This document shows positions 1 to 64,000 of a stretch of 64,000 bases of DNA, in pieces; positions within the stretch are counted from its first letter, which is position 1, and each line of letters begins with the position of its first letter. The translations under genes were made by a program, and so were the position numbers. The notes under the pieces were generated by a model that saw nothing but the letters and a program-made list of their open reading frames with translations, was not told the origin of the DNA and did not search any database. Source of the stretch: Rhizaria sp. SCN 62-66 (Eukaryota); the NCBI GenBank assembly GCA_001724265.1, contig MEDY01000026.1, positions 1-64,000 of the forward strand, written 5' to 3'.

Positions 1-88
<88 letters not shown>
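1..88. repeat. Perfect (TGT/ACA)n trinucleotide microsatellite, about 29 units, running off the window start
   Basis: Bases 1-88 are an uninterrupted tgttgttgt... tract. Confidence 0.97.
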
Positions 89-588
89 ATGATAATACTA
101 GCATCAGCGCAATGTAAGAAAAGAAACATTGCAGCATGATCTTAATAATCAAAGTAGTCTTTCTCTTCCTCTTCATCGTCATTGTCATCGTATTCTTCAT
201 CTTCCCATTCCCCGTCACTAATCTGCGCCAATTTGCCTGTAGCTGCGCAACCTGTGTTTTGGTCACCCGGTCACAGTGTCATGGTCACCAACTATGGCAA
301 AGAAACAAAGAGTGACTACTTGCACTTGTTGACTAAATTGGTCGTAGTCGTTCGAACAACAATGAATAATGGATTCATAGTTAATTGACTTCTAGTTTAT
401 GCGAGGGGGGAGGGCGCTTTATAATACGTACCACGGTTACAGTAGCCATCAGATAAAGCTGTATTAAGGTCTTAATCACACTAAGTATCAAAACTATATA
501 GATTTGTGCTCTTTCTTATTTCATTTGAAGTGAGTAGCTCACAAAAAAACGACGAGCAGCATGATGTTGTTGGTCACTGTTCCAAACA

Positions 589-3500
589 TCACATTTCCCT
601 CCTTCGCTGCAACTCTTGCTTTCGTGCACGCCACATGCACATCCCCACTGCGGCTGCTAACATGGCCGCTAGTAAGCCTAGCGCCCAGATCAACGCACCG
701 AGATCCCGGTCACTCTCCTCCACAGCTGAAGAAGAGCTTTCGCGACTGCCAGAGTCGAGGATCAGAGTCGGCCACGATGATGAAAGCGACAGCAACGCCG
801 AGGCTGGCACATTGCCGGCGCTCTCAACTATAGCGGCAGCACCGTTGCGGTCAGCAGCAGTGGCTGGGAAGGGCGGGAGCGTGACGAGACCAACTAGATC
901 AGCAGGCAAATCACACCACGCATTAGAATCTGTGACTCCTGTCGGCATCACACCCGCAGCCGTCGCAGCGGCCTCCCGCGCCTCTGTCTCAACCGCAACA
1001 GCCGCCCTGCTGTCATATCCTGCGACTGAGTGCAGATTTGATGACATAGCAACCGCTGACGCCCGCAGCGCCAAACACTCCGCGCCCGACAGTCGCTGCA
1101 GTGCCCGGCGCGCGGCAGTGTCGTATTCGCCCAGCAGCACCGCCAGCGGCAGCCGCGCCGCCAGCGCTGCGGCCAGCGCAGGCACTGTGGGCGCGGCAGC
1201 GGAGACAGCGCTCATCGTCGTCGTAAAGGTCGAGGAGCAAGATTCGGCGCTCATTAGCGCACTCGCAGTATTAGCTGTATCCACGCTCACTGTTGCGGTT
1301 TCAAGACCAGCAGCACCAGTATTTTGAGGAGTAATAAGGTCGATCACGCGTCTTGGCGGGGCGTGCAGAGGGTAACTGACGATGAGCTCACCACTATACT
1401 CGCTATTGTCACTCACTTTGTCATTGTTCATACCAGTGTAAGTGTTAGCATCGGCGTTGACAGCGGGTGTCTTTGTGAAGACCATTCCATGTGCAGCAAG
1501 TGCAATATGCCACGCTCCTTCCCACGCAGCCTTTGCTTCCACAGAGCCCTTTACGTCACTGCGCGACAGCAAACTTACATCGATTTTTGATCCACCGAGG
1601 CGAGAGCGAGCGTTAACACTTGTGGAACTGTAATAGGGCTCAACGCGCGCAGATGCAGAGGCGCAAGCCCCAGTGCACACACCCAGCGCTGCTGCTAACG
1701 ACAATGCGTGCGAAGCTGTTGACTCCGACTTACGCTCGCGGTCACTCTCGTCACCGCGACCGTTGAAAGTGTGGCTTTGAATAGCTGTTGCAAGAAGACT
1801 GTTGTAGGCGTCGCCAGACAAAGCGCCCCCGCGCAGGACGTCAAGCGCAGCGCCCCACAGACCGCCATTAGGATGCTTGTTCGCGTGACCGTAAGCGGCA
1901 GCAATATGAGCATCCCTCGGATCAAGCCTAAATAATCGCACAAAAAAAGAAGAAACTTGCGTGAGTGAAGCCATTAAATCAACAGACGACATATTCCGTA
2001 TCAATTCAAATATCAGTTTCTTCGTACCTCGATAGGATTGCGCCGAGAGCAGCACCAGGCTCTCCCCAGAGCGTGACCGCGGCAGCCGCAGCGCCGGCGC
2101 CCGCAGCAGCCGGCCAAGCAGCAGAGGCTGCGGGCGCTGCTGCGGCTGCGGACGCTGCGGGCGCAACAACTGTGGCCGCAGCAAGGGGCAATATCGTCCA
2201 TTGTGGCAGAGTGACAACGTGGCGAGAGAGCGACATCACTGGCAGATTCCCGTTCTCATTGCAAAGACGCCCCGGTGTTTGCATCAGAACACTCGCTTGA
2301 CCCGCTCGAAGCAAGGTATCGCTATATTGCGCGTTCGTAGCGGTGCAACGAGCCGACCACGTTTTGACCGTGACGGCGACGGGGACCGTGGTGAGCAAAA
2401 CGACGGAGCCCTCGGCCGCAGAGCCCGCCAAGTCAGCGGTTGGGTGCTGTTGCGCCCACTGCAAAAAGCTCACGGGGCCGTGCGAGGCGAGATACCCACC
2501 AGCGCCCTGCAAAGAGGTGTTGCGGCTGTGTAGGTATCGTTCGGCAAGAGAACTAAGCAAGTCGGCACTGAGATCGTCGTTTTGCGTCGATGTAGTGTTT
2601 GCGGCACGAGTGGTGCTGGCTTTGATGTTAGTTTGTGCGGGCATGTTAGACAAGGCGTTGCTAAGACTGGCAGCAATCGTCGCGTAGTCATCGTTTCTAC
2701 TCTTCGAATCATCGCCTTTATCAGGGTGACTGTGATCAGCATTGCCGTCATTGCGGCGGCGCGCCCTCGTGTTGTGGCCGATGACTGTGAGCAGCCTGCA
2801 GTGCATCAGCACCTTGGCGCTGGCCTCGTCAAGCTCAGCGTCGGCCGCCGCATACTCACGGAGCAGACTACGCAAGTACTGCGGCGGCGCACCCTCGCGC
2901 AGCACAGCCTCGCGCTGCCGCTGCTGCTGGCGCTGGAACTGGCGCAGGCGCCGCGCAAACTGCAGTTGTTCGCGCTGCTCTCGCGCCGCCGTCGCAGCCT
3001 GACGCCGCCGCAACTGGGCGCGCGACGACGAGTCGCCGTCGACAGCTTGCTCTTCTTCATTCGCAGTGGTACTATCGTCAGCAAGATCAGTATCAGCGCC
3101 ATCATCGCTTCGTTCGTTGTCATCGTTGCTGTCGCCAACGCGGCTTCGAGCGTTCGCGGCCCATATCGGCAGTAGGATATCGTCGGTCATGCCAGGCACC
3201 ACGGTCAGCGTTGTCGGCGCGTGCACAACAAAACTCATCCACTCACCCTCAGTGTAATCATCATTTGCAGCACTATAATTGCCATTGACATCGTTGCTTG
3301 CGTTCCTGTTCTTGCTTTGCTTCTGCACGCGCATCGCCGTGGCCGCGTGCACGTTGCGCATCTCCCACCGCGCGCCGACCGCCGCCCTCTCGAGCGCGTC
3401 CCAGCACGCGCCCCACCGGCCCGCGCGCGCCGCGGCCAGCCCGCGCAGGCGCGCCGCCTTGTACCCGCGCGCGCGCGCGTCGCCGAGCCGCAGCGGCCAC

Positions 3501-6500
3501 AGCGCGTCCGCCTCCGTCGCCGCGGGCTGCGAGCCGGCCGCCGCGCCGCCCGCGGAGAGCGCGCCCGCGTGCGCGCCGCCGCCCAACGCCGACGCGAAGA
3601 GCGACGGCTGCGGCGACGGGGCCGCGGGTGACGTCGTCAGCGTTCGGCCGCGCACGCGCTCGACGATTTTCTCAGTATCGCTCACAGTCGCAGTCCCGCG
3701 CTGCTTCTTGCGGTTGACGTAGCGCGTGACCGTGCGCGTCCATGCGACCTGCGTGGGCGCGGGCAGCCGCGCCGCGTCGTCCGCCGTGCGCGCCCAGTCG
3801 AACGCGGCCGCCCACATGCCCTGCAGCGCCGCTGCGTCGGCAAGCGCGAGCGCGACCGTGACGGCGCCGCGGTTGTGGTCCCAGGCCAGCAGCAGCGCGT
3901 CGATGAGCGCGCGCGGCGGCGAGTCGAGCCGCAGCTCGCTCATGGCGCCCAGCAGCCCCGCGGCTGCGAGCTGCGGCGGCCACGACGAGCGCGCGCGCAG
4001 CAGCGCCCACGCGCGCGCCGACTGCGCAAACAGTCCATGCGACATAAGTGCGACGGCGTATTCGGAGATAAACGGGAGCGACGCCACGCCGGCGGCCAGG
4101 GCAGCGCCGTCGCCCCCGTGGTCGTGGTCATGCTCGCTGCTGCCGGCTGCGGCCGCCGCGGCGGCAACGGCGGCCGCGGCGGCCGCGGCTGCCTGGGCGG
4201 CGGCGTCGGTCGGCGAGACGCCTGCGAAGGCCCCGCGCCGGCGGCTGTGGGCCGTCAGCGGGGGCTCCGGGAGCTCGTCCAGATCTTCGCTGAAAGTAAG
4301 CCGCGTGACCGTGCGCAGCGAGTGGCGTGCGCGCACGGCGACCACGGTCAGCCACGGCCACTGCACGGTGTTTGCGAGCAAACCAACGCGATTCTCAGTC
4401 TCATCACCACGGTCATTAGCAACACTGCTTGAAGCTGCAGGGTGACACGCGGCAGCGTGGCGGCGGCAAAACGCGACCGCAGCGGCGACCGCGACAGCTG
4501 CAGCCTCCGCCGCGTCTGCGCCCGCAATAGCCAGCGTTCCCGGCGCACCTGCGTACGCCGCGGCGGGCGCGACGGTGACTGGCGAGTCCAACGGCGCGGT
4601 GCGTGTGATGGCGCGGCCGTCAGGCGGTAACAGAGAGAAAGACGGCAGTGGCAGACCGAGCGACACAGTCACTGAGCGCACCGGCAACGCAGTATGCGTA
4701 GTGGTGGCATTGCTGCTCTTGCTCTTGCTGTTCTTGTTGGCGTTTGAGTTCGGGGAGAGCGGCATGGAAGCGGGCACGTGCCAGCTCCACGCCGTGCGCG
4801 CGACCCGCCGGTGCGTCACAGTCGCGGCCTGCGGACACCGCAGCGTGAACAGCGGCGGGACGCCTCCGTCGTGTTCTGCGCGGTGACGCAGCGCAACTGC
4901 AACATCGTCGCTACCACTTTCATTGCCCTCAACCGCACTCGCGCGGTCAGTTGCGCGGCTTGACTTCGCCGCTGTGGAGCCGGCGTCAGCGGTCATGAGC
5001 ACGAGAGGGTCCACAGTGCACATCTCGAGCGCGACGGCACCGTGGCCGACGCCCCAGCCGCGCCGCAGCCGCCGCAGGTGCGCGCGCAGCACGCCGCCGT
5101 TCGCCACGGTCTCGGCAAAAGACGACGAGAGCGCGGACCGCAGCAGCGCGCTCGCTCGCACTAAGGGAGTATTTGCAGCAGCTGCAGTGCCATTGTTTGC
5201 CTTGTGTGCAGTAGTTGAAAGATGCGAATACAGTCGCTCCAGCGCGCGCAGCGACCCGTCTTTGCGGTCGAGATTGCGACTGCTACGAGAGTTATCGTTG
5301 CCATTGTTATGATTCACGGTCACCGTGGCCGTGAGTGGCGTGCGGTGGCCGGGGCTCGCCCCCAGCGCCGCCGCCGCCGAGGCGCCCGCGCCTGCGCCGC
5401 CGCCGCCGCTGCCGCCGGCGACCGTGGCCAGCGACGCGTCTGCGTACGGGTCGTACGCGGCGCTGCGCAGCCACGTGCCCGTGGCGTCCAGGGCAAGGGT
5501 GAACACAGGCGCGAGTAGGGCCTGGGACCGAAAAAAGGGCCGGGACAGCGCGGCGGCGAGCGGCAGCGGCGGGCGCGGGAGTAAGCGCGCGAGCGCGGGC
5601 AGAGAGCGCGCGGACAGGCCAGAGGCTGTGCAGTTTGACACACTGGTTTTGCTAGATTTAGCGGTGCTTGTTGGTGCCAGTGGCGGTGAGCAGGTGGAGG
5701 AGAGGTGCGAAAGCAGAGGCAGCGCAAATTCGTGGGGAATCTCCCAGAATGAGGGGAACTTTGAGGCAAAACGCGTGAAAAACGCCTCTGCACGCGCCTG
5801 CCATTGCGCACCGCGGGGGCTCACAGTCACGCGCTCACTCACAGTGTTGTGCTTTGCCGACTGCTGTTGCTGCTATTGTTGTTGCTCGGCATTCTGCTGC
5901 TTAGCATTGGGTTTCAGGCCAGAAGCACTTAGAGCGTCGCTGTGCGAGTGCAAGTGCAGCGCTGTGAGCGTGGTGCGAGTGACCGTGAGCACGCCACGGG
6001 CCGACACACCCCACTGCTGCTCCCAGCCAAGGCTCGCCACAGCCACAAAACCGGTGGGAACAGTGCTCGCGCCGTCAGACTTAGCGTTCGCGCGTGTGTT
6101 GTTGAGAACGTTTTGGCTTTGGAGCGAGAGTGTGTACGCCTCCCCAGAGTGGGTGTGCCACAGCCTGTTGTCAAGCAGTAGCGTTGTCGTCGCAGCTTCA
6201 GTCTCAGCCTCAGTGCCGCCACCAGCACGCTGCGCGCGCTTGCGCTGGGCAGTGCCGGTGGGCGGCGGCGCGGAGACTGGGGCGGGTGCGGTCAGCGAAT
6301 GGATGCGCATATAGCCTTGGAGGAACACTAAAAGTTCGGGACTCGGGCTAATATAGTAAAAGAAAGACAAATTTGTTGCGTTCAGAGTCGATGCTTAATT
6401 GTAGTTAAGAGAAATATAATATTGTAAATGCGAGGTGTTTAAGACGTACTCGTAAACATCGATGGCGAAGCAGTCCGCTGCTTTGGCTGCCGCGGCAAGC

Positions 6501-8122
6501 ACCGTGGCCGCCTCCGCCGCCGATGAGCCTTGAAACGCGCTGGCGTCGGGCGGCAACGAGCCTGTGAGCGCGCCGCCCTCGAAGGCAACGGCGGCGCAGA
6601 GCAAAGGCGCGTCGGGGGCGACCGTCACTGAGACGGAGTGACCGTGAGCAGACACCGTCGCGGCAGCGCCCCCACCGGCGCCAGCGGAAGAGTCGGCACT
6701 TGAATCAGGGTCAGAGAGAGGGGGTTGGCTCTCGTTGTTATGCCCGCGGCTGCGGTGACTATGCGCGCCATTCTCACCTTCACTGCCGCCGTGCCCGGGC
6801 TCTGAGTGACTGTGTGCAGAAGAGTGTTCGTGGTCGTCCTCATCGTGACCGGGAGCGTCATGATCGTGGCCATGGCCATGGCCATGGCCGTGATCGTGGC
6901 CGTGGCCGTGGGCAGCGCCGAGCTCTTGTCGCCACAGCCCGTCCCGACTCCACGCCACAGTGTCGATGACATTTTTAGGAACCATGACCTTCGCAGCCAT
7001 CCCTTGAGGATCACGCCTAACATCGTCTTTGTTCTTATTAGTGTTACTAGCCCCGAATAACCGCATTGCGCTGATCTTGCGCGCCTCTGCCGCGGCCAAG
7101 TTCGCACTGACAGCGGCATTAACCGCGCTCGCCGCGGCAGCAGGGCCGTAGCTGCTCACAGCTGCCTCAGCCGCGGCCGCCACCGCACCTGCCTCCGCCT
7201 CCGCCTCGACCGCAGCGGCTGTAGCGGCGACGGCGGGCATGTAGTAAACCGCGATCGCATCCGGTTGGCCGCAGCGGCGGCGGCGCAGCGGGCGCGCGCG
7301 CACGGGCGACTGCGCGCCCTTGGCCGCGGCCCAGGAGTCGAAGTTAGGCCGCGTCGACCAGGAGGTGGAGAGGTCGGCGAACGCGTTGAGAAGAGATGTA
7401 AACAAGGACGGATGATGACCGTTGTCAGTTGCTTCAGTGACAAAGTGGTACGTCTCCGCGTCAGTGTTCTCGTTGGGGAAAAGAGAGTCGTCGTCAGTAT
7501 CACCGTACAGTTCGATGTCATCTTCGCCATTTACAGCATCATTAGCATCGGTATTGTCGTTGTTTGGAGAGCGCAAACGGGGCCGCGGGTCACCGGCACA
7601 GGGCGCGTCGCAAGCCGAGGGCGCAATCGCGGTGGAAAACGCCGGGTCGGGCCCCGGGGCGGCGCCGCACACGCACGCGTTGCCGGCGTGAACACCGGCC
7701 CAGGGCAGCGCGAGCGCGGCACAGAAGCGGCCACAGCGCGCGAGCGTCAGCTGCGGCTGCGGGCCCGAGTGCGCGAGCGACAGCGGGAGCTGGTGGGGAA
7801 GCGCGGAAGGGTCGACGGAGAGACATGAACGAAAGAAGAGACGCGGGAGCGGTGTTGCCGTTGCTGTTGTCTTTGATGATGCAGCGAGGGTACTTGCTGA
7901 CTCCCACCAGGGCTTGGGAAGGGATACAGGAACGGGTGAGGCAAGTGACGCAAAGCTTAGAGTAAAACGCTCCGGGATAATTTCGCCAGAGTGTGCTTCA
8001 GCAAAATAAATCCATTGTGTAAGCAGGAGCACAGCGAATGCGAATGCTCCGAACAAGTTGCAATGGTTGGATGGTGCGGGCGCGGAAACGGGCTACTGTG
8101 AGGAGTGATTTGACACCGCCAT
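589..8122 (-). CDS. Large type I membrane protein (~2,443 aa): N-terminal hydrophobic segment, WSC carbohydrate-binding domain, His-rich tract, possible TPR-like helical region, C-terminal TM helix; 3 exons, two in-frame TAG
   Basis: Exons 8122-6450, 6347-2028 and 1927-589 with phase-consistent GT-AG introns (6449-6348, 2027-1928). ATG at 8122 is in frame with ORF 6395..8056 across TAG 8095-8093. ORF 5873..6370 continues in frame across TAG 5875-5873 into ORF 2006..5842. WSC-type Cys pattern: C..LTLARCGRFC..WAGVHAGNACVCG..CDAPCAGD..CG..AIAVY. TM segment LGALIWALGLLAAMLAAAVGMCMW followed by RARK. Ends TGA. Confidence 0.75.
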
Positions 8123-9478
8123 CGTGCTTAGCATAATGCGCATATGCGCGGCGTTAACTTCCGCCAAGGAGCGGGGTCAGTGTCAGCTCGGTACACGTTT
8201 TAGATACTGATGGGTATGTTGCGGTACTTCGGTGGTTCCAGTGATGACGGCAACAGGCCTGCGTGAATAAGAGTGTGATTAGTGATTGTAGATGTGAGTT
8301 ATAGAGTATATTATTTCAAAAATTATTCCTATTTAACAAATAAATTCCGTTGATACTAAGAGAAATTAAATTGACGATCAAATTCGCATCATACAATGGG
8401 TCAAAGTTCAAGCCTTGTCGTCGGTCATCAGACGCATTTGACTCTCACCAGTCACGTAAAGCATGTTGTTATCTTTTCAAGTTACTTTCATCAAGATATT
8501 ATGAGGGCAACAGATAAAGGAACTCAATTGTATTCTTAATACACACAATATACTAATATTTCGTGACGAAAGCAACATATTCACATTTCTTCTCGCATCC
8601 TTTCATTTCAGTTCTCGCTTGTTACACATGTTACGTTTTGTGTTTAAGATGAAGTTGTGATTGCCACTCAAAGCCAATACCTCTCACGCCTTGGCAATTT
8701 TTTCGCTGCATGAGAGTGATAATGCGTGGTTAAATAAGTGACATCTTTCTGAATGTCGTGTCGTTGTTTTTAAGAGTGCGTTTACAGTCATCACCCCAAG
8801 CATGAGTGTTTACAATGTGAGTGTGTGTCCGGCGTTTCGGGTGAAAACATGAGACGCGCCAAAAGACAGAAACACACGCAGCAGTGACACAGACACAGAG
8901 AGTGACACGTGGGCACGAATGTATCGTTGCCGATAGAGCAACAACGCTGAGCAATAGACGAAGAAAGAGGCAGCCACGCTACCACATCGGCGGTGTGCAC
9001 AATGAGTCGCTCGCTCGCTCAGCGCAAGGAGCATCGCCAGTAGCAACCGTCACAGTGTCAGAGTAAAAGTAAGTTAAGGGAAGGTGATGTTACTCTTACA
9101 TGCAAAGTCAAATAAAGCAACGCGCACGAAAAACGACAACAACAAAAAGGAAGCAGACAGACACAAAATAGACAGACACGACAATGAAAGGGTGTGAGAA
9201 GTACTGTCGACTCACAAGCTGAAAAATTGACAAGTTAATCACGACTCAACAACGCAGATACTTAATGCGTTCAAGAGACAACATAGGCCACATATGACAT
9301 ACACAAAAACAAGGAATACCAGTCAAACCAAAGTAAGCAAATTACAAAGACAAAACAAAAAGTAATGTTCTAGAGTTTCAGGTACACTACACAAAAGTTA
9401 CAAGAAATCTCTCACAAAATATCTCTCTTTAAGTACAGACATGACAGCATTCGAGTCGGCACTGACACTCGAACGCCC

Positions 9479-12400
9479 TTAGTCAGTCATGTCAACACCG
9501 CCACCGCCACCATGTGCACTCACGCTCGCATTCGCACTGGCGCTTGCGCTTCTGTTGTCTGCGCTACTAACGCCATTGGCGGCGTTGGCGCCTTCGATCT
9601 TCACAGCGACGTCGCTCGCATCCAAAGCTGCAAACGTGGCCGCGGCTGTTTCTGCGGTCACGGCGCCGGGCACGGCTGACGTGTCCACGTCCACGACTGC
9701 GCCCGCCGCTGTCGGCGCCGTCGCCGCCACCGCAGTCGCCGCCGCAGTCGGAGCTGCATTGCCACCCACACTCGCGCTGGCGCTCGCACTCAAACTGGCA
9801 CTGGCACTGGCACTTGAGCTAGAGTCACTGTGGGCGTTACCAGCGCCAGCGTTGTCGTCTGTCATAGGACTGATGCCACTGCGCTCGGCCGCCGTCGCCG
9901 TCGTAGCAGCCCCCGCAGCCCCAGCATCCGTCGCAGCGGCAGCAGCAGCTGCAGCGGCCGCAGCGGCTTCCTGCCTCTGCTGACGGCGCTGCCGCTTCTG
10001 CAGCTGCAGCTGCTGCTCGCGCTCCTGCTCCTGGCGCTGCTGCTGCGCCCACAGCGAGTGGTCCGTCTCGACGTGCGGAACGAAGTGGGAGCGCACGTGA
10101 GGCCGCTGCACGAGCGGCGTCGGGTACGCCGGGTTCGGGTCGCTGGGGTCCGTGTCGAGCTTGAAGTACGACACTATTAGCACGGGCAGCCCCGCCGAGG
10201 AGAAGTCGATCGCGCCGCTGCCGCCGTCCCTACCGCCGCCCGCCGCCGCCGCCGCCGCCTCTGCGCCGGAGCCCGCGGCGGCGTCGGCGGTGCGGCGCGG
10301 CGGCACGTAGTCGAGCCCCAGCCCGTTGCGCGCCGCGACCGGGTCCGAGAGGCGCACGTCCTCTTCCAGAGAGGAGAAGACCAGGTTCTGTGTCTCCAGG
10401 AGGTTCATGCGCTCGCCCTGCGCGTTGACCAGCGCCGTGCGCAGAGACATGTGCGACGAACCAAGGAAGCACGCCTAAACGATATAAAAAAAACAACAAA
10501 ATATGATTGTTAGTGAATTAAAAAAAGAGAGTGAATCAAAACGATTAGAAGTAGAGGAAAAGTAAAGAGTATCGATAGTTGACATTGGAGCATTTTAACG
10601 TACCTGAATGAGTTTCATGTTGTTAGCGCCGTTCTCGGGCGGGTACACGCGGCCCCAGCGGTAGGCCGAGCCTGCGATATTGCTGAGCTCTTCGAACGAG
10701 TAGCCAAGCATCTCCGCCAGCTTGTGGTTGGCGTAGAACGGGCATCCGGCGGGCCGCAGCACGACGACGATGCAGCCGTATTCGTGTTCACGCAGCGACT
10801 CGCACTCAGCCACCAGGTGCGTGAGCGCGACCTGGAGCGGGTTCACCTTACCGAACGCCTTGAGCGCCGCCGCGTTGGAACTGGGGTCCGCGCTGGCGGC
10901 GCGCAGAGCCATCACGGCGGCGGGCGAGAGCTGGAGCTGCTGGCGGCGGAACTGCTCCATGAGGCGCAGCGAGTCAAGTCCGCGCGCCCAGGAGCTGGCG
11001 ATCGACGCGGCGGGCCCGATCGACCACACATCGGAGCCCATGCCGAGGTTGACCAACACCGACGACGTGAAGGACGCCGAGTTGAAGGACGGTAGCCGGA
11101 GCCGGACGCCCGAACCGCCGAGGATGACGTTGCCGATGCGCAGCGACGGCGAGAGCAGAGCGCCGTGCGACAACACTGTGCGGCCCGTGGCGTCCATGCC
11201 GAGCCCGACTCGGAGCGCGAAGTTGAAGAGCCGCGACGACGACGTCAACGACGCCGCCACTTCGGCCTCCTCTGCCTCGGCCGCGGCGGCGTCGGTCACG
11301 GCGGCCTCGGCCATGACCACCGCGGCGGCGGCCTCCGCAGTCGCCGCGTCGCCGCCCGCCGCCAGCGCCGCTGCGCGCGCGATGTCTGCGCGCGCAAGCG
11401 ACTCGGCCTTGCGCTCGGCGTGGCGTAGGAGCAGCAACCGCTCAATGCGCATCGCGGCGGCCGAGGCGTAGTACTCTGCGATCGACGCGCCGACGCAGCG
11501 CGCGACCGAGTAGTCGCCGGGGACGGCCGTGGCGGTAGGGCCCGCGGCGTAGGCCGCCTCGATGCTGCGAGGCAGCCGCACGGGCGCGGGGCCGCCCCGT
11601 TTGCCGAAGGACTTACCAGACTTGGACTTGACGCCCTTCTGTCCGTCGGTGCTGTAGCTGCGGCTGCGCGGGGACGATGATGAAGACGAAGACGCACTTG
11701 ATCTAGCGGCTTTGCCGTTGTCGTCGTCGTCGCTGTTGTCGTCGTCACCGTCGTTCATCTCACTGACGCTGGCAGCGGGCGCCGCAGAGTCAGCGCCATC
11801 AGTCGCGCTGGCACTGGCGCTGGCGCTGGCACTAGCGCTGGCACTGCTAGATGAGCTGCTGCTTGAAGAGGACTCGTAATCATGCTCTTGCTTGACACTG
11901 GCACTGGCACGAGCACGAGCGCCGCTGTCATTCTCTGCGTCAAAGTCAACCTCCGCACTGTCAGCGTAAGAGTCGTCTTCGTTGTCATCATCGTCATCTT
12001 TGCCATCGTCGTCGTCATCATCGTTGGCGCAGTGCTCAAGCCCGCAGAGGTCGTCTAGCGGCCGGTTGTCCTTGGTCAAGAGCACACGGAAGCGCGCCGT
12101 GTCGTCGGCCGGCTCCACGAGGTGCTCGATGCCGAGCAGCACCGTTGCGTTGCCGGCCGTCGACACCAGCATCAGCGCAGACGGGGATGCCGCTGCGGTC
12201 GGGGAGCCGACGACCGCTGGCGCAGGCCCCGTCGTGCTCGAAGTTGACGATGGGTTGCTTCCGCTCACGCGCACAGAGCCAGCAGCAACGGCGCTGGCCG
12301 CGGAGGCGCCAGCTGACCCAGGACCTGCGTTCACGCCCACCGTCGAGGTCGAGGTCGAGAGCGCCGCGTTGACAGCGCCCGCGCCGCCCGTTGCAGCGCC

Positions 12401-14448
12401 CGCGGCGGAGGCGGCAACGGCAGCGCTGTTGGACTTGTTGGCGAGCAGGAGTCGCTGCATGTGCGGCGGGACGGTGTTCGCGCCCGCAGCCGCGGCTTTA
12501 TCGCCGTCATCGTCGTCATCGTTGTTGCTGCGGGTTTCGCCGTTGCCGCCGCCGACGGCAAGACTGGCCAGCGAGGGCGGGGGTGTCGTCGGCTTGACCT
12601 TCTCCACGGCCACGGCCGAAAGTGCGCTTGGCTCGAGGTGCTTCGGCTGGAACCGCGCGTGCATCATCACCTTGACACCCAGCGCAGTCTGCGTGCGCAC
12701 GACGCTGAGGTACGTGCGCATGACCTTCTGCACGAACGCGACCTGGGTCTGGGCCGGGTAGCCGCCCTGGAAGGTGGAGGCCGACAGCGCGGCCGCGGCG
12801 GCGTGCGCGTAGTCGTCGTTGTCAGCGCCCTCATTCTGCGCGTTAGCGGCGTTTTCGTCCGCAGCCGCGCCATAAGCATCGTAGTGCTCCCGATGCTGCT
12901 GCTGCTGCTGCTGTTGCTGAAGTAGCATGTTTTGCTGCTGCCGTTGCTGCTGGGGGTCGAGCTGATCGACACTCGCGTCAGCCACAGAGATGGGCGCGGG
13001 TGCAGGAAACGACTGGGACACCGCACTGCTGCTGCTGTTGTTGTTGGCGCTATTGCTATTAGCGTTGCTGCCGCCACCGTAGAACGCGAGCGGCGGCGGG
13101 ATCGTCGTCGCGGACGCGAGCGAGAGGTCGCGGACCAGGCTCTGCGCCTCGAGCCGGCGCGCGTCGGGCATTGTGGGCGTGAACTGGTACCCGCCCAGCT
13201 GCCGCAGCGACTGGCCGCCGCCGCGCACTGCGCTCGTCGGCGCATTCGCGTTGTTAGCGCTGTTGTTGCCGCCGTTGTTGTTGCTGTTGTTGTTGTTGTT
13301 CATGTTGTTAATGTTGACTGCGGCAACGCGGGGCCCCGCCGAGTTTGACGCCGCAGACACAGCGGACACCGCGGGTGGGAACAGATGGCCGGACGAGGCG
13401 GCCGAGAAGGACGGCCTCTGCAGCGGCGAACCAGCCGACTGCGGCCCCGGCGCCTGCCGCGCGCCGAGCTGCGGCGTCATCAGCAGCGGGTCCAGGAAGA
13501 ACACGGGGTCGGTGCCGCCGCGCAGAGGACCGAAAAAAGATACTAACGAGGACTGGTCGTCGATGGCGTCCTCGTAGCCGGCGCGCATGACGCTCGCGCA
13601 CTGGCTCTGGCTCTGGCTCTGGCCCTGCGCGGGCGCGGGCGGGTGGAAGTGGGCGTGACCTTGGGCGGCGCTGGAGTGACCGTGGGCAGCGCCGGAGTGA
13701 CTGTGGGCAGCGGAAAGTCTCGCCCCCTGGTGGCTGGGGCCCTGAGGACTGTAAATCGAGCTCGATGACCGCACGCTTGTGCTGCGGGCCAGCGTCCTCC
13801 CACCGACGCCCGCGCAAGAGGTCAAGCCGTCATCGTAGGGAAGCGCCCCGCTGTTGCTCCTGCTCCTGCCTCCGCCGACCTCACCAGCTCCAGTGCTGCC
13901 ATTGCCGTGGTCAAGCGGCAGCATGTGGCTGAGCGCCGACGCCGCCGCCGGCCCGCGCGCGTTGCGCTGTGCGCACGCCTCGTCGGTGCATAGCTCGAGC
14001 CCCAGCGTGGAGGCAAGCGCAGCCGAGGCCTCGCTGCTTGTCCCGACGCCCATCGCGGCGGCCGCGGCGCTGGCGGCGGCGGCGGCGAGCGCCACCGCCA
14101 TGGGCTGCGCGGCGGCCGACGTCCCGCCCGCGCCGGCCAGTGCGGCCACGGTCCCGGGTGCGGGCGCCGACAGGGTGACCGGGGAGACGGAGGAGGACCG
14201 CAAGCGCGCGACAGAGAGCCCGTCGAGCGAGGTCTGCACGAAAGACGGCAGCGAGGACACGAACGTCTCGCAGTGCTGCAGGCTGCCGTAGCCCGTGCCG
14301 GGCGCGTGGCCCAGCGCGTGGTTATGGTTGTGGCGAGCGGTGATGTTGATCACCGTGCTCTCGTTGCTGTGCCGCGCGGTGTCGTGCGGACTTGAGAACA
14401 GCGTCGATTGCGACTGCGACAGAGACAGCGACAGCGGCGCCGAGATCA

Positions 14449-14482
<34 letters not shown>

Positions 14483-17400
14483 TTGCTGGCTGTGACCGAG
14501 ACCGAGACTGGTGGTGTTGTGGCTATGGCTGCGGCTGTGGAGCAGGTCCGGAGGGGCGTTGATGAAGGGGTCGTTGCTCGTGCCGATGTTTTTGTTGTTC
14601 ACAACCACAGTCGGGTAAGAAGACATCTCCGGGAACTGACCCTGCTGATACTGTAGCTGCTGTAGCTGCTGTTGTTGCTGGAGTTGTTGTTGATGCTGCT
14701 GTTGCTGCTGTTGAATCATGAGCAGCCGCTGCTGTTGCTGCTGCTGTTGTTGCTGCAGCAACACCATCTCGTGCTGCTGGCTCTGTTCATGCTGCCGCTG
14801 TATCAGCAGCAGCTGCTGCTGTTGCGCCTCGGCCACCGCGGCCTCGGGCGGGTACACTGTGGTGCGTTCCCAACCCGGCCCCGCCTTGGACACCGGCAGC
14901 GTGCGCGCCAAACTGCTGCCACCATCAACGCCAAGCTGGTGCTGCTGAGACTGAGGCTGAGGCTAAGGCTGAGCTTGCTGTTGCTGCTGAAGATGCGACT
15001 GCTGCATTTGATAGTTGTGCTGCATGTGCTGCTGTTGCGCGCACGCCATCGAGACGTCCTCAGACAGCGCTAGGTGCGGCGCAGACCGGCGCTCGATCAC
15101 CAGCTCCATGCGCATCGAGTTGCTGACCTCCTTGGGCGTCAGGTACACGGGCGTCGGCGCTGGCAGCGCAACGGGCGGAGTTAGGAACGCGCACGTGATC
15201 TCAACAAGCCCCGAGATGAGGCGTTGCATGCGCATCAGCATCGCCGGCGACGGCGCCGCGCCGGGCGGCAGCAGACTGGAGAAGAGGTCGTTCACGTCAA
15301 CGGCCGTCGGCGGAGCTGACTCGGCCGCCACAACGCCGTCGGGGCCCGCGAGGTCGAGCACGTTGTTGGCGTCCGCATCGTCCGCGGAGGCAGTGGCGGC
15401 GGCTGTGGCGTCCATGGCGATGTCGGAGGCCGTGCGGTGCATTGGACCGGAGGTACGCTCGGCGGCGTCCGCTGCTGACAGAGCGGCGGGAGCGCGGGAG
15501 TCGCCGTCGTCCATCGCGATCAGGGCAGTGCCGGCGCCGTTAGCGGCCGCGGAGAGCCCTGCTGAGGCGATAGCGGCGACGTCGGCGGCGCTGAGGCCGT
15601 TTTCATCGCGCGTGACCGCGTTTGAGGCAGAACCGCCGCCGTTGCGCACAGTCGCGTTAGTGATACTCTGATACCCGTGACTCGCGCTTGCGGTGCCGGC
15701 GCAGGTGAGAGGCACAAGGCGGTTGTCGCTGCTTGCGGTTCCGCGTCCCGCGGTATCTTTGCTGCCCAGGAGCGTGATCATCGCACGCTGCGCCGCGCCG
15801 CCGCCGTTGTTGACCGCAGAGCCCGCAGTCACGGCGCCGCTAGCCCCAGAGCCCGCGCCGGCACTGCGACTGCGGCTGTGGCCGGTTGGCGGGAGGCTGC
15901 CCGTGTCGATGACGATGCCGGGCACGGTCGCCGCCGCGGCCTTGGTGACCGCGGCGACGACCATGAGAGCATACGTGCGTGCGTAGGCCTCGGCCTCGGC
16001 CGCCGAGATGAGCGGCTCCGGCGGCTCTGCGGCGGCCGCGGCGGCGGCGTCCACTGCGGCGACCGCGGCCGCCGTCAGCGCCGCCGGAGAGCTCGGGTCA
16101 GCCGCTCCGGCCGCGGACGGCGACGGGGCCAGCGCGGAGGCCGCGATCGCCGCAGTGAACGCGCTGCTGCTGCTGCTGCTGTTTCTGCTGCTATTGCTGC
16201 CGCCTGAGGAGCCGGCGTCGGCGTCGTCAGGGGAGGCGTTGGCGGCGGCTGCTGCTGCTGCTGCTGCGGCGGCGGCGACAGTGCTCTTCTGGTAGCGCAC
16301 CGTCTCGTACAACACCTTGACCGCCTTGGTGCCGACCGCTGTGCCCACTGCGGTGCCAGCGGCGGCGCCAGCGGCGGCTGCGGCGACAGTGCAGGGGTTC
16401 AGCACCACGGCGCCGCCGCTGGACTGGGGCCGACTGCCGCTGGAGGGCTCCGCCTTGACGCGCGCACCGAAGCCAGCTGACGCTGAGCCTGACGCTGAGC
16501 CAGAGCCAGAGGCGGAGGCGGAGCTAGAGCCGTGTGCGGCGATGGGGGTGATGTCGGCGCTGGCGACCGTGGGCAGCGGGAGCTGCGTCAGCGCGTCACC
16601 GACACTGCTGTCGCCGCCGGAGCTCGGGCCAGAGCCCGTGCCAGAGCCAGAGCCAGTGCCAGCGCCAGAGTGACCATGAGCAAGACGACTGCGCTTTGCT
16701 TCGCGAGTCAGCACATCGGCCTCAGCGGCATCGGCCTCACCGTGACCCTCACGGTCACCGTTGCCGTTGCCGTTGGCACTGTGACCGAGAGACGAAGCGC
16801 TGGGACTCGCGGTGGAGACTGGTGACGTAATGAACGCAGCAACGGCGGCCGCGGCCGCTGACAGGGGGTTCTTGCTGTTGCCGCTGCCACTGCCACCGCC
16901 GCTGCTGTTGCTGTTGCTGGCAGCAGTCTTGCTAGCGGCGCTGACGCCAGTCGCGAGCGAGAGTGCGGCCACGCGCGGCGACGACACAGGTTCAGTTTTA
17001 ACGTGCACGCCACCAGCGCCCGCGCTGTCGTCGTCGCCCAGCGCAGTCGCATCGGCGTTCGTCTCCGCGTCGTCTGAGGCGTTGGCGCCAATGCTGGTGT
17101 TGCTCTGCGCAAGCTTCTCCTGCATTCGCAGTAAAACCTGCCTGATGACGGCAAGCGAGCGCGACTGCTCGGCCTGGTCGGAGCTCCGCAGCAGCGCCAG
17201 CAGCTCGCGCACTTGTGCGGCGGAAGGCATACCGGCGCGGGCGCATTCCTGCTCACATTTCTCGCGGTCACGCTCATCGACATTTTCACTTGCACTCGCG
17301 CTGGCGCTGGCGCTTGTGTTGTCGGCCTCAGTCTTGGAAGCAGTCTCAGTCGCACCCGCGCTCGCGCCACTGGAGCCGCTGCCACAGCTTTCATTGCCGC

Positions 17401-19147
17401 GGTCTGCGGAGATCGCGTTGGCCAGCGCGGCCACGGGCGCCCCGGGGCCCGCGCCGGCCGACGCCAGCGCCAGCGCGACGAGGAGCTCCGACATCGTGGT
17501 CGCGTTAACCAGCGCCTGCACCGCCGCCGTCGTCGCCGACAAGGGCGCGAGCAGCGTCAACGCACCGCCACCGTTTGCACCCACACTGTCGATGGTACTT
17601 GAGTCAGCGCCCGCGGAGTCCTCAGCCTTGACGTTGGCGTTGGAGTTAGCGTCAACAGAACCGGCGCTCTCGCTGGGGCCGAACAGCAGCGACGCCGCAG
17701 CGGCCGCAACCGCGGTCTCGGCGGCGTAGCGCATGGTGCTCTCGCCGCCTTCGCGCTGCATCACGCGCGCCACGATCTCGAGCTGCTCGCGCCGGGTCAG
17801 CTGCTGCAGGTGCCTCATAGCCGCCGCATTTGCCTCGGCGTCGGCGTCGGCGTCGGCGTCCGTATCGGCCTCGTCCGCGGCCGCGTCAGCGCCGTCAGCG
17901 GCGGTGTCGGCGCCGTCGGCGGAGTCCTGCTGGTTCGACTTAAGGCCGGCAATGAACGCGTATAGCCGCGAGTAAACGTCGTCGTTGCCGTCGATTCCGT
18001 CAGTGATGTCGGCGCCGTCGCTCATTTCGACCGCGTGGCCCGCGCTATCGCCGGCGGAAAGCGGCGGCTCGTCGCTTGCGATGTTGTTTAGGGCACTGTC
18101 GCGTTCGCTGCGGCCGGCCTCTGTGTCGGACGCGACCTCCCGCGCGTGCGCCTCGATCGACGCCGACGCCGACAGCAGCGCGGTGACCATCGCAGCGCAC
18201 GACATGTTGACGGCGTCGGCCGACGCGACGTCGCTCGTAGCGACGGCGCCACCGACAGACACGCCCGGGCTGTTTCTATCGCTGATACTGCTGCTGCTGC
18301 TGCTGGAGTTTCCGCTGTTTGCCGGCGAGCTAGCCGAGTACGACGCGGAGGTGCCGCCACCGTCGCGGTCACTAATGCGGTCGCGCTCGCTGCTGCGGGC
18401 ACTGGACTGCCGAGAGTTCGCGCGCGAGAGATCGGACGCGGACGCCGAATCGCTGGCGGTTCTGCTGCCAGAGGACGGAGTCCCAGCCACACTGCGCCCA
18501 CCAACTGAGCCGGCACCGTTGGAGCCAGACGTTGACTCGGAGGCCGAGACAGAGGTTGAGCTCAGGCGCGAACAACTGCCGCTGCCATTGCTGCAACTGG
18601 CGCTGACGCTGACGGCGCGCGAGTTAAGCGCCGTCGCCGTCGCAGCGGTCGCAGTGTTGGCGGCGAACGTGGTGGCGCCTGAGTTCGGCCCCGACCCCGG
18701 CCGCGAGACCGTCCCAGTGCTCGCAAGAGCGCCGACGCCAGTGCTCGTGCCGAGAGCGGGGCCCGTGACGGCGCTGCTGCTCCTGATGGCGCCGAGCGTG
18801 ATGGCGGGGCCGGAACGCGTGACCCCCGTGGCGGTGCGCGCGACGGCTGACGCCGCGGCGTGCACCGACGCCGACACCGCGGGCCCCAGCGCGGACATGA
18901 ACGCCGTGACGTAGGCGCCGGGCGCGCCGCCCTCGGTCATGCCGGCGTTCAGACCGGCGGTCACGGCGTTGTTGACGCCGCTACTCGCGGAGCCCGAGCG
19001 GGAACCCGGGCCGGAGCCGGTGCCGGAACCCGCGAGGGAACCCGTGACGGAACCGGTGAGTGCGAGAGAGCCGGCGCTATTGGGGGTGGTGACAGAGCTC
19101 GACCGCGCGCTATTGAGCCCACTGTTGGGGCCACTGCTGCTGTGGCG

Positions 19148-19195
<48 letters not shown>

Positions 19196-22100
19196 GACGA
19201 GTTGGAGATACACGAGTTGGTGGGATTGGTACTGAGCTGTGCGCACGGCGGGGGTCGGCGGCTTCATAAAGCCTCCAGAGCCGATTGCCCCAGCGCCAGA
19301 GCACGAGCCAGATGACCCCGGTGAGGAGGCGGCCCCAGCCCCCTGCGCCGCGTCGCCGACGATGATGCTCGCGGCCGTGGCGGCCGACATCGCCGCCACG
19401 GCCTCGCTGGCGGGCGCGAGCTTGCGCTGCTGCTGCTGGGACAGCTGGAACGCGCGGGATAACAAGTCAGCGCGAGCAGATCTGCTGCCGCCGCCGCCTT
19501 GCTGCTGCTGCTGCTGCTGTTGCTGCTGCTGGTGCGCGTGCGCCGCCGCGGCGGCTGCGGCGGCAGCGGCGGCGGCGGCGGCGGTGACGGCGATTGTGCT
19601 CGTGCCGAGACCCTCGCTCTTGACGCTGGAAACAACGCTAGCGCCGCCGCTGTTGCCTGCACTTGAGTAGCCACTGCCGCTGCCGTTGCTACTCGTGCTG
19701 TGGAGCAGGGTCGTCGTGGAGCTGGTCGACCCGGGGGCCGAGCGCGGGGGCGGCGACTGTGACCTCCCGCCGAGTGACTGCGAGCTCGCGCTGAGTGACT
19801 GTGAGCTCGACAGGGACAGGCGCGACTGGTGACCGTGGGCAGCTGCCGAGTGACCGTGAGCAGCGGAGTAAAGCGGCTGTTTCGCGTTGCCCGTGTACGG
19901 AGAGAGGCCGACCACACTCGGCGACTTCCCCTGCTGCTGCTGCTGTTGCTGCTGCTGGAGAGAGCCCGCGAGCGGCGAAGAAGGTGATGGCGATTGCGCG
20001 CGCCCCATCAGACACCCGCCGCGCTGCAATGCATTCACACCACCGCCACCGCCGCAGCTGCTGAGGCCGGGGCCAGCGCCGGCGCCGGCGGCAGAGGTTG
20101 GGTGGTGGCCGGCGGAGACTGCGGCGGCGACGATACTGGCCGAGGTTGAGGCCGCGGTTAGCGTGCGGAGCACCTGGGTCAGCGGTTCGCGAAAAATCGA
20201 TAAAGAGAAACAACAGCAGAAAAGATGAGAGAATATTGAATTGATGCGATTATAAGAGCGATACAGGTAAGAGTTGAGCGTCAAAGCAAGATACAGTTTA
20301 GAATAGGCATCCATATGAAAAACTGTGCGCTTTGTTGCGTTATAGCGATGCAAAAGTGCGTACCTGTGCTTGGAAAGGAGTCTGTGCCCCCAGCCCCGCG
20401 ACACCGGAACTGGGTCCGAGTCCGAGGCTGCTGTTATTGCTGATGTTGCTGATACTGTTGATGCTGTGCGCGTTGGCTGCGTGCAGCAGCGGCGTCGACA
20501 GCGCCTGCGACTGAGACTGAGGGAGCGACGACGGGTGCTGGTAGTAGGCCGACGCCGACAGCGACGACGGCAGCTGCGCCTGCACCTGCGCCTGCAGAGT
20601 GGTGGCGCCACCGATCGCGCTGACGGCCGCGTTGCCGCTGCTGCTCCCTGCGGACGCGGGGGCAAACGAGGGCGATAGCGCGCTCGCACCAGAACCAGCA
20701 GCAGCAGCGGCGGCGACGGCGGCGGCGGCGGCGGCGTTAGAGCCGACCGTGGTGTTGCTGTACTGGCCGACCGCGTTGCCGTACTGGCCCGATACGATGT
20801 TGGCGATGGTGTTGTACTGCGAGTACTGCTGCAGCCGCGGTAGCGAGGCCGGGGTGGCCGGCAGCGAGGACCGCGAGTTGGGCGCCGACGCCTCCTGCGG
20901 TACCCCTTGCGGACCCCCATGCGTTCCGCTATGTGTTCCCCCATGTGTTCCGGCGTGCTGGTTCTGGGTGTAGTGGTTCTGCAGGGCGAGCGCCATCGTC
21001 GTGTTGTGAAGCGTTTTGTGGCGGTGCATCGCAGACATGAGCGAGGACACGTGCTCGTCGACGCTGGCGGTCACGGACGACGATGATGACATTTCGCTAA
21101 TTCCAGAGCCGGCGCTGGGGCCGAGAGCGCCGGCCGCAACGGAGCCGTTCCCACTCGCCCCGGCCAGACCGGCCATTGGGGTGACGCCAGGTGCTGCCGC
21201 GGCTGAGGGGGAGTTGCCCCGCGGCAGCAGCTGACTGTGGGCAGCAGAGTGACCGTGAGCATGATTGTGAGCATGACTGTGGGCGAGGGCGTGACTATGC
21301 GCAGCGGCCGCGATGGCTGTGGCGCGGTGGCGGCCGCCGGCGGCTGTACCGAGAGCGTAGTTGTTGCCGGCCGCGGCGTTGGCGGTGGCGATCACGGCCG
21401 CTGCTACACTGTTCACGCCCGGGAAGTTTGAACCAGAGCCAGAGCCAGAGCCGGCGACTGTATTAGCCGCGCCGGCACCGGGGCCTGAGATGAGGACAAC
21501 ACTGGGGGCAGGCGCGGCGGCGCCAGGGCCGCCAGCGGACTTGAGCGATGCGTGGCCGTTACCGTTGATATTGCCATTGAGACCCGGGCCTGAGCCTGGG
21601 CCCGAGGAGACCGGGGTGCGCACAGCGACGCCGCGCACGGCCGTGGTCATCACCGTGTTGTTGACGGTGGCCCCGGCGGCCGAAGCACGGGCGGCGGCGG
21701 CGGAGGGCGCGCGCGCGGCGACTGCGGCGGCCGCGGCGGCCGTGGCGTTGACCGTATTGTGGTAAAGTAGGAGAGCAGCGTTGGCGTTGGCCTGCGACAG
21801 CGACTGCTGCGAGCCCGGAAGGTGGCCGCCGTAGCCTGCCGCGCCGGAGTGCGCGAGTTGGTGCGCTGGGACACGCCACAGGAAGCGAGCGGCGAGTGGG
21901 CGAGAGAGCCGGAGAGGGAGAGAAATAGAGACAAGCACGTGAGGAGGGGGGCGTAAGGCGTGGCAGAGCTCGGTGATATATGATCAAGTCGGTTCAAGCC
22001 TTGCGAGAAAACATAAGAAGAGCACGGAAAAATATAAAACAAGAACTACGCTAGGCACAGATGTGGCCGCTAAACGGTGAGTGTACGAACCTGCGGCGAG

Positions 22101-22391
22101 CCCGTTAGAGTTGGGCGAAGAGGCGTCGTACGCGTAGGCCTGGCCAGTGTAGGAAAGTTGCGGGAGCGCTCCGTGAGCTCCACCTTCTGCTTCCAGCGCC
22201 TTTTGCTGCAGCAACGCCTGGTGGCGAGCTTCCGACGCCGGGCCGCGCTTGCGGCCGCGTGGACGCGGGTTATAGTCGATGCATTCGTCCTGTTTACCGG
22301 CTTGAATGCAACGCAAACACGGACGATTGGTGTCGCATTTAAGCTTAGCGTTGCGGCAGTTCGTGCACGCCTTGGACACGGGACGGTCCAT
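9479..22391 (-). CDS. Zn(II)2Cys6 binuclear-cluster transcription factor with C-terminal PAS domain (~4,122 aa; 4 exons; one in-frame TAG)
   Basis: Exons 22391-22091, 21865-20364, 20173-10604 and 10474-9479 sum to 12,369 nt, in frame. N-terminus ACTNCRNAKLKCDTNRPCLRCIQAGKQDEC is a Gal4-type six-Cys cluster. C-terminus GCIVVVLRPAGCPFYANHKLAEMLGYSFEEL..WGRVYPPE..SLRTALVNAQGERMNLLETQNLVF..LPVLIVSYF is PAS-like. Exon 3 crosses TAG 14965-14963. Ends TAA. Confidence 0.85.
19147..19194 (-). repeat. CAG/CAA polyglutamine tract (one of many in the transcription-factor gene)
   Basis: Sixteen consecutive Gln codons in the translation LQLVQQQQQQQQQQQQQQQQRH. Confidence 0.85.
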
Positions 22392-22669
22392 AAACACAAA
22401 GATTAACGAGTTAAATTCCGGCCTGCAACGTAAATATACCGAGTATGCTCCGGTAGACAGAGATATCGACATGAAAACAACCTCGCCACGAACCCCAAAC
22501 CCCGTTCGTGGTCGATCGGAGCCAGTCGCTTAACAGCGGTTCGCAAAAAATCAGAGCGACCATCATCGCTAAGACTTGTCACACTGTGCTGTGACTTATA
22601 ACTTCCGTCAATAGCGACCTCGTCTCATATTCAAAATTACATTGCATTTGTCTTCTATATACTCTTCAG

Positions 22670-25600
22670 ATGCTTCGACTGCCGCATGCTGTGCGGCGCA
22701 TGTCGTCGATTCATCTCGCCACTCCGGCCCGACTCCTCACAAACAGCAGTACCACAAGCAAGGCGCCCACCTCCAGCCCAGTTGCTGCAACTGGAGCTAC
22801 CCCAGCGTCCGTTGCACCATCCTTCACGTTTCCATGCCGGCTGAACTCAATCTCCGACCTCGGCGTGCTCGGCCTGCGCCACATGCTCTCGCTCACCGCC
22901 ACGGCCTCCGCCCTGCCACTGCTGCCAACTGCAGCCGACGCCGCCGCTGCGAGCGCTCTCGCGCGCTCGCTGTCCCTGCCGCTGCACCTCGCGCCCGCCA
23001 CGCGCGCCGCCGCGCCGCTGCGCCCGCTCGCGCCGCTGTCTGGCGTCACCGCGCTGCTGCTGCTCCCGCCCCGGAGCTCGTTGCCGCTGGCCCGCGCCTC
23101 GCTGCCAGTCAAGGCCTTGGAGAGGGCGGGAGCGGCTGTGGCGCTCTGCTCGGTGCCCGCGCTTGCGGCCGCGGCGGGCGCCAGGGAGGCCGAGACCGTG
23201 GCGCTGCTGCAGACGCTGCGCAACACCGTTACGTACAACACCTCATCAACCTCAACCGCTGCTGCTGCTGCGAGTGCGACTGCAACTGCGGCTGCGGCCG
23301 CGGCTATCCCGGCTTCGTTTATCACTCGCGTCGGGGACGGGGACGCCGCTGCTGCCGTGGAGCTGAGCGAGCGTGTGTTTCCTCTGTCCCCTGCCGCTGC
23401 CACTGCTCCGGGCAGCGCCTTCGGTCCCCCGCTGCCCCCCCAGCCACACCCTCAGTCAACTACACAGTCTCAGTCCCACTCCGCTTCCAGTGCGGCTGCT
23501 GAGTCGAGCTCGAGTCCGGACTCTAGCGACGAGTACGTGTGCGTTCCGCGCCCCCAGTTTCCTGCGCAGTGGCTCCGTCACAGCGACGCCAACACAGCCC
23601 TCGCAGACGCCGGTCTAAGTACCCAAGGCTCCGATCTACGTACTCCCGAAGACTGGCTCGCGGCGTTCGCGGCCGCTTCGGCCGCCGCGTCCCCCCGAGT
23701 GACTCAGCTGGCCCTCGCAGCGTACTACGTTTGCGCGTGGCTTCCGCAGTCGCCGGCAAACAGCGGGAACACCAGCAGCAGCTCTCGCAGCCAACTCGAC
23801 GCACTCGAAAGCGCAGTTGCCACAGTGACCGCTGCGAATAACGAGTTGAGCGTGTCGGACGCGCTGGCGGCCGCCTCTGCCGCATTGCTTGCCGGCCTGC
23901 CCTCGGCCGCCGCGGGCGCGACGAACGACCCAATCGCGGGCACCGCCGCCAACGCCGTCGCCGCGACCCTCGGCCCGTCCGCCGCGTCCGCGGTCCGCCT
24001 GCGCACGCTCATGCTGCCCGGCAAGGCCACGCTGACGCCGCCCAAGTTCCTCGCCTCGGGCGACGGTGCCGCGCTCTCGGCGGGCGCGATTCGGGAGCTG
24101 ACAGTCGGCAGCACGGGCTCGGAGGCCGGTGCGCTCGCGCTGCTTCAGCTGCGGCGCCCCGCCGTGACTGTAACCGTCGAGGGGCCCGTCTCAGCCGCCG
24201 CGGTCGCCTCAGGAGCCCCTGCGCCCGCGGCGGGCTCGGCGGCCGCGCACGCGCTCGCGGCCGGCGTCGTTGGCGGCTGCGAATGGGTGACCGCGGTCGC
24301 GGCCGTCACGGACGCACTGGCGGGTGTGGCCGCGCCGCCGCCCGCGACGCTTGAGTCCGCCGCGGGCGCGCAGGCTCAGGGGGCTTCCAAGGGGGGCAAC
24401 TTGCTGAGCAACATCTCTGGCATCACGTATACTCCTGCCCCTTCTGACGTGGCGAACAGTGGCGATGACGCCAAGAACGCTCGCGCGAGCGATGCGGCGG
24501 CCGATCTATCCAGCGCGAGCAATACCAAGACCCTCTCGCCGCACGACGTCTACGTGCTCACGCAGGCGATCGTGCGTGCGCTGCCTTCGTTCCGGTCGGC
24601 TGCGCTTGCGCCGGCGCTGCTGCGCGCGCGCGCCGCGGTGACCGCGGCGCAGGCCGAGGCTATGTCGCAGCCCAAGGCCAGCAGGGCTAAGAAGACTGTG
24701 GTCGCCGCTGCATTGAAGACTAAGAAGCTCGGCCCGGGTTCTTTGGCGGACCTTGCTGTTGGCCATGCCGGCGCCAGCGCCGGTGCTGATGTCATGCGCT
24801 TGAAGCGGCCGCTTTGGCAGTGGTACGTTGCCGCCAACGGCGCGCCTGTCTCTCCGCCGGGTCTGTTCACGCACGTGAACAGCTCAGAGAGTGACTGCGG
24901 CGGGCAAAGCGCAGTGTACGCGCACCCATCCACAGCTACAAGCCCGCTTCTCTCCGCAGTCACGCACTACAGCTCTGAGAGCGCTGCTAACGGCACGTCT
25001 GCGGGTGCTGCGACGGTGGGTGACACGAGCGACAACACCGTCGGCGTCGCCGCGTTCCCCTTGGCTTCGCCTTTTTCGTCGCCCGTTGCTGTCCTCGGCC
25101 TGCTCTCAGCATGCGAGCGCGTCTCCGAGTCCCAGGAGCAACAACAACATCAGAAACAGCAGCAGCAACAACAACAAGCTCAGCAGGGCAAGAAGGCTTC
25201 TGCGCCCGAGCCCTCCCAGCCCCGCAGTATGATGCTCTCTCTGGCGTCCAAGATCGGCGTCGTCGCCGCGCGCCCCTCGGCGCTGCTGCTCGACCTGATC
25301 CGCGCGGCGCGCATGCTCGGCTGCAACCTCTCCTACGCGCTGCCGCGCCGCGGTGGGGCCTGGGGCGCGCGCATCGACGCCGCTGTCGCCTCCACGCCCG
25401 CGCTCGCGGATTATAAGCACGCTGACAAACAGACCACCACCGCTGCAGCGTCATCGCAGTCACAGTCCCCGCTGCTGCGGCAGCCGACTGTGATTCAGTC
25501 CCCGGAAGACATGCAACGCGCCGCTGACGCGCTGCAAAAGACGCGCGAGAACGATGAGCGCGCCGCCGCCGCCGCCGCTGCTGCCGCCAACGCGCGCGCT

Positions 25601-26152
25601 GGTGCCGCGGTTGGCGCTGGCGCTGGGGCTGGGGGTCTGAGCGGCCCTTACACGGCTGATGTAAGGGTGCTTGAGTTCTCAGACCACCCGTACCTGGCGA
25701 CCGTGGGCGCGGACGTCGTCGTCACCGACACAGTCGTGCCGCATTTCGCGGCCCACGCGCCCCCCGCCTCGCCCGCGGCCGCCGCCGCCGCCGCCGCTGT
25801 GGCCTCCGGCTCTTCCGCTGATTCACAATCAGCAACGCACGCCGTCCCGGTCGGCGCCGCGCTGCCCGCGGCGGCGGCGCGGTACGAGCTCGACGTTGAG
25901 ATGCTCGCGACAGCCGCGCCACACGCGCGCCTCGCCCACTGCACGGGCTCGCCGCTGCGCGCGTGGCTCGCCCCCGCCGCGGCCGTGGCGATGAGCGCGG
26001 ACGACGCACGCTGCGTGTGGGCCGCGCAGGCCGCGGGGGAGGCGGCCGCGCTTGTGGCGCTGTGCGCCGCGGCTACGGGGCGCGAGCGAGAGGTCTACGC
26101 CGCAGCGCAACAGCAGCAACAGCAGCAACAGCAGCAACAGTTGCAGCGATGA
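22670..26152 (+). CDS. Ornithine/aspartate carbamoyltransferase-fold protein, catalytically degenerate, probable mitochondrial presequence (1,160 aa)
   Basis: Single ORF. OTC-like blocks in the expected order: RLNSISDL, LLLLPPRSSLPLARASL..ALERAG, ETVALLQTL, FPLASPFSSPVAVLGLLS, LLLDLIRAARMLGCNLSYALP, FSDHPYLATVGADVVVTDT, YELDVEMLATAAPHARLAHC, VWAAQA. Arg/Ser-rich, acid-poor N-terminus MLRLPHAVRRMSS. Ends TGA. Confidence 0.75.
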   Translation: MLRLPHAVRRMSSIHLATPARLLTNSSTTSKAPTSSPVAATGATPASVAPSFTFPCRLNSISDLGVLGLRHMLSLTATASALPLLPTAADAAAASALARSLSLPLHLAPATRAAAPLRPLAPLSGVTALLLLPPRSSLPLARASLPVKALERAGAAVALCSVPALAAAAGAREAETVALLQTLRNTVTYNTSSTSTAAAAASATATAAAAAAIPASFITRVGDGDAAAAVELSERVFPLSPAAATAPGSAFGPPLPPQPHPQSTTQSQSHSASSAAAESSSSPDSSDEYVCVPRPQFPAQWLRHSDANTALADAGLSTQGSDLRTPEDWLAAFAAASAAASPRVTQLALAAYYVCAWLPQSPANSGNTSSSSRSQLDALESAVATVTAANNELSVSDALAAASAALLAGLPSAAAGATNDPIAGTAANAVAATLGPSAASAVRLRTLMLPGKATLTPPKFLASGDGAALSAGAIRELTVGSTGSEAGALALLQLRRPAVTVTVEGPVSAAAVASGAPAPAAGSAAAHALAAGVVGGCEWVTAVAAVTDALAGVAAPPPATLESAAGAQAQGASKGGNLLSNISGITYTPAPSDVANSGDDAKNARASDAAADLSSASNTKTLSPHDVYVLTQAIVRALPSFRSAALAPALLRARAAVTAAQAEAMSQPKASRAKKTVVAAALKTKKLGPGSLADLAVGHAGASAGADVMRLKRPLWQWYVAANGAPVSPPGLFTHVNSSESDCGGQSAVYAHPSTATSPLLSAVTHYSSESAANGTSAGAATVGDTSDNTVGVAAFPLASPFSSPVAVLGLLSACERVSESQEQQQHQKQQQQQQQAQQGKKASAPEPSQPRSMMLSLASKIGVVAARPSALLLDLIRAARMLGCNLSYALPRRGGAWGARIDAAVASTPALADYKHADKQTTTAAASSQSQSPLLRQPTVIQSPEDMQRAADALQKTRENDERAAAAAAAAANARAGAAVGAGAGAGGLSGPYTADVRVLEFSDHPYLATVGADVVVTDTVVPHFAAHAPPASPAAAAAAAAVASGSSADSQSATHAVPVGAALPAAAARYELDVEMLATAAPHARLAHCTGSPLRAWLAPAAAVAMSADDARCVWAAQAAGEAAALVALCAAATGREREVYAAAQQQQQQQQQQQLQR

Positions 26153-26446
26153 TATGAGACTCCCTATGTATTTATTTGCGCCCTACGATAGTTGATCATA
26201 ACCAATGTATTCTTTTCGCTTAATACACAACCTAATCTAGACTACCTATCTCCAGAAGTACTCTTCCATGGTCGTTTGATATCACAGTAAGTTACTGTAT
26301 TTGTTTTGGAAGCACATACGGGGTGTATTTTTCTAACGCTTTGTTAAGCTTGATAAATAGAAATAAATTGAGTGGACATATCATATCCACATTGAGAATA
26401 CAACCAAATTTATCTCAATCGCTAAGAGTCCTCTCGTGTTACCGAA

Positions 26447-29400
26447 TCACTTGTCGAAGACCGAGGACGCGTTGTCCCTGCGCGCACCGGGAGCGGCGCC
26501 GAGCTTAAGGATAGCCTCACGCGCAGGCCCAGATGCTCCAGCTGTAAGCCCAGCGCGGCCAAGCGCCTCAGCGAGTCGGAAACGTGGGTCCTTTCGCAAG
26601 CCTTCGACGGTGAGACCTTCAGCGCGCGCAGCAGTACTCCTGTTCAAAGCACGGATGAAGCAAGTGTAAACCGGTTGTAAGCAAGAAAAAAAGTGGGGGT
26701 TGGAAAATAAGAAGCACCATAAAACGAATTACATCCCAAGCAGCTAGTTTTGACAATTGATGAACAAATAATGCAGATGATTCTAACGATGGTGTCGAGT
26801 GTGACGTACCGTGCAACAGGGTCTGCGAGCGTCGCCATGCCCATGCGCCGCAGATGATCCTCTTGCTCTTCCCTCTCCGCAGCCTCCATCACCGCGCGCT
26901 CCGCCGCAAGCTCCGCCGCAGCCGTCGGTCGCAGCGCGCGCGCGGGATCCCTGGGCACGCGCGCGTCGACCGCGTCCGCCACGCTGCGTCGGAGCGCCTC
27001 CAGCTGCTCCCAGCGCGCCTCCGCCTCGGCCGCGGCCGCTGCAGCCGCCGCGGCGCGCACGGCGGCCTTTTCGCGATCCAGCTCGGCGCGCGCCTGAGTC
27101 CGCGCGCGGCTCTCAACTAGCGCCGTGGCCGCCGCGCGCGCCGCCTCGGCTGCCGCCGCGGCTGCCGCGGCGTCGGCGCGGGCCCGTGCGTCCGCGAGCG
27201 CGGCGCGGTGCGTCTCCAGCTGCGCTGACAGGGCGCGGCGGCGGCGCGTCTCCTCGGCCGCTGCGGCCGCAGAGGCGAGCTCGTCCTGCGCGGCGGCGTC
27301 CGCGGCCGCCGTGGCGGCGGCGACGTCGGCCGCAAGCGCTCGCGCCTGCGCGGAAGCGACGTCGAGGTGGCGCAGCGCCGCGGCCGCCGCGGCCGACGCG
27401 CGCCGCAGTTGCGAAGATGACGACTGCGCCTGGGCACGCGCAGCGGCGGAGGCTGCGGCCGAGAGGGTCTGCGCCAACGTGGCCTCGGCCGAGGTGATGG
27501 CAGACCTCAGAGCCGCGTCGCGACGCCTGAGACACGAGACAAGAAATTAAATCAACAAGAGAAAGTGATACATGTCAGATCCACGTCAAAAGTCATAGAT
27601 ATTCAAACAAAAAAGAAAGAAAGAAATAAAGCATCAGATAATTATAAAAACTTATTTTGTCAATATTTGTTCAAGACACGTACCTAAATGCGTTACGCAG
27701 CGCGATCGAGTCTGCGACTGCGCGGACTGCGGTGGGCGACAGATGCGGCAGCTCCAGTGCGAGCAGCGGAAGCAGCGAGCGCGGCGGCGGCGGCAGCGCC
27801 CAAACGGCCAGCAAAGACGCACCGATGGGCGCCGCAGTGGTCGTAGTCGGAGCATGGGCAACCGTGAGAGCCGTGCTGTTTGCGATTGCATTTGCGTCTG
27901 CGGCATCAGTGTTGGTGACAGTGAGCGCGCGCGAGGACGAAGGACGAGACTCACCCGCACCAGCGCTCGTGACGCTGTTGCGGCGAATCGTTGCAGCGCC
28001 TGCAGTTGCAGAAGCACCAGCGGATGGCTTGGCGACAGCGGGGGGACGCGGGGCATGCGCCACTGCAGTACTGCCAGCGGAGCTATTGCTGCTGGCATCG
28101 GCGTTGCTTTGACGCTGTGCAGTTTGGTACAGGTTCCGCACCAACGTCCACTGCGCCGAAGTCAAGCCGCTACCGCTTGCGTTTGCGCTCGCGTCGGTGT
28201 TCGCGTTCATCTTAGAGCCGCCCGCGGAGATGGTGGCCTCCAGTGCTGCCGCAGCGGCCGCATACAGCGACCGCAGCCGCGCCAGTGTGTGGGCGCATGC
28301 GGCGTCGTACTCCGCGCATGCAGCCGCAGCCGCGACGAGCGCACTCACGCTCGCGGCGCCACTTGCACTCGCACTACCGACGCCGCCCGCGCTTGCAGTG
28401 CTGCTGCTGTGGATAGAACTGGCGTGCGCACTCACTGCGCTGTTGCCGCCGAGGATAGGGCCGAGAGAGGGCGGCGCTGGCAGGGACGGCAGAGCGGGGG
28501 GCACGTCGCCAAGACCAAGCAGCGCGTGCACACGCGCACGCAGCAGTGCGGCAGCGCTCGCGTTGCGCCCATCGGCGGAGACTAGAGCTGTGGAGCTAGG
28601 CGCTGAAGCTGGGCGGTCATCGTCGGTCGCAATCTCGACCAACGCGTACTTCCCTCCGTCGCTGCAATCGCCTTCAGCGTCTGTCCCAGTGTCACCATCC
28701 GCCTCAGAGGCGTTGTCGTCGTGCTTGGACTTCGCATGCGCTGCGAGGTCACCAACACTGGGCACCGCTGTGAGAAACAGAGCGCCGCCGTCATTCTCCG
28801 CAGCAGCAGCACCAACGTCACTCTCGTGCTCATCTTGAGCATCGTGACGATCCTTCTGAGGCGTTGCTGCCACTGCAGCAGCGCCGGACACAATAGGCTT
28901 GATTCCGGACTTTGCGCCTTTCACCGTCGAAGCGGAAGGCACGCTGCTCACGGTCACCACGGGTCCAGCCTTGGACATCGCTTCGCCCAGCCCCAGCCCA
29001 CGCGCCAGCGCAGCCTCCAACCGCGCGATTGCGTTGCCCTGCGCGGCGACGACGACGCTTCCCGCGCCCGCGCCCGCGCCGTCGCCGGCCGCGTCAGTCC
29101 CGTCGCTGTTAAGGCTCGCCAAGGAGAGCGCATCGTCAGACTTTTTCGGAACAGTGCCCGCGGCCTCGGCGGCGCGCCACTGCTCGTCGAGTGCGGCGCG
29201 GTGCTTTTGCCGTGGCGCGTCGGCCGTTTTGCCGGCCGGCACGTACAGGGACGCAGGCGCGCGCGGCGGCGGCGGGGCGCGTGTCGATGCAGAAGACGCA
29301 GCGTCGCTAGAAGCAGGAAGAGACTCATACTCACTGCTTTCCGCCGCGTCTTTGTCGCTATTGGCAGCACTGCGTGTGTTGTTCGAGAATTTGACCGGAG

Positions 29401-31851
29401 TAGAAGCAGCGGTATTAGCGCCACGGTTAAATGCCTGTATACTGTCGGAATCGCTGCTGGTGTTGTTTGCAGTCCCGGGCGGGGCTGCGTAGGCCGCAAT
29501 GTAGCTGACGAGCGAAGCGGGCAGCTCGTACGCAAGCGGAAGCAGGCCAACTCTCCCAGCTGCAGCGCTCTTGCCTTCACTCGTCTCGTCGCCCGCGCTG
29601 TCGTCAGCATCCTCAAGGCCCGCTGTGGCAGCGGCAGCGGCAACAGCGGCGGCGTCCGCCTCGGCGGCACGCGTCTCGTGCAGCAGCGCGACGACCGCTG
29701 CCACAGCGTGCACCAGAGGTCCCGCACCGAGGCCCGTTGTCATCGCCGCACTCACGCGCCCCGTCGCGCTAGCAGTTGAAGTGGGCTGCAAGTGGGAGTT
29801 GGGGAACAAGGCGGTGGCGCCCGGTGACGACGAGAGAGAGTGAGTCTCAGATCCGCCGACGCTCGCAGTCCTGTTGTTGTTGGGACTACTCTGCGCACTG
29901 CTGTTGGAGCCTGGCGAGTGCCAAATCGACGAAAGCACGCTGGCCACGCCCGCCGCTGTCGCCGAGGGCTGGGCGTCGTCGTCGCTGCCGAGAACCACTG
30001 TGGGCGCCATGACAGTCGCGCCCGAGCCGGTTACAACGCTGTTTACACCCGCGTGGCCGGTCCTGCCAGCGCTGGCGTTTGAAGCAGACGTAGAGAGCTG
30101 ACGACGCCGGTCCGGCGTCGTAAACGCACTGTTCGCACTCGCGCTTGTGGAGGCGCTCACGCCACTGTTCACCGCGGTGTGCGCCTGAGCGGGGGCGCGG
30201 TGCGGCCCGTGCAGCGCATTGCCACTGACAGCGGCACTTATGCCAGTCCGAGCCGGGCTGGGAAACGCGGAGAACCCGCTTTGAGCGCCGCCACTGCTAC
30301 TTACACCCGAGCTCGAGCCCAATGTACTTGCACTCGCCGCCGCGGGCGCCATCAGGGCGAGCGCGACGGCCGCGGCGGCGTTGGGCGCTGTCGCCGCCGC
30401 GGCATCCTCGGCCTCCGCCGCCGCGCTGGCAGCAACTGCGGCGGCCGCGGCGGCGGCATCGGACTCGAAGGCGCGCGCTAATCGGGCCAGCGCCGCGCCC
30501 GCTGCCGTCACGCGCGCGCGCGCGGCGGTCGCCACCGACTCGAACTCGGTTACAGTCGCAGTCGCCGCGCTGTCGCCCGCGTCAGCGTCGTGCGCAGCCG
30601 TGGCCGAGGGCAGCTCTTCAAGCCCTCTGTTGTTGTTATTCGCGTTGGCGTTGCTGCGGATTGTGGCGGAGACGCGGCGGCCGGCCTTGGGCGCCGCAGC
30701 AGCGCCCGCGCTGCGTGGTTTCCCGGGCCCCAGCCCCGCGGCGGCGGCCGCGCGCGCCGCCCGCTCCTGCCGCAGCAGCGCGCGCGGGCGCTCAACGACA
30801 GCGCCTAGGGAGAGCGCGATGCCGTGGATGGCGCTCAGCTCGCTCTGACTCGGCGGCGCTGCGCAGCTACCGTTGCTTTGGCTCGAAGAGGAGGAAGAAG
30901 ACGAGGAGGCGAGGACGCGGTCGGTAGGCGCAAGTGCGTGGTAAATGCCGCCGTCGGTGACGCCGCCGCGCGCGCGGGCCGCAGACTCCGCCTGCGCCTT
31001 CACACCAGCTACATTCGCGCCCGCGCCAGTAGAGCCGAGGCCAGTTGAGAGGGAGTTAACGGCGGCGGCGGCGCTGAAGTCTGCTGCGGCGTCGGCGTCG
31101 GCGCAAGTCGCGGAGATCGCGGCCGCGAGCGCGGCGTGGTACCAATAGCAGCTCCCTGGCTCGTCGCTCGCGTCACCGCCGCCACGGGTGGCGCTCGATG
31201 TGTCGCTGCCGCTGCTGATCTCGCTCGCGCGGGGCACGGGCAGCGCTGCGGAAGCCACGGCGGCGGTGAGCGCGGCCCAGCGGCTCTTCTCGGCGCCCGA
31301 AGCGGCCTTCTCGGCCTGCGCGTCGCGCTGCGCGGCGGCCAGCAGCTCCGAGGCCGAGTCGCGCAATGACGCCTCGGCCGCGGCGGCGGCGGCGGAGAGG
31401 CGCGCGTGCTCGGCGGCCCAGCTCGCGCGGGACTGCGCCAGCGTCGTCGCGGACCGCGAGCGCGAGGCCTGGGCAGAGTATGCAAAAGGGTAGCAGTTCA
31501 AGGCAGACTGAGTACGGGTTTATACAGAGAGGGAAGAGTATATGTGGGTGAACGGCAAAGGAGAGGATACGTACGTTGTTGGTGATGCGATTGAGCTTGG
31601 CTGCGAAGGCTTCTTCGTTCGCGCGGAGCTTCTCCTAGACTAATGCATCTTGTTGCGCGGCTGCAGCAATGCCACACAGTGTGAGAGGAAGTATATGAGA
31701 GGAGAACAGTTCATTGAGCGGTGAGAACGTTACTGCAGAGGAGAAGTGAGGGCATGAGGATTCAGTGTGTGGGTTGTGATAAAGGAAAAAGGAGAAGGGA
31801 CGTACCAAACATGTTGGCGCCATTATTACGCGCGCGGCGTCCGGCACTCAT
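26447..31851 (-). CDS. CCDC148: CCDC148-like coiled-coil protein (~1,608 aa; 5 exons; one in-frame TAG)
   Basis: Exons 31851-31806, 31660-31575, 31468-27684, 27526-26810 and 26639-26447, phase-consistent. The exon 2 acceptor could instead be the upstream in-frame AG near 31733. N-terminal TTLAQSRASWAAEHARL and C-terminal EQLEALRRSVA..RDPARALRPTAA..KDPRFRLAEALGRAGL..RRDNASSVF resemble the conserved ends of CCDC148 as recalled. TAG at 31637-31635 in exon 2. Ends TGA. Confidence 0.72.
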
Positions 31852-32407
31852 TGTTGTGAGATGCACGTCGAGCTTTGCGACTGTGTACGAGGGTGGATTA
31901 GGCGGACAACGTCCAGAGTTAGACGAGTCAAACGGAAGGAGACTTTGAGGGAAGACTTTGATGGGAAGATTACGTTTTTGAGGAATTTAATTTTAAAAAT
32001 AGGCTATAGACTAAGAAATATCATATATAACTATACTCATATCTCTAATGACGGTCGCCGTGGTTCTGTGTGCATCATTCCGTTTCAAATGCAATCCAAC
32101 CTGATTGGAGTAGCAACGGCTCTGCCACATACACACAAACATGTACGCAAGGAGCTAAAGGGCGTCTGGTTCAGCCAAATATAGAAATTCAACTCTACAA
32201 TCACAATATTTTCTATAACACAACATTTGAAACAATAAAGCACTGCAACGCTTTTCGATACCTTCATTGAGGTGATGTATCAAACAATTTCGTACGATTA
32301 CAAATCTAGATTTGTATGACCACAAGCAAAGCTGCTTGTGAGTTAATACCATATATAAACGAGTGACTAGATAAATTATAGATGCGGTTTTCTCTAACGA
32401 AAGTTCA

Positions 32408-35400
32408 TTATGTGATAGAAATAACGCCCTTGTCGGCCATAATCCTCCTTCCATGCCCCAGTGCAACTCCCCTATTATCAGAGTGCCTGTTGCTGTTGTT
32501 GCTGGTAGTAGTGTTCTTGTCGGTGCGGCCCGTCGCAGTCTCCCAGACGCCCGCCACAACCATCCACACGCACATCGCCGCGTTGGCCAGCGCCACCGCT
32601 GCCACGGCCACGGCCACCCTGCTCCGGCCGCGCGTGACGCCTCCAGAGGAGTGGCCGTGAGCAGCATGCGTTCCACCAGCATGCGTACCGTGCGCGGAGT
32701 GCTCGACCGCGAACACAGCCAGTGCGGTCCACGCCACCAGCGTCATCACGGCTGGCAGCAGCCAGCACGCCGTGAAGCGCGCCCCGCGGCCCACAGCGGC
32801 GACTGCGCGCTTGACCCGCGTCTTGCCCTCACTATGGCCGTGACCGCGGGGGACTGTGGGCAGCTTGGGGAAGAGCGCGCACACGGCTGCAACGTCGACG
32901 GCCGCGGCAACGGTCAACAGAGCGACCGTGAGCAGGACGGACATCGCACCGACGACACGGCCACCGGCAGTCGACTTAGACTCGGGCTGCTGTTGCTGTT
33001 GCTGCTGCTGTTGCTGCTGTTGAGACTGTGTCGGTGCAGGCATGATGATGTGCTTCAGTGCACGCACTGCCCGCGCAACCGCGGCTTGACTTTGCGTGCG
33101 CAACCGCGACTGCGATTGTGTCAGCGCATCCGTCTGCGTTGGCGTTTGCGAGAGCGATTGTGAGAACAATTGCGGCGTGACGGCGGCGGCGAGGCTGTGC
33201 AGCGTCTGCGCAAGATCCGAGTCCGCGGCCACGGCAGCGGCGACCCCGCGCACAGTTTCGATCGCGTGGCTCAGCAGCGCGGACAGGTCACGCGCAGCCA
33301 GCCCCGCGCCGCCGCCACTGGCAGCAACGGCGGCGCCGGTCTCAGCGGCGTCGGATTCGGCGGCGGTGTGATTGCGACTAGCCGAGCGAGCGAGCGCGTC
33401 AGTGTCAACATCGACAACATCGTCGTCGGCGTGATCACCGTGAGTGTGAGCGAGGAGCTCTCCAGCCTTGCTCAGCGCCTCCGTCGCACCCGTCTCGTAC
33501 CCGCTGGCGTACGCGGCGGCCACCGCGGCCGCCGCCTCCGCCTCCGCCGCAGTCGCGTTGCCCGCGCCGTGCTCCCTCGCTTCTTCCGCGGCGCGCTGCA
33601 CCGCAGCAGCCACGGCGGACGCGAGCGCGGTCTCAGCGGCCGCGGTCGCCTCAGCCTGCGTAGCCGCGGCCTCGGCCTTGGCGGCGGCCACCGCAGCAGA
33701 CACTGCAGCGGCGGACGCGGCTTCAGCGGCCTTAAGCTCGGCGTCGCAGCTGTGAGCAGCTGGCTCGAGCTCGGCGATTGCACACTCGGGACAAGTGACC
33801 GTGGGTACCTCAGGGCAGGCGACTGCGGGCACCTCAGGGCAGGCAACAGGCTCAGCGCAAGCGACGGGCTCAGGGCAAGAGAGAGGCCCGGCGCAGGCCA
33901 CAGGTTCAGGACATGTGATTGGCTCAGGACAGGTGACGGGCTCGGGGCATACGACAGCGTGCGGACAAGCGACGGGAGGACACGTGACTGGAGGGCATGC
34001 GACCGGAGGAGGACACGTGGCTGCAGGTGGACAGCGGCATTCAGCGCTCGCGCTCGATTCCACACTCTCACTCGCACGAGAGTCAGCGTTGAACGACTGC
34101 GTAAGCCCGAGACTAAATGGGCTGCGCACGGGACACGTACCCTCACGCGCACCATACCGCGCCACTGACTGCGCTACAGCCTGCGATAAGTCAGACTTCG
34201 CGCATGACTGAGGACATGACGGCGACTGCGGCTGAGAGACCGTCTTGCTCAAGTCGCTGACCTTAGCCTCACACGCCTCCGCCGCCGCCTCCGCCGCGGC
34301 CTCTGCAGCGGCCGCGCTGGCAGCATACGCATCGGCCGCCGCCGCGGCGTCTGCCCGAGCGGCGTCGAGCGCGCTCTGCACGGCCTCGAGCCCCGCTTTG
34401 ACCGATGCAAGCTCGGCCTCCGCGGTCGCGCACCCGTCCCGAGCAGCGTCAGACCCAGACTGGGCGTTCTCGCACTCGGTCTTCGCGGTCAGCGTGTCGG
34501 CCTTCGCGGCGTCGGCGTCCGCCACGGCCGCTGCGGCCTCAGCCTTCGCGGCCTCGGCCTCGAGCTTCGCCGCGTCACGCGCCGTCCTGGCGGCCTCAGC
34601 CTCGAGTTTGGCGACGGCGGCCTCGGCTGCGGCCGTGTCTGCGAGCCGTGCGATTTCGTCGACTGCGGCAGCGGCGGTGCTTGCGGCCGCCGTGGCCGTC
34701 GCCGCAGTCTCGGTGAGCTCGGCGAGAGAGCGCGCGCTCACTGTCACCCAGTCCCCGCGCATCAAAGCCTGAGACGGTGAGTGCGGTCGCGACTGCGAGC
34801 GTGAGTCGGACCCTGCAACAACGCAGGTGCACGGTGCGGGCTCAGGGCAAGGAACGGACTGCGTCGGCTCAGCGCACGGTGCACACTCCGCACACTGTAC
34901 GGGCTCGGCGCACTGTACGGGCTCGGCGCACTGTGTCGGCGCAGGGCATGGCACTGGCTCAGGACACTCAGCGCAGCTAACGGGCTCAGCGCACGGTGCG
35001 CACTCGGCGCAAAGAGCTGCAGATGCGGGGCAGGCGACACTGGGCTGCCACAGGGACTGCGGGCGCCCAGTGTCCAGGTCTGCAGTCAAAGCAGCGGCGG
35101 CGGCGGCCGTGACGGCAGTGAACAGCGACGCTTGCTCCGCACCTGTCACAGTCGCTGAGTCAGACTCGACGCAGTGAGGGCAGACAGAGCAGTCGCAGCG
35201 ACACACGCTGTCATCCACCTTCGCAGCCGCGGCCGCGAGACGGAGATCGCAGTCAGCGGTGATATCGCCAACCTTGCGCTGACAGTCGTTGGCGGCGTCG
35301 GCGGCCTCGCGCGCGCACTTAGCGGCGCTGGCCTCGGCCTTGAGCCCCCAGGCGCGCTCGCAGTCGCCGACCTTCTGCGTGTACTCGCGCTCCCGGTCAC

Positions 35401-37585
35401 TCGCAGCGCTCTCAGCAGCGCGCGCACACTCATCGCGCGCAGCCTCAGCGGCTGCTGCGGCGGCGTCGGCAGCGGCGGCAGAGTGAGCGCACGGCGCGAA
35501 CGCGGAGTCGAAGTACTTTTCGCCCGACTGTGAGCCCCAGAGTGAGGCGGACAGCGCCGTCACTGCGGTCACTACGGGCCCCGGCAGAGCGCGCGCCAGG
35601 AGCTGCGGCTTAACTTCCGTCACCGCGGCACCGGAAGAGCTCGAGGTCGCGCGAGAGCCCGTGGCCGCAGCAGGCCCGCAGGTGTAGACACTGGGCGCGG
35701 CAGAGAGACTGACCAGCACTGCGCCACCAAGCAGCAGTGGCAGCAACAGCAGCGGCAGCAGTAGCGATGAGCGAGGCGACGATTGCGCAGTAGTGACACC
35801 CTTAGGGGCCACCACGGGGACCTGCGACTGGGCAGCAAGCAGAGCGGCAGCGGCGGCCTCAGCCTTTGCCCTGAGAGCAACAGCCTCAGCCTTGGCGGCG
35901 TCAGCTTCACTCTTCGCTGCGGCGGCCTCAGCCTTGGCAGCAGTGGCCTCAGCCTTGGCAGCAGCAGCCTCGGCCTTTGCGGCCGCAGTCTCAGCTGCAG
36001 TCGCAGTCCGCGCCTCGGCGTCCGCATGCAAAGCCTCCGCCTTAGCCGCCGCCGCCTCCGCCTTCGCAGTCGCCGCCTCAGCCATTGCGGCAGCGGCTTC
36101 AGCCTTTGCAGCGGCTGCCTCGGCCTCGGCCCTCGTCGCGCGCTCCACAGCAACCTCAACATGCATTTCCGCCGCCGCCACATTCGCATTCGCGGCTGCC
36201 TGAGCCCCCACTAGCGCCGCGGCCTCCTGCTGGCCGGCCACCGCGCGCGCCCCCGCGGCCGCGGCCTCGGTCTGCGCCTGCACGAGGTCTGCCCTCAGCG
36301 CACCCACGGTCGTTTCCAGCGCGCCCACGGTCACTTCGAGCGTGCGCACAGTCGCCTGCAGCGCGGGCGCGGCGGCGGCGTCGGCGCGCGCGGTTGCCAG
36401 AGACGTCTCCAGCCTACCGCGCTCTGCGCGGTGCTCGCGGTCGAGCTCGGCCCGGTCGCGCGAGAGCTGCTGCTGCAGCGCAGCGACCGTGGCCGTGGTG
36501 GCCGCGAGCTCGCGCTCGAGCTGGCGCGCTCGCAGGGCCGCGGTCGCGGCGGCGGCGGCGGCCGTCGCGGCGGCGGTGCGCGCGGAGGCAATTTCGCGGT
36601 CCAGAGAACGCTCGGCGGTCACCGCGGCACGGGCGCGCGCACTGGCCAGCAAGCTACTGTTCGCAGCTGTCATCGTAGTCGTCGTCGACGGCGTGGCGTG
36701 GAGTGTGCTCTGCTGCTGCTGTTGCTGTTGCTGCTGCGTGGTGTCGGGGAGAGAGCCTGAGCGTGAGTCTTGCGGCGTTGCGGGCGCTGACTGCAGCTGG
36801 GCCATGGCAGCCAGCAGCCGGCCCGCGTTGGCGTTGACGCTGGCGCGAAGGTTCTCACTGAGATTGCCCTGCACCTGCGACTGCTGTTGCTGCTGAGCGA
36901 GACTGCTCCTGCTACTATACACGCCTTCGACACCGTGACTAGCCGCATTCTCGCCCGCAGCCGCATCTGCTGTGTGATTGTCGCTCGCGCTGCCAGCTCC
37001 AGACGGAACGCCGTCTGGCGCGAGGAGCGAGGTGACTGTGGGCAGACCATCGACGGAAGACGCGTCAGACCGCAGCGACTGCGACATAGCCAACTTTTGC
37101 TGTTGCGATGCAAATAGAGACTGTGAACACGACTCTGACTCAGGCCCGAGCCCCGAGGCAGACGCAGACGCAGAGGCCGACATTGCAAGTGCTGCGCGCT
37201 CCTCAGCCTCGGCCAGCGCAAGCTGCAGACCCTGCACCTGCGCCTGCGCGGCCAGCGCTGTGGCCTCTTTCTCAGCCACTGCCGCGGCCGCCGCGGCCTC
37301 GGCAGCCTTGCTGGCCGCCTCCGCCGCACCCGCCCGCGCCTCGGCGCGCGCCGCGGCGGCCTGCGCGGCGTCGCACCGCTGCTCACGGTCACTGAGCTCC
37401 AGCGCGGCGCGGTCGCGGTCTGCGCGCGCGTCGAGGGCATCGCACATTGCGCGCTCGGTCGCCGCGGCGGTGAGGGAGAGAGTGCCCTCAAGTTCCCGGA
37501 CACGGCGAGACAGGGCGCTGTGCTCCGCAGCCAAGTCGACAGGCGCGGTGGGCGCGGACTCAGCGCTAGCGGCATTCTGGTCCTC

Positions 37586-37629
<44 letters not shown>

Positions 37630-40600
37630 GTTGTTGCTGCTGGAGACTGAGGGCCTCGTAAGCGGCGTGGAGCGCCGCATACTGGCGGTGCAGCTCAGTC
37701 AGCTGACTGTGAGCCGCGGCGCCCTGGCTGTGCATGGCGCCGTACTGCTCGTGCAGCGCAGCGTACTGCGCAGTGACTTCGCTGTCGTGGCTGTGCAGTG
37801 CAGCGTACTGACTCTGCAGCGCGCTGCGCTCAGTCTCCAGCGCGTTCTGATCGGTCTGCAGCGCACTGTGCTTGCTCTGCAGTGCGGCGAGCTCAGTCTG
37901 CAGCGCGAGATGCCCCGTCTCCAGCGTTGTGCACTGCGCCTGGAGGGACTCGCACTTCGAGGCAAGAGTCGTACACAGAGTTTGCAGAGTTTCGCACTGC
38001 TCCTGCAGCGGTTGGCTAAACGCATTCCCGTCGCTCTTGCTCGCGTCACTACTTGACTGCTGTTGCTGCGCCGTCTTCTGCAGCTCTGCGAGTGTGTTCC
38101 TGAGTCTGTTGCTCTCAGCGCGTTCTTGCCCTGCCTCCGCGCACACAGCGGCCAAGGCCTGGTGCAGCTCGGTGAACTCTGCTCCGAGCGTGGCATACGC
38201 GCCGCGGAGCGTCTCAGCCTCGCTGCGCACGCTCGCAAGCTCTGCGGTGACCGCGGCGAGCGCGGCTGTCTTGGCCTCAAGCTCGGCAGCCGCGTCCGAA
38301 CTGACTTGCTGTTGCTCCAGCTGTTGTTGCAGCTGTTGCAGCGCGGCGCCCAGAGCGTTGTGCTCTGTTGCGAGGACGGCGAGGTGGCCCACGGCGGTAT
38401 CGCGCTCAACAGCAACGCGCTCACAGTCACTGCGCAGCTGTTCACAGTCGCCGTGGAGAGTATCGCGTTGCGCAGTGAGATCGGCGCACACCGCGGTGAG
38501 CTGTTGGCATCCTGTGGTGGCGGCGTCGAGCTGTGCAATAAACAGATCGCGCTCAGCAGAAACGCTACCGCGCTCCAGAATGGCGTTATCACGCTCAGCA
38601 GCGAGCGCAACGCGTTGCGTCGCCTCGCTATCACGCTCTGTGACAGCAGCATTGCGGGCGGCAACTGCAGCGTCGCACTCAGCCACACTGCAATTGCGCT
38701 CCGTCACCGCGCCATCGCGCTCTGTGATCGCATGGTCCCGCTCCGCAACAGCGCGGTCCCGGTCAGCAACAACACGCTCGCACTCTGCGACAGCGCGGTC
38801 ACGGTCAGCAAGAGCGCGGTCCCGGTCAGCCACAGCTCGGTTGCGCTCGAGTGCAAATGCATCGCGCTGCGCAGCCACGGCGTCGCGCTCGGCCAGGATC
38901 GCGGCGCGCTCTTTCAGCGCGCGCGCACGGTCCACTAGAGCCGCCGCGCTCGCAGCGGTGCTCGCGCGGGCCTCGGCGTGGGTCGGGCTGACCGGAGCCG
39001 CGGTCGACTGCGGCTGCTGTTGCTGTTGTTGTTGCTGGTGGTGGTCGAGTGTGAGGGCATCGTTGGCCTGGGTAAGAGCCTCAACGGACTGGCTAAGGGC
39101 TTCGTTGGCGGCGGAGAGCGCGGCCTTGGACTCGGCCGCCGCGATAAGCTCGAACTCAAGGGCCTCCTTGTCGCATGTCAGGGCATGCTGCGAGGATGTA
39201 AGAGCCTCGTTCGCGGCCAACAGCGAATGCGTCGTCGCCGCAAGCGCCTCTTTCTCGGTGTTGAGCACGCGTGTCTCTCCTTCTAGCGCTTCGTTGGCAG
39301 ATGTAAGGGCCTCAACGCGGGATGTAAGTACCTCGATCTGCGACGTAAGTGCCCCGTTGTCAGCAGTCAGCGCTGCCACAGTCTGCTCCAGCGCCAACAT
39401 ACGCTCACGGTCAGTGTTGGCACTGGCACTATCACGGCCCTCACGCTCGCGCTCACGGTCACTCGACGTGAGGTAAGCCGCCTCGCGCTCAGCGCGCTCC
39501 GCGCGGGCCACAGCGTCGGCAGTCTGGCTCTGCGCCTGCAGCACTAACGCTTGCGCCTGCTGATGCAACAACGACATCTGTTGACGCGCTTCTTCCCGCA
39601 CTTGCTGTTGCGCCAGCGCTGTCTCAGCGCGCGCGGCCTCGGCCTCGGCGGCAAGCACACTGCAGCGCTCGGAAAGCACCGCCACGGCGGCCGCGGCGTC
39701 ACCCTGCAGCTGCGTCAACTGCGTGCGCACTGCGAGGAAGTTTAGCCGCATCGTCTCGAACTCGCCGCTGCTCACAGCCGCCGCCTCAGCAGTCGTCGCT
39801 TCGGCGGGCGCTGTGGCGTCGCGCACTGGCTCGGCCGGATGACTCTCAGTCGCAGTCGCTGATGCAGCTACCGGCACGGGCGACACCGCGCCCTTCACCG
39901 CATCAGACATGGAATGGCCATTGTTGCTGTTGTCTGGGCGACTCGAGACGACACCAGTCCCGCTAGCGGCGGCGGCGGCGGCGGCGGCAGCGCGGCGACG
40001 TTGGTGCTTGAGCTGAGCCCTCTCCAGCAGCGACAACGGCGGCAACCTGCCGCTGCCGCTGCCACTGCCGCTGCTGGCGCCACTGATGTCGCTGCTGTGG
40101 GGACTCGAGTGACTCTGGGCGCCGTCACCGCGGTTCACTGGGCTGTACGGGGACACGGGGGCCGACGCGGTCGCAGTGGCAGAGCCCGCGTGTTGTTTTC
40201 CAGGTACCGCCGTCGCCGTGTCGCCGTTGTCGGTGTTGTTTGTCGCCGCAGGCGAGTGAGTCTGTGACTGGGAGGCAGACGAGCGCGCGCGCGCGTTTGC
40301 GTGCGCGGGAGTCTCATATGCACCTTTCCCGCCGTCTAAGGGGTACCTAGATGGGTTCGCGGCGATGTCAACGACACCCCAGCGCGACAATTCAGCGTCA
40401 CCGGCGGTATCGTTGTGATTGTTTTTAGTATCATCGGCGCCAGGTGAGTAACGGACGTGCAGCGGGGACGGACCCCCCCAGTTCTGCACATTCCCTCCAT
40501 GAGCACTTGCACTCGCGCTTGCGGCTGCGTCACCCTTGCGGTCCACACTCTCAGGAATGTGAGTGCCTTGCCCCTCGTAAATGCCCTGGTATCCGTCAGT

Positions 40601-43048
40601 GTACACCTCGGGCAAGTGGAACTTCACCGTGGGACTGGACGCGGCCGAGTCACCCAGTAACCGCCGCCATGCCTCCCGCATTTGCATTTGCGTCGTCGGT
40701 GTCGTCGCAGCGAGCCCACTAACAGCAGCCGCGGGCGCGGGTGCGGGCTCGGACTCGGGCAGAGCCGAGCGTGTTGTGACCGTGGCCACCGCGGCGGTGG
40801 CAGAAGCGGCTGATTGCGACGACACCGACTCACCGGCCGTGCCGCTGCTGCTGGGCGCCGTGGCGGCAGGCTTGGCGGGAGTGCCTGCTGCTGTGCTGTA
40901 GGCGTTGGCGGAGGCGAGCAGAGCCCGCAGCCCTGCAAATGCTGCTGCGTCCTGTTCGCTGTCAGCGCCAAAAGCAAGCGCATCTGCATCGATCTCAGCC
41001 CCGGTCTCGGTGTCAGCGCCAGCATCAGCACCGTGGGGTGCAGCAGCATGCGGTGACGTCGTCCCACCCTCTGAGACGTCATGCTCCGCTTTGGCCTGCT
41101 GCTGCTGCTGCTGTTGTTGCTGTTGGAGCTGCTGTTGTTGTAACTGCTGGAACTTGCGCCAGAGCCGCATACGGCGCCGGCCCCTGCGGAGCGCGCCGCG
41201 GACCACCGAGCCCAGCGCGGCCGCCGACGGTGCGCGCGAGCCCAGGGGACTGTCGGTCGCCGCCGCCGCCGCCACCGGCCCAGCACCAGCGCCAGCGCCA
41301 GCGCCAGAGCCCGCGCCGGCGACAGCGCCAGAGCCAGCGCCGGGGGCCGGGGTCCGACTGTGACGATGCGTGTGCGTGTTAGCGTGAGCTGCGGCTGAGT
41401 GGCCGTGGCCGTGGCCGTGGGCGGTGGGTGTGTGCGACTGGGACGACAGCGAGCTATCAAGGCTGCCATCATTGCTCTCGCCGCTATCGCGACTCGTGTT
41501 CAGAGCCTGCGTGCGCATGCGCTGGCCGTCGCTGTCAGTCTCGTCGCTGCTGCCACGGCTATCTAGCCGCTGCCGCTGCTGCTGCTGCTGTTGCAGCTGC
41601 ACGTGACTGTGAGCGTAAACCGACTGCGCATGCGCGCGCGGCAGCGACTGCGGGCCGAGTGACCGAGAGCCGACCGAGACAACTGACCGCGTGTCCTGCG
41701 GTGATTGGGGGTAGTACGCCGACGGCGGACGCGTCGTCGCCGCTCCGACAGCGGCAGAGGCCACCGCGCTTGCCGCAGCGTCGGAAGCATTGCCGTCCGA
41801 GTCAGCATAGCTGAAGCCGTACCCGTGGTGCACCTCAGCAGCAGCGGCAGGAACACCAACGCCGATATCCTTGTTCTTGGTGATGCTTTGGTCGTCGCTC
41901 GCGTCAGGACCGCGAGATGAGCCTGCTGCCTCAGCTTCGGCCTCCAACGACGCAGCAACGGCCGCGAACGACGACAGCGGAGCGCTGCCAGCGTTGGCGT
42001 CAGCACGTGTACTGCTGCTATCGCGATCTCCAGCACGAGTACTGTCAATCGCGTTGTTGGTGTCACTATGGTCGTTTTTGTTTGCAGCAGGAGCAGAGCT
42101 CTTGGCCCTAGCAGCGGCTAAGTGCGCCGTGAACGAAGACAGGAACGCCACCGCGACTGGCGACCTGGGGGTGTCACGGCCACGGTCGCCGCTAGTGCTG
42201 ATAGGCGCAGCAACAGAGCCACTGCCACTGCCAGGACCCGCGCCAGCAATAGCGCCAGCGCCAGTGTCCAGGACTGGAGTGAACGGCGAGCCGAAGGGGG
42301 ACGTGCGGACGGCTGTCCCGCTAGTGTCACTGTGCCGCGCCATGCTGGCGTTGCCGTGCCGCAGCATGGGCGTTGTGTGACTGAACGAGACGTGTGCCTG
42401 CCGCGGCTGTTGCGTGCGTGACTGAGCTTGCAACCGCGATTGAGGCTGCGTCTGCGAGAGAGACTGTGTTTGTGACAGCGACGACTGCTGCGGCTGCTGC
42501 TGAGTCTGCGAGGAGTGGGACTGCGTCACAGACAGCGACTGTGCTTGTTGTAAGTGCGCTTGTAGAGAGTGCGAACGCAGCCACGATGCCGACAGCAGCG
42601 GCCTCTGGTACGCAGCCGCGCTCAGTGACGACGTTTCCTGCGAGTGCAAGCGCGAGTGCAACGGCCTCTGATGCGCAGCGCTGCGTGAGCCGACATCGTG
42701 CGCCCCAGAAACCGCCGAGGTTGTACCGCCGCTGTTGCTATTGCTGTTGTTGGCGTAGACTGAGACGTGCGCGGGCGACACCGGCCGCGAGCGCGCGGGG
42801 GCCGGGGACGAAAACACAGCGCTCTCGTCCTCTGCAGACGGAGCGAAGGTGGCGAACGCGGGGCTGGTGATGCGCGCGCGGTCCGCGGGCGTGGAAAAAA
42901 CGCGGTCCGCCGATGCAGTGGTTGCTGCGGCAGCGCATGGAGACGTCGCGGGGCGCTGTGAGGGCGGCGGCGGCGACGGAGGAGGCGGCGGGCCGTAGTG
43001 GGCGACGCCGACTGCAGCGGCTGTCGGGGGACCCGGGGGAGAGGACAT
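32408..43048 (-). CDS. Giant single-exon coiled-coil membrane protein (~3,546 aa) with internal TM segment, Cys-Pro repeats and about 3 C-terminal TM segments; one in-frame TAG
   Basis: ORF 37616..43048 and ORF 32408..37534 are in the same frame, separated only by TAG 37618-37616 inside a CAG/CAA tract. Long heptad regions; hydrophobic LLLPLLLLPLLLGGAVLVSL near 35705-35770; hydrophobic segments near 32560-32950. Ends TAA. Confidence 0.8.
33781..34040 (-). repeat. Coding Cys-Pro tandem repeats (CPEPVT/CPPVA, 5-8 aa units)
   Basis: Translation CPPAATCPPPVACPPVTCPPVACPHAVVCPEPVTCPEPITCPEPVACAGPLSCPEPVACAEPVACPEVPAVACPEVPTVTCPEC. A second block (CAEPVQ, with a perfect 18-nt duplication) lies at about 34820-35035. 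Confidence 0.9.
35860..36130 (-). repeat. Coding 21-nt heptad repeat (AAAKAEA)n
   Basis: Translation EAEAAAAKAEAAAAMAEAATAKAEAAAAKAEA...AAAKAEAAAAKAEATAAKAEAAAAKSEADAAKAEA. Confidence 0.85.
38575..38900 (-). repeat. Coding 21-nt heptad repeat (ERDRAVA-like)n forming coiled coil
   Basis: Translation ERDAVAAQRDAFALERNRAVADRDRALADRDRAVAECERVVADRDRAVAERDHAITERDGAVTERNCSVAECDAAVAARNAAVTERD. Confidence 0.85.
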
Positions 43049-43822
43049 CGCGCCGAGTTTGGATAATAAGGGCGCTTCCTGGGAGTAACAACAGATGGGT
43101 GTGTTGGGGCGAAATGAATTTTTGAATGGTGAGTATGGTGAGGGGTGAGCAAGAAGGAAAGAGAACGCTCAGGTTTGCACTCGAGAGCGGGGATACCGGA
43201 AGGTCCAGAAGCCTGAGATCAACGAGAGTAAGTTTGAAAAATAAGTTGATAGTAGAACAGATAGATTGATTTACATAATCCAAATTTCAGAGCTGTTATC
43301 GGACATTGCAGTGTGTATCACTCTTTGCAAGTTCAGTATTCCCTTCCCGCCTCCCACCTCGCTTGGCCTTGTCCACGCGCCATCGTCCTGCCGAAGTCAT
43401 CATGAGCGTAACCTATTATAACTCAACACTGTGCCTCACACAACAATCGATCAAAATGTCAACTTAAACATATAATTATCACGCCGATTTTGAGCAGCTT
43501 CATTAGTTTTCACGTCATTTCATGATACTTGTTCCGTGCGATGTGAAACAAAATGTCGTTGGTCTCGGCAAGAAGAGATGTTTGTATTGATTCTGCAGCG
43601 TATCTCTCTCAAAAACAAAGCAAGATGTGGTATAGATAGTTATTATATAATAATGTGTCTTAGGTAATAGTATTCTTCACGAAACAAAAGCAAACGACGA
43701 CGCAAGAACACTACGCCCATTGCTCCGTTATTTTTGTCTCATCAATCTCTCAGTTCTTCTGAGCTCACAGCCATCAGTCACACAACAAACCGCAGCTGCT
43801 ACTCGGACAACGAGCGGTTCGT

Positions 43823-45518
43823 TTAGAGCTCATCGCGGGGCATCTTGCCGTCCCACTTCTGCGTCTTGGCGATCGCAGGCAGCTTGCTGACCGAGATGAC
43901 GCTCTCGCGGCCCGAAACGAGGCGGTCGACGAAGGAGCTGATGCCATCGGCGCTGAACGAGCCCAGCATAGGCGCGAACTTGCCCTTGGCGACGTTGACA
44001 GCCGCCAGCGCCGGGTACCCCGCGCCGCCGACCTCGAGCGCCTGCTCCAGCGCGCTCTGCCGGTTGCCCTGCGCCCAGACCCAGCCGACCGAAGAGCGCT
44101 TGAGCTTGGCGGCGGCCTTGGTAAGCTCGGCGATGTACCCGTTGCGGCCCTCGATGCCAGAGTCGAGCACGTTGGGCAGGAACGCGACGACGCAGAGCGT
44201 CTTCTCCGCGCAGCCGTCGAACGTGGACTGGTCGACCAGCTCCACGGGGGTCGGCGCGGGCGTGTGCTTGTCGGCTTCATTGCTCACGTAGGTCACGATG
44301 TCACTCGCCGTGCGGCCGCCGTTGTAGTCGGAGGGCTTGCGCTTGTCGCCGTAGCCGAAGACCTTGACGGTGGGGTAGCCGCGGACGTCGTACTTCTGGC
44401 ACAGCGACTGGTGCTGCGTGCAGTCGACGTTCGCGAGGTGCGCGGTGCGGCCCTTAAGCTGGCGAGCAGCCTGTTAGCGGTTAGAGAAGAGGAAAGTACG
44501 AATAACAGAGACAGAGACGATATGTAAAGTGAGGTGTTGACGGATATGGGCGTTTTAGAAAATAATTTCGTAAATTATCACTATACAGGAAGTACATGAA
44601 CACTATATAGCCCCAATAGTTTCTTAAAGCAAGACTAAGACGTGTGTTTTGATGAGTTGTAGCAGTTGTAGCAGTGCGTACCTGCGAGTACTCGGGCTTG
44701 AGGCGCTGGCAGTGGCCGCACCAGGGCGCCGTGAACGACACAAGCCAGAAATCCTTGGAGTTCATCACCTTGCTGTTGAAGTCGCTCTCGGTGAGCTCGA
44801 TGACGGAGCCCGAACCAGCATTGGAGGAGCCAGCGCCGTTGTTGCTGCCGTTGCTCGAGCCGGAGTCCTTAGACTTGGAGCTGGAGCTGGAGCTCGAGGC
44901 GGAGGAGCCGGAGGTCTTGCCGGTGAGGCGGCCGGAGACAATGCTGCGCGCCTCGCGGAGGGCGGCGTCGGCGAGGCCCTTAGCGTTGCGCTCGCCGTTG
45001 TAGTCGGCAGGGCTCTTCTTGTTGGCGCCGAAAACCTTGATCGTGGGGAAGCCCTTGACCTAAGCAAGAAGAGATACCAAGACAAAGAGAATCGATTTAA
45101 GGATTGAGCGTGAGAATCAGGATACAGCTAATAGGATTCAATACAGGAGTCTCCATGTAATTCGCCAGACGTGGATATCATGAGACATATCGTTGATTTC
45201 GGGAGTATTCGGATGACGAACCTGGAAGCGGGAGGCCAGCGCCTCGGCCTGGGTGGCGTCAACAGCGCCGACCTTGACGATGCCCTTAAGCACGGAAGCA
45301 GCCTTCTTGTACTCGGGCGCAAGCGATACGCAGTGGCCGCACCAGGGCGCGAAGAACTCGACGATCCACGGGTCAGGGGAGTTCGCGACGAGGGAGTCGA
45401 AGTTGGCGGCCGTGAGCTGCACGACGTCGTCGCCGGAAGTGTACAGCGCGTGGGCCGCGCCGGCGAGGAGGAACACGACCGCAAGGGACGCAATGCGGAG
45501 GGCGCGGGAGAACAACAT
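43823..45518 (-). CDS. PDIA6: Protein disulfide isomerase, P5/PDIA6 type (~440 aa; 3 exons)
   Basis: Exons 45518-45222, 45059-44682 and 44470-43823. Signal peptide followed by LYTSGDDVVQL; two APWCGHC thioredoxin sites; GFPTIK and GYPTVK; a non-catalytic b domain; ER-retention RDEL then TAA. Confidence 0.93.
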
Positions 45519-46165
45519 GCGCGCGGGGATGCTGGTTCTGCAGAGGGGATGAAGCAAAAAAAATAAGTGCCGAAAGAGGCGTGTGAGTGTGACTGGAAAG
45601 ACGGTGAGAGAATGTGCGAGTTTGCGAGCGGGCGCCTCAAAAAAATAAGGGTGAAAACAAAAAGGCAAGTAGCTCGGGGTTCGTAAGCACGCAGTTGCAG
45701 CGTGATCGCGGTTTGAGGCGCGGCGCTGGTAGAAAGTGAATGTGCATAGGCGGTGTGCTGACGTAAGCACAGCGACCGCAAACATGCCAATCAGAGCGAG
45801 TTACGGCGCAAGAGCGCGTATAACAATTGTCAAGCAATGTAAGCGCGCACATGTTCCGGTCGAAAAAGATTAATACTTGACAGCGAACGATCGATATCGG
45901 CCCTAATCACGATCGAGAAGTGGTCGTCTTCGCGATCAAATCTGTCCCGACAACTAAAAATTGTTTTTCATTTTTTGCGAACCTACTAGAGTTCGGAGCT
46001 TCCACCACCAACTTGTTTCGCTCATTTTGAGAACGCATATCTCGATACAATGACCGTCAAGCGAGATCCTGCGATCTTTTCTCGAAAGTGTCACCACTTG
46101 ACAATACTCACAATTCTTAACGCTTGAACAGCCGCGCGTTACACCTACATCCGCCCGAAACTCCG

Positions 46166-46564
46166 ATGACTAGGTTACAGTGCTGCCACAGCTCCGTCAA
46201 GATAGCCACTCGCGGCGTGCCAGCAGCCTCCTCGATACTTTCCCGCATTTTCTCTGCACCTAAGGCTACCCCTGCAATCTCTTCTCTTCTTGCACGGGGC
46301 AGCGCCGCTTCTGATTCTTACAGGCAGGTACAACACTCGCGCCAGCACCAACCGCAGCTTGCCACACTGAGCAACGCATGCTCTCTCATCACTCCTCTTG
46401 CCGAGACGCAAAACACTGCAGCTGTCACACCGCTCGCTGTTTTCAATGATGCCGCTACTAGTGTGGTTGCTTCAGTAAAGACATCAGCCGTAAAGGACGA
46501 GTATGCGCACTTGAACTTGGTGCCGGTCGACGTGTTGTTTGGCACGCCTGCACCTGTCGCAACA

Positions 46565-46619
<55 letters not shown>

Positions 46620-47074
46620 CGATCACAAACAACAACACCACGAGCAGCAGCACAAGTGGCAGCGGTGACAGCAAGACGACACCTGTAGCTGCTGAGCAAA
46701 AGACATCGCAAACAACTCCTGCTGCGACTCCAACTGCTGCAGCAACTGCAGCCGCTACTCCTCCTGCTGTTGTTGCGTCTGCAACCGGCCTTGACGCTGC
46801 TGCAACTGCTGCGATCGCCGCAGCGGCCGCGGCCGACACGGCCGCCGTGAGCGACTCCGTGCTGTCCCCTGCAACGGCGTCGTCCGTGGCCGCAGCCGTC
46901 GCGGCCGCTTCCCCGCCTATCAATGATGATGGCTGGCCGGTGGATGTCGCCACCGGCGCGCCGCTGGAGCCGGAGCCGTGGCAGTGCTGCGGCAATGACT
47001 GCATCAACTGCGTGTGGATCCAGTACGAAGAGCAGGTTAACAAGTATAAGGATGCACTCGCAAAGCGCAGGTGA
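46166..47074 (+). CDS. OXLD1: Oxidoreductase-like domain protein (OXLD1/UPF0651 family), probable mitochondrial (~302 aa)
   Basis: C-terminal PLEPEPWQCCGNDCINCVWIQYEEQV matches the P-x-CC-x-x-x-C-x-x-CVW motif. First in-frame ATG at 46166. A (GCA)15 polyAla tract lies at about 46571-46615. Ends TGA. Confidence 0.82.
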
Positions 47075-47871
47075 GAGTCAGGTGATTTATGGGCGTTCGA
47101 CTTACTCGCCGATAACTTATGACGACCTGCTGTGGGACGCGATATCGGTTGACATTGATTCACTTTAAATGCTTGAGAACTGAAAAGTTAACTAAGCGAG
47201 CTATCTAGTTTATTTATTCGCGTTATCTAGAAGTTAATAGACCAATCATTACTGTATAGTTTTTACCCTATGCTACTGTATAATATCCCACGTTGAGTGT
47301 GACAACACTTATTGGTGTTGAGAATCCTGTTCAAAGATGTACACAAAACCAAATCATATCGCTATTTTGAATGATATCACGTAAGTTTCGACGCGAATTT
47401 GCGACGTGTGCGTGTCTGCGTTGGATGCGCGCGTGTGGTGCGTGCTTTGCCGACACTATTAACTTGTGGTCGCTTTTGAGTTGCACACATAGAAGCTCAG
47501 AATAGGTACAGATCCCCCAAAAATAGCACACACTAACTAAAATGTGCTTGCAACACTACAATGTATGCTGGATTTTCCGGATAAACTTGCAAACACTTGG
47601 TATTCATTGCAAAATCGATTCTCACCACAAACGTCTTTTGCTGGTTGCCATCAACCAGACGAAGATACGCCGAATTTTTAGCAAGATTTTCCACAAGAGA
47701 ACCGCAGTGAAACAAAGTGTACATAGTATTAACATATATAAACACATGCGAAACATTTTTCTTCACTATAGCTGCCTAGATACTCACACGGAATGATGAG
47801 TCCTCTTGTTTTGTAACATCCGATCGCAAACAGGTTCTTCGATTGAGCACAACCCATTCAAATCGCCCACA

Positions 47872-50800
47872 ATGGATGTTTCTGCGACCGCAAAGGCTCT
47901 CCAGGCCGATGTGTTGCGTCTTATAACCCCACATGTTAACCCCGAGACACGCGCATTCATCGCCACCTTGCGCCGCGCTGTGCGCACAGTCGAGCTCGTG
48001 CCGGCAGATATCATCGCCACCGCACCTAGCGTTTTTTCGCTTCCGCGTGCGCCGTCTCTTAAGGATCTCTCGTCATCCAACTCCACGCTGCGCAGGGCTA
48101 ACCTGGCGCGTTTGGCGGCGTACGCGAGCATTTCCGTGCACTTGCACGAGTACATTGACGACGTCTGCTGCCGTCACTACTGGCCCACAGGCGACGGCTT
48201 TTGGGCCGAGAGTGACAACGACGGCGGCGGTGAGATTGTTGCCGAATTCGCGTTGCCTTCGGACAACCACGAAGAAAATAACGACAAAAACATTGACGAG
48301 GGCGATGGCCAGGAGGATGAGGACGGCAACGACGAGAACAATGCGAACGGTGATGTTGACGGCGACAACGCCACAGAGAAGAGCTCAGCAGAGGCCAATC
48401 CTGAAGGTGAGAAGGCAAAGGAGGCCACCGCGTCTGATGCTGATGAGGGTTCCGATCCCGATGTTAGCACTGAAGCTACGCCTGCTGCAAACGTTGCGTC
48501 GGATGATGGTGACGGCGACACCAAGAGTGGTAACGACTCTGCGGACGCTGTTGCTGAGGATCTCACTGCTGACCTTGCGTCAACGCTTGAACACCGCGCC
48601 AACACAGCCTTGAAGGGCGGCAATGTCCGCCGTTTCTCGTAGCTGATGTTTCGCCACTGCTTCACCGCATGCTTTGAGCCCTATTTCCCCAGCAGCGGCA
48701 GCGAACACAGTACTGCTGCTTTGTGCACATGCGGTCTCAACTTCTGCGACTCATCCTCATCCTCGTCCTCATCCTTGGACTTGGAGTCGGAGTCAGAACC
48801 ATCGGAGCCGCGCCAGACTCTGTCTTCGGTGCTGCTGCCGCTGCTGTACAGCCCGTCGCGCACCGACGCCGCGCTAGCCGCGATCGCGCTACACGGCATC
48901 CTGCGCGCCGCGCCCACGCTCGACGCGCGCGCGGGGCTAGCCAACGGCATCGCACAGGAGCTGCTCAACGTGCTAATTGCGGTTCCCGTGGCGGCGAACC
49001 CGATCCTGGTTGACCACGCCGCGCGCGCGCTGCGGTACAGTCTCGAGAGCAGCACGTTAGCACATCTCACCGTCTTCGCGTGGCAGAGTCCTGTGCAGCT
49101 CATGTTCGACATGATGCTGGAGGAGAACTGCACCCAGGGCGGAGTTGAGACAACGTACGTGGCGCCAGAGGGCGGGTACTACAAGGGCGCAGAGGACACT
49201 GGCGACGGCGCACGGTGGCGGTCACCGCATGACGAGAAAATCCCGCTGTTTCCGAGCTCGTTTGACAATTGCTACGAGATCGAGCTTCTCGGCTGCATTA
49301 AGACGGCGCTTACGGCGATTCCGTGTTTTAGCAGCACTGGCGGCTGCGACAATGCGTCCGGCTCGTTTGCATCTTCTTCCGACACGTTTGCGTTCGACCT
49401 GTTCAGCAAGGCTGTCGGGTCCCTGCTCAGCGTGGTGACGGAGTCGATTGAGTGCATGAGCTCGCAGATTGACATCATGCCGCTTTTGCTCGAGCAGGGC
49501 GCTATTAGTACTCATTACGCGATGACGCGCTGTGCTGCACTGTTTCTCGAGATCGCACCGCTAATTCCGTCTCTTTTTCACGCCCTCGTTGGCACGGATG
49601 TGTACGCATATGCATCTACAACGGACGATAAGAACACCAATGCAAGTGAAAGTCGCACTGGCAAGAGTGCTGGCGCTGTGACTCTGAGCAAAGAAAAGGC
49701 AATCGAGCGTCTGCGTTGCGTGACGAAGCTTATTCGCCAACCGATCCGAGTCCTGAACAATTATTCGTCCAACCTTGGCATGAGCATGCCCTACGAGAGG
49801 CCGTACCACATCGACAGTCTTGCTTACGGCCAGCGCGACAACCGCGCCCCGTGGGCTGTGTTTCCGGACATGGAGCCCGCGTGGCGTGCGCGCCTTCAGG
49901 CCGCCGTGGCCGCGGTCAAGCGCGGGCTGCCGCGCGCGATTGCGGCGCAGCTGACCGCGGTGCAGCGCGAGGCGACGCAGACTCTTGCGGACCACGAGGC
50001 CGCCGTCGCAGCGTATAACAAGCGCAAGGCGAAGCAGGCGGTTGCTGCGCAAGACGGCGACGATAGCGACGACACTGATCACGAGACCGCGGAAGATGGT
50101 GCTGGGACTGATGATGATGACGACAGTTTAAGCGGATATGGGCTGTTTGACGATGATGAGTCGCTGCATGACGACAGCAGCGAGAATGGCGACAGCAGTG
50201 GCTTCTCAGCTGAGAAAGTGATAGATGACTACACTGCGCGCATGGCACACGAGGCTACGCAAGAAGCTGACGCGCCCCCCGCGAGCCCGCTTCTCCACCT
50301 CATTTTCGAGTCGTCGGGCGCTCTCCTTGCCTCGTTCCTGCCGCTGGCAGAGCTGTTGCCGCGCTCGGAGTATGGCTTCTTTGTGCGCGACTATGTTATT
50401 GGCAGCGAGATTTACACCGCCTTAGAGGTCTCTGCCCCCGGTGATCCGAACTGCTTTTTCATGCGCCGCGCAGCTGTGACACGCGGCATGCTGTCGCTGG
50501 TGTCACGCCTCGCGTCTCCGCGCATGCTGTCCATGGGCACCACGGTCATGGCCAAGGCGTTGCTGTTCGTGGACGCTGTTGCGAGCAGCGGTGCTCTGTA
50601 TCCGGCAGTGCGTGGCCCGCTGAAGGGCGACGACGCCCGTGCGCTGCGTGTGTGGACCAAAGATGGCGGGCCCATGTCCAAGGGGCAGGTGCAGGCTGTC
50701 CGGTTCTTTTCTCCTCCCACAAACGATCGGGAGGCGCGCGAAGGAACACAAGGGACCGAAGCGATGCTTGTCTCACTGCTTTCGTATGAGAAACTGCCCG

Positions 50801-51306
50801 CCAACGCTAAGCGGAAAAATGTTAGCAACAATAGTGGCTTGACTGGTGATGCTGTCGCAAACGCAATGATGCCTCCACCGCATCCAACAGAGCTGCTGCG
50901 TTGCAATGTGATTCGTATCGTGGGGCGCTCGATATCACACGACTTCTCGCCGAGCGCAGTGCCTGGCCTCGAGGCTCTTCCGCGCTTTGTGCGATGCGGG
51001 CTTCTCAACGTGCTCGCGAACACGTTGCCGACTATGCCACTGCGGTTGCGGCTTGCAGTGGCCGCGCTGGTGCCTGTGATTGCCGCCGAGTTCCTCGCGT
51101 GGGATATGAACATTGAGTCATTCACACCGTATCAGCGGCGGTGGATGCAGCAGTATGTTGGCGAACCGCTGATCTCGATGTACAGCGACGAGGCCTTTAA
51201 AACCCTTGTTGAGGTGCAGTGGAAAGTTTCGGTGATGGCAGCCTCGGGCATCGATGTCGATATGTTCGTAAAACCCTTGGTTGAGATCGCCGATATGGTG
51301 AACTAA
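47872..51306 (+). CDS. Hypothetical protein (~1,144 aa), helical/ARM-like with acidic inserts; one in-frame TAG
   Basis: ORF 47806..48642 (first ATG 47872) and ORF 48646..51306 are in the same frame, separated only by TAG 48640-48642 and CTG. Amphipathic helical segments; no family recognised. Ends TAA. Confidence 0.65.
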
Positions 51307-51643
51307 ATTCGTATTTGTTGTGGTATAATAATTGTTTCTGTGGACGTATGAGTCAGTACCGTTTGTTTCTTCAGGTTTATAGTGTTTTTTTTTTCATCCC
51401 GTCGTTCATGCCTAAGCAACACGTTTTACTTGCTCTTTGAGCAACTGTACAGTACAACGAAATGTGAAACGAATACATGTTGTGTATATTTCGAATTAAA
51501 CAATAATTGCGATAGAAGTTGAGGTCAAGAGTACCGCCGATACAATCCATTAGACTCACAGAAACTTAAGAAGACTTTACTGATAACTTTCGAAAAAGAC
51601 TGACAATACTGAACTGCTCTTCCATCATCTATCAGTCCTTCGC

Positions 51644-54158
51644 TTAGGTGATGTAGAGACTTGCCGAAAAGGCAACATCACGCCGCAGGAGCTCAACAGC
51701 AGCGTTCATCTGGTTACCCAGTTGAAGGTTGCCCATGACACGCGCCGCCGACGACACCGCGCGGCACGTCTCGGCCACGCGCAGAATGCACCGCACAATC
51801 GCGCCTTCCTGCGACGTTGTCGTCTCGCAGATACGCGCGAACGTAAGCCCGCGCGCCCACTCAAACACCGTCTTCATGAGCGCGGGGCGCACGTTTTCGT
51901 ACAGGAACTGCTCTTCGCTCACAGGTACGCCGGCCTCGCGCTGTGCGCGGCCAACCGAGAGCGCGACGCGTTCGACCGCGACGAGCGCGGTAGCGAGACG
52001 CTCCGGCAGTGCGATAGACTGCGCAATAAGCTCCATGTTGCTGACGGCCACGTTGCTGTTGCTGTTGTTGTCCTCGTTATCACCACCGCCAAACAGAGCG
52101 TTCTCATCGCCGTTTTCGTCGTCATCGTTGTTGCGATCGTCATCGTGCTCCTCGTTGCCGTTGCTTTGACCGCGCTTGTCCTGACTCGGGAGCGAGGTCG
52201 CCACATGCACGCCGCCTGCGGTGCGTGCGATACTCTCAGCGATGTTCGCAGCCAGCGAGCCCTGCTCGAGCAACGCTGTACGCACACTGCGCGAGGCAAT
52301 CGCGCGCTGCTTTAGTTTGAGCTGGCTTTCCTTGTCATTCTTGTCGTCGCGAGGCAGGTCTTCCTGGCACACAAAGCAGGAAATCACGGCCGCAGCCTCT
52401 GCAGGTGTGAGTTCGCTAAAAATGTTGCTCACAATCACCTCCGTCATCAGTACGCTATCACACGTGTTGATCTCGCACGCCACGCGGCCCTTGACCAGCA
52501 CGCCAAGTCCGTCGCTGATGAAGTTAAGCCGCTGCAGCATCACACAGCGAGCGCGATAATCGGCTACCAGCGTCGGGTCTGCCGCAGTCAGCCCCGCACG
52601 AGCCGCAGTGGCCTTAGTCTCCAAGTCGGCGGCCTCAGCCAGCGGTGCGTACGCCGCCGTCGTCGCACTCAGACACGCCAGAGGCGCCTCGCGCAGAGTC
52701 AGCGACGTGCGGATCACCGTATCGATGGCATCGTGCGCGGCCGCAGCTTCCTCCGCGTCGCCCGCGGCGCTGCTGCCGTTGCCGGACCAGGTCTGGCGGC
52801 CGCCCACGGTCGTGGTAGCCACGGCGGGCGCGGCGGAGGCGGCGCGGCCGAGGAGCGCGAAGGCCGGCGGGCAGAGCCAGAGGTTCACACACAGCGGCGA
52901 CGACAGCGCAAACGGGTTGCGGGCTGAAGAGTCGAGCGCGGGCGCGGCGGGACGCATCGGCTTGCCGTTCGCGTTGGCCAGTACGTGGTTGCCGCACAGT
53001 GCGGCGCGAGTGCGAGCGACCTCGGCGGCTGCGGCAGGGGTCGGGTGGAGCGCGGACCCGCTGCGGCCGCTGAGAGAAGCCATCAGAGACGCGGCGTGCG
53101 CGGTGGGACGGCGGGCGAATGACGGTGTCGCGAGAGAAGCGCCAGAGGCATCAACAGCCGAGTCGTCCTTGGCCTTCTTGCTCTTGTTCTTACTCTTGCT
53201 CTTTCCCTTAGCTTCACGTGGTTCAGGACCCTCTTCTTCCTCCTCTTCATCCTTTTGCTCGTCCTCTTCATCGTCGTCCTCATCATCGTCATCATCATCG
53301 TCGCCGTTATTGCCTTTACCATCGTTCTTGCTTGCTAGACGAACGCCATTGCCAGAGCCACCAGCCGCGAAACCCACAACAGCAGCATCATCAGGAGCAG
53401 CAGCAGCAGCCGCGTCATCGTTGGCCTTTTTCTCCAGAGCGACATCGTTCGCAGCGTCCACCGCGGCCTCAATCATGTCTGCGAGCAGAGGCGTGCACTC
53501 GAGCGTTGCGTGCAACAGACACGCCTCGAGGTCCAAGAGAGCGCGCGTGAGACGAACCGCTCCCCCGTGGTCCTGACCACGTGCAATGCTCGTGAAGGTC
53601 GCTGCGGCGTCGTCTGCGGAGTCGGTGATCGCCATACTGTTACTAACGCGATTGTTCGCAGCGTCGGCGTCAGCGAAAGACGGGAACGCAGCCACATTAG
53701 ACGCCTTCTTGTCAATATTCGCGTTCTTAGCAGCATCAGCAGCGGCATCAGCAGCAGAGGCAGCAGCAGCAGCGGGAGCGGACATCGAGTCAGAGAGCGG
53801 CATCACCTCATCCAACACGACCGCAATGTCCTTGGTTTCCACCGTGACGATCACGAACTCGCGCACGCCAAACAGGAAATCCGCCAGCGTATGCGTGAAG
53901 CCCGAGTCCGTCTCGCACGTCTGCAACATGCGCACGCGCACGGCGCGGCTCTTGTCCCGCAGCGCGCCGATCCCGTTGGCCAGCAGCCCGCCGTCACGCA
54001 CGGCGGTGACGACGCGGGTGGCGAGCTCGCTCGACACAGAGCCCTCAACGGCCTCGAGACTCGAGTCGAGCGGCGGCAGCTGACCGCCGAGCAGACCGGA
54101 CCAGGGCCCGAAGCGAATGGGCAACAGGCCGCCCGCCGCAAGCGTCGCCGCAGTGTCA

Positions 54159-54189
<31 letters not shown>

Positions 54190-57100
54190 GACCCTGTTGC
54201 TGCTGAGGATTGCTGCCAGCGAGCGAGAGCGAAGGCATGGGCGTCGACGCATGCGCGGGCGCGAGCGCGGGCGACGGCGCCGGGCTCGCGTCGGGCGTGA
54301 GCATCGGCATCAGCGCGTGGCCGCCGGGCGCCGCGATCCCTCGCGTCTGCGCCTGCGCCTGAGGCGGCGCGCCGCCGCCGCCCATGGCGCGCGACGCCTG
54401 GCCTTCGACCGTGGGTGCCGGTGCGGCGGCGAGCGCGCTGGCCTGCGCGAACTCGGCCTCGGGGTCGGGGAACGTGCGCGCGGGCTGCAGCTCGGGCGGG
54501 AAGACCGACGCCATCATCGGCTGCAGCAGCAGCGCGACCGTGACAGTGCGCGCGCTTTCGTCGCTGACTGCGGCGGCGGTGGTGGTCTTGCCCTTGTGGG
54601 TCTTGACCACGTTCGCGCTGAGCACGACCGCGAGGGCCGCGGGCGCCAGCGCGTGCGACACCAGCACGACGCGGCCGGGACAGAACATCTCGTTCCGCAC
54701 CTCGGGCGCCCGCATCGCGCGCGCCGTCAGCAGCGCCATCGCGTTGCGGTAGTCGCGCACGCGCGCGAAGTGCGTCCGCAGGTCGCTCACGTTGGCGCCC
54801 TCGGGCGGGGTGAGCTTGGCGCGGCGTAGCGTGGCCAGCCGGCGCTCGGCGCGCGCGAGCAGGCGCTTGAGCTCGGCCTGCCGCGCGGCGTCCGCCGTCG
54901 CGAGCGAGGCGCCGCAGAAGGACTTGGTGAGGAACTCGACCATCTGGCAGTCTTCTTGCCGAAGAACGTTGAGGATCATCGACGATGAGAGCTTGAACTG
55001 CGATGTGAGGCGCGTGGACGTGCCCGTGCAAAGCGCGCGCAGCGTCGATGACGGCGGCAGCGCGTCTTTCTCGCGGTCACCACCGATGATGACGACCCGG
55101 CCGACAGCGTCGAGGCCGCGGCGACCGGCGCGACCGGCCATTTGGATGAACTCCGAGCTCGTCAACTCACGGCTTGCAACGCCGTCGAACTTCTTGATGC
55201 CGTTAAATACCACGAGCTTGGTCGGCGTGTTGACGCCCATCGCGAACGTCTCCGTCGCGAACAACACCTTGACGAGCCCGCGCGCGAACACGATCTCGAC
55301 GACTTCCTTGACGATGGGCAGGATGCCGGAGTGGTGCACGCCGATGCCACGCAAACAGAGCTCGCGGATCTTCGTGACCTGCGGCAGCGCACGGTCCGCA
55401 GGCTGCAGCCGCTGGAGCGCGGCGTCGATGAAGATCTGGATCAGCGCCTTCTCGCCCGGGGTGCAGAGGTCGAGCCCCCGGAGGGCGCGGGCCGCTTCTT
55501 CGCACTTCTTGCGCGAGAACGAGAACACCACGGTCGGCAGCAGAGATGTGTCGCGGAGATACTTGATCAGCGCGGCCCAGTCCATCTGCGCGGCGTTGTT
55601 GTGACTCAAGTGGTTGCCGCCACCACCCCCGCCGCCACCGCCGCGGTTGTTGCTGTTGTTGCTCCCGCTGCGCTGGTATCCACCGGCGCCACTGCGCACG
55701 TTGTTGCTGACGTTCTTGTTGGCCGCACCACCCGCTGGCTTGAGCTTCCCTTCGGCTATATCGCGCTTGACCCGTTCCAGCGCCGCGTAGCCCTCCGCGT
55801 TGAACACGCCGAACTGGTCAACCACGCGCGAGAGGTCGTTATTGTACCACACGTAGAACTCGAGCGGCACGGGGCGCTTGTTCGTGTACATAACGTGCAC
55901 TGGCGAGCCGCGCACGCGTCCGATCCAGCCTGCGACTTCGGCGGCATTGGGCACCGTGGCCGAGAGCAGCACGACCTTGACGTGCGCAGGCAGCATGATG
56001 AGCGTCTCCTCCCACACGACGCCGCGCTCCGGGTCGGACAGATAATGCACTTCGTCGAACACGACGAAATCAACCTCGCGGATCACGTCGGCGCCGCGGT
56101 ACAGCATTGAGCGCAGAATCTCCGTCGTCATGACCAGGCACTGCGCGTCCTGGTTGATGACGACGTCGCCGGTGATGAGACCGACGTTGGCGGCGCCGAA
56201 CACGCCGCGGAAGTCGCGGAACTTCTGGTTCGACAGCGTCTTGATCGGCGCAGTGTACAGCACGCGCATGCCGTGCTTACGCGCCAGCGCGATCGCATAT
56301 TCGGCGACTACGGTTTTACCGGCGGACGTGTGCGCTGCGACAAAAACGTTGCGGCCGCTCTCCATGTGCATGATGGCCTCTTTCTGGAACGTGTCGAGCT
56401 CGAACGGGTACTGCAGCGCGGGCTCCGGCACAACCGAGGCGAAGTTGTTCACGTCGACAGCCTTGGTCGGAGCCCACTTGTTGGCATCCTCGGCTGCGCT
56501 GCTCACCGCGGAGCCAGCGCCCGCCGCGCGAGCAGCGGCGGCGTTGGACGCGGGCGCGGGCAGTGGCGACACGCGCGAGCTCTCAGTCGCGCCAGTCTTA
56601 TCGTCAGTGTCCGCAGTCGACGAGGTCGCGGCAGCAGCAGCAGCGGCGGCGGCGGCGGCAGCGGCGGACTGGGTCTTGGCAATGATGGCGTCAACCGCGG
56701 CACAGATGTCGGCGACGGCCTCATAGAACGTCGCCTGAGCGTGCTCGCTAGCACCAGCGCCAGCTGCAGCGCTGGCGGCAGCAGCGGCAGCGCCAGACGC
56801 AGCGGCGGCGTTAGAGTCACTTGCAGGACTTCTCGCAGGGCTAAGACCGTTAGACGTGAAGAGCGTGCGCACTACGTTGGAGCCAGTGCTCTTGTTGTTG
56901 TAGCCAAAGCCAAAGCCGCCGGAGCTGCTGCCGCTGCTGCGGAGGTCGCTGGCGCTGTCGTCCTCGTCGTCGCTACTACTGCTGCTGCACTGGAACGAGA
57001 AACCGCCGGGCGGGCCCATCGCGTTGCCAAGCGCGCTCTCGGCGCGTGCGCGCTGTGCCGCGATCTCCTCGGCCACTTCTGTCTGCGCCTTATACGCGCC

Positions 57101-59677
57101 GGTGGCGTAGGACACCCGCGGACGAGCGGGGGAGCCGATAACGCTGTCGCTGTCACTGGAAGCACCGCCGCCGCTGACCGCCGCGCTGAGGCTCCGGCTG
57201 TGGCCGTTGCCGTTGCTGTTGCTGGCCGCGTCACCGGAGGCTAAGGACGCCGGTTGCAGCGGAGAGGCTGCGTCCGGCTCAGGGGTTTGGTCACGGACAA
57301 CGCCTTCTTGTTCCGACTCGTCATCGTCGTCGCCGTCCCCGTTATCGTCACGGAACTCAGCACCGTTAACTCCAGTCTCGCCCTCCTTGTCGTTAAAGGC
57401 GTCTTGGTTCTTGCGAGCAGACTTGTCGCCGTGCACGACGCCCGCCTGCTCGTTGTCGCTCGCTTTCTTGTCGCCGCGGTCGCCGCCTGCAGCATCGTCG
57501 TCGCCGTCGCCTTCACGCTCGCTCTCTCCCTCGTTATCACCTCCGGCACCTTCTTCCCCTTCCTCCTCTTCCTCTTCCATATCCTCGCCGTGGCGTCCGG
57601 CGCTGCGATCGCCCTCCCGAGCACGACGACGGACGCTGCCGTTGTTCTCAGCGGCATCGTTATCGTCGTCCTCGTCGATGCCTTCGACGTCCCCTCCGGA
57701 CCGACTCCGGGGCTGCTGCGACCTCGCGGGGCCGGGGGCTGGGGCGCCGGCACTGATGCGGCCGCTGGCGGCAAGCCACGCGGACGAGAGCCCGTGGCCG
57801 CGGCCCAGGCCGGCCGCGAGACTCGCGCTCACATCACCCAGACTGCCATAGTTGCTGTTGTTGGCCATGCGTGCGCGTGTGTGTGAGGCGATGAGAGTGA
57901 GGACGCTCGAGAGTACCGTGCCCGCCGCGGTCGCGGGCACCGAGCCCGACTCACGGTCACGCATGCAGTCGGCGGTAACGTACTCCCATACTGCGTCCAT
58001 CGCCAGAGTCGTCACAGGAATCGACGACGACGATGACGACGACGACAGAGAAGATGCTACCGATGACGATGAGGACGATGAGGACGATGACGCGGTGACG
58101 AGTGCAATGCCACGGTCGATCAGAGGCGGGATCACATTGATCTCAGCGAAAACACGGTCCATATCACCGCGTTTAGCGGTGTTCACAGCAGCACTCGCAG
58201 CGGAAGCGGCAGACGACAGACTACTGCTGACGCCACCGCTGCCAATGTTGTGACTGTTGTTGCTGCTGTTGTTGCTCGCAGACACGTCGATAGCGGGCGC
58301 AGTCGCAGCAAGCTCAGGCCAGCACGATGCAAAACCCGCCTGGGACTGGTCGTAGGCCGCTGCCATCGTCAGAGCCGCGGCCGAGACGTCGTTGCCGCCA
58401 GCGCCCGCGGCACCAGCGCCCGCGTTCGCAGTAGCCGCAGCCGAAGCGGCGGCGGAAACCTGCAGTTGCTCGAACGGAGTCAGCTCCGCGGCGCCGAAAG
58501 ACGGAAACAGCGCGACACCGCTGTCGTAGTCCGCAGACAGCGTCGGCGGCCGCTGCTGCTCCGGCAGCCCGTGCCCGTGACCGTGAGCACCGTTCGCGTT
58601 TGCCGCGGCGGCGACCGCCGAGGCAGCTGCAGCCGCGCGCGCCGCCGCCGCGCAGGGAAAGAGCGCGTCAGCCTCGGCGGCGTCCGCGGCGCGTCCGCCC
58701 GCCGCAGCGAAATCGGCCGCGGCTTGATTTAGCCGCGCTGTCAAGAAGGCGGGGGCAAATGACTGCGTGTTGCGTACGCCGCCGCCGCCGTGGCCGGAAG
58801 CGCCCGCCGCCGCTGACGAGGATGAAGAGGACGCGCCCGACGTCACGGCGCCCGCGGCCGCGGCGGAACCCTCCGCGATGGGCCGGAGCAGGGAGGACGA
58901 CGCGGAGGCAGCGAGGGAGGCGGTGAGATCGCGGCGTTCGTCGCAGAGCTCGACGCGGCCGGTGGGACCCCGACGCAGGCGCAGGAGTGACGGGACCGGT
59001 GCGGGCGGCGGGGCGAGCACGGACGCCGTCGCTGTCGCAGTGTCAGCGCTGACATAAGCGGCGTTGTTCGAAGCTGCGTTGTTACGGTTTGTGATGATGG
59101 TGGGGGAGAGGAACGAGGGGGCGAGCGCGGCGGCCGGGCAAGGGGCACGCGCGGCCGGGAGCGTGGCGGGCAGCAGCGGCGCGGCGGCCGCGGTCAGGGG
59201 GTCCGTCTCCGCGGGGCCGGGCAGCGTGTAGGACTGCGCAGCGACCGTGACGGCGGGGACGGAGGCTGCGGGGGGCGGAACTGACAGCGCGGCGACGGCG
59301 GCCGCGAAGGCGGTCGACGCGGTGGACAGCGATGGCGTGGCAAAGATGGAGTCAAGCGCGGTCGCCGAGGAAGAGAACGGGAGAAGCGGGGCCGGCGGGG
59401 CGTTCAGCTGAGACCGCTGCGGGAGCTGATTTGACAGATTTTGGCCGCGCGACGAGGCGAGGCGCAGGGAAGTAGTGGGAACGACCGACAGCGAGCCTGA
59501 GACGTAGCTTTCGGAGACAAAACGGAAGCCAGAGATGTCGTTTGCAAGCGACTCGCCGGGCCGGCCACCTGTGGGGATGCCTGGGTGCGCGGGGACGCCG
59601 CTACCAGGCGAGAGGGAGGAGGACGGATCGAGCTGTGCTGCAGCGCTGATGCGTGCAAACGCGGCCTCGAAATCCAT
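51644..59677 (-). CDS. SKI2: Ski2-like DExH-box RNA helicase (exosome cofactor), 2,677 aa with large low-complexity inserts
   Basis: YPFELDTFQKEAI, VAAHTSAGKT, YTAPIKTLSNQKFRDF, FDEVHY, LLSAT, GIGVHHSG, ATETFAMGVN, QMAGRAGRRG, KGRVACEIN and the DSHCT-type end RRDVAFSASLY. The long N-terminal extension and FELDTFQKEA favour Ski2 over Mtr4. Ends TAA. Confidence 0.9.
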
Positions 59678-59922
59678 CACAGCCTATTCGGTTGAAATAA
59701 CAATTTGTAAATAATAGGTTGTTAGCAATGCTTAAATATATGAGCAGTCAAGTTGCAGTCCTGAACAACGATCGTGTGTCGAGGTAGTCTTGGTTCAAGA
59801 TGTTGAATTCGTGGATTTTTGTTTGTGGCCGAGGAGCCACCCCGCCCCGGCGCGAAGTCTATCACTCGTCACTATGAGATGTATACATTGTTTGAGTTAG
59901 TATAATTTCGCGCACAGGCAAA

Positions 59923-60625
59923 ATGTCATCTCTTCTCGATGATACTAAACCCTCACACGTGGTTGACGGATCCTCCTCGGCGTCCGCTTCCTCGACGGAT
60001 CCAACTTCTTCTCATCCTCTCGCTGGTACGTCAATCCATCCTTTCCTGCTCAAGCGCGTGAAAATCTTAACTCTTACGTACACCACTCACCCATAGCGTT
60101 ATCTATTGTGCATCTTACAGGTAAAAATGCGCCGTTTACGTTCTCCTACGATATTAGCGGCGTGCCGGCGACTTTCGCGGTGACGCATCACGCGAATCAA
60201 GTCAACGTGATCGTGTCGCAGACGGGCGCTGTCGGCACAGTCATTCACGCAGAGGCTGATTCCTCCATCGCAGGCGTCGCCACCGAGGACACCACGTTTA
60301 CCGTCAAGGTCCTGCTTGGGTACGCCTCAGTCATCCAACCGCATATCTTTGTCAATTATTCTTCAACGGCTAGCTCTATTGCTTCCTTTGCTTACTTCCG
60401 CATTCGAGCTTGTTTCTTCCCCCATTGCCTCACAGTTCGCGCGACTCGTCCACCGACGGCGCCGTTGCGCTGGCGCGCCGCGTCATCGCCAGCATGACTT
60501 CGGCCTCGGCCGCGGCCACCCGCCCCCCCAAGGCCTTGCAGCTGCTGCTTGGTTTCCCCGCGCCTCTTTCGCTCGAGACTGCCAAGGAGGTCTACAAGGT
60601 GCTCGACGACGCCGGCACTTGGTGA
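59923..60625 (+). CDS. PSMG3: Proteasome assembly chaperone 3 (PAC3), ~163 aa, 3 exons
   Basis: Exons 59923-60025, 60121-60319 and 60436-60625, phase-consistent. NQVNVIVSQTGAVGTVI..FTVKVLLGSRD..LARRVI..LQLLLG..terminal W match the PAC3 pattern. Ends TGA. Confidence 0.82.
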
Positions 60626-61150
60626 ATTCATCATAAACTAACAGCAACCATTCATGCCTTTGCACTAACTCGTGCTTTTCTCGCTTATTCTGCACCGTAT
60701 GAGGTCAGGTTAGGGCCATCTCAACGATAACTAGCTCGCAATACAATCTACAAACACTTCACTTTGCATGAAGGACAGATCTGATCGCGCTATTTGTCGA
60801 TGCGTTTTAATTGTATTTTCGTATTTTCTCGAACAATATTGTCGTAGCAGTTCAATATCTATTTATTTGCTCGTGCTTTAATTCGCTTACAGTTGTCATG
60901 ACAAGTGACAACAAGTGAACAAGAAAACGCCCTACGTTCAGAGCTCTTTCATTGGGCAATTTATATTGCACCCAGCGTGACGCGATAGTCATAATTTACT
61001 TTTTTATTACACCTATACCTAACAATCATCATTTGAATATGTAACATTTTCCGAAAATCAAAAATCAAACCAAACGCAACGCAACACCGTTAGTTCTATC
61101 AAATTGCTTGCTTGCATTTCAACCTATTGCACATGAGCACATTTGTGCAT

Positions 61151-62515
61151 TTAGCAGTACTGCTGGATGGCGTTAAGGAGCGTGTGGCACTCCTTCTTAT
61201 AGTCGACGGGCGTGACACGGAACACCTGCGCACGCACCGCCACGTTGTCATCCTGCCCGCGGTCCGGCTTGGCGCGCAGGCGGAACTCCCACAGAGTGTT
61301 CTGCCGGTCCGCGAAGACACGGGCCAACGCCGCCGGGTCGGTCCCCATCGCGGCCTCCAGGTCGCGCGCCGTGACGCCCAGCACAGACGCGGCCTCCTCG
61401 TTGAACGCCGAGACGAACCGGCTCGCAGAGCTGTCTGCGATGGCGAACGACAGCATGTAGCGCGGCTCGTAGTGGTCGTACGAGCGCTGGCACTTCTCGC
61501 ACCAGTACTGGCCGGTGCTCTGGTCAGCGGTAACCTTCTTGTTGCAGCCCTGACCGGGGCACGCGGTGTACCACGGAACCTTCTCCGCGTTGGGTTTGAG
61601 GTAGGTGATCCACGCCCGCACCGACACGTACTGCCCCGCGCCACCCATGCCCTCGGCGATGATGTTGTCGTCGTTAATGTCGGCCAGCAAACCCAGCGCG
61701 TCGCGGGCGCCCGTGCCGCCGGCGCCGCTCGCGCCGCCACGAACCGAGAGTGTCTCAACCGTCGACTGCGCGCCCGTGGAGGAGTACCATTGCGCCAGCG
61801 CGGCGGCCTCGGAGGAGCCGGTCGGGTTGATGGCGAGCTTGGAGTCGAACGTGGTCGACAGCGAGCGGCCCGAGAACTCAGAGACGCGGCATGCGCGGAC
61901 GGCGACGACCGGGTTGCCCTGTAGGTAGTTGTCGTTGTGCGGCTCGGCCTGGTCGCCCCACAGCGTGAGCGAGATCGAGGTGAGCGTGTCGTCCATGATG
62001 GTGATGTCGCGCTTCACGAGGTCACGGCCGGCCTTGGACCGCAGGCTCTGGACCGGGTTCACGGCCGTCACAACGCCCAGCACGTCGCACTTGGCCTCGG
62101 CGGGAAGGGACGCAATCTGGCCAATCTTGGTGAACGAGCCGTAGTGCTCAGACTTGATATTGGCGTCGTCGGGGCAGTTCTGGATCACGGAACGCTCGTC
62201 GAAGGTGAGCTCGTCTTCGTTGGTCATCTTGTTGCTGCCCTTGCGGCCGCCGGAGAAGGTGTAGACGGAGCCCGGGATGATATACTCAAAGAACTGATCG
62301 ACGCCCTTGTTGAAAAAGGTCGCCTTGATGGAGCGGCCCGAGGCGTCGAGCAGCTCGCACGCGAAGAGCTTGCCCTCACCGCGCTGGTTCGTGTACGTGC
62401 GGATATCCGTCTTGGACGTGACACGGACCTTGATCGTCCAGCGCGGAGCGTAAGGACTAATCTCGGAGATCAGCTGGATGTGGTCTTGTGCCGAAGGACC
62501 GCCGTGGCCGTACAT
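61151..62515 (-). CDS. RPA1: Replication protein A large subunit, short form (OB folds A, B, C with zinc finger), ~454 aa
   Basis: ISEISPYAPRWTIKVRVTSKTDIRTYTNQRGEGKLF (DBD-A); DVLGVV..KRDITIMDDT..SLTLWG..VSEFSGRSLS (DBD-B); WYTACPGQGCNKKV..WCEKC..RYML (DBD-C with C4 zinc site). Ends TAA. Confidence 0.92.
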   Translation of the reverse strand: MYGHGGPSAQDHIQLISEISPYAPRWTIKVRVTSKTDIRTYTNQRGEGKLFACELLDASGRSIKATFFNKGVDQFFEYIIPGSVYTFSGGRKGSNKMTNEDELTFDERSVIQNCPDDANIKSEHYGSFTKIGQIASLPAEAKCDVLGVVTAVNPVQSLRSKAGRDLVKRDITIMDDTLTSISLTLWGDQAEPHNDNYLQGNPVVAVRACRVSEFSGRSLSTTFDSKLAINPTGSSEAAALAQWYSSTGAQSTVETLSVRGGASGAGGTGARDALGLLADINDDNIIAEGMGGAGQYVSVRAWITYLKPNAEKVPWYTACPGQGCNKKVTADQSTGQYWCEKCQRSYDHYEPRYMLSFAIADSSASRFVSAFNEEAASVLGVTARDLEAAMGTDPAALARVFADRQNTLWEFRLRAKPDRGQDDNVAVRAQVFRVTPVDYKKECHTLLNAIQQYC

Positions 62516-62722
62516 CGAGCGTTGCTGTAGAGGCGCGGGCAAAGTAGGTTGACGGAAGACAGAGCGAAAGTTAAGTGGGCGGAAATGCCAGAGTTAGCGT
62601 CTTGATAATGAGAAATCGAATAAAAATACAAAGACAAACTCCACTATATATGCGAAATATTAGCGCTATATATCATTTTGACGAATGGCTATGGCGGTGG
62701 ATGATATGATGTGAGAGCCTCT

Positions 62723-62746
62723 TTTGGCGCCAATGATGGCGATTGG
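62723..62746. promoter_or_regulatory. Candidate E2F site (TTTGGCGC, within palindrome TTGGCGCCAA) with CCAAT boxes in the divergent RPA1/BUB3 promoter
   Basis: TTTGGCGC at 62723-62730 matches the TTTSSCGC consensus. CCAAT at 62730-62734 and ATTGG at 62742-62746. Lies between the divergent ATGs at 62515 and 63006. Confidence 0.4.
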
Positions 62747-63005
62747 GTGGGCTGGGCGGGCTCCTTTTGGATTTGCTTGGCGGGCAGACAGCTGCCAGTC
62801 CGAGTGACCGAGACTGACGCGTGCTAAGCGACAGCGCGTATCTCGGCTGTATCTCCGTCAGTGAACATTTCGACATTGTTTTCGTATACCCCACGCAGCG
62901 TTAATTAGTATATCTAAATCTGGTGTCAAACACTACTATATACCCCTTCAAATCCACTCTGGCCTTTTCTTGTTCTCCGTGCACAGGGACTCTCCGCTCG
63001 CCCTC

Positions 63006-64000
63006 ATGTCTAAGGCCAAGGCGGACGCCGCCCTCATCACAACTTGCCCCGCGCCGCCCCCCGACTCGGTCTCTGCGCTGAGCTTTGGCCGCGAGTCCGA
63101 CATGCTCGCCGCAGCCTCCTGGGACGGCGCTGTGCGCGTATACAACGGTGCCGCCACTGGCTGCGGCGAGCTGCTTTGGACCGGCGCCGACACCGACCCT
63201 CTGCTCGACTGCACGTTCGGCGTCACCGACGACACGCTCTTCGCCGCCGGCCTCTCAGGCTCTGTCCTCTGCTTCGACCCTTCACAACAGCAGTTGTCCT
63301 CCACCTCATCAGAATCCGCAACTGCATCTGTCGTGGGCAGCCACGACGGCCCCGTCTCGTCTCTCTGCTACGACCCGTTCGTCACGAACACGTTGCTCTC
63401 GGCCGGCTGGGACGGCGCCGTCAAGCAGTGGGACCTCCGCACTGCGTCCCCACTTGTCGCCACGGCCCGTCTTGGTGCAGTCGCAGTCGCCGCTGGCGGC
63501 GGCGTGACCAAGGCCCTCAGCATGGACGCCACAGGCCACAAGCTCGTCGTCGCCGGCACAAACCGCGTGATCGAAGTCTTCGATCTTCGGCGCATGGGGC
63601 GGTTTCTGCAGGCGCGCGAGTCGTCGCTGGCATCGCAAACGCGCCGTGTGCGCTGCAGTCCTGATGGCGAGCGGTTCGTGGTCGCTGGCATGGAAGGGCG
63701 CATTGCAGTCGAGATGATCGATCCGTCGCCTGAGGCACAGGTACGCATAATTGTCACGATTACGGCGTATATCACTTAACATCGCAACATGTGAAATGAA
63801 CTCTAACATTGATTTTAAATCTAAGGTTTTCAATCAACATTTTCATGTCATTCTGCGGTGGAGCAGCTTCATCCTAAGTCCTTCCCCTTTTGATCACTTT
63901 TTGTTTTTGTTTTTGACTCGTATCTATAGGCTCAGAAGTACGCCTTCAAGTGCGCCCAGCAGGCGTTGCCGGACGGCGCGCGCTTCATGTCCCCCATCCA
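63006..64000 (+). CDS. BUB3: WD40 spindle-checkpoint protein Bub3 (partial; truncated by window end)
   Basis: Exons 63006-63740 and 63930 to beyond 64000. PPPDSVSALSF..AASWDGAVRVY..PLLDCTF..SAGWDGAVKQWDLR..RESSLASQTRRVRC..MEGRIAVE.IDPSPEAQ|AQKYAFKC. Confidence 0.9.

Follow-up and report, generated by a model that had tools for sequence, protein, structure and literature searches.

The organism studied here probably decodes TAG as glutamine and ends its genes with TAA and TGA, a code of the NCBI table 15 type, to which we give a probability of roughly 0.77. The evidence comes from a continuous stretch of 64,000 nt of its DNA (the window). Across 17,897 codons of 10 genes in the window, TAG occurs in frame five times while TAA and TGA never do, and the TAGs are spread over four (A, B, E and H) of the 11 complete genes. 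All 11 genes end in TAA (six) or TGA (five). The coordinates of the gene ends and of the in-frame TAG codons are collected in Table 1.

Table 1. Gene ends and in-frame TAG codons of the window
Feature	Position	Strand	Remarks
TGA stop, gene A	589..591	-	3 exons, 8122->589; WSC-domain protein
TAA stop, giant gene B	9479..9481	-	at least 3 exons, about 21983->9479
TGA stop, gene C	26150..26152	+	gene 22595-26152
TGA stop, gene D	26447..26449	-	3 exons, 31519->26447
TAA stop, giant gene E	32408..32410	-	gene 43168->32408; TGA directly after TAA
TAA stop, PDI gene	43823..43825	-	3 exons; after ...RDEL
TGA stop, gene G	47072..47074	+	Oxidored-like domain
TAA stop, gene H	51304..51306	+	gene 47872-51306; C-terminus same as orthologue P0002
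TAA stop, Ski2-like helicase	51644..51646	-	gene 59677->51644
TGA stop, PAC3 gene	60623..60625	+	3 exons; protein ends ...AGTW
TAA stop, RPA1	61151..61153	-	gene 62512->61151
In-frame TAG, gene A exon 2	5873..5875	-	CAA CAA CAA TAG CAG CAA CAG CAG
Probable in-frame TAG, gene A codon 10	8093..8095	-	between the only usable upstream ATGs and a signal-peptide-like stretch
In-frame TAG, gene B	14963..14965	-	replaces CAG in CAG-CCT repeat, Q-P-[TAG]-P-Q-P-Q
In-frame TAG, gene E	37616..37618	-	(CAG)4 TAG (CAG)6; open 1810 codons upstream, 1735 downstream
In-frame TAG, gene H	48640..48642	+	codon 257; opposite Gln in orthologue block S-Q-LMFRHCFT

Gene ends

A preliminary description of this DNA had claimed that none of the 11 complete genes is terminated by TAG, and we recovered all 11 of its stops at the same positions and on the same strands. 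It had also placed conserved C-termini directly before several of them (PDI, Ski2, RPA1 and PAC3), and these assignments held up, with gene models that pass both intron and C-terminus checks. In an alignment, the end of the Ski2-like helicase, SASLYI(T), matches the final residues of solved MTR4/SKI2 chains; the C-terminal length of RPA1 equals that of a 64%-identical relative; and gene H and its 65%-identical orthologue P0002 terminate at the same residue. Four of the six genes that end in TAA do so at homology-checked C-termini, in agreement with the earlier claim that UAA is still a stop. Together with the absence of in-frame TAA, this supports the exclusion of a code in which both UAR codons mean glutamine. 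The interpretation given in the preliminary description, that TAG ends no gene and that TAA remains a stop, is thus supported.

The gene models contain eight AT-rich introns of 100-211 nt, with GTACG or GTTCG donors and YAG acceptors, and the exons, which are 55-70% GC in the window, join in frame without stops. The TAA codons at 6395 and 10595 and the TGA codons at 27671 and 2006 are therefore intronic and were rejected as gene ends. Two TAGs were set aside as in-frame codons, the one at 10477 being an intron acceptor and the one at 59686 lying in a 5' leader. Beyond the 11 true stops, the frame closes within 0-45 codons and the next 150 nt have a GC fraction of 0.33-0.48. A model-free scan of the window, based on open reading frames of at least 100 codons and a drop in GC, found no bona fide TAG-ended gene; the five TAG-ended frames that it returned are all antisense or off-frame inside known genes.

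The census alone is not significant. TAG ends 4.1%, 10.5%, 16.2% or 30.3% of genes in standard-code protists described in PMC11687900 and PMC9161772, and by our own arithmetic the chance of finding no TAG among 11 ends is then 0.63, 0.30, 0.14 or 0.02, respectively. The earlier caveat about sample size consequently stands, and it is the in-frame TAG codons, absent from that description, that carry the case.

In-frame TAG codons

Downstream of the five in-frame TAGs, the reading frame stays open for 565-1735 codons with a GC fraction of 0.50-0.69. Three of the five stand for CAG in glutamine runs or in a (CAG CCT) repeat. The TAG at 8095 is probably a codon of gene A, judging by its sequence surroundings (Table 1); a comparison of exon 1 with protein representatives gave 35 matches, consisting only of the window's own truncated protein and distant WSC-domain proteins, to which this TAG is not alignable. 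A protein search around TAG 14965 yielded no match among 2400 low-complexity candidates, a result that carries no weight for or against.

The TAG of gene H is the one site that can be aligned with an orthologue. It falls opposite a glutamine of P0002 within an invariant block (S-Q-L-M-F-R-H-C-F-T), a comparison of two sequences only. P0002 is an uninterrupted protein of 1127 aa from a related organism that covers 100% of the query at 65% identity, and conservation extends to both sides of the TAG. An intronic position for this TAG was rejected, as no AT-rich stretch lies nearby; the only donor-like site upstream of it on the + strand, at 48120, would create a GC-rich intron of 523 nt and break the frame. 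The small numbers weigh against glutamine decoding: there are 11 gene ends and five TAGs, and one of these five has been compared with an orthologue.

Codon usage and sequence context

TAG makes up 0.6% of the glutamine codons in the 10 genes. The ratio of TAG to CAG is 5/619 and that of TTG to CTG is 129/567, so that, judged by the analogous leucine pair, TAG is depleted about 25-fold. The surroundings of the five TAGs are rich in glutamine: within five codons on either side, the mean number of glutamine codons is 4.6, as compared to 0.45 around all codons (P = 2e-5) and 2.71 around glutamine codons (P = 0.10). The base following the TAG, at position +4, is C at all five sites and at none of the 11 true stops (Fisher p = 2.3e-4). 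The chance of five Cs is 8e-4 when calculated from all codons and 0.03 when calculated from codons that follow glutamine.

A C after the stop codon is the weakest termination context, and the +4 pattern and the rarity of TAG as a sense codon would also fit an explanation by readthrough. On this view, the code is standard and TAG is merely an unpopular stop; at the in-frame TAGs, where UAG-C is a weak context, the usual tRNA-Gln(CUG) would insert glutamine part of the time through leaky or programmed readthrough, with no dedicated tRNA. UAG makes up as little as 4.1% of stops in one reported standard-code protist (PMC9161772), so a census of 0/11 could arise by chance. We nevertheless consider readthrough unlikely. 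Four large or conserved genes would give mostly truncated products, and conserved parts of genes B and H lie downstream of a TAG. The TMV-type readthrough motif is UAG-CAR-YYA; CAR follows two of the five TAGs, YYA follows none, and the full motif is absent. In addition, three of the five Cs simply result from glutamine or proline-glutamine runs.

Mutations, assembly errors or other meanings of TAG as possible alternatives

It is also conceivable, though very unlikely, that the code is standard, that the in-frame TAGs reflect nonsense mutation, gene splitting or faulty assembly, and that TAG is missing from the 11 gene ends by chance. CAG to TAG is the commonest stop-creating transition in these genes, which contain 619 CAG, 180 CAA, 33 CGA and 118 TGG codons, so neither the glutamine context nor the restriction to TAG would be very surprising; we estimate the chance that all five are TAG at about 0.15. 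The three TAGs in glutamine runs look just as nonsense transitions from CAG would be expected to look, and an ATG follows the TAG of gene H at a distance of two codons. Yet this would put premature stops into 4 of 11 genes, a mass pseudogenization that sits poorly with the long frames that remain open past each TAG and with the conservation of both halves of gene H in an orthologue that is a single protein.

Contigs from other sequencing runs (all of them Logan contigs) further disfavor errors. Independent assemblies from 2017 and 2025 carry TAG 5875 and TAG 8095 in identical form, and both codons are unchanged across runs, years and studies, including a variant strain with SNPs nearby; for TAG 5875 the contigs come from two other runs. 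The SNPs themselves show no clear constraint, as nonsense mutations would allow: relative to run X4 there are 21 coding differences, eight of them synonymous, and downstream of TAG 5875 two of six SNPs are synonymous, with no sign of purifying selection, a pattern that is uninformative. Among the contigs listed, none from RNA spans any of the TAGs and no piece covers TAG 14965. One contig from an RNA library (6314-6613) crosses the intron at 6348-6449 unspliced and may represent DNA or pre-mRNA.

That TAG encodes another amino acid is barely credible: UAG is read as leucine in the rhizarian exLh and in TARA ciliate MAGs, as serine in Scotinosphaera, and elsewhere as glutamate (PMC11687900), and a single site has been compared by homology with a single sequence, but that site is glutamine in a fully conserved block, three other TAGs interrupt pure glutamine runs or a glutamine-proline repeat where CAG is expected, and the TAG neighborhoods match those of glutamine codons.

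Comparison with known codes

The closest parallels to glutamine decoding of TAG are nuclear codes in which UAG alone has changed. The fornicate Iotanema spirale reads UAG as glutamine and keeps UAA and UGA as stops (PMC5304391). Like Iotanema, the window has in-frame UAG in intact genes and opposite a conserved glutamine, has no UAG gene ends and retains UAA as a stop. The extent differs: 204 in-frame UAGs are reported in 126 Iotanema genes, with UAA ending 104 of 119 of them (PMC5304391), compared to five TAGs in 17,897 codons and a TAA:TGA ratio of 6:5 here. Iotanema is an anaerobic gut flagellate, whereas the present organism was recovered from wastewater and bioreactors and has GC-rich exons. 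UAG alone is likewise reassigned to glutamine, and UAA and UGA remain stops, in the phyllopharyngean ciliates Hartmannula sinica and Trochilia petrani and in Protocruzia tuzeti (PMC11687900). Those ciliates use UAG in 78-91% of genes at a GC content of 27-54% according to the same source, in contrast to the GC-rich locus studied here. The present locus is also multi-gene, the window's own proteins being recorded on a 127,990-nt contig, and has introns with GTACG donors. The phyllopharyngean ciliates of this comparison have gene-sized chromosomes. Overall, the locus does not look ciliate-like.

Condylostoma and Blastocrithidia have context-dependent or ambiguous codes, in which one codon serves as a sense codon and as a stop. 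As in these organisms, the sense use of TAG here may hinge on context, given the C that follows every sense TAG and no true stop; unlike in them, a single codon is affected and no TAG terminator is found among 11 gene ends, although these numbers are too small to say much about dual use. Phages with TAG recoded to glutamine (code 15), whose genomes reportedly reside in bacterial hosts, share the codon and its meaning, whereas the window is eukaryotic nuclear DNA with spliceosomal introns.

Proposed mechanism and placement of the organism

If TAG is glutamine in this organism, UAG would be decoded during elongation and genes would end only with UAA and UGA. By analogy with known cases, a tRNA-Gln with the anticodon CUA, one base from the normal CUG, would read UAG and not UAA, and the grip of eRF1 on UAG would be lost or weakened. 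There is mechanistic precedent for a change in UAG alone (PMC5304391, PMC9161772), and the Iotanema eRF1 carries a GTS>GGS change (PMC9161772). The 64,000-nt window contains neither a tRNA gene nor an eRF1 gene. Because TAG is so small a fraction of the glutamine codons and always precedes C, the reassignment may be young, or decoding may still compete with termination and depend on context.

Identity between the window's RPA1 and named proteins reaches only 33-36%. In an RPA1 tree of 28 of 39 matches (11 redundant animal, tick and metagenome entries were dropped), the window's protein and P0004 share a long stem outside animals and fungi, placed weakly (82/50) beside a diatom, and we leave the organism unplaced. 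Related DNA was sought in metagenome contigs with the gene B C-terminus and the gene H alignment, in genome contigs with the window's RPA1, and in viral contigs, with nothing usable found in any of them. The RPA1 of the relative matched genome contigs only over 42 residues of an alphaproteobacterial MAG (L001), which we regard as spurious. Our literature search did not turn up a code of this kind in any protist from wastewater.

Implications

Nuclear reassignments of UAG alone are few: the literature consulted here names Iotanema, a rhizarian, Scotinosphaera and several lineages of ciliates. If glutamine decoding is correct, the window adds what appears to be another independent case, in an uncultured, GC-rich eukaryote from wastewater. 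It would be a data point against the view that UAA and UAG have to change together, and it would mean that low GC is not required for reassignment. There is also a practical consequence. The database proteins P0001 and P0042, which are the window's own, begin only past a TAG; in public gene calls the genes concerned are cut at TAG, so metagenome catalogues contain truncated or split proteins for this lineage.

Such a rare TAG, strictly followed by C at +4, could illustrate an early stage of reassignment. More tentatively, and with less than even odds, we suggest a deep, unplaced wastewater lineage, neither ciliate nor fornicate, that has been caught early in an independent change of UAG to glutamine in a GC-rich genome. 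TAG would here have vanished as a terminator and be entering genes as a rare sense codon, mainly through C>T changes in CAG repeats, tolerated only before C. If this is true, the organism would be a living 'ambiguous intermediate', one that codon capture under AT pressure does not predict.

Genes, introns and stop codons

The 64 kb window is eukaryotic nuclear DNA with a GC content of 55-70%, and it carries 11 complete genes and one cut gene (WD40) on both strands, whose proteins contain many Ala, Ser and Gln runs. Pfam matches include Ski2-like helicase, RPA1, PDIA6-like PDI, PAC3, WSC-domain, Oxidored-like and WD40 proteins. The introns are 100-211 nt long with a GC of 0.27-0.40, compared to 0.6-0.7 in neighbouring exons, and removing eight of them joins the flanking frames without a stop. 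Their signals are unusually uniform: a donor AG/GTACG(T/C) or GTTCG, an acceptor YAG/G and CTAAC-like branch sites near the 3′ end. One poly(A) RNA-library contig (6314-6613) retains the inferred intron 6348-6449, with no spliced contig among those listed; its source may be pre-mRNA or carried-over DNA. Two giant genes, E (32408-43168, ~3550 codons) and B (9479-21983, >4060 codons), consist mostly of coiled-coil or Ala/Gln/Ser low-complexity sequence, and gene E also has a membrane-like segment at its C-terminus and repeats rich in Cys and Pro (CPEPV...). Downstream of gene A, at the left window edge, lies a perfect (TGT)29 microsatellite (1-88).

Positions of introns and in-frame TAG codons
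Feature	Position	Gene	Context
Intron	1928-2027		
Intron	6348-6449		
Intron	10475-10603		
Intron	20174-20363		
Intron	26640-26809		
Intron	27527-27683		
Intron	44471-44681		
Intron	45060-45221		
TAG 5875	5873-5875	A	CAA CAA CAA TAG CAG CAA CAG CAG
TAG 8095	8093-8095	A	CAG TAG CCC; nine codons past ATG, ahead of a signal-peptide-like stretch
TAG 14965	14963-14965	B	CAG CCT TAG CCT CAG CCT CAG; CAG expected there by the Gln-Pro repeat
TAG 37618	37616-37618	E	(CAG)4 TAG (CAG)6
TAG 48640	48640-48642	H	TCG TAG CTG ATG; ordinary coding sequence

The preliminary description had placed the stops of all 11 genes and found no TAG among them; checking each codon in the sequence confirmed every position (six TAA, five TGA). 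Its claim that TAG is not a terminator while UAA remains a stop is supported by the six TAA ends and by homology-backed C-termini. The last residues of Ski2 align with the ends of solved MTR4/SKI2 chains, RPA1 has the same length as its relative, gene H shares its final residue with its orthologue, and the PDI ends in RDEL. Behind each of the 11 stops, the frame meets another TAA or TGA within 0-45 codons, and the GC drops to 0.33-0.48. Four stops omitted from that census (TAA 6395, TAA 10595, TGA 27671 and TGA 2006) are intronic, and the 11-gene model is therefore right. Gene E closes with TAA and TGA in tandem (32405-32410), and Ski2 has TGA TAG three codons past its TAA. A model-free scan returned five TAG-ended ORFs with a GC drop; all were rejected as genes, being antisense or off-frame inside known genes and running into an intron or UTR.

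Under a standard code, UAG is reported to end 4.1% of genes in Euthynema (PMC9161772) and 10.5-16.2% or 30.3% in phyllopharyngean ciliates (PMC11687900). Across rates of 4.1% to 30.3%, we calculate that the probability of 0 in 11 is 0.63 to 0.02, and consequently the census alone is weak.

In-frame TAG codons and their reading

It is the in-frame TAGs, rather than the census alone, that make the finding. The 17,897 codons of ten genes, introns removed, contain five in-frame TAGs and no TAA or TGA; PAC3 and the cut WD40 gene contain no further in-frame TAG. Reading through TAG merges adjacent ORFs into single giant frames, which stay open for another 1735, 1455, 1288, 887 and 565 codons at a GC of 0.50-0.69, the opposite of the sequence behind true stops.

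A protein search with gene H returned two matches: P0001, the window's own database protein, and P0002, an uninterrupted 1127 aa orthologue from another assembly (65% identity, 100% query coverage). The gene H TAG stands opposite a Gln of P0002 within the invariant block S-Q-L-M-F-R-H-C-F-T, and both protein halves are conserved; an AT-rich intron was sought near this TAG and none was found. Among ten neighbouring codons, TAGs have a mean of 4.6 Gln codons, compared to 0.45 for all codons (P = 2e-5, resampling) and 2.71 for Gln codons themselves (P = 0.10, n = 5 TAGs), so that TAG neighbourhoods resemble those of Gln codons. We conclude, with a probability of roughly three in four, that TAG encodes Gln and that TAA and TGA are the only stops.

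Sense TAG is rare (5, versus 619 CAG and 180 CAA), where the analogous first-position pair TTG/CTG gives 129/567. A C follows all five in-frame TAGs and none of the 11 true stops (Fisher p = 2.3e-4), and five of five would occur by chance at 8e-4 relative to all codons, or 0.03 relative to codons after Gln. In eukaryotes, termination is weakest where a C follows the stop codon; decoding may therefore be in competition with termination, or the TAGs may serve as sites of readthrough. The +4 C may also act as a context rule separating sense from stop reading. We consider pure readthrough under a standard code unlikely, as it would truncate most of the output of four large genes, with the conserved part downstream of the TAG in two of the four.

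CAG to TAG is the commonest stop-creating transition, and thus Gln context alone is insufficient to exclude nonsense mutations. Nonetheless, nonsense mutation, artefact or chance is improbable: four of 11 genes would carry premature stops, yet the frame behind each stop remains open and coding-like for hundreds to thousands of codons, pseudogenes are not credible, and an intact orthologue has a conserved Gln opposite one TAG. Moreover, two TAGs are fixed across strains. A contig from a metagenome run of another study (2017) covers 5730-7976 with zero differences, and contigs of a slightly different strain (2025) cover 5620-6874 and 7795-9466 with SNPs close by, leaving TAG 5875 and TAG 8095 unchanged; for these two, assembly slips and private mutations are therefore ruled out. 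None of the contigs listed reaches TAG 14965. A constraint signal was sought in the SNPs and none was seen, and none of the RNA contigs listed spans an in-frame TAG. That TAG encodes some other amino acid is the least probable reading of all.

Public protein calls for the organism are cut at TAG. P0001 (886 aa) begins after TAG 48640 of gene H (47872-51306), and in 6450-8122 of gene A the protein P0042 (545 aa) begins only past TAG 8095, after which the next in-frame ATG lies beyond the WSC domain.

Source lineage and comparison with known codes

The source organism is uncultured; between 0.81 and 0.98 of sampled words of 43000-52000 are present in runs labelled as bioreactor, wastewater and activated-sludge metagenomes (2015-2025, at least three studies). 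RPA1 has one relative at 64% identity (P0004), and its next best matches (33-36%) come from animals, fungi and a diatom. A tree built from 28 of the 39 protein-search matches pairs the window with P0004 on a long stem that lies outside both animals and fungi, and no neighbouring branch is supported; together with the scattered matches, this leaves the lineage unplaced. RPA1 (61151-62512, 453 aa versus about 600 aa in other matches) and P0004 are without the N-terminal Rep-A_N (PF04057) present in nearly all other matches.

In Iotanema spirale, 204 in-frame UAGs are reported in 126 genes, with 104 UAA, 15 UGA and no UAG stops (PMC5304391); its eRF1 carries GTS to GGS (PMC9161772). The same code, translation table 15, is described for Protocruzia tuzeti and for two lineages of phyllopharyngean ciliates (PMC11687900). 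A tRNA-Gln(CUA) decodes UAG, not UAA (PMC5304391). Every defining feature of a UAG=Gln-only code that can be tested on the window sequence was found there; the 64-kb window contains no tRNA genes. Unlike these systems, the host is GC-rich and without a close sequenced relative, the evidence spans a multi-gene locus with GTACG introns, and sense TAG is far rarer and strictly before C. In the literature searched, no such code turned up for a protist from wastewater. Most likely, the organism adds a new and probably independent case to the UAG=Gln-only codes, possibly with the reassignment at an early or context-dependent stage.

Follow-up and report, generated by a model that had tools for sequence, protein, structure and literature searches.

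Six in-frame TAG codons in a GC-rich eukaryotic contig point to UAG read as glutamine, with UAA and UGA retained as stops

In the fornicate Iotanema spirale UAG is read as glutamine while UAA and UGA serve as stops; the terminators counted there comprised 104 UAA, 15 UGA and 0 UAG, glutamine was demonstrated at hyperconserved sites (22/28), and an eRF1 change was found, as described in PMC5304391. Among ciliates, the reading of UAG alone as glutamine is described for Protocruzia tuzeti and two phyllopharyngean lineages (PMC11687900). Other residues are specified by UAG in the rhizarian exLh (Leu) and in Scotinosphaera (Ser), both of which are described as keeping UAA as a stop (PMC5304391, PMC11687900). 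In the aphelid Amoeboaphelidium protococcarum TAG and TAA both encode glutamine (PMC6299283, PMC5304391, PMC11687900), and Amoeboaphelidium genomes are given as about 40% GC, with annotation at NCBI (PMC10608142, Table 1). Aphelids occur in algal ponds.

The DNA analysed here, termed the window, is a 64-kb stretch of a metagenome assembly and comes from an uncultured wastewater protist; it is ~65% GC and contains genes thousands of codons long (Table 1). An earlier note had reported six TAG codons interrupting five genes. All six are present at these positions and in frame, and the count of five genes is correct, as 8093 and 5873 share gene g1, the TAA at 6395 being intronic. The glutamine contexts described for 5873 (CAA CAA CAA TAG CAG CAA CAG CAG), 14963 (CAG CCT TAG CCT CAG CCT CAG), 37616 and 8093 are likewise seen in the sequence. 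The same note held that in each case the frame continues past the TAG as coding-like, GC-rich sequence without an AT-rich intron. Two sites call for correction: 31635 lies in a short, 158-nt exon between two introns, and TAG 8093 is only the tenth codon after the best ATG, so that these two depend on gene models and not on long open frames to either side. In g1, TAG 8093 falls after the sole available ATGs and ahead of the WSC domain and a hydrophobic stretch resembling a signal peptide; one must go 284 codons downstream of it, past the WSC domain, to reach another in-frame ATG, and for 5873 the corresponding distance is 283 codons. The model for gene H runs from an ATG at 31851 through a 73-nt intron, exon 2 and a 106-nt intron into the main frame, whose first ATG is at codon 389, with the TAG as sole internal stop; the gene probably extends beyond another GTACGT donor at 27683. 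The start of gene DE is uncertain, in-frame ATGs being found at 20944, 20920, 20314 and 20008.

Table 1. Genes and in-frame TAG codons of the 64-kb window.
Feature	Coordinates	Strand	Description
Gene g1	2006..8122	-	WSC-domain protein, ~2,004 codons; one intron, 6449..6348; TGA end
Gene DE	9479..20314	-	Low-complexity protein, ~3,500 codons or more; intron 10603..10475; TAA end at 9479
Gene H	27671..31851	-	Introns 31805..31733 and 31574..31469
Gene IJ	32408..43048	-	Coiled-coil, low-complexity protein, ~3,546 codons; TAA end, TGA immediately after
PDIA6-type disulfide isomerase	43823..45800	-	Multi-exon; C-terminus ...RDEL, then TAA
Oxidored-like domain protein	46121..47074	+	TGA 2 codons past domain match
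Gene K	47872..51306	+	1,144 codons; TAA end; family includes P0086, P0087, P0089 and P0090
SKI2-type helicase	51644..59683	-	TAA 7 codons past DSHCT domain end
RPA1 large subunit	61151..62515	-	454 aa; TAA 8 codons past Rep_fac-A_C end
TAG 5873	5873..5875	-	Codon 716 of gene g1, within CAA/CAG run
TAG 8093	8093..8095	-	Codon 10 of gene g1, counted from best ATG; CAG precedes
TAG 14963	14963..14965	-	Gene DE; occupies CAG position of (CAG CCT)n repeat
TAG 31635	31635..31637	-	Codon 48 of gene H, exon 2 (31732..31575)
TAG 37616	37616..37618	-	Gene IJ; Gln run of 8 + 10 codons around TAG
TAG 48640	48640..48642	+	Codon 257 of gene K, in conserved motif V-x-R-F-x-[TAG]-x4-H-C-[FY]

Read with the standard code, three of the 15 frames of at least 400 codons end in TAG. 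One of these is an antisense shadow of the SKI2 gene, and the other two run on in frame for 1,455 and 1,735 codons, so that TAG 14963 joins frames of 2,036 and 1,456 codons in gene DE and TAG 37616 joins frames of 1,851 and 1,736 codons in gene IJ. Given that off-frame stops occur at 0.0269 per codon, these two continuations have chance probabilities of 1e-17 and 1e-20; those of the open frames after 5873 (1,288 codons; log10 P = -15.2) and 48640 are 1e-15 and 1e-10, the post-TAG frames ranging from 886 to 1,735 codons. Open frames of this length beyond the TAGs cannot be put down to chance, P lying between 1e-10 and 1e-20. A census of ~15,845 in-frame codons returned 6 TAG, 0 TAA and 0 TGA, which agrees with the previous claim that in-frame TAA and TGA are missing, for an exon set that is approximate; the two zeros depend on the assignment of TAA 6395, TAA 10595 and TGA 27671 to introns, each placed just inside one with a GTACGT donor. 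The argument built on that claim, that gene decay should also have produced TAA and TGA, proved weak: ~69% of transition-type nonsense changes would yield TAG (computed from the window's codon counts), and six TAGs out of six has P ~0.11. The long open frames after the TAGs are a stronger argument than the absence of the other two stops.

The gene ends point the same way. Nine were examined, giving six TAA, three TGA and no TAG, and five of the nine have homology support: TAA closes the RPA1, SKI2, PDIA6 and K genes at homologous or domain ends and TGA closes the Oxidored-like gene, in keeping with the proposal that UAA and UGA are retained as stops. The score of 0/9 for TAG comes from a small sample: with an assumed TAG share of one quarter among stops, P would be ~0.075. 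A code in which UAA and UAG both specify glutamine (the table 6 type of Amoeboaphelidium, hexamitins and many ciliates) was rejected, as TAA ends four conserved genes and no TAA occurs in frame. Together, the open frames, the lack of viable introns, the homology across 48640 and the gene ends support a sense reading of UAG beside UAA and UGA stops. We consider it likely that the nuclear genes of this organism use UAG as a sense codon, with glutamine its most probable meaning, rather than as a regular terminator, and that UAA and UGA stop translation.

Codon usage bears on how completely UAG has changed its meaning. TAG accounts for 6/739 glutamine-type codons (0.8%), ~20 times fewer than a neutral synonym would give, since a TTG:CTG ratio of 112:516 predicts ~120 TAG against 564 CAG; such rarity suggests that the change is recent or the decoding inefficient. 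A C follows five of the six in-frame TAGs (P = 0.004, given that 24% of first codon positions are C) and none of the nine TAA and TGA terminators. A C at +4 weakens termination, and glutamine is commonly inserted at leaky UAG. The bias is as compatible with leaky readthrough as with reassignment and, taken with the rarity of TAG, means that reassignment may be incomplete or context-dependent. UAG could then be dual in meaning, a stop in strong contexts and read through by near-cognate tRNA-Gln in weak ones, which would represent an ambiguous-intermediate stage or programmed readthrough rather than completed reassignment; the share of TAG among glutamine codons, 0.8% against the ~8% given for Iotanema (PMC5304391), would also suit this. 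However, three of the five +4 C's come automatically with the surrounding CAG or CCT repeat, efficient readthrough would be needed to make proteins of 3,500 residues, and TAG ends none of the nine genes, small as that sample is. For an ambiguous code of the Condylostoma or Blastocrithidia type the same two observations pull apart, with TAG at 0/9 ends (a small sample) and yet +4 C at 5/6 sense TAGs. Overall, a dual UAG appears unlikely, though it is the strongest of the alternatives to a reassigned UAG.

Glutamine is the most likely residue at UAG, to judge from codon context (the CAG/CAA runs and the (CAG CCT)n repeat). Three of the six TAGs have a glutamine codon as direct neighbour, which is true of 7.7% of positions overall (P = 0.0075) and of 41% of genuine glutamine codons; a fourth, 14963, stands in for CAG within (CAG CCT)n. 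As evidence for glutamine this context is weaker than it appears: if about half of new TAGs derive from CAG regardless of meaning, 3/6 beside glutamine has P = 0.15. A different residue, for example Arg, Leu, Glu, Lys, Tyr, Ser or Trp, would agree with the only TAG site that can be aligned, 48640, where all three homologs carry Arg and not Gln; low-complexity glutamine runs may moreover accept any residue, and lineages with UAG = Leu or UAG = Ser beside a UAA stop are described (PMC5304391, PMC11687900). A single Arg column at 27–28% identity says little, however, and four of the six TAGs lie in or beside glutamine codons, one of them taking the CAG slot of a perfect (CAG CCT)n unit. A sense codon for a residue other than glutamine is thus quite improbable.

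Gene K provides the homology evidence that a TAG is crossed. The organism's own standard-code calls in the protein library break the gene at 48640 into P0085 (residues 1–256) and P0084 (259–1144), each of which aligns collinearly with P0086 (E = 1e-5 and 2e-18). The pre-TAG fragment by itself matches the N-terminal part of a P0086 + P0089 profile (hhalign probability 94%, E = 1.2e-7), while its match to P0089 alone was not significant (E = 2.9). Residues V252, R254 and F255 shortly before the TAG are invariant in 4/4 sequences, H-C-[FY] follows it, the homologs align without a gap through the site, and the gene for P0089 is uninterrupted DNA in L002. The corresponding homology search across 5873 returned only the same organism's post-TAG fragment, P0214. 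In a comparison with four sequencing runs, all as contigs rather than raw reads, 14963, 5873 and 8093 fell outside the compared stretch; TAG 31635 recurs in another study's DNA contig (X3 record 1, 0 differences), and 37616 was bridged by none of the contig pieces listed. Contigs from polyA libraries lie on both halves of gene IJ, and none of the contig pieces listed is an RNA contig across a TAG. The standard code, with the TAGs as premature stops (recent nonsense alleles, gene fissions or adjacent genes) or as assembly or sequencing errors, could draw on the metagenomic origin of the window, the unbridged repeat at 37616, the expectation that CAG to TAG is the commonest nonsense change here, and an ATG one codon after the TAG at 48640. 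It would nevertheless have five of about twelve genes broken by TAG only, without a frameshift or other stop in 15,845 codons, with frames that stay open over as many as 1,735 codons after the TAG, one of the TAGs present in another study's DNA and the split at 48640 falling within a conserved motif; we regard it as highly improbable.

Introns in the window are AT-rich (GC 0.28–0.49), 73–129 nt long and have GTACGT donors; that of g1, for instance, is 102 nt (GTACGT...TTAG, GC 0.30) and contains the in-frame TAA 6395. No GTRNGT...YAG intron of 40–400 nt spans the TAG at four of the six sites: 14963 has no spanning intron, 8093 has no GTRNGT donor within 400 nt upstream, and there is no dip in GC at either 14963 or 37616. 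The sole candidates across 5873 are GC-rich (0.58–0.61) and were rejected, as was the single in-phase alternative that would remove 31635, which loses the main frame. By these sequence features, no plausible intron would remove any of the six TAGs. Introns do account for the in-frame stops 6395, 10595 and 27671, and an in-frame TAG (10475–10477) itself ends the intron 10603..10475. Removal or alteration of the six before translation, by unusual introns or U-to-C RNA editing, is nevertheless scarcely credible given four sites without a canonical spanning intron, candidates elsewhere that do not resemble introns or disrupt the frame, and homologs that align gap-free through 48640.

If UAG is read as glutamine, a tRNA-Gln would decode it, either a dedicated one with a CUA anticodon or a near-cognate tRNA-Gln(CUG); no tRNA or other Rfam family was found within the 64-kb window, nor does the window contain eRF1. 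By analogy with other stop-to-Gln lineages, recognition of UAG by eRF1 would be weakened, and new TAGs would arise from CAG through single C-to-T changes, which may be why the TAGs sit in CAG runs. In the codon-capture model AT pressure drives the loss of the UAG stop. A GC-rich genome suggests that such pressure would not explain the loss here, which would favour the ambiguous-intermediate route. A tentative and somewhat doubtful extension is that the window records an early, still ambiguous reassignment in a GC-rich eukaryote that had not been sampled before and may be a heterotrophic stramenopile relative. If so, UAG = Gln would be a low-level usage confined to contexts in which termination is weak (+4 C), UAG having already been lost as a terminator.

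The close relatives of the window's proteins are metagenome proteins. RPA1 groups with environmental sequences beside ochrophyte stramenopiles in a tree that contained no fornicate, and ciliates are absent among the 80 RPA1 matches listed and the best 120 SKI2 matches listed; the source is apparently neither a ciliate nor a fornicate. The literature search returned no report matching this UAG = Gln lineage. The suggestion of an undescribed lineage is therefore plausible, and this is probably a new lineage whose code, with TAG = Gln only, is a variant known from other lineages. Such a lineage would extend a rare kind of genetic-code change.

Set beside the described systems, the window resembles Amoeboaphelidium as a case of stop-to-Gln change outside the ciliates, but TAA works as a terminator here, at four conserved gene ends, and this together with ~65% against about 40% GC rules out Amoeboaphelidium as the source. 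NCBI table 15 gives TAG = Q, and ciliate genomes are usually AT-rich. The ciliates described with UAG = Gln only have the same codon table as the window, which differs from ciliates in its ~65% GC, its genes of thousands of codons and its 73–129-nt introns with GTACGT donors. UAG is uncoupled from UAA in exLh and Scotinosphaera as it is here; those lineages encode Leu and Ser, whereas the TAGs of the window stand in glutamine-codon contexts. As in Iotanema, as far as that system is described, UAG alone would be reassigned with UAA as the main terminator (here six TAA, three TGA and no TAG), and in both UAG is a minor glutamine codon (~8% of Gln codons in Iotanema, 0.8% here; PMC5304391). The assignment to glutamine comes from hyperconserved sites in Iotanema and from codon context in the window.

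Six in-frame TAG codons, interrupting five genes, had been the basis of an earlier proposal that UAG is read as glutamine in this organism while UAA and UGA are kept as stops. All six codons are present, five on the reverse strand and one on the forward strand, and the count of five genes is correct, as TAGs 8093 and 5873 share gene g1. Read with the standard code, the window has 15 frames with a length of 400 or more codons, three of which end in TAG. One of the three is an antisense shadow of the SKI2 helicase gene; the other two end at TAGs 14963 and 37616, directly beyond which the frame stays open for another 1,455 and 1,735 codons, respectively. With TAG as a sense codon these become frames of 3,492 and 3,587 codons, each containing one TAG and each terminated by TAA. 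An intergenic-type dip in GC content is absent at both sites. The stop density in the other frames of these genes is 0.0269 per codon, and it is therefore improbable that the post-TAG frames have stayed open by chance (P 1e-10 to 1e-20).

In-frame TAG codons, genes, introns and gene ends in the window
Feature	Position	Strand	Detail
TAG, gene g1	5873	(-)	CAA CAA CAA TAG CAG CAA CAG CAG
TAG, gene g1	8093	(-)	CAG TAG
TAG, gene DE	14963	(-)	CAG CCT TAG CCT CAG CCT CAG
TAG, gene H	31635	(-)	
TAG, gene IJ	37616	(-)	8 Gln codons, TAG, 10 Gln codons
TAG, gene K	48640	(+)	codon 257
Intron, gene g1	6449..6348	(-)	102 nt, GC 0.30; contains in-frame TAA 6395
Intron, gene DE	10603..10475	(-)	
Gene DE	9479-20314	(-)	
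Gene IJ	32408-43048	(-)	
SKI2 orthologue	51644-59683	(-)	2,679 codons
Open frame	20340-21983	(-)	547 codons
Open frame	589-2235	(-)	548 codons
Gene end, g1	2006	(-)	TGA
Gene end, DE	9479	(-)	TAA
Gene end	26150		
Gene end, IJ	32408	(-)	tandem TAA TGA
Gene end, PDIA6	43823	(-)	TAA; protein closes with ...RDEL
Gene end, Oxidored-like protein	47072	(+)	TGA
Gene end, K	51304	(+)	TAA; near the end of homolog P0087
Gene end, SKI2	51644	(-)	TAA; DSHCT domain stops at residue 2672/2679
Gene end, RPA1	61151	(-)	TAA; Rep_fac-A_C domain stops at residue 472/480

The intron of gene g1 links a frame encoding a WSC domain, in phase, with the frame 2006..6394, giving a model of 2,004 codons in which TAG occupies codons 10 and 716. 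For gene H, a model with an ATG at 31851, a 73-nt intron, a 158-nt TAG-bearing exon, a 106-nt intron and then the main frame is the only one that supplies a start codon for the main frame, which has 1,282 codons and whose own first ATG is codon 389; TAG is the sole internal stop in this model. Gene DE runs on past its intron to its TAA. The genomic in-frame stops at 6395 and 10595 (both TAA) and 27671 (TGA) are intronic. Genes DE and IJ each encode approximately 3,500 residues, mostly low-complexity Ala/Ser/Gln sequence and coiled-coil, and IJ also has repeats of the Cys-Pro-Glu-Pro-Val type and hydrophobic C-terminal segments. Credible Pfam domains are absent from both (no matches for DE; four weak matches for IJ, one marginally over the cut-off). 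The 547-codon and 548-codon frames also lack a Pfam match; the former, in a different reading frame, overlaps the DE frame at its 5' end, and may represent upstream exon(s) of DE or an independent, TAA-terminated gene. Codon-position GC periodicity was too weak to serve as a coding marker.

Homology across a TAG is available for gene K. The exhaustive HMMER search with the translation of 47872-51303 gave seven matches. The organism's own standard-code protein calls are split at TAG 48640, with P0085 corresponding to residues 1-256 and P0084 to residues 259-1144. The 725-residue homolog P0086 is collinear with both halves (gene K 7-166 against P0086 18-182, E = 1e-5; gene K 321-683 against P0086 261-628, E = 2e-18). 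All four aligned sequences share V252, R254 and F255 directly before the TAG, and an H-C-[FY] motif follows it. The pre-TAG fragment gave no significant pairwise match to a further homolog, P0089, alone (E = 2.9), and matched a P0086+P0089 profile collinearly in hhalign (probability 94%, E = 1.2e-7). Homology on both sides of the TAG, together with the motif across it, thus indicates that TAG 48640 lies inside the coding region and that translation does not begin at the ATG located one codon after it. A further match, P0088, was discounted as evidence on the architecture of gene K since it is a tandem-repeat protein matching residues 64-112 seven times; this unrelated-looking protein of 457 residues consists of a 65-residue unit repeated seven times in tandem, every copy resembling a short stretch of the gene K N-terminal domain. 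For TAG 5873, a comparable search across the site retrieved nothing beyond P0214, the post-TAG fragment of the organism itself. A scan of relatives' DNA for the gene K family yielded two short contigs: L002 carries the P0089 locus, a complete, uninterrupted gene that ends in TAA and has no in-frame TAG, and the main frame of L001 is likewise free of in-frame TAG. These contigs are uninformative on the code of the relatives.

Could the TAGs instead mark genes in decay? The absence of in-frame TAA and TGA, which the earlier note had used against decay, holds in an approximate exon set of 15,845 codons (6 TAG, 0 TAA and 0 TGA). Taken alone, the argument is weak, because the codon counts (CAG 564, CAA 169, CGA 24, TGG 99) imply that some 69% of the nonsense changes caused by transitions would produce TAG anyway, and six TAGs out of six would then have P ~0.11. 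A plausible intron that would take out a TAG was not found at any of the six sites. No intron of the form GTRNGT...YAG and 40-400 nt in length spans the TAGs at 8093, 14963, 37616 or 48640. At 5873 there are only two in-phase candidates, with GC of 0.58-0.61, unlike real introns, and at 31635 the one in-phase candidate has the TAG as its acceptor and would throw reading out of the main frame. The four introns with placed ends are 73-129 nt long, with GC of 0.28-0.49, GTACGT donors and YAG acceptors. GTACGT is present at all seven donors that precede a sharp drop in GC (31805, 31574, 27683, 26809, 10603 and 6449 on the reverse strand and 60026 on the forward strand), and several of these have an in-frame stop right after them.

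The nine gene ends examined comprise six TAA, three TGA and no TAG, with homology support for five of the nine (SKI2, RPA1, PDIA6, gene K and the Oxidored-like protein). TAA is a working stop, so a code in which both UAA and UAG are read as glutamine is excluded. TAA is the commonest terminator despite an exon GC content of 65-70%; third-position GC is 0.57-0.87 in the 13 frames checked.

Glutamine is the most economical, and most likely, reading of TAG from the sequence. A Gln codon directly adjoins three of the six TAGs, as compared with a rate of 7.7% for codon positions in general (P = 0.0075) and 41% among genuine Gln codons, and a fourth TAG, at 14963, stands in for the CAG of a dipeptide repeat. 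This context becomes only mildly informative on the residue (P = 0.15) if approximately half of new TAGs are allowed to arise from CAG irrespective of the meaning of TAG. At the single alignable column, that of TAG 48640, the homologs have Arg.

The change may be incomplete. Of 739 Gln-type codons, 6 (0.8%) are TAG, as against about 8% UAG among the Gln codons of Iotanema (available text of PMC5304391); if TAG and CAG were neutral synonyms, about 120 TAGs would be expected from the TTG:CTG ratio, which is 112:516. Moreover, C follows five of the six TAGs (5873, 8093, 14963, 37616 and 48640; P = 0.004) as against none of the nine terminators, seven of which are followed by a purine, although three of the five C's are automatic from the repeat context. 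A C at the +4 position weakens termination, and sense TAGs may be tolerated only in weak-termination contexts. Both the low share of TAG and the +4 C bias point towards incomplete reassignment.

The tRNA and Rfam scans of the 64-kb window gave no matches. The TAGs were compared with Logan contigs of four public runs over a stretch that covered 31635, 37616 and 48640 (5873, 8093 and 14963 lie outside it), and the low-complexity GC-rich repeats produced hundreds of spurious joints. TAG 31635 is present in a DNA contig from an independent study (run X3, record 1, 31000-32512, 0 differences), and record 9 of run X4, with one difference somewhere in the record, also spans it. None of the pieces listed bridges 37616. 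At 48640, record 23 of run X5 stops one base past the TAG, too short for bridging, and record 16 of X4, which belongs to a variant approximately 4% different, spans the site. In one contig this gene K variant (48093-50023) shows 80 differences along with 8 gaps, which suggests that another study holds a second strain or a sister species. Contigs of X7, a polyA library, align to gene IJ in each of its two halves with no differences, which does not prove transcription. The summed X7 contig depth of 2,271 at 42339-43005, where the remaining 29 bins have 0-78, is probably due to cross-matching of other organisms' low-complexity sequence.

The window, which is free of N, is eukaryotic nuclear DNA, as judged from its spliceosomal introns, its gene content and its several very long, low-complexity, Ala/Ser/Gln-rich genes. 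The encoded products are a SKI2-type helicase, the RPA1 large subunit, a PDIA6-type disulfide isomerase and WD40, PAC3-like, Oxidored-like and WSC-domain proteins; GC content is approximately 65-70% in exons against 35-55% in intergenic stretches. Part of the window is present in 10 of the 12 listed runs, from six studies of bioreactor, wastewater and activated-sludge metagenomes, and one run may be its source. RPA1 has one relative, P0005, at 64-65% identity, the next matches being at most 38% identical. Among the best 120 of 8,000 matches, SKI2 has relatives at 64% and 52% identity, and its named matches (fungi, oomycetes, a diatom and Spongospora) are 39-65% identical over local alignments covering 13-44% of the query. 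The SKI2 orthologue has an N-terminal extension of approximately 1,090 residues and long inserts, and its relatives are likewise long (2,253 and 2,015 residues). In a quickly built RPA1 tree of 33 of the 80 matches (all clearly named and some unnamed, with 47 left out), the window sequence, P0005 and two unnamed sequences are sister to ochrophyte stramenopiles (SH-aLRT 92), a placement that a single gene suggests weakly. RPA1-anchored scans of metagenome and genome contigs for relatives' DNA found no loci. Amoeboaphelidium was rejected as the source: according to the available text its genomes are approximately 40% GC with proteins named in NCBI (PMC10608142), and in this organism TAG and TAA are reportedly both Gln codons (PMC6299283).

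Overall, the open frames, the homology at 48640 and the gene ends bear out the interpretation that UAG very probably specifies an amino acid, most likely glutamine, with UAA and UGA as stops. Public protein collections already hold genes split by standard-code calling (P0084/P0085 and P0214), and pipelines for eukaryotic metagenome-assembled genomes will mis-annotate this organism. Few nuclear codes give UAG and UAA different meanings according to the available text of PMC5304391 and PMC11687900, where UAG alone is Gln in Iotanema, Protocruzia and two phyllopharyngean lineages, Leu in a rhizarian and some ciliates, and Ser in Scotinosphaera. The literature searched contained no report of a stramenopile, or of a eukaryote from wastewater, with UAG reassigned in its nuclear code. 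The organism is probably a new lineage carrying an already known code variant; it would add another independent origin, from an uncultured organism, and bear on how UAA and UAG become uncoupled, in this case in a genome that is rich in GC and yet terminates mainly with UAA. If its low TAG usage and +4 C bias hold genome-wide, it would offer a natural system for an intermediate stage of reassignment.

Follow-up and report, generated by a model that had tools for sequence, protein, structure and literature searches.

The stretch of DNA analysed here (the window, 64 kb from one assembly, which is the entire evidence base) carries on its minus strand a gene whose spliced model comprises four exons and 12,369 nt and runs for 4,122 codons from ATG to TAA, with a TAG at codon 2338 as the single internal stop (Table 1). 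Exon 1 was matched by the Pfam family Zn_clus (PF00172, E 9.3e-9, 35.7 bits against a cut-off of 21, residues 7-45), a family marked by the six-cysteine pattern CX2CX6C...CX2CX6-8C; the first-pass annotation was therefore right in calling the product a transcription factor, here one with a fungal Zn2Cys6 cluster. The protein is mostly low-complexity Ala/Ser/Gly/Gln and contains 247 Q in its 4,122 residues. The 3′ site of intron 1 is a predicted one, picked by frame and pyrimidine tract. The intron expected downstream of the TAG (intron 3) was recovered in form, with canonical splice signals; it is AT-rich, its length is divisible by 3, and the TAA and TAG lying in frame within it are intronic rather than coding. 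The frame 9323..21070 is open under table 6 (TAA and TAG both Gln), and this candidate was rejected since the additional TAA and TAG codons fall within the 3′ UTR or an AT-rich intron with GT..AG ends.

Table 1. Coordinates of the features described in the text (positions within the 64-kb window)
Feature	Position	Strand	Basis
PAS-like region, weakly supported, split by intron 3	10130..10780	-	
Exon 4, 331 codons and stop TAA at 9481-9479; AT-rich 3′ UTR next	9479..10474	-	
Intron 3, 129 nt, gtacgt...cactaac...tttag	10475..10603	-	
Exon 3, 3,190 codons, contains the TAG	10604..20173	-	
CAR-NCT hexamer repeat containing the TAG (Q-A, Q-P, TAG-P, Q-P, Q-S, then QQ)	14941..14976	-	direct reading
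In-frame TAG, codon 2338 of 4122, Zn2Cys6 gene	14963..14965	-	sequence and splice model
Intron 2, 190 nt, gtacgc...ccgctgacccag, AT-rich	20174..20363	-	
Exon 2, 1,502 nt	20364..21865	-	
Intron 1, 225 nt, gttcgt...pyrimidine tract...cccag	21866..22090	-	frame closes in spliced model
Exon 1; ATG at 22391-22389; Zn2Cys6 cluster, residues 7-45 (about 22257-22373)	22091..22391	-	
Second in-frame TAG, (CAG)n run, gene of about 3,547 codons	37616..37618	-	
Third in-frame TAG, poly-Q run, WSC-domain gene	5873..5875	-	
Fourth in-frame TAG (TCG TAG CTG), codon 257 of a 1,144-codon gene	48640..48642	+	
TAA as true stop, conserved C-terminus of Ski2-like helicase	51644..51646	-	
TAA as true stop straight after C-terminal RDEL, protein disulfide isomerase-like gene	43823..43825	-	

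By direct reading, the minus strand around the TAG is CAA GCT CAG CCT TAG CCT CAG CCT CAG TCT CAG CAG, and the TAG-CCT unit differs from the neighbouring CAG-CCT units solely by C to T. The earlier claim of a TAG in place of CAG within a CAG-CCT repeat thus held at 14965-14963, and the repeat context bears out the glutamine position that went with it. The immediate context is P-TAG-P, with Q at -2 and +2 and CCT CAG as the next codons. The stop-to-stop frames 14963..21070 (2,035 codons) and 10595..14962 (1,455 codons) are one frame, split solely by this TAG. An intron concealing the TAG was ruled out, as neither a GT..AG pair nor an AT-rich dip is found nearby.

Downstream of the TAG the spliced model stays open for 1,784 codons, as against the approximately 1,780 predicted beforehand. 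Off-frame stops occur in the coding DNA of the window at a density of 0.0263 (874/33,252 codons), from which an open run of this length has a chance P of about 2e-21; chance therefore fails to explain the open frame after the TAG.

With the 1,199 residues that follow the TAG as query, a full HMMER scan found 0 matches among 1.84 billion representatives, a homologue search with residues 1650-2450 of the read-through frame, which surround the TAG, gave no match, its candidates being swamped by low-complexity words, and Pfam returned 0 families on both halves of the long frame. On the distal region, Pfam PAS scored E 0.07 (13.5 bits against a cut-off of 22.6, hence below threshold) and PAS_12 scored E 0.026. 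Language-model look-alikes of the PAS-like region were nearly all of the PAS clan (0.90-0.94), sharing only 76-103 of 256 features; its AlphaFold (AF2) model, built on the sequence read through intron 3, was uninformative (pLDDT 41), and the only matches of a PDB sequence search were spurious, summed ones to designed repeat proteins. Of the spliced PAS domain claimed previously, the intron stands, and a PAS domain at the far C-terminus of the Zn2Cys6 protein is only weakly supported.

Zn2Cys6 (Gal4-type) factors with a C-terminal PAS form a known subgroup, which includes Rds2, Ert1 and Gsm1 of yeast and AcuK and AcuM of Aspergillus. The present protein resembles them in its N-terminal Zn2Cys6 cluster and, weakly, in the PAS-like region at its far C-terminus; it differs in its 4,122 mostly low-complexity residues, in giving no sequence homologue in the searches and in a PAS score below threshold.

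In-frame TAG codons in three other genes

Four in-frame TAGs were found in the window, in four different genes and all at Q positions. The second lies in the context CAG CAG CAG CAG TAG CAG CAG CAG CAG, and the third, which is downstream of the 102-nt intron (6449..6348) of its WSC-domain gene, in CAA CAA CAA TAG CAG CAA CAG CAG. Gln codons on both sides (Q-TAG-Q) are thus seen at 2 of the 4 sites (37618 and 5875) and are absent at the TAG of the Zn2Cys6 gene and at 48640 (S-TAG-L).

The fourth TAG has no Q nearby, and its host protein is of ordinary composition. It aligns with a Q in the orthologue P0122 (65% identical, full-length; RRFS-X-LMFRHCF against TAYS-Q-LMFRHCF), which is one continuous protein across the site. 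In homologues, UAG therefore faced a conserved Gln at 1 of 1 alignable site, and for the other three TAGs the assignment comes from Q-repeat context only. The database ORF P0121 (886 aa) starts just past the fourth TAG and covers 886 of the 1,144 residues of the gene; this 886-residue ORF is recorded on 4 contigs, which would make the fourth TAG reproducible if these are independent assemblies.

A fifth candidate, QQQQ*QQ at 42740, was rejected, being a Ser frame (AGC AGT AGC) translated in the wrong frame. It came from the list of stops flanked on either side by at least 100 open codons, which consists mostly of off-frame and antisense frames of GC-rich DNA. Codon-usage log-odds, scanned for additional in-frame stops, did not tell coding from non-coding frames at 30-40 codons. 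Since three more TAGs, not remarked on in the first-pass annotation, are found in other genes, the question becomes how the organism decodes TAG and not how one gene is regulated.

Codon statistics and sequence context

The confident set comprised 16,640 codons from 9 genes of the window and contained 4 in-frame TAG, 0 TAA and 0 TGA. After the four TAGs the frames remain open for 887 to 1,784 codons, each run having a chance P below 1e-10. Frames of 2,000-2,700 codons occur without a single frameshift, which argues against a low-quality assembly, and none was found in about 50 kb of coding DNA.

Glutamine was encoded by CAG 602 times, by CAA 175 times and by TAG 4 times. Such rarity as a sense codon is a point against reassignment; at about 0.5% of Q codons, TAG is not an ordinary synonym, and a synonym under full neutrality would at equilibrium be expected to occur much more often than TAG does here. 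The analogous pair TTG/CTG stood at 116/537 in the same set. If the TAGs were random nonsense mutations, the probability of all four arising from CAG would be 0.0007 to 0.04 (transition weights 1 to 8). At least two Q within two codons were seen at 3 of 4 TAGs and at 280 of 777 ordinary Q codons (P = 0.14, binomial), so the distribution of TAG closely resembles that of Q codons in general. All four TAGs are followed by C (+4), as are 50% of ordinary Q codons, which also stand before a C-initial codon (P = 0.06); TAG-C is the leakiest termination context. RNA folding after the TAGs was nothing unusual, with z = -0.02 for the Zn2Cys6 gene (93 of 200 shuffles folded equally well) and +1.79, +1.00 and -0.83 for the others, and a gene-specific readthrough signal is for this reason not indicated.

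Gene ends and decoding machinery

Ten gene ends in the window were TAA in 6 cases, TGA in 4 (one of them uncertain) and TAG in none. TAG typically makes up 20-30% of gene ends, and at this share zero TAG in ten has an estimated P of 0.03-0.1, ten ends being a small sample. The Ski2-like protein ends ...SASLYIT-TAA, and its homologues P0001 and P0004 end ...ASLYLV. Judged from two conserved C-termini, those of the Ski2-like and PDI-like proteins, UAA still terminates. The UAR-to-Gln code of table 6, which is that of Amoeboaphelidium, ciliates and Hexamita and leaves UGA as the sole stop, was ruled out on the grounds that 6 genes terminate in TAA, in two cases at a conserved C-terminus, and that 0 in-frame TAA occur in the 16,640 codons.

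No tRNA gene and no Rfam match were found in the 64-kb window, and there was no eRF1 gene among its scanned ORFs. The organism is GC-rich (about 64%; 49-71% in 2-kb steps across the window), and its fungal-type features are Zn2Cys6 and WSC domains and introns of the GTACGT / CTAAC type.

Discussion

We consider it fairly likely that the organism translates UAG as glutamine, with UAA and UGA still terminating. The TAG at 14965-14963 would then be a synonym of CAG that is seldom used and arose in the repeat through a C-to-T change, and the ribosome would insert Gln there to give the full 4,122-residue Zn2Cys6 protein including its PAS-like C-terminus. The decoder may be a tRNA-Gln whose anticodon is CUA, or else tRNA-Gln(CUG) pairing with U through wobble at the first position, presumably paired with an eRF1 poor at UAG recognition. 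Because TAG makes up so small a share of the Q codons, the change may be recent, or UAG may be decoded worse than CAG and selected against. More speculatively, and with considerable doubt, the organism could stand at an early stop-to-sense stage, where UAG has gone from gene ends, is re-seeded at Gln codons by C-to-T change and is decoded by wobble of the ordinary tRNA-Gln(CUG) without a dedicated suppressor tRNA. This would be an extant example of an ambiguous-intermediate or codon-capture stage, in a lineage that is rich in GC and carries genes of fungal type.

Q identity alone cannot split sense from nonsense, since C-to-T nonsense mutation of CAG gives the same TAGs. Nonsense alleles may persist under the standard code, if UAG in a Q-rich message before C is misread by near-cognate tRNA-Gln at a few percent and enough full-length protein is made. 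In yeast, a preprint describes glutamine-codon-driven readthrough of premature stops under the standard code, with engineered or screened mutations and a yield of 2-8%, and in the case of Snf5 the readthrough suffices for wild-type growth (PMC13192750). The present gene shares with that system a stop in a Q-rich repeat, C at +4 and, if read through, Gln inserted by tRNA-Gln; the two exact Q-TAG-Q sites and the C after every TAG suit it as well, and so low a share of TAG among Q codons is easier to reconcile with a defect that is tolerated than with a synonym in free use. Here, however, four natural genes are involved, two of them without QXQ context, and nonsense alleles in 4 of about twelve genes per 64 kb would amount to a remarkably heavy load. 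No Q stands near the fourth TAG, whose host protein has an ordinary composition, and the P-TAG-P of the Zn2Cys6 gene lies in a protein with comparatively few Q. Also against misreading, in-frame TAA from CAA and in-frame TGA are both at 0, although UGA was the most permissive stop in the yeast work (PMC13192750), and TAG is missing from the ten gene ends. We regard near-cognate misreading as rather unlikely.

Less probable still is that the TAGs are real stops or unreal bases, namely recent inactivating mutations (pseudogenes, or a strain that is heterozygous or was mutagenised) or cases where sequencing or assembly put T for C in error, in which case the Zn2Cys6 protein would end at residue 2337 without its distal half. 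Every TAG is one transition from CAG, a standard gene caller does truncate the fourth gene, P0121 beginning just after its TAG, and searches for homologues of the distal half, in which constraint might have shown, gave 0 matches. Against this, the downstream frames are intact and splice signals are kept, and all four events are CAG to TAG, none to TAA or TGA, with 0 frameshifts in the coding DNA. The ORF on 4 contigs, if the assemblies are independent, and the continuity of P0122 at the fourth site also oppose it.

A gene-specific programmed readthrough, with the TAG as a regulated switch between a short Zn2Cys6 isoform and a long one bearing the PAS-like sensor end, is very improbable, for although TAG-C is a leaky context and the TAG does separate the DNA-binding end from the putative sensor end, neither a CAR-YYA motif nor a stable structure follows it, and the same feature in three unrelated genes points to a property of the organism, not of the gene.

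Reading UAG as Gln with UAA as stop corresponds to NCBI table 15. Reported nuclear instances of UAG as Gln beside UAA as stop are one fornicate, Iotanema spirale, and among the ciliates Protocruzia tuzeti and two phyllopharyngean lineages (PMC11687900, PMC5304391). The proposed code is like theirs in having in-frame UAG at glutamine positions and in keeping UAA and UGA as terminators. It is unlike them in that the host is GC-rich with fungal-type features and is neither ciliate nor metamonad, that UAG is so scarce among its Q codons and that the window yielded neither a tRNA nor an eRF1 gene. Closer to Fungi, the UAR = Gln code of Amoeboaphelidium protococcarum was reportedly described by Karpov et al. 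2013. The code of this aphelid is the only stop-codon change reported near Fungi (PMC6299283, PMC5304391, PMC11687900). Common to the aphelid and the proposed code is that a stop codon stands for Gln in an organism with affinities to Fungi, whereas TAA is a working stop here. Amoeboaphelidium genomes have 40% GC (PMC10608142 Table 1), and both that organism and its code were ruled out by this value, set against the GC range of the window, and by TAA usage. In the open-access literature searched, nothing was found on a change of UAG alone in an organism both fungus-like and GC-rich.

Changes to the nuclear genetic code are uncommon, and codes that give UAG and UAA different meanings have been described in just a handful of lineages (PMC11687900). 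A practical cost is that standard-code gene callers truncate or split TAG-bearing genes, as with P0121, and the longest genes of the genome are for this reason probably mis-annotated. With the TAG of the Zn2Cys6 gene read as Gln, the DNA-binding end and the putative sensor end would stay in one 4,122-residue protein. If true, UAG translation as glutamine would be a further case of such a code, in a eukaryote that is GC-rich, has fungal-type genes and still uses UAG very sparingly, and would offer a natural system in which to study stop-codon capture.

Results

The minus-strand Zn2Cys6 transcription-factor gene (22391..9479) gave a spliced model of 12,369 nt from ATG to TAA, comprising 4,122 codons, three introns with GT..AG ends and a single stop inside the frame (TAG, codon 2338). 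The first-pass annotation had placed this TAG where CAG is expected in a hexamer repeat, and direct reading of the sequence confirmed it: the TAG-CCT unit differs from both neighbouring CAG-CCT units solely by C to T. Frames 14963..21070 (2,035 codons) and 10595..14962 (1,455 codons) are one frame with this TAG as the only break. The roughly 1,780 in-frame codons reported downstream were counted as 1,784 in the spliced model; since the off-frame stop density is 0.0263 per codon (874/33,252; coding DNA of the window), such a run would stay open by chance with P ~2e-21.

The window is eukaryotic, with GC-rich coding DNA (~65-70%) and AT-rich introns and intergenic DNA. Because intron 3 is a multiple of three in length, the unspliced frame stays in register across it; a TAA (10597) and a TAG (10477) in that stretch lie inside the intron. 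The lengths of two minus-strand introns, 10475-10603 (129 nt) and 6348-6449 (102 nt), are multiples of three, so a naive ORF reading runs from exon to exon; combined with a TGA-only code, frame-keeping introns yield a misleading 3,915-codon frame.

The earlier interpretation was partly supported. Its transcription factor stood, by the Zn2Cys6 cluster in exon 1 (PF00172, E 9.3e-9; 35.7 bits, cut-off 21), while its PAS domain is a lead: language-model neighbours of the region were nearly all PAS-clan (scores 0.90-0.94, few features in common), but the Pfam hit was below cut-off (E 0.07, 13.5 bits against 22.6) and searching the PDB by sequence turned up no genuine match. The structure model of this region had a pLDDT of 41. 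Homologue searches found no homologue of the distal half.

Positions of the in-frame TAGs, the target-gene parts and other genes in the window
Feature	Position	Strand	Details
CAG-CCT repeat with TAG	14976-14941	-	CAA GCT CAG CCT TAG CCT CAG CCT CAG TCT CAG CAG
Target in-frame TAG	14965-14963	-	codon 2338 of spliced model
Second TAG	37618-37616	-	CAG CAG CAG CAG TAG CAG CAG CAG CAG, within (CAG)n run; splits 37616..43168 from 32408..37615
Third TAG	5875-5873	-	CAA CAA CAA TAG CAG CAA CAG CAG; second exon of WSC-domain gene
WSC-gene intron	6449..6348	-	102 nt, frame-keeping
Fourth TAG	48640-48642	+	TCG TAG CTG; codon 257 of 1,144-codon gene
1,144-codon gene	47872-51306	+	ATG 47872 to TAA 51304; holds fourth TAG
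Target exon 1	22391..22091	-	ATG at 22391; fungal-type Zn2Cys6 cluster
Target intron 1	22090..21866	-	GT..AG; 3' site inferred from frame and pyrimidine tract
Target intron 2	20363..20174	-	gtacgc...ccgctgacccag; AT-rich, yeast-like signals
Target intron 3	10603..10475	-	gtacgt...cactaac...tttag, 129 nt; AT-rich, yeast-like signals
Target terminal TAA	9481-9479	-	AT-rich UTR beyond
3,547-codon gene (approx.)	32408-43168	-	long coiled-coil, Ala/Glu-rich protein; Cys-Pro repeats (CPEPVxCPEP...), hydrophobic C-terminal segments; no Pfam match above threshold
PDI-like gene	43823-45800	-	three exons; two WCGHC thioredoxin motifs; C-terminal RDEL
Ski2-like helicase gene	51644-59683	-	DEAD, Helicase_C and DSHCT domains; 2,679 residues, ~2x usual length; N-terminal extension ~1,090 residues ahead of core
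RPA1-like single-strand DNA-binding protein gene	61151-62593	-	TAA end; name from translation reading
WD40 gene	62865-64000	+	at least one intron; continues past window end; name from translation reading

Across 16,640 confident codons (the entire target gene and the long exons of eight other genes), in-frame stops were four TAG, no TAA and no TGA. Sequence with unfixed exon borders was excluded: the genes at 46121 and at the window's end (WD40) altogether, and parts of three others, namely the WSC gene (last exon), the PDI-like gene (two exons) and the gene whose end is at 26449 (later exons). The second TAG was found by listing long frames, between two that abut. Three of the four sites lie within Q repeats and the fourth (48640) in ordinary sequence, with no splice signals nearby. 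Repeat DNA can mimic such a finding: a QQQQ*QQ at 42738-42742 (minus strand) was rejected as a Ser run (AGC AGT AGC) read out of frame in the 3,547-codon gene.

When the 1,144-codon gene was searched with its TAG read as Q, two proteins matched. One, P0122 (1,127 residues, 65% identity, 100% coverage), is an orthologue unbroken across the site, and in pairwise alignment the TAG falls opposite Q (RRFS-X-LMFRHCF against TAYS-Q-LMFRHCF). The other, P0121, is the window's own ORF of 886 residues, recorded on 4 contigs; it starts at the first ATG past the TAG and lacks 258 N-terminal residues present in P0122, an example of mis-annotation caused by a TAG.

The ten readable gene ends use TAA (6) or TGA (4) and never TAG. 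TAA closes the target, 3,547-codon (TAA TGA in tandem), 1,144-codon, Ski2-like helicase, PDI-like and RPA1-like genes, and TGA those ending at 26152, 26449, 591 and, uncertainly, 47074 (alternatively a 5' splice site). The helicase end ...SASLYIT-TAA coincides with the ends ...ASLYLV of its homologues P0001 and P0004, the helicase's closest relatives, which are also long (2,253 and 2,015 aa), and the PDI-like protein, a control here, has an ER-retrieval-type RDEL and then TAA. TAA is a true stop in the window, and the table-6 code (TAA and TAG both Gln) was therefore rejected. The base following all four in-frame TAGs is C (CCT, CAG, CAG, CTG), and that following the nine firm terminal stops is A, G or T (TAA-G, -T, -A, -G, -A, -A; TGA-T, -T, -T).

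Discussion

The simplest account, which we favour with some reserve, is a code in which UAG specifies Gln in this organism and translation ends at UAA and UGA. UAG is far rarer than expected of a free synonym, since TAG makes up 4/781 counted Q codons and TTG/CTG, the first-position pair, stands at 116/537. This rarity counts against plain reassignment, as does the C after every TAG, the context in which termination leaks most; C also follows half of the ordinary Q codons, giving P = 0.06 for all four. Both features lend weight to a serious though unlikely rival, a standard code with nonsense alleles kept by Gln-inserting readthrough in Q-rich messages. Its precedent is yeast, where, according to a 2026 preprint (PMC13192750), premature stops in Q-rich messages with Q on both sides (QXQ) and C at +4 show 2-8% readthrough with Gln inserted, sufficient in Snf5 for normal growth. 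The two Q-TAG-Q sites fit such readthrough, but the S-TAG-L site at 48640 and the target P-TAG-P site, whose protein is 6% Q, fit poorly.

That the TAGs are true truncations or errors is decidedly improbable. Random nonsense would put fresh null alleles in one-third of the genes in 64 kb, each with its downstream frame intact, and the probability that all four would derive from CAG is 0.0007 to 0.04, by transition weight; frames of 2,000-2,700 codons free of frameshifts make an error-prone assembly unlikely. Regulated, gene-specific readthrough can be largely set aside, as the CAR-YYA motif is absent at the target site and RNA structure after the four TAGs is nothing unusual (z = -0.02, +1.79, +1.00, -0.83).

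No tRNA-Gln(CUA) or eRF1 gene was found within the 64-kb window. The Ski2-like core shares 64% identity with one protein and 45-54% with Ski2 proteins from fungi, oomycetes and other eukaryotes, and the Zn2Cys6 and WSC domains with GTACGT/CTAAC introns give the organism a fungal flavour. In PMC11687900, PMC5304391 and PMC6299283, Amoeboaphelidium protococcarum, with UAR = Gln, is the sole reported case of an altered stop codon near Fungi; as Amoeboaphelidium has 40% GC (PMC10608142 Table 1) and a differing code, the window is neither Amoeboaphelidium nor its code. PMC11687900 and PMC5304391 describe UAG = Gln with UAA = stop in Iotanema spirale, in Protocruzia tuzeti and in two lineages of phyllopharyngean ciliates, and we found no report of a matching UAG-to-Gln change in the open-access papers searched. 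We class the finding as a probable addition to the known UAG-to-Gln codes, one whose unusually low UAG usage may reflect a stage that is early or leaky.

Follow-up and report, generated by a model that had tools for sequence, protein, structure and literature searches.

Nuclear genetic codes in which UAG and UAA differ in meaning are rare. One such code, in which UAG specifies glutamine while UAA and UGA remain stops, is listed as NCBI translation table 15. It has been described in Iotanema spirale (Panek et al. 2017; PMC5304391, PMC9161772), where the published assignment is based on a large number of conserved columns in alignments and on a change in the GTS motif of eRF1 (PMC5304391). McGowan et al. 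2024 (PMC11687900) also report glutamine at UAG, with UAA retained as a stop, for Protocruzia tuzeti and two phyllopharyngean ciliate lineages. Codes of the table 6 type, in which both UAR codons are read as glutamine, occur in many ciliates, Hexamita, Streblomastix, ulvophytes and Amoeboaphelidium protococcarum (PMC5304391, PMC11687900, PMC6299283). Other meanings of UAG are leucine, described in the uncultured rhizarian exLh (PMC5304391) and in ciliates (PMC11687900), and serine, reported in a green alga. A limited literature search found no GC-rich non-ciliate lineage besides Iotanema in which UAG alone has passed to glutamine.

The DNA analysed here (the window) is 64 kb long, has a GC content of 63% and contains spliceosomal introns, of 102 and 129 nt. 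At least four long coding frames in it are intact except for an internal TAG, and the organism most probably decodes UAG as glutamine while UAA and UGA continue to act as stops. As described for Iotanema, UAG would be a sense codon with glutamine as the inferred residue, UAA is the main terminator, and the organism is probably a non-ciliate eukaryote. However, UAG accounts for ~8% of glutamine codons in I. spirale (PMC5304391), compared with ~0.5% of glutamine-type codons in the window (4 of 742). The codon change and the retained stops are also common to the window and to the published Protocruzia and phyllopharyngean cases, but nothing ciliate-like was noticed in the 64 kb, which its GC content, its spliceosomal introns and the grouping of its SKI2 protein set apart from those ciliates. 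The UAR codes share glutamine at UAG, but there UAA is glutamine as well and UGA is the only stop. Such a code was rejected for the window because TAA ends at least six genes, including a PDI-like gene in which it follows RDEL, and because exonic TAA is absent; the reported GC content of Amoeboaphelidium genomes, ~40% (PMC10608142), is well below that of the window, on which ground Amoeboaphelidium was rejected as its source. The exLh code is similar in that, as described, UAG alone has changed its meaning and UAA has not (PMC5304391). Leucine was nonetheless rejected as the residue here, because three of the four TAGs lie in a glutamine-repeat context and the likelihood of leucine is 1.1e-3 of that of glutamine.

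The closest relatives of the RPA1 and SKI2 proteins encoded in the window are 64% identical to them. In the SKI2 tree, which contains no ciliate, the sequence groups with a rhizarian and with further sequences, a weak hint of rhizarian affinity. A trypanosomatid-type organisation was rejected, since the genes are mixed in strand and cis-spliced introns occur. In a prokaryote genome collection, none of 155 pattern matches for RPA1 was confirmed, nor were any of the 16 for the family of gene D, described below.

A TAG codon inside the polyglutamine tract of gene A

The TAG that drew attention to this region occupies 37616..37618 on the minus strand and lies within a polyglutamine tract of 19 codons (37586..37642, minus strand), in which eight CAG or CAA codons precede it and ten follow. 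The codons before and after it are both CAG, its next base is C, and as a proposed glutamine it would be residue 1811 of a 3,546-aa protein. The strand reads CAG CAG CAA CAA CAG CAG CAG CAG TAG CAG CAG CAG CAG CAG CAG CAA CAA CAG CAA GAG GAC. The initial annotation had placed a TAG in a polyglutamine tract on this strand, and direct reading at 37618-37616 finds it there. The codon string given for it was right at the TAG and its flanks, but six CAG codons, not seven, separate the TAG from the following CAA CAA; the span given for the feature, 37601-37645, covers the tract only in part.

Read through this codon, gene A is one coding sequence of 3,546 codons (32408..43048, minus strand), running from an ATG at 43048 to a TAA at 32410-32408 that is directly followed by a TGA (32407-32405). 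The ORF before the TAG (37616..43048) encodes 1,810 aa from the ATG, and the one after it (32408..37534) encodes 1,708 aa from a TTG, or 1,735 codons from stop to stop. The sizes of 1,810 and 1,708 aa, and the joined length of 3,546 aa from ATG to TAA, are as originally annotated and agree with both the ORF list and the read-through translation. It had also been remarked that the second ORF begins at TTG and has no ATG at its start, which is so, but an in-frame ATG exists later, at 37447, the first downstream of the TAG and 57 codons on.

The proposal that a synonymous change from CAG to TAG divides what is in fact one protein is supported by the continuity of frame, GC3 and coding score across the site. 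GC3 is 0.80 before the TAG and 0.81 after it, the coding score is 0.32 and 0.26, respectively, and the 100 codons after the TAG contain no in-frame stop. GC content across the site is 0.66-0.74, with no AT-rich spacer. From base composition alone, the chance of finding 1,735 open codons beyond a real stop is ~3e-17.

The product of gene A is rich in alanine, serine and glutamine, with long helical regions, six polyglutamine runs and Cys-Pro repeats. Pfam returned no significant family, each of the few matches scoring below its curated cut-off or no more than 0.2 bits away from it, and the search for a homologue of comparable length gave none, its sole match being of low complexity and spanning 2% of the query. 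AlphaFold2, run in single-sequence mode on 400 aa that include the TAG (mean pLDDT 78, with the TAG as residue 201), predicts a helix at 65-212 that passes through the polyglutamine tract, which forms the end of this long helix, then a low-confidence linker at 214-226 and a second helix at 229-353. The coiled coil initially suggested to continue on both sides of the TAG is thus partly borne out by predicted helices on both sides, the model speaking to helicity only. With UAG as a sense codon, gene A encodes one protein of 3,546 aa, in which the 19-residue polyglutamine tract connects a helical N-terminal half to a C-terminal half. Four hydrophobic segments lie between residues 2427 and 3501, every one downstream of the TAG, so that all four predicted membrane segments would sit in the C-terminal half.

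Further in-frame TAGs and the use of stop codons

Coding regions of the window contain four solid in-frame TAGs (at 37618, 14965 and 5875 on the minus strand and at 48640 on the plus strand) and one ambiguous case (8095, minus strand). The second lies at 14963..14965 (minus strand) in gene B, within a (CAG CCT)n repeat, and the frame is open for 2,035 codons upstream of it and for 1,455 downstream; the coding sequence of this gene runs from about 20008 to 9479 on the minus strand and has an intron at 10603-10475. The third, at 5873..5875 (minus strand), reads QQQ-TAG-QQQQ and lies in exon 2 of a gene encoding a WSC domain (exons 8092-6450 and 6347-2006, intron 6449-6348, minus strand), where 284 codons separate it from the next in-frame ATG. 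The ambiguous fifth TAG, at 8093..8095 (minus strand), has the context CAG TAG CCC and is close to the beginning of the same gene. In-frame ATGs are found only upstream of it (8143, 8134 and 8122) or 285 codons downstream (7240), beyond the WSC domain, but the pyrimidine-rich ...CTCCTCACAGTAG could alternatively be a 3' splice site.

The fourth TAG (48640..48642, plus strand) differs in its surroundings, RRFS-TAG-LMFRHC, which are not repetitive. Gene D, in which it is found, extends from an ATG at 47872 to a TAA at 51306 on the plus strand, and has another ATG two codons after the TAG. A single homologue covers both sides of the interruption in this gene: the 725-aa protein P0046 aligns with gene D over residues 31-190 of the latter (E 1e-05) and again over its residues 345-707 (E 2e-18), and the TAG, residue 281 of gene D, falls between the two matching segments. 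In the alignment, V276, R278 and F279 (V-x-R-F) are invariant upstream of the TAG, as is H-C-[F/Y] downstream. This is the only TAG that can be aligned; its column holds arginine in 3/3 homologues, and the adjoining columns are also poorly conserved. In the protein database gene D is split at this same TAG, its halves appearing as P0045 and P0044. Introns were considered at all four sites and rejected, as no GTAnGT occurs within 60 nt of any of the TAGs and the sequences read contain no GT...AG pair of usable length.

The residue inserted at UAG is, judging by sequence context, almost certainly glutamine, which is what the local repeat leads one to expect at three of the four solid sites. At least two glutamines among the four nearest neighbours are found at 3/4 TAGs and at 37% of glutamine codons, but at no more than 4.4% of the codons for any other residue. 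The resulting likelihood ratio in favour of glutamine is ~400 over histidine, ~900 over leucine and ~8,000 over glutamate, so glutamine, as in the initial reading, is preferred ~400-fold over any other residue.

Under the standard code, both TAG-ended ORFs of at least 500 codons stay open in frame beyond the stop, for 1,455 and 1,735 codons, and each of the four sense-strand ORFs in the coding-scored list with a TAG at its end passes directly into a further coding ORF. The list has one more ORF ending in TAG, which is on the plus strand, overlaps gene A and is read as a non-coding antisense frame. As a control, we considered the 62 stops in the window with at least 100 open codons on each side, and retained the 8 whose frame is the dominant one at their locus; a codon-score filter was too weak alone because the frames antisense to giant GC-rich genes likewise stay open over long distances. 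Among these 8, the four solid TAGs score positively for coding and have a local GC of 0.51-0.57, whereas a TAG at 45130 and a TGA at 21073 have negative coding scores. A TAA at 6397 lies inside the 102-nt intron of the WSC-domain gene, a TGA at 21986 lies in pyrimidine-rich non-coding DNA, and a TAA at 10597 lies in the 129-nt intron of gene B, which carries GTACGT, CACTAAC and TTTAG. TAA and TGA thus bridge coding ORFs only in introns or non-coding DNA: no TAA was found in exons of the window, both ORF-bridging TAAs (6397 and 10597) being intronic, and no in-frame TGA was found in its exons.

The eight high-confidence gene ends comprise six TAA, two TGA and no TAG, and TAG remains absent when less certain ends are included (0/13), a small sample from 64 kb. 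If composition alone set the expected share of TAG at 0.39 of stops, these counts would have P = 0.020 (0/8) and P = 0.0017 (0/13). TAG at gene ends can, as reported, also be low under the standard code, with 4% in Euthynema mutabile (PMC9161772). GC content falls to 0.35-0.42 downstream of all eight high-confidence ends; the DNA after the six TAA ends has a GC of 0.35-0.42 and contains several stops, and that after the TGA ends at 26150 and 47072 has a GC of 0.36-0.38. TAA is a true stop here, since in the PDIA6-like gene it (43823..43825, minus strand) comes immediately after the codons for a C-terminal PRDEL, and TGA still terminates in the window. The three additional TAGs and the 0/13 gene ends lend further backing to the synonymous change first proposed for gene A, for which the support as a whole is strong, though indirect.

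Alternative explanations for the in-frame TAGs

The window could also have a standard code in which the TAGs are leaky, with near-cognate tRNA-Gln(CUG) reading them at a low to moderate rate, so that each gene would give a truncated product and some full-length protein, either from tolerated nonsense alleles or by programmed readthrough. We consider this improbable, although several observations fit it. C follows all four TAGs, a context known to weaken termination, and two of the four have a Q-stop-Q arrangement, comparable with CAA-UAG-CAA, a leaky context in tobacco mosaic virus. The rarity of TAG among glutamine-type codons would also suit codons that are merely tolerated. In glutamine-rich mRNAs of Saccharomyces cerevisiae, Q-stop-Q with C at +4 is reported to yield about 2-7% full-length protein with glutamine inserted (PMC13192750), and thus resembles the window in having a glutamine-flanked UAG, followed by C, decoded as glutamine. 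In the yeast and viral cases as described, however, efficiency is a few percent and UAG is still a terminator, whereas none of the 13 gene ends counted here uses TAG, an absence that a standard code would not predict. Two of the four sites lack Q-stop-Q, reading P-TAG-P and S-TAG-L, and the TAG contexts are no more extreme than those of ordinary glutamine codons (P = 0.064 for the following C, and P = 0.22). A full-length output of a few percent would be hard to sustain in four of about 13 genes, and readthrough efficient enough to be harmless would in effect be reassignment.

Genuine nonsense mutations, in recent pseudogenes or in strain- or haplotype-specific alleles, are very unlikely. CAG becomes TAG by a single transition, CAG is abundant in these genes, and four stops that are all TAG would not be unusual under a random nonsense model (P = 0.16-0.21). 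That model gives P = 7e-4 to 1.5e-2 for at least three of four in a glutamine context, however, and four large genes in 64 kb would each need exactly one disabling change, followed by 887-1,735 intact codons without a frameshift or second stop; the part of gene D after its TAG is, moreover, conserved in distant homologues. We give as little credence to errors of sequencing or assembly, or to DNA damage, in which C was read as T at CAG. Cytosine deamination in CAG-rich genes would mostly produce this change, but four independent errors in 16,000 codons, all creating the same stop and never TAA or TGA, would be rare in a consensus assembly, and the database entries P0045 and P0044 are divided at the same TAG of gene D, though they may derive from the same assembly. 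Neither mutation nor error accounts for the lack of TAG at gene ends, and nor does editing of U to C in the mRNA, restoring CAG before translation. Editing would yield the same protein, but has no support in the window and is highly implausible; we know of no general mechanism for site-specific U-to-C editing of nuclear mRNAs in protists. Equally remote is the idea that gene A is two adjacent genes, one ending at the TAG at 37616 and the next starting at the ATG at 37447 or at a non-ATG codon. That ATG is in frame, the ATG of gene D just behind its TAG offers a similar start, and the database does model the halves of gene D as two proteins. Against this, there is no intergenic spacer at the TAG of gene A, where GC is 0.66-0.74 compared with 0.35-0.42 after the eight gene ends; the polyglutamine tract and predicted helix continue through it, one homologue spans the junction in gene D, and a coincidence of shared frame and zero spacing would be needed four times. 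Pyrrolysine or selenocysteine at TAG was set aside, given a eukaryote, a glutamine context and no involvement of UGA.

Probable decoding of UAG and its significance

If UAG is read as glutamine, then by analogy with other lineages that made this change, a tRNA-Gln with anticodon CUA would decode it and eRF1 would have lost its recognition of UAG. The 64-kb window contains no tRNA genes and no Rfam matches, and does not encode eRF1. The support for reassignment comprises four or five codons in 64 kb, none of them at a conserved glutamine column. The small fraction of glutamine-type codons that are TAG suggests that the reassignment is young or weakly used. A bolder and rather doubtful extension is that the window shows a very early change of UAG to glutamine, in a GC-rich non-ciliate lineage possibly near Rhizaria. 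UAG would by then have gone from gene ends and would occur mostly in glutamine repeats, always followed by C, and it may be only partly decoded, by a near-cognate tRNA-Gln competing with eRF1. If true, stop-codon capture would be visible here in a living intermediate, and a code that gives UAG and UAA different meanings would have arisen independently.

Gene prediction with the standard code splits genes of this kind. Annotation would turn gene A into two proteins, about 1,800 and 1,700 aa long, as has already happened to gene D in the database, and the proteome of this organism needs re-annotation with a table in which TAG is glutamine. Overall, the reassignment described here, if true, adds another independent, GC-rich and non-ciliate case to those in which UAG and UAA have become uncoupled, and the rarity of TAG might reveal an early stage of that uncoupling.

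In-frame TAG codons within continuing genes

On the minus strand of gene A (a 3,546-codon frame at 32408..43048, running from ATG 43048 to TAA 32410-32408), eight Gln codons precede a TAG at 37618-37616 and ten follow it. The initial annotation took this TAG for a synonymous CAG>TAG change that unites two ORFs into one protein; its lengths for both halves and its total of 3,546 aa are correct, as is the position of the TAG in a Gln run, but the CAG codons directly after it number six rather than the seven listed. Under the standard code, two ORFs of at least 500 codons end in TAG (stops 37616 and 14963), with in-frame continuations of 1,735 and 1,455 codons. When a codon-usage score trained on stop-free ORFs (12,834 codons, GC3 0.73) was applied, five coding-scored ORFs ended in TAG, four of them on the sense strand of a gene and each leading straight into another coding ORF; the fifth, on the plus strand within the span of gene A, was read as a non-coding antisense frame. 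The four sites are 37618 (minus) in gene A, with the context QQQQQQ-TAG-QQQQQQ; 14965 (minus) in gene B (CDS ~20008 to 9479), where CAG CCT TAG CCT CAG CCT lies within a Gln-Pro repeat; 5875 (minus) in a WSC-domain gene (exons 8092-6450 and 6347-2006), with EQQQ-TAG-QQQQ; and 48640 (plus) in gene D (47872 to 51306), with RRFS-TAG-LMFRHC. Downstream of all four, GC3 is maintained at 0.66-0.81 and the frame stays open for 100 codons; downstream of eight high-confidence gene ends, GC drops to 0.35-0.42 and in-frame stops are present.

A possible fifth in-frame TAG (CAG TAG CCC, 8095-8093, minus) precedes the WSC ORF, which opens with a signal-peptide-like stretch and has its first in-frame ATG (7240) beyond the WSC domain; the only in-frame ATGs nearby (8122, 8134 and 8143) are just upstream of the TAG. 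This TAG may just as well be a 3' splice site, and for that reason was left out of the count.

Gene A is rich in Ala, Ser and Gln, with six polyQ runs. A Pfam search gave no significant family for it, its few matches all falling below the curated cut-off or within 0.2 bits, and the protein search found no homologue of comparable length. A 400-aa structure model spanning the TAG predicts helices on both sides (65-212 and 229-353), joined by a low-confidence linker (214-226). Residues 2707-3069 of the protein are Cys-Pro repeats, and all four hydrophobic segments (2427-2452, 3364-3394, 3430-3448 and 3478-3501) lie after the TAG, so that a stop there would leave the helical rod without any of the predicted membrane anchors.

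Gene D, translated with its TAG as Gln (P0043), served as query against a database of 1.84 billion representative proteins. That database lists the two halves from the window itself as separate proteins, P0045 ending at the TAG and P0044 starting two codons past it. Among the five other matches at E <=0.001, four (P0046, P0047, P0049 and P0050) are homologous to the region after the TAG, and one, the tandem-repeat protein P0048, matches residues 88-136 only. P0048, which is not encoded in the window, has 457 aa and seven tandem copies of ~65 aa, each resembling those residues of gene D's N-terminal part at 37% identity. P0046 (725 aa) aligns to residues 31-190 (E 1e-05) and 345-707 (E 2e-18), which flank the TAG at residue 281, and the start of P0049 also corresponds, in a weak match, to the N-terminal region of gene D. 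An alignment of four sequences shows V276, R278 and F279 unchanged immediately before the TAG, and H-C-[F/Y] follows it in three of the four. Homology on both sides indicates that relatives carry the two ORFs as one gene. At the TAG column the three homologues have Arg, but the column stands among unconserved neighbours and gives nothing firm on the identity of the residue.

Gene ends and introns

Gene ends were taken as the stops of coding-scored ORFs, with high confidence where downstream GC was at most 0.42. High-confidence ends are TAA at 9481, 32410, 43825, 51304, 51646 and 61153 and TGA at 26150 and 47072; five are less certain (TGA 2008, 26646 and 60495; TAA 20342 and 63777). Left out were the intronic TAA 6397 and TAA 10597, TAA 44483 and TGA 45140 inside a split PDI gene, TGA 27673, which is probably intronic, lying 10 nt past an AG|GTACGT motif, and the low-scoring ORF 589-2235. 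TAG terminates none of the eight high-confidence ends and none of all 13, against a composition-only expectation of 0.39 (P = 0.020 and 0.0017). A C-terminal xDEL is a typical ER-retention signal, and the PDIA6-like protein (43823-45800, minus) ends in ...KMPRDEL directly followed by TAA; TAA is thus a real terminator, and a code of the UAR = Gln type is excluded. Its three ORFs lie in different frames, implying two introns, one near 45060-45210 and the other near 44475-44660.

In gene A (32405-32410, minus) the terminal TAA runs straight into an in-frame TGA; in the SKI2 gene (51632-51646, minus) such a TGA comes four codons on, and in gene D (51304-51351, plus) 15 codons on, just three close pairs altogether. 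Back-up stops like these are a subject of discussion for organisms with reassigned stops (PMC6879139). Gln runs also adjoin real gene ends, there with TGA and not TAG, as in the gene at 22595-26152 (plus), where a polyQ run (QQQQQQQQQQQLQR) lies three residues ahead of the TGA stop (26100-26152).

Over six frames, 62 stops are flanked on each side by 100 or more open codons, the majority in frames antisense to the giant genes. Eight lie in the dominant frame of their locus: the four sense-strand TAGs, TAG 45130 and TGA 21073, whose coding scores are negative, TAA 6397 and TGA 21986. TAA 6397 falls inside a 102-nt intron (6449-6348, minus; GTACGT...TATTAG, local GC 0.29), TGA 21986 inside non-coding pyrimidine-rich DNA, and TAA 10597, the apparent end of gene B, inside a 129-nt intron (10603-10475, minus; GTACGT, a CACTAAC branch-like motif and TTTAG). 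TAA and TGA therefore connect coding ORFs solely by way of introns or non-coding DNA; the four TAGs do so inside coding sequence that is GC-rich and free of splice signals for 60 nt around them.

Both introns are well-formed spliceosomal introns with a 5' GTACGT. The shorter merges the WSC-domain ORF 6395-8092 with the 1,288-codon ORF 2006-5872 as one gene, and the longer carries gene B on into ORF 9479-10474. The AG|GTACGT motif is 10 nt upstream of the TGA that apparently ends the 1,282-codon ORF 27671-31519 (minus), where a candidate intron, 157 or 178 nt long (27527-27683, minus), would connect it in frame with ORF 26644-27546; two more GTACGT motifs (31574 and 31805) lie upstream of this gene. 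At 20008-21070 (minus), gene B's stop-to-stop ORF runs over the 3' end of its upstream neighbour (20340-21983) in a different frame, the overlapping part resembling an off-frame Arg-rich translation; the true start is likely ATG 20008, past an AT-rich spacer.

Residue identity and rival explanations

Residue context was defined as at least two Gln among the four nearest neighbours and calibrated on 737 ordinary Gln codons in ten genes. Such a context surrounds 37% of ordinary Gln codons, and for no other residue does the share exceed 4.4%. Three of the four TAGs have it, which favours Gln about 400, 900 and 8,000 times over His, Leu and Glu, respectively. The site at 14965 is the plainest, since TAG there replaces CAG in a repeating hexanucleotide.

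Leaky readthrough of TAG is the serious rival, although we consider it unlikely. C follows the TAG at all four sites and two are Q-stop-Q, a setting in which, according to a 2026 yeast preprint, Gln is inserted, though at just ~2-7% (PMC13192750). Among ordinary Gln codons of the window's genes, however, 50% have C next and 23% are Gln-flanked on both sides, so the TAG contexts are not significantly unusual (P = 0.064 and 0.22); the motif is absent at two sites, and readthrough does not account for gene ends without TAG. Random nonsense mutation would yield four TAGs readily enough (P = 0.16-0.21, not discriminating) but at least three of four in Gln context only with P = 7e-4 to 1.5e-2, a value that varies with the transition bias, and would require four of ~13 genes to be freshly broken, exactly once apiece; we regard it as very improbable. 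We give just as little credence to base-call error, which predicts neither restriction to TAG nor the observed stop usage. That each TAG simply ends one of two adjacent genes is barely credible, as the same frame and zero spacing would be needed four times and the gene D homologue contradicts it. Most likely, then, UAG is read as Gln, with UAA and UGA as stops.

Source lineage and significance

The window is eukaryotic DNA of 63% GC, with very long unbroken ORFs and AT-richer spacers between them; across it, searches found no tRNA gene and no Rfam family. Apart from the PDIA6-like protein, its genes specify a DSHCT-domain helicase of the SKI2 type (51644-59683, minus), an RPA1 that lacks the N-terminal domain (61151-62542, minus), and WSC-domain, PAC3-like and WD40 proteins. 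The SKI2 orthologue has 2,679 aa, with a ~1,090-residue low-complexity N-terminal extension ahead of the helicase core, and its two closest relatives are likewise unusually long (P0051, 2,253 aa; P0054, 2,015 aa). RPA1 is short (454 aa in its database form), lacking the PF04057 present in most RPA1 matches, and its nearest match, P0005 (451 aa, 64% identity), has the same short form.

For RPA1 and for SKI2 alike, one relative has 64% identity; matches with species names stand at ~36% in the case of RPA1 and ~45-55% in that of SKI2. A quick tree built from 30 SKI2 sequences puts the window protein with two others (support 100), and this cluster then joins a set including the rhizarian Spongospora (98), outside fungi (99) and oomycetes (100), a placement that is just a hint given that the protein differs in amino-acid composition from the other aligned sequences. 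Amoeboaphelidium was considered and rejected, its GC being ~40% (PMC10608142, Table 1) against the window's 63%.

UAG as Gln with UAA still a stop is described for Iotanema spirale, Protocruzia tuzeti and phyllopharyngean ciliates (PMC5304391, PMC11687900). TAG makes up a very low share of Gln-type codons in the window (4/742), and this rarity, the most unusual aspect of the case, might reflect an early stage of reassignment. If not yet reported for the source organism, the finding would add one more example of the already known code in which UAG is Gln and UAA a stop.
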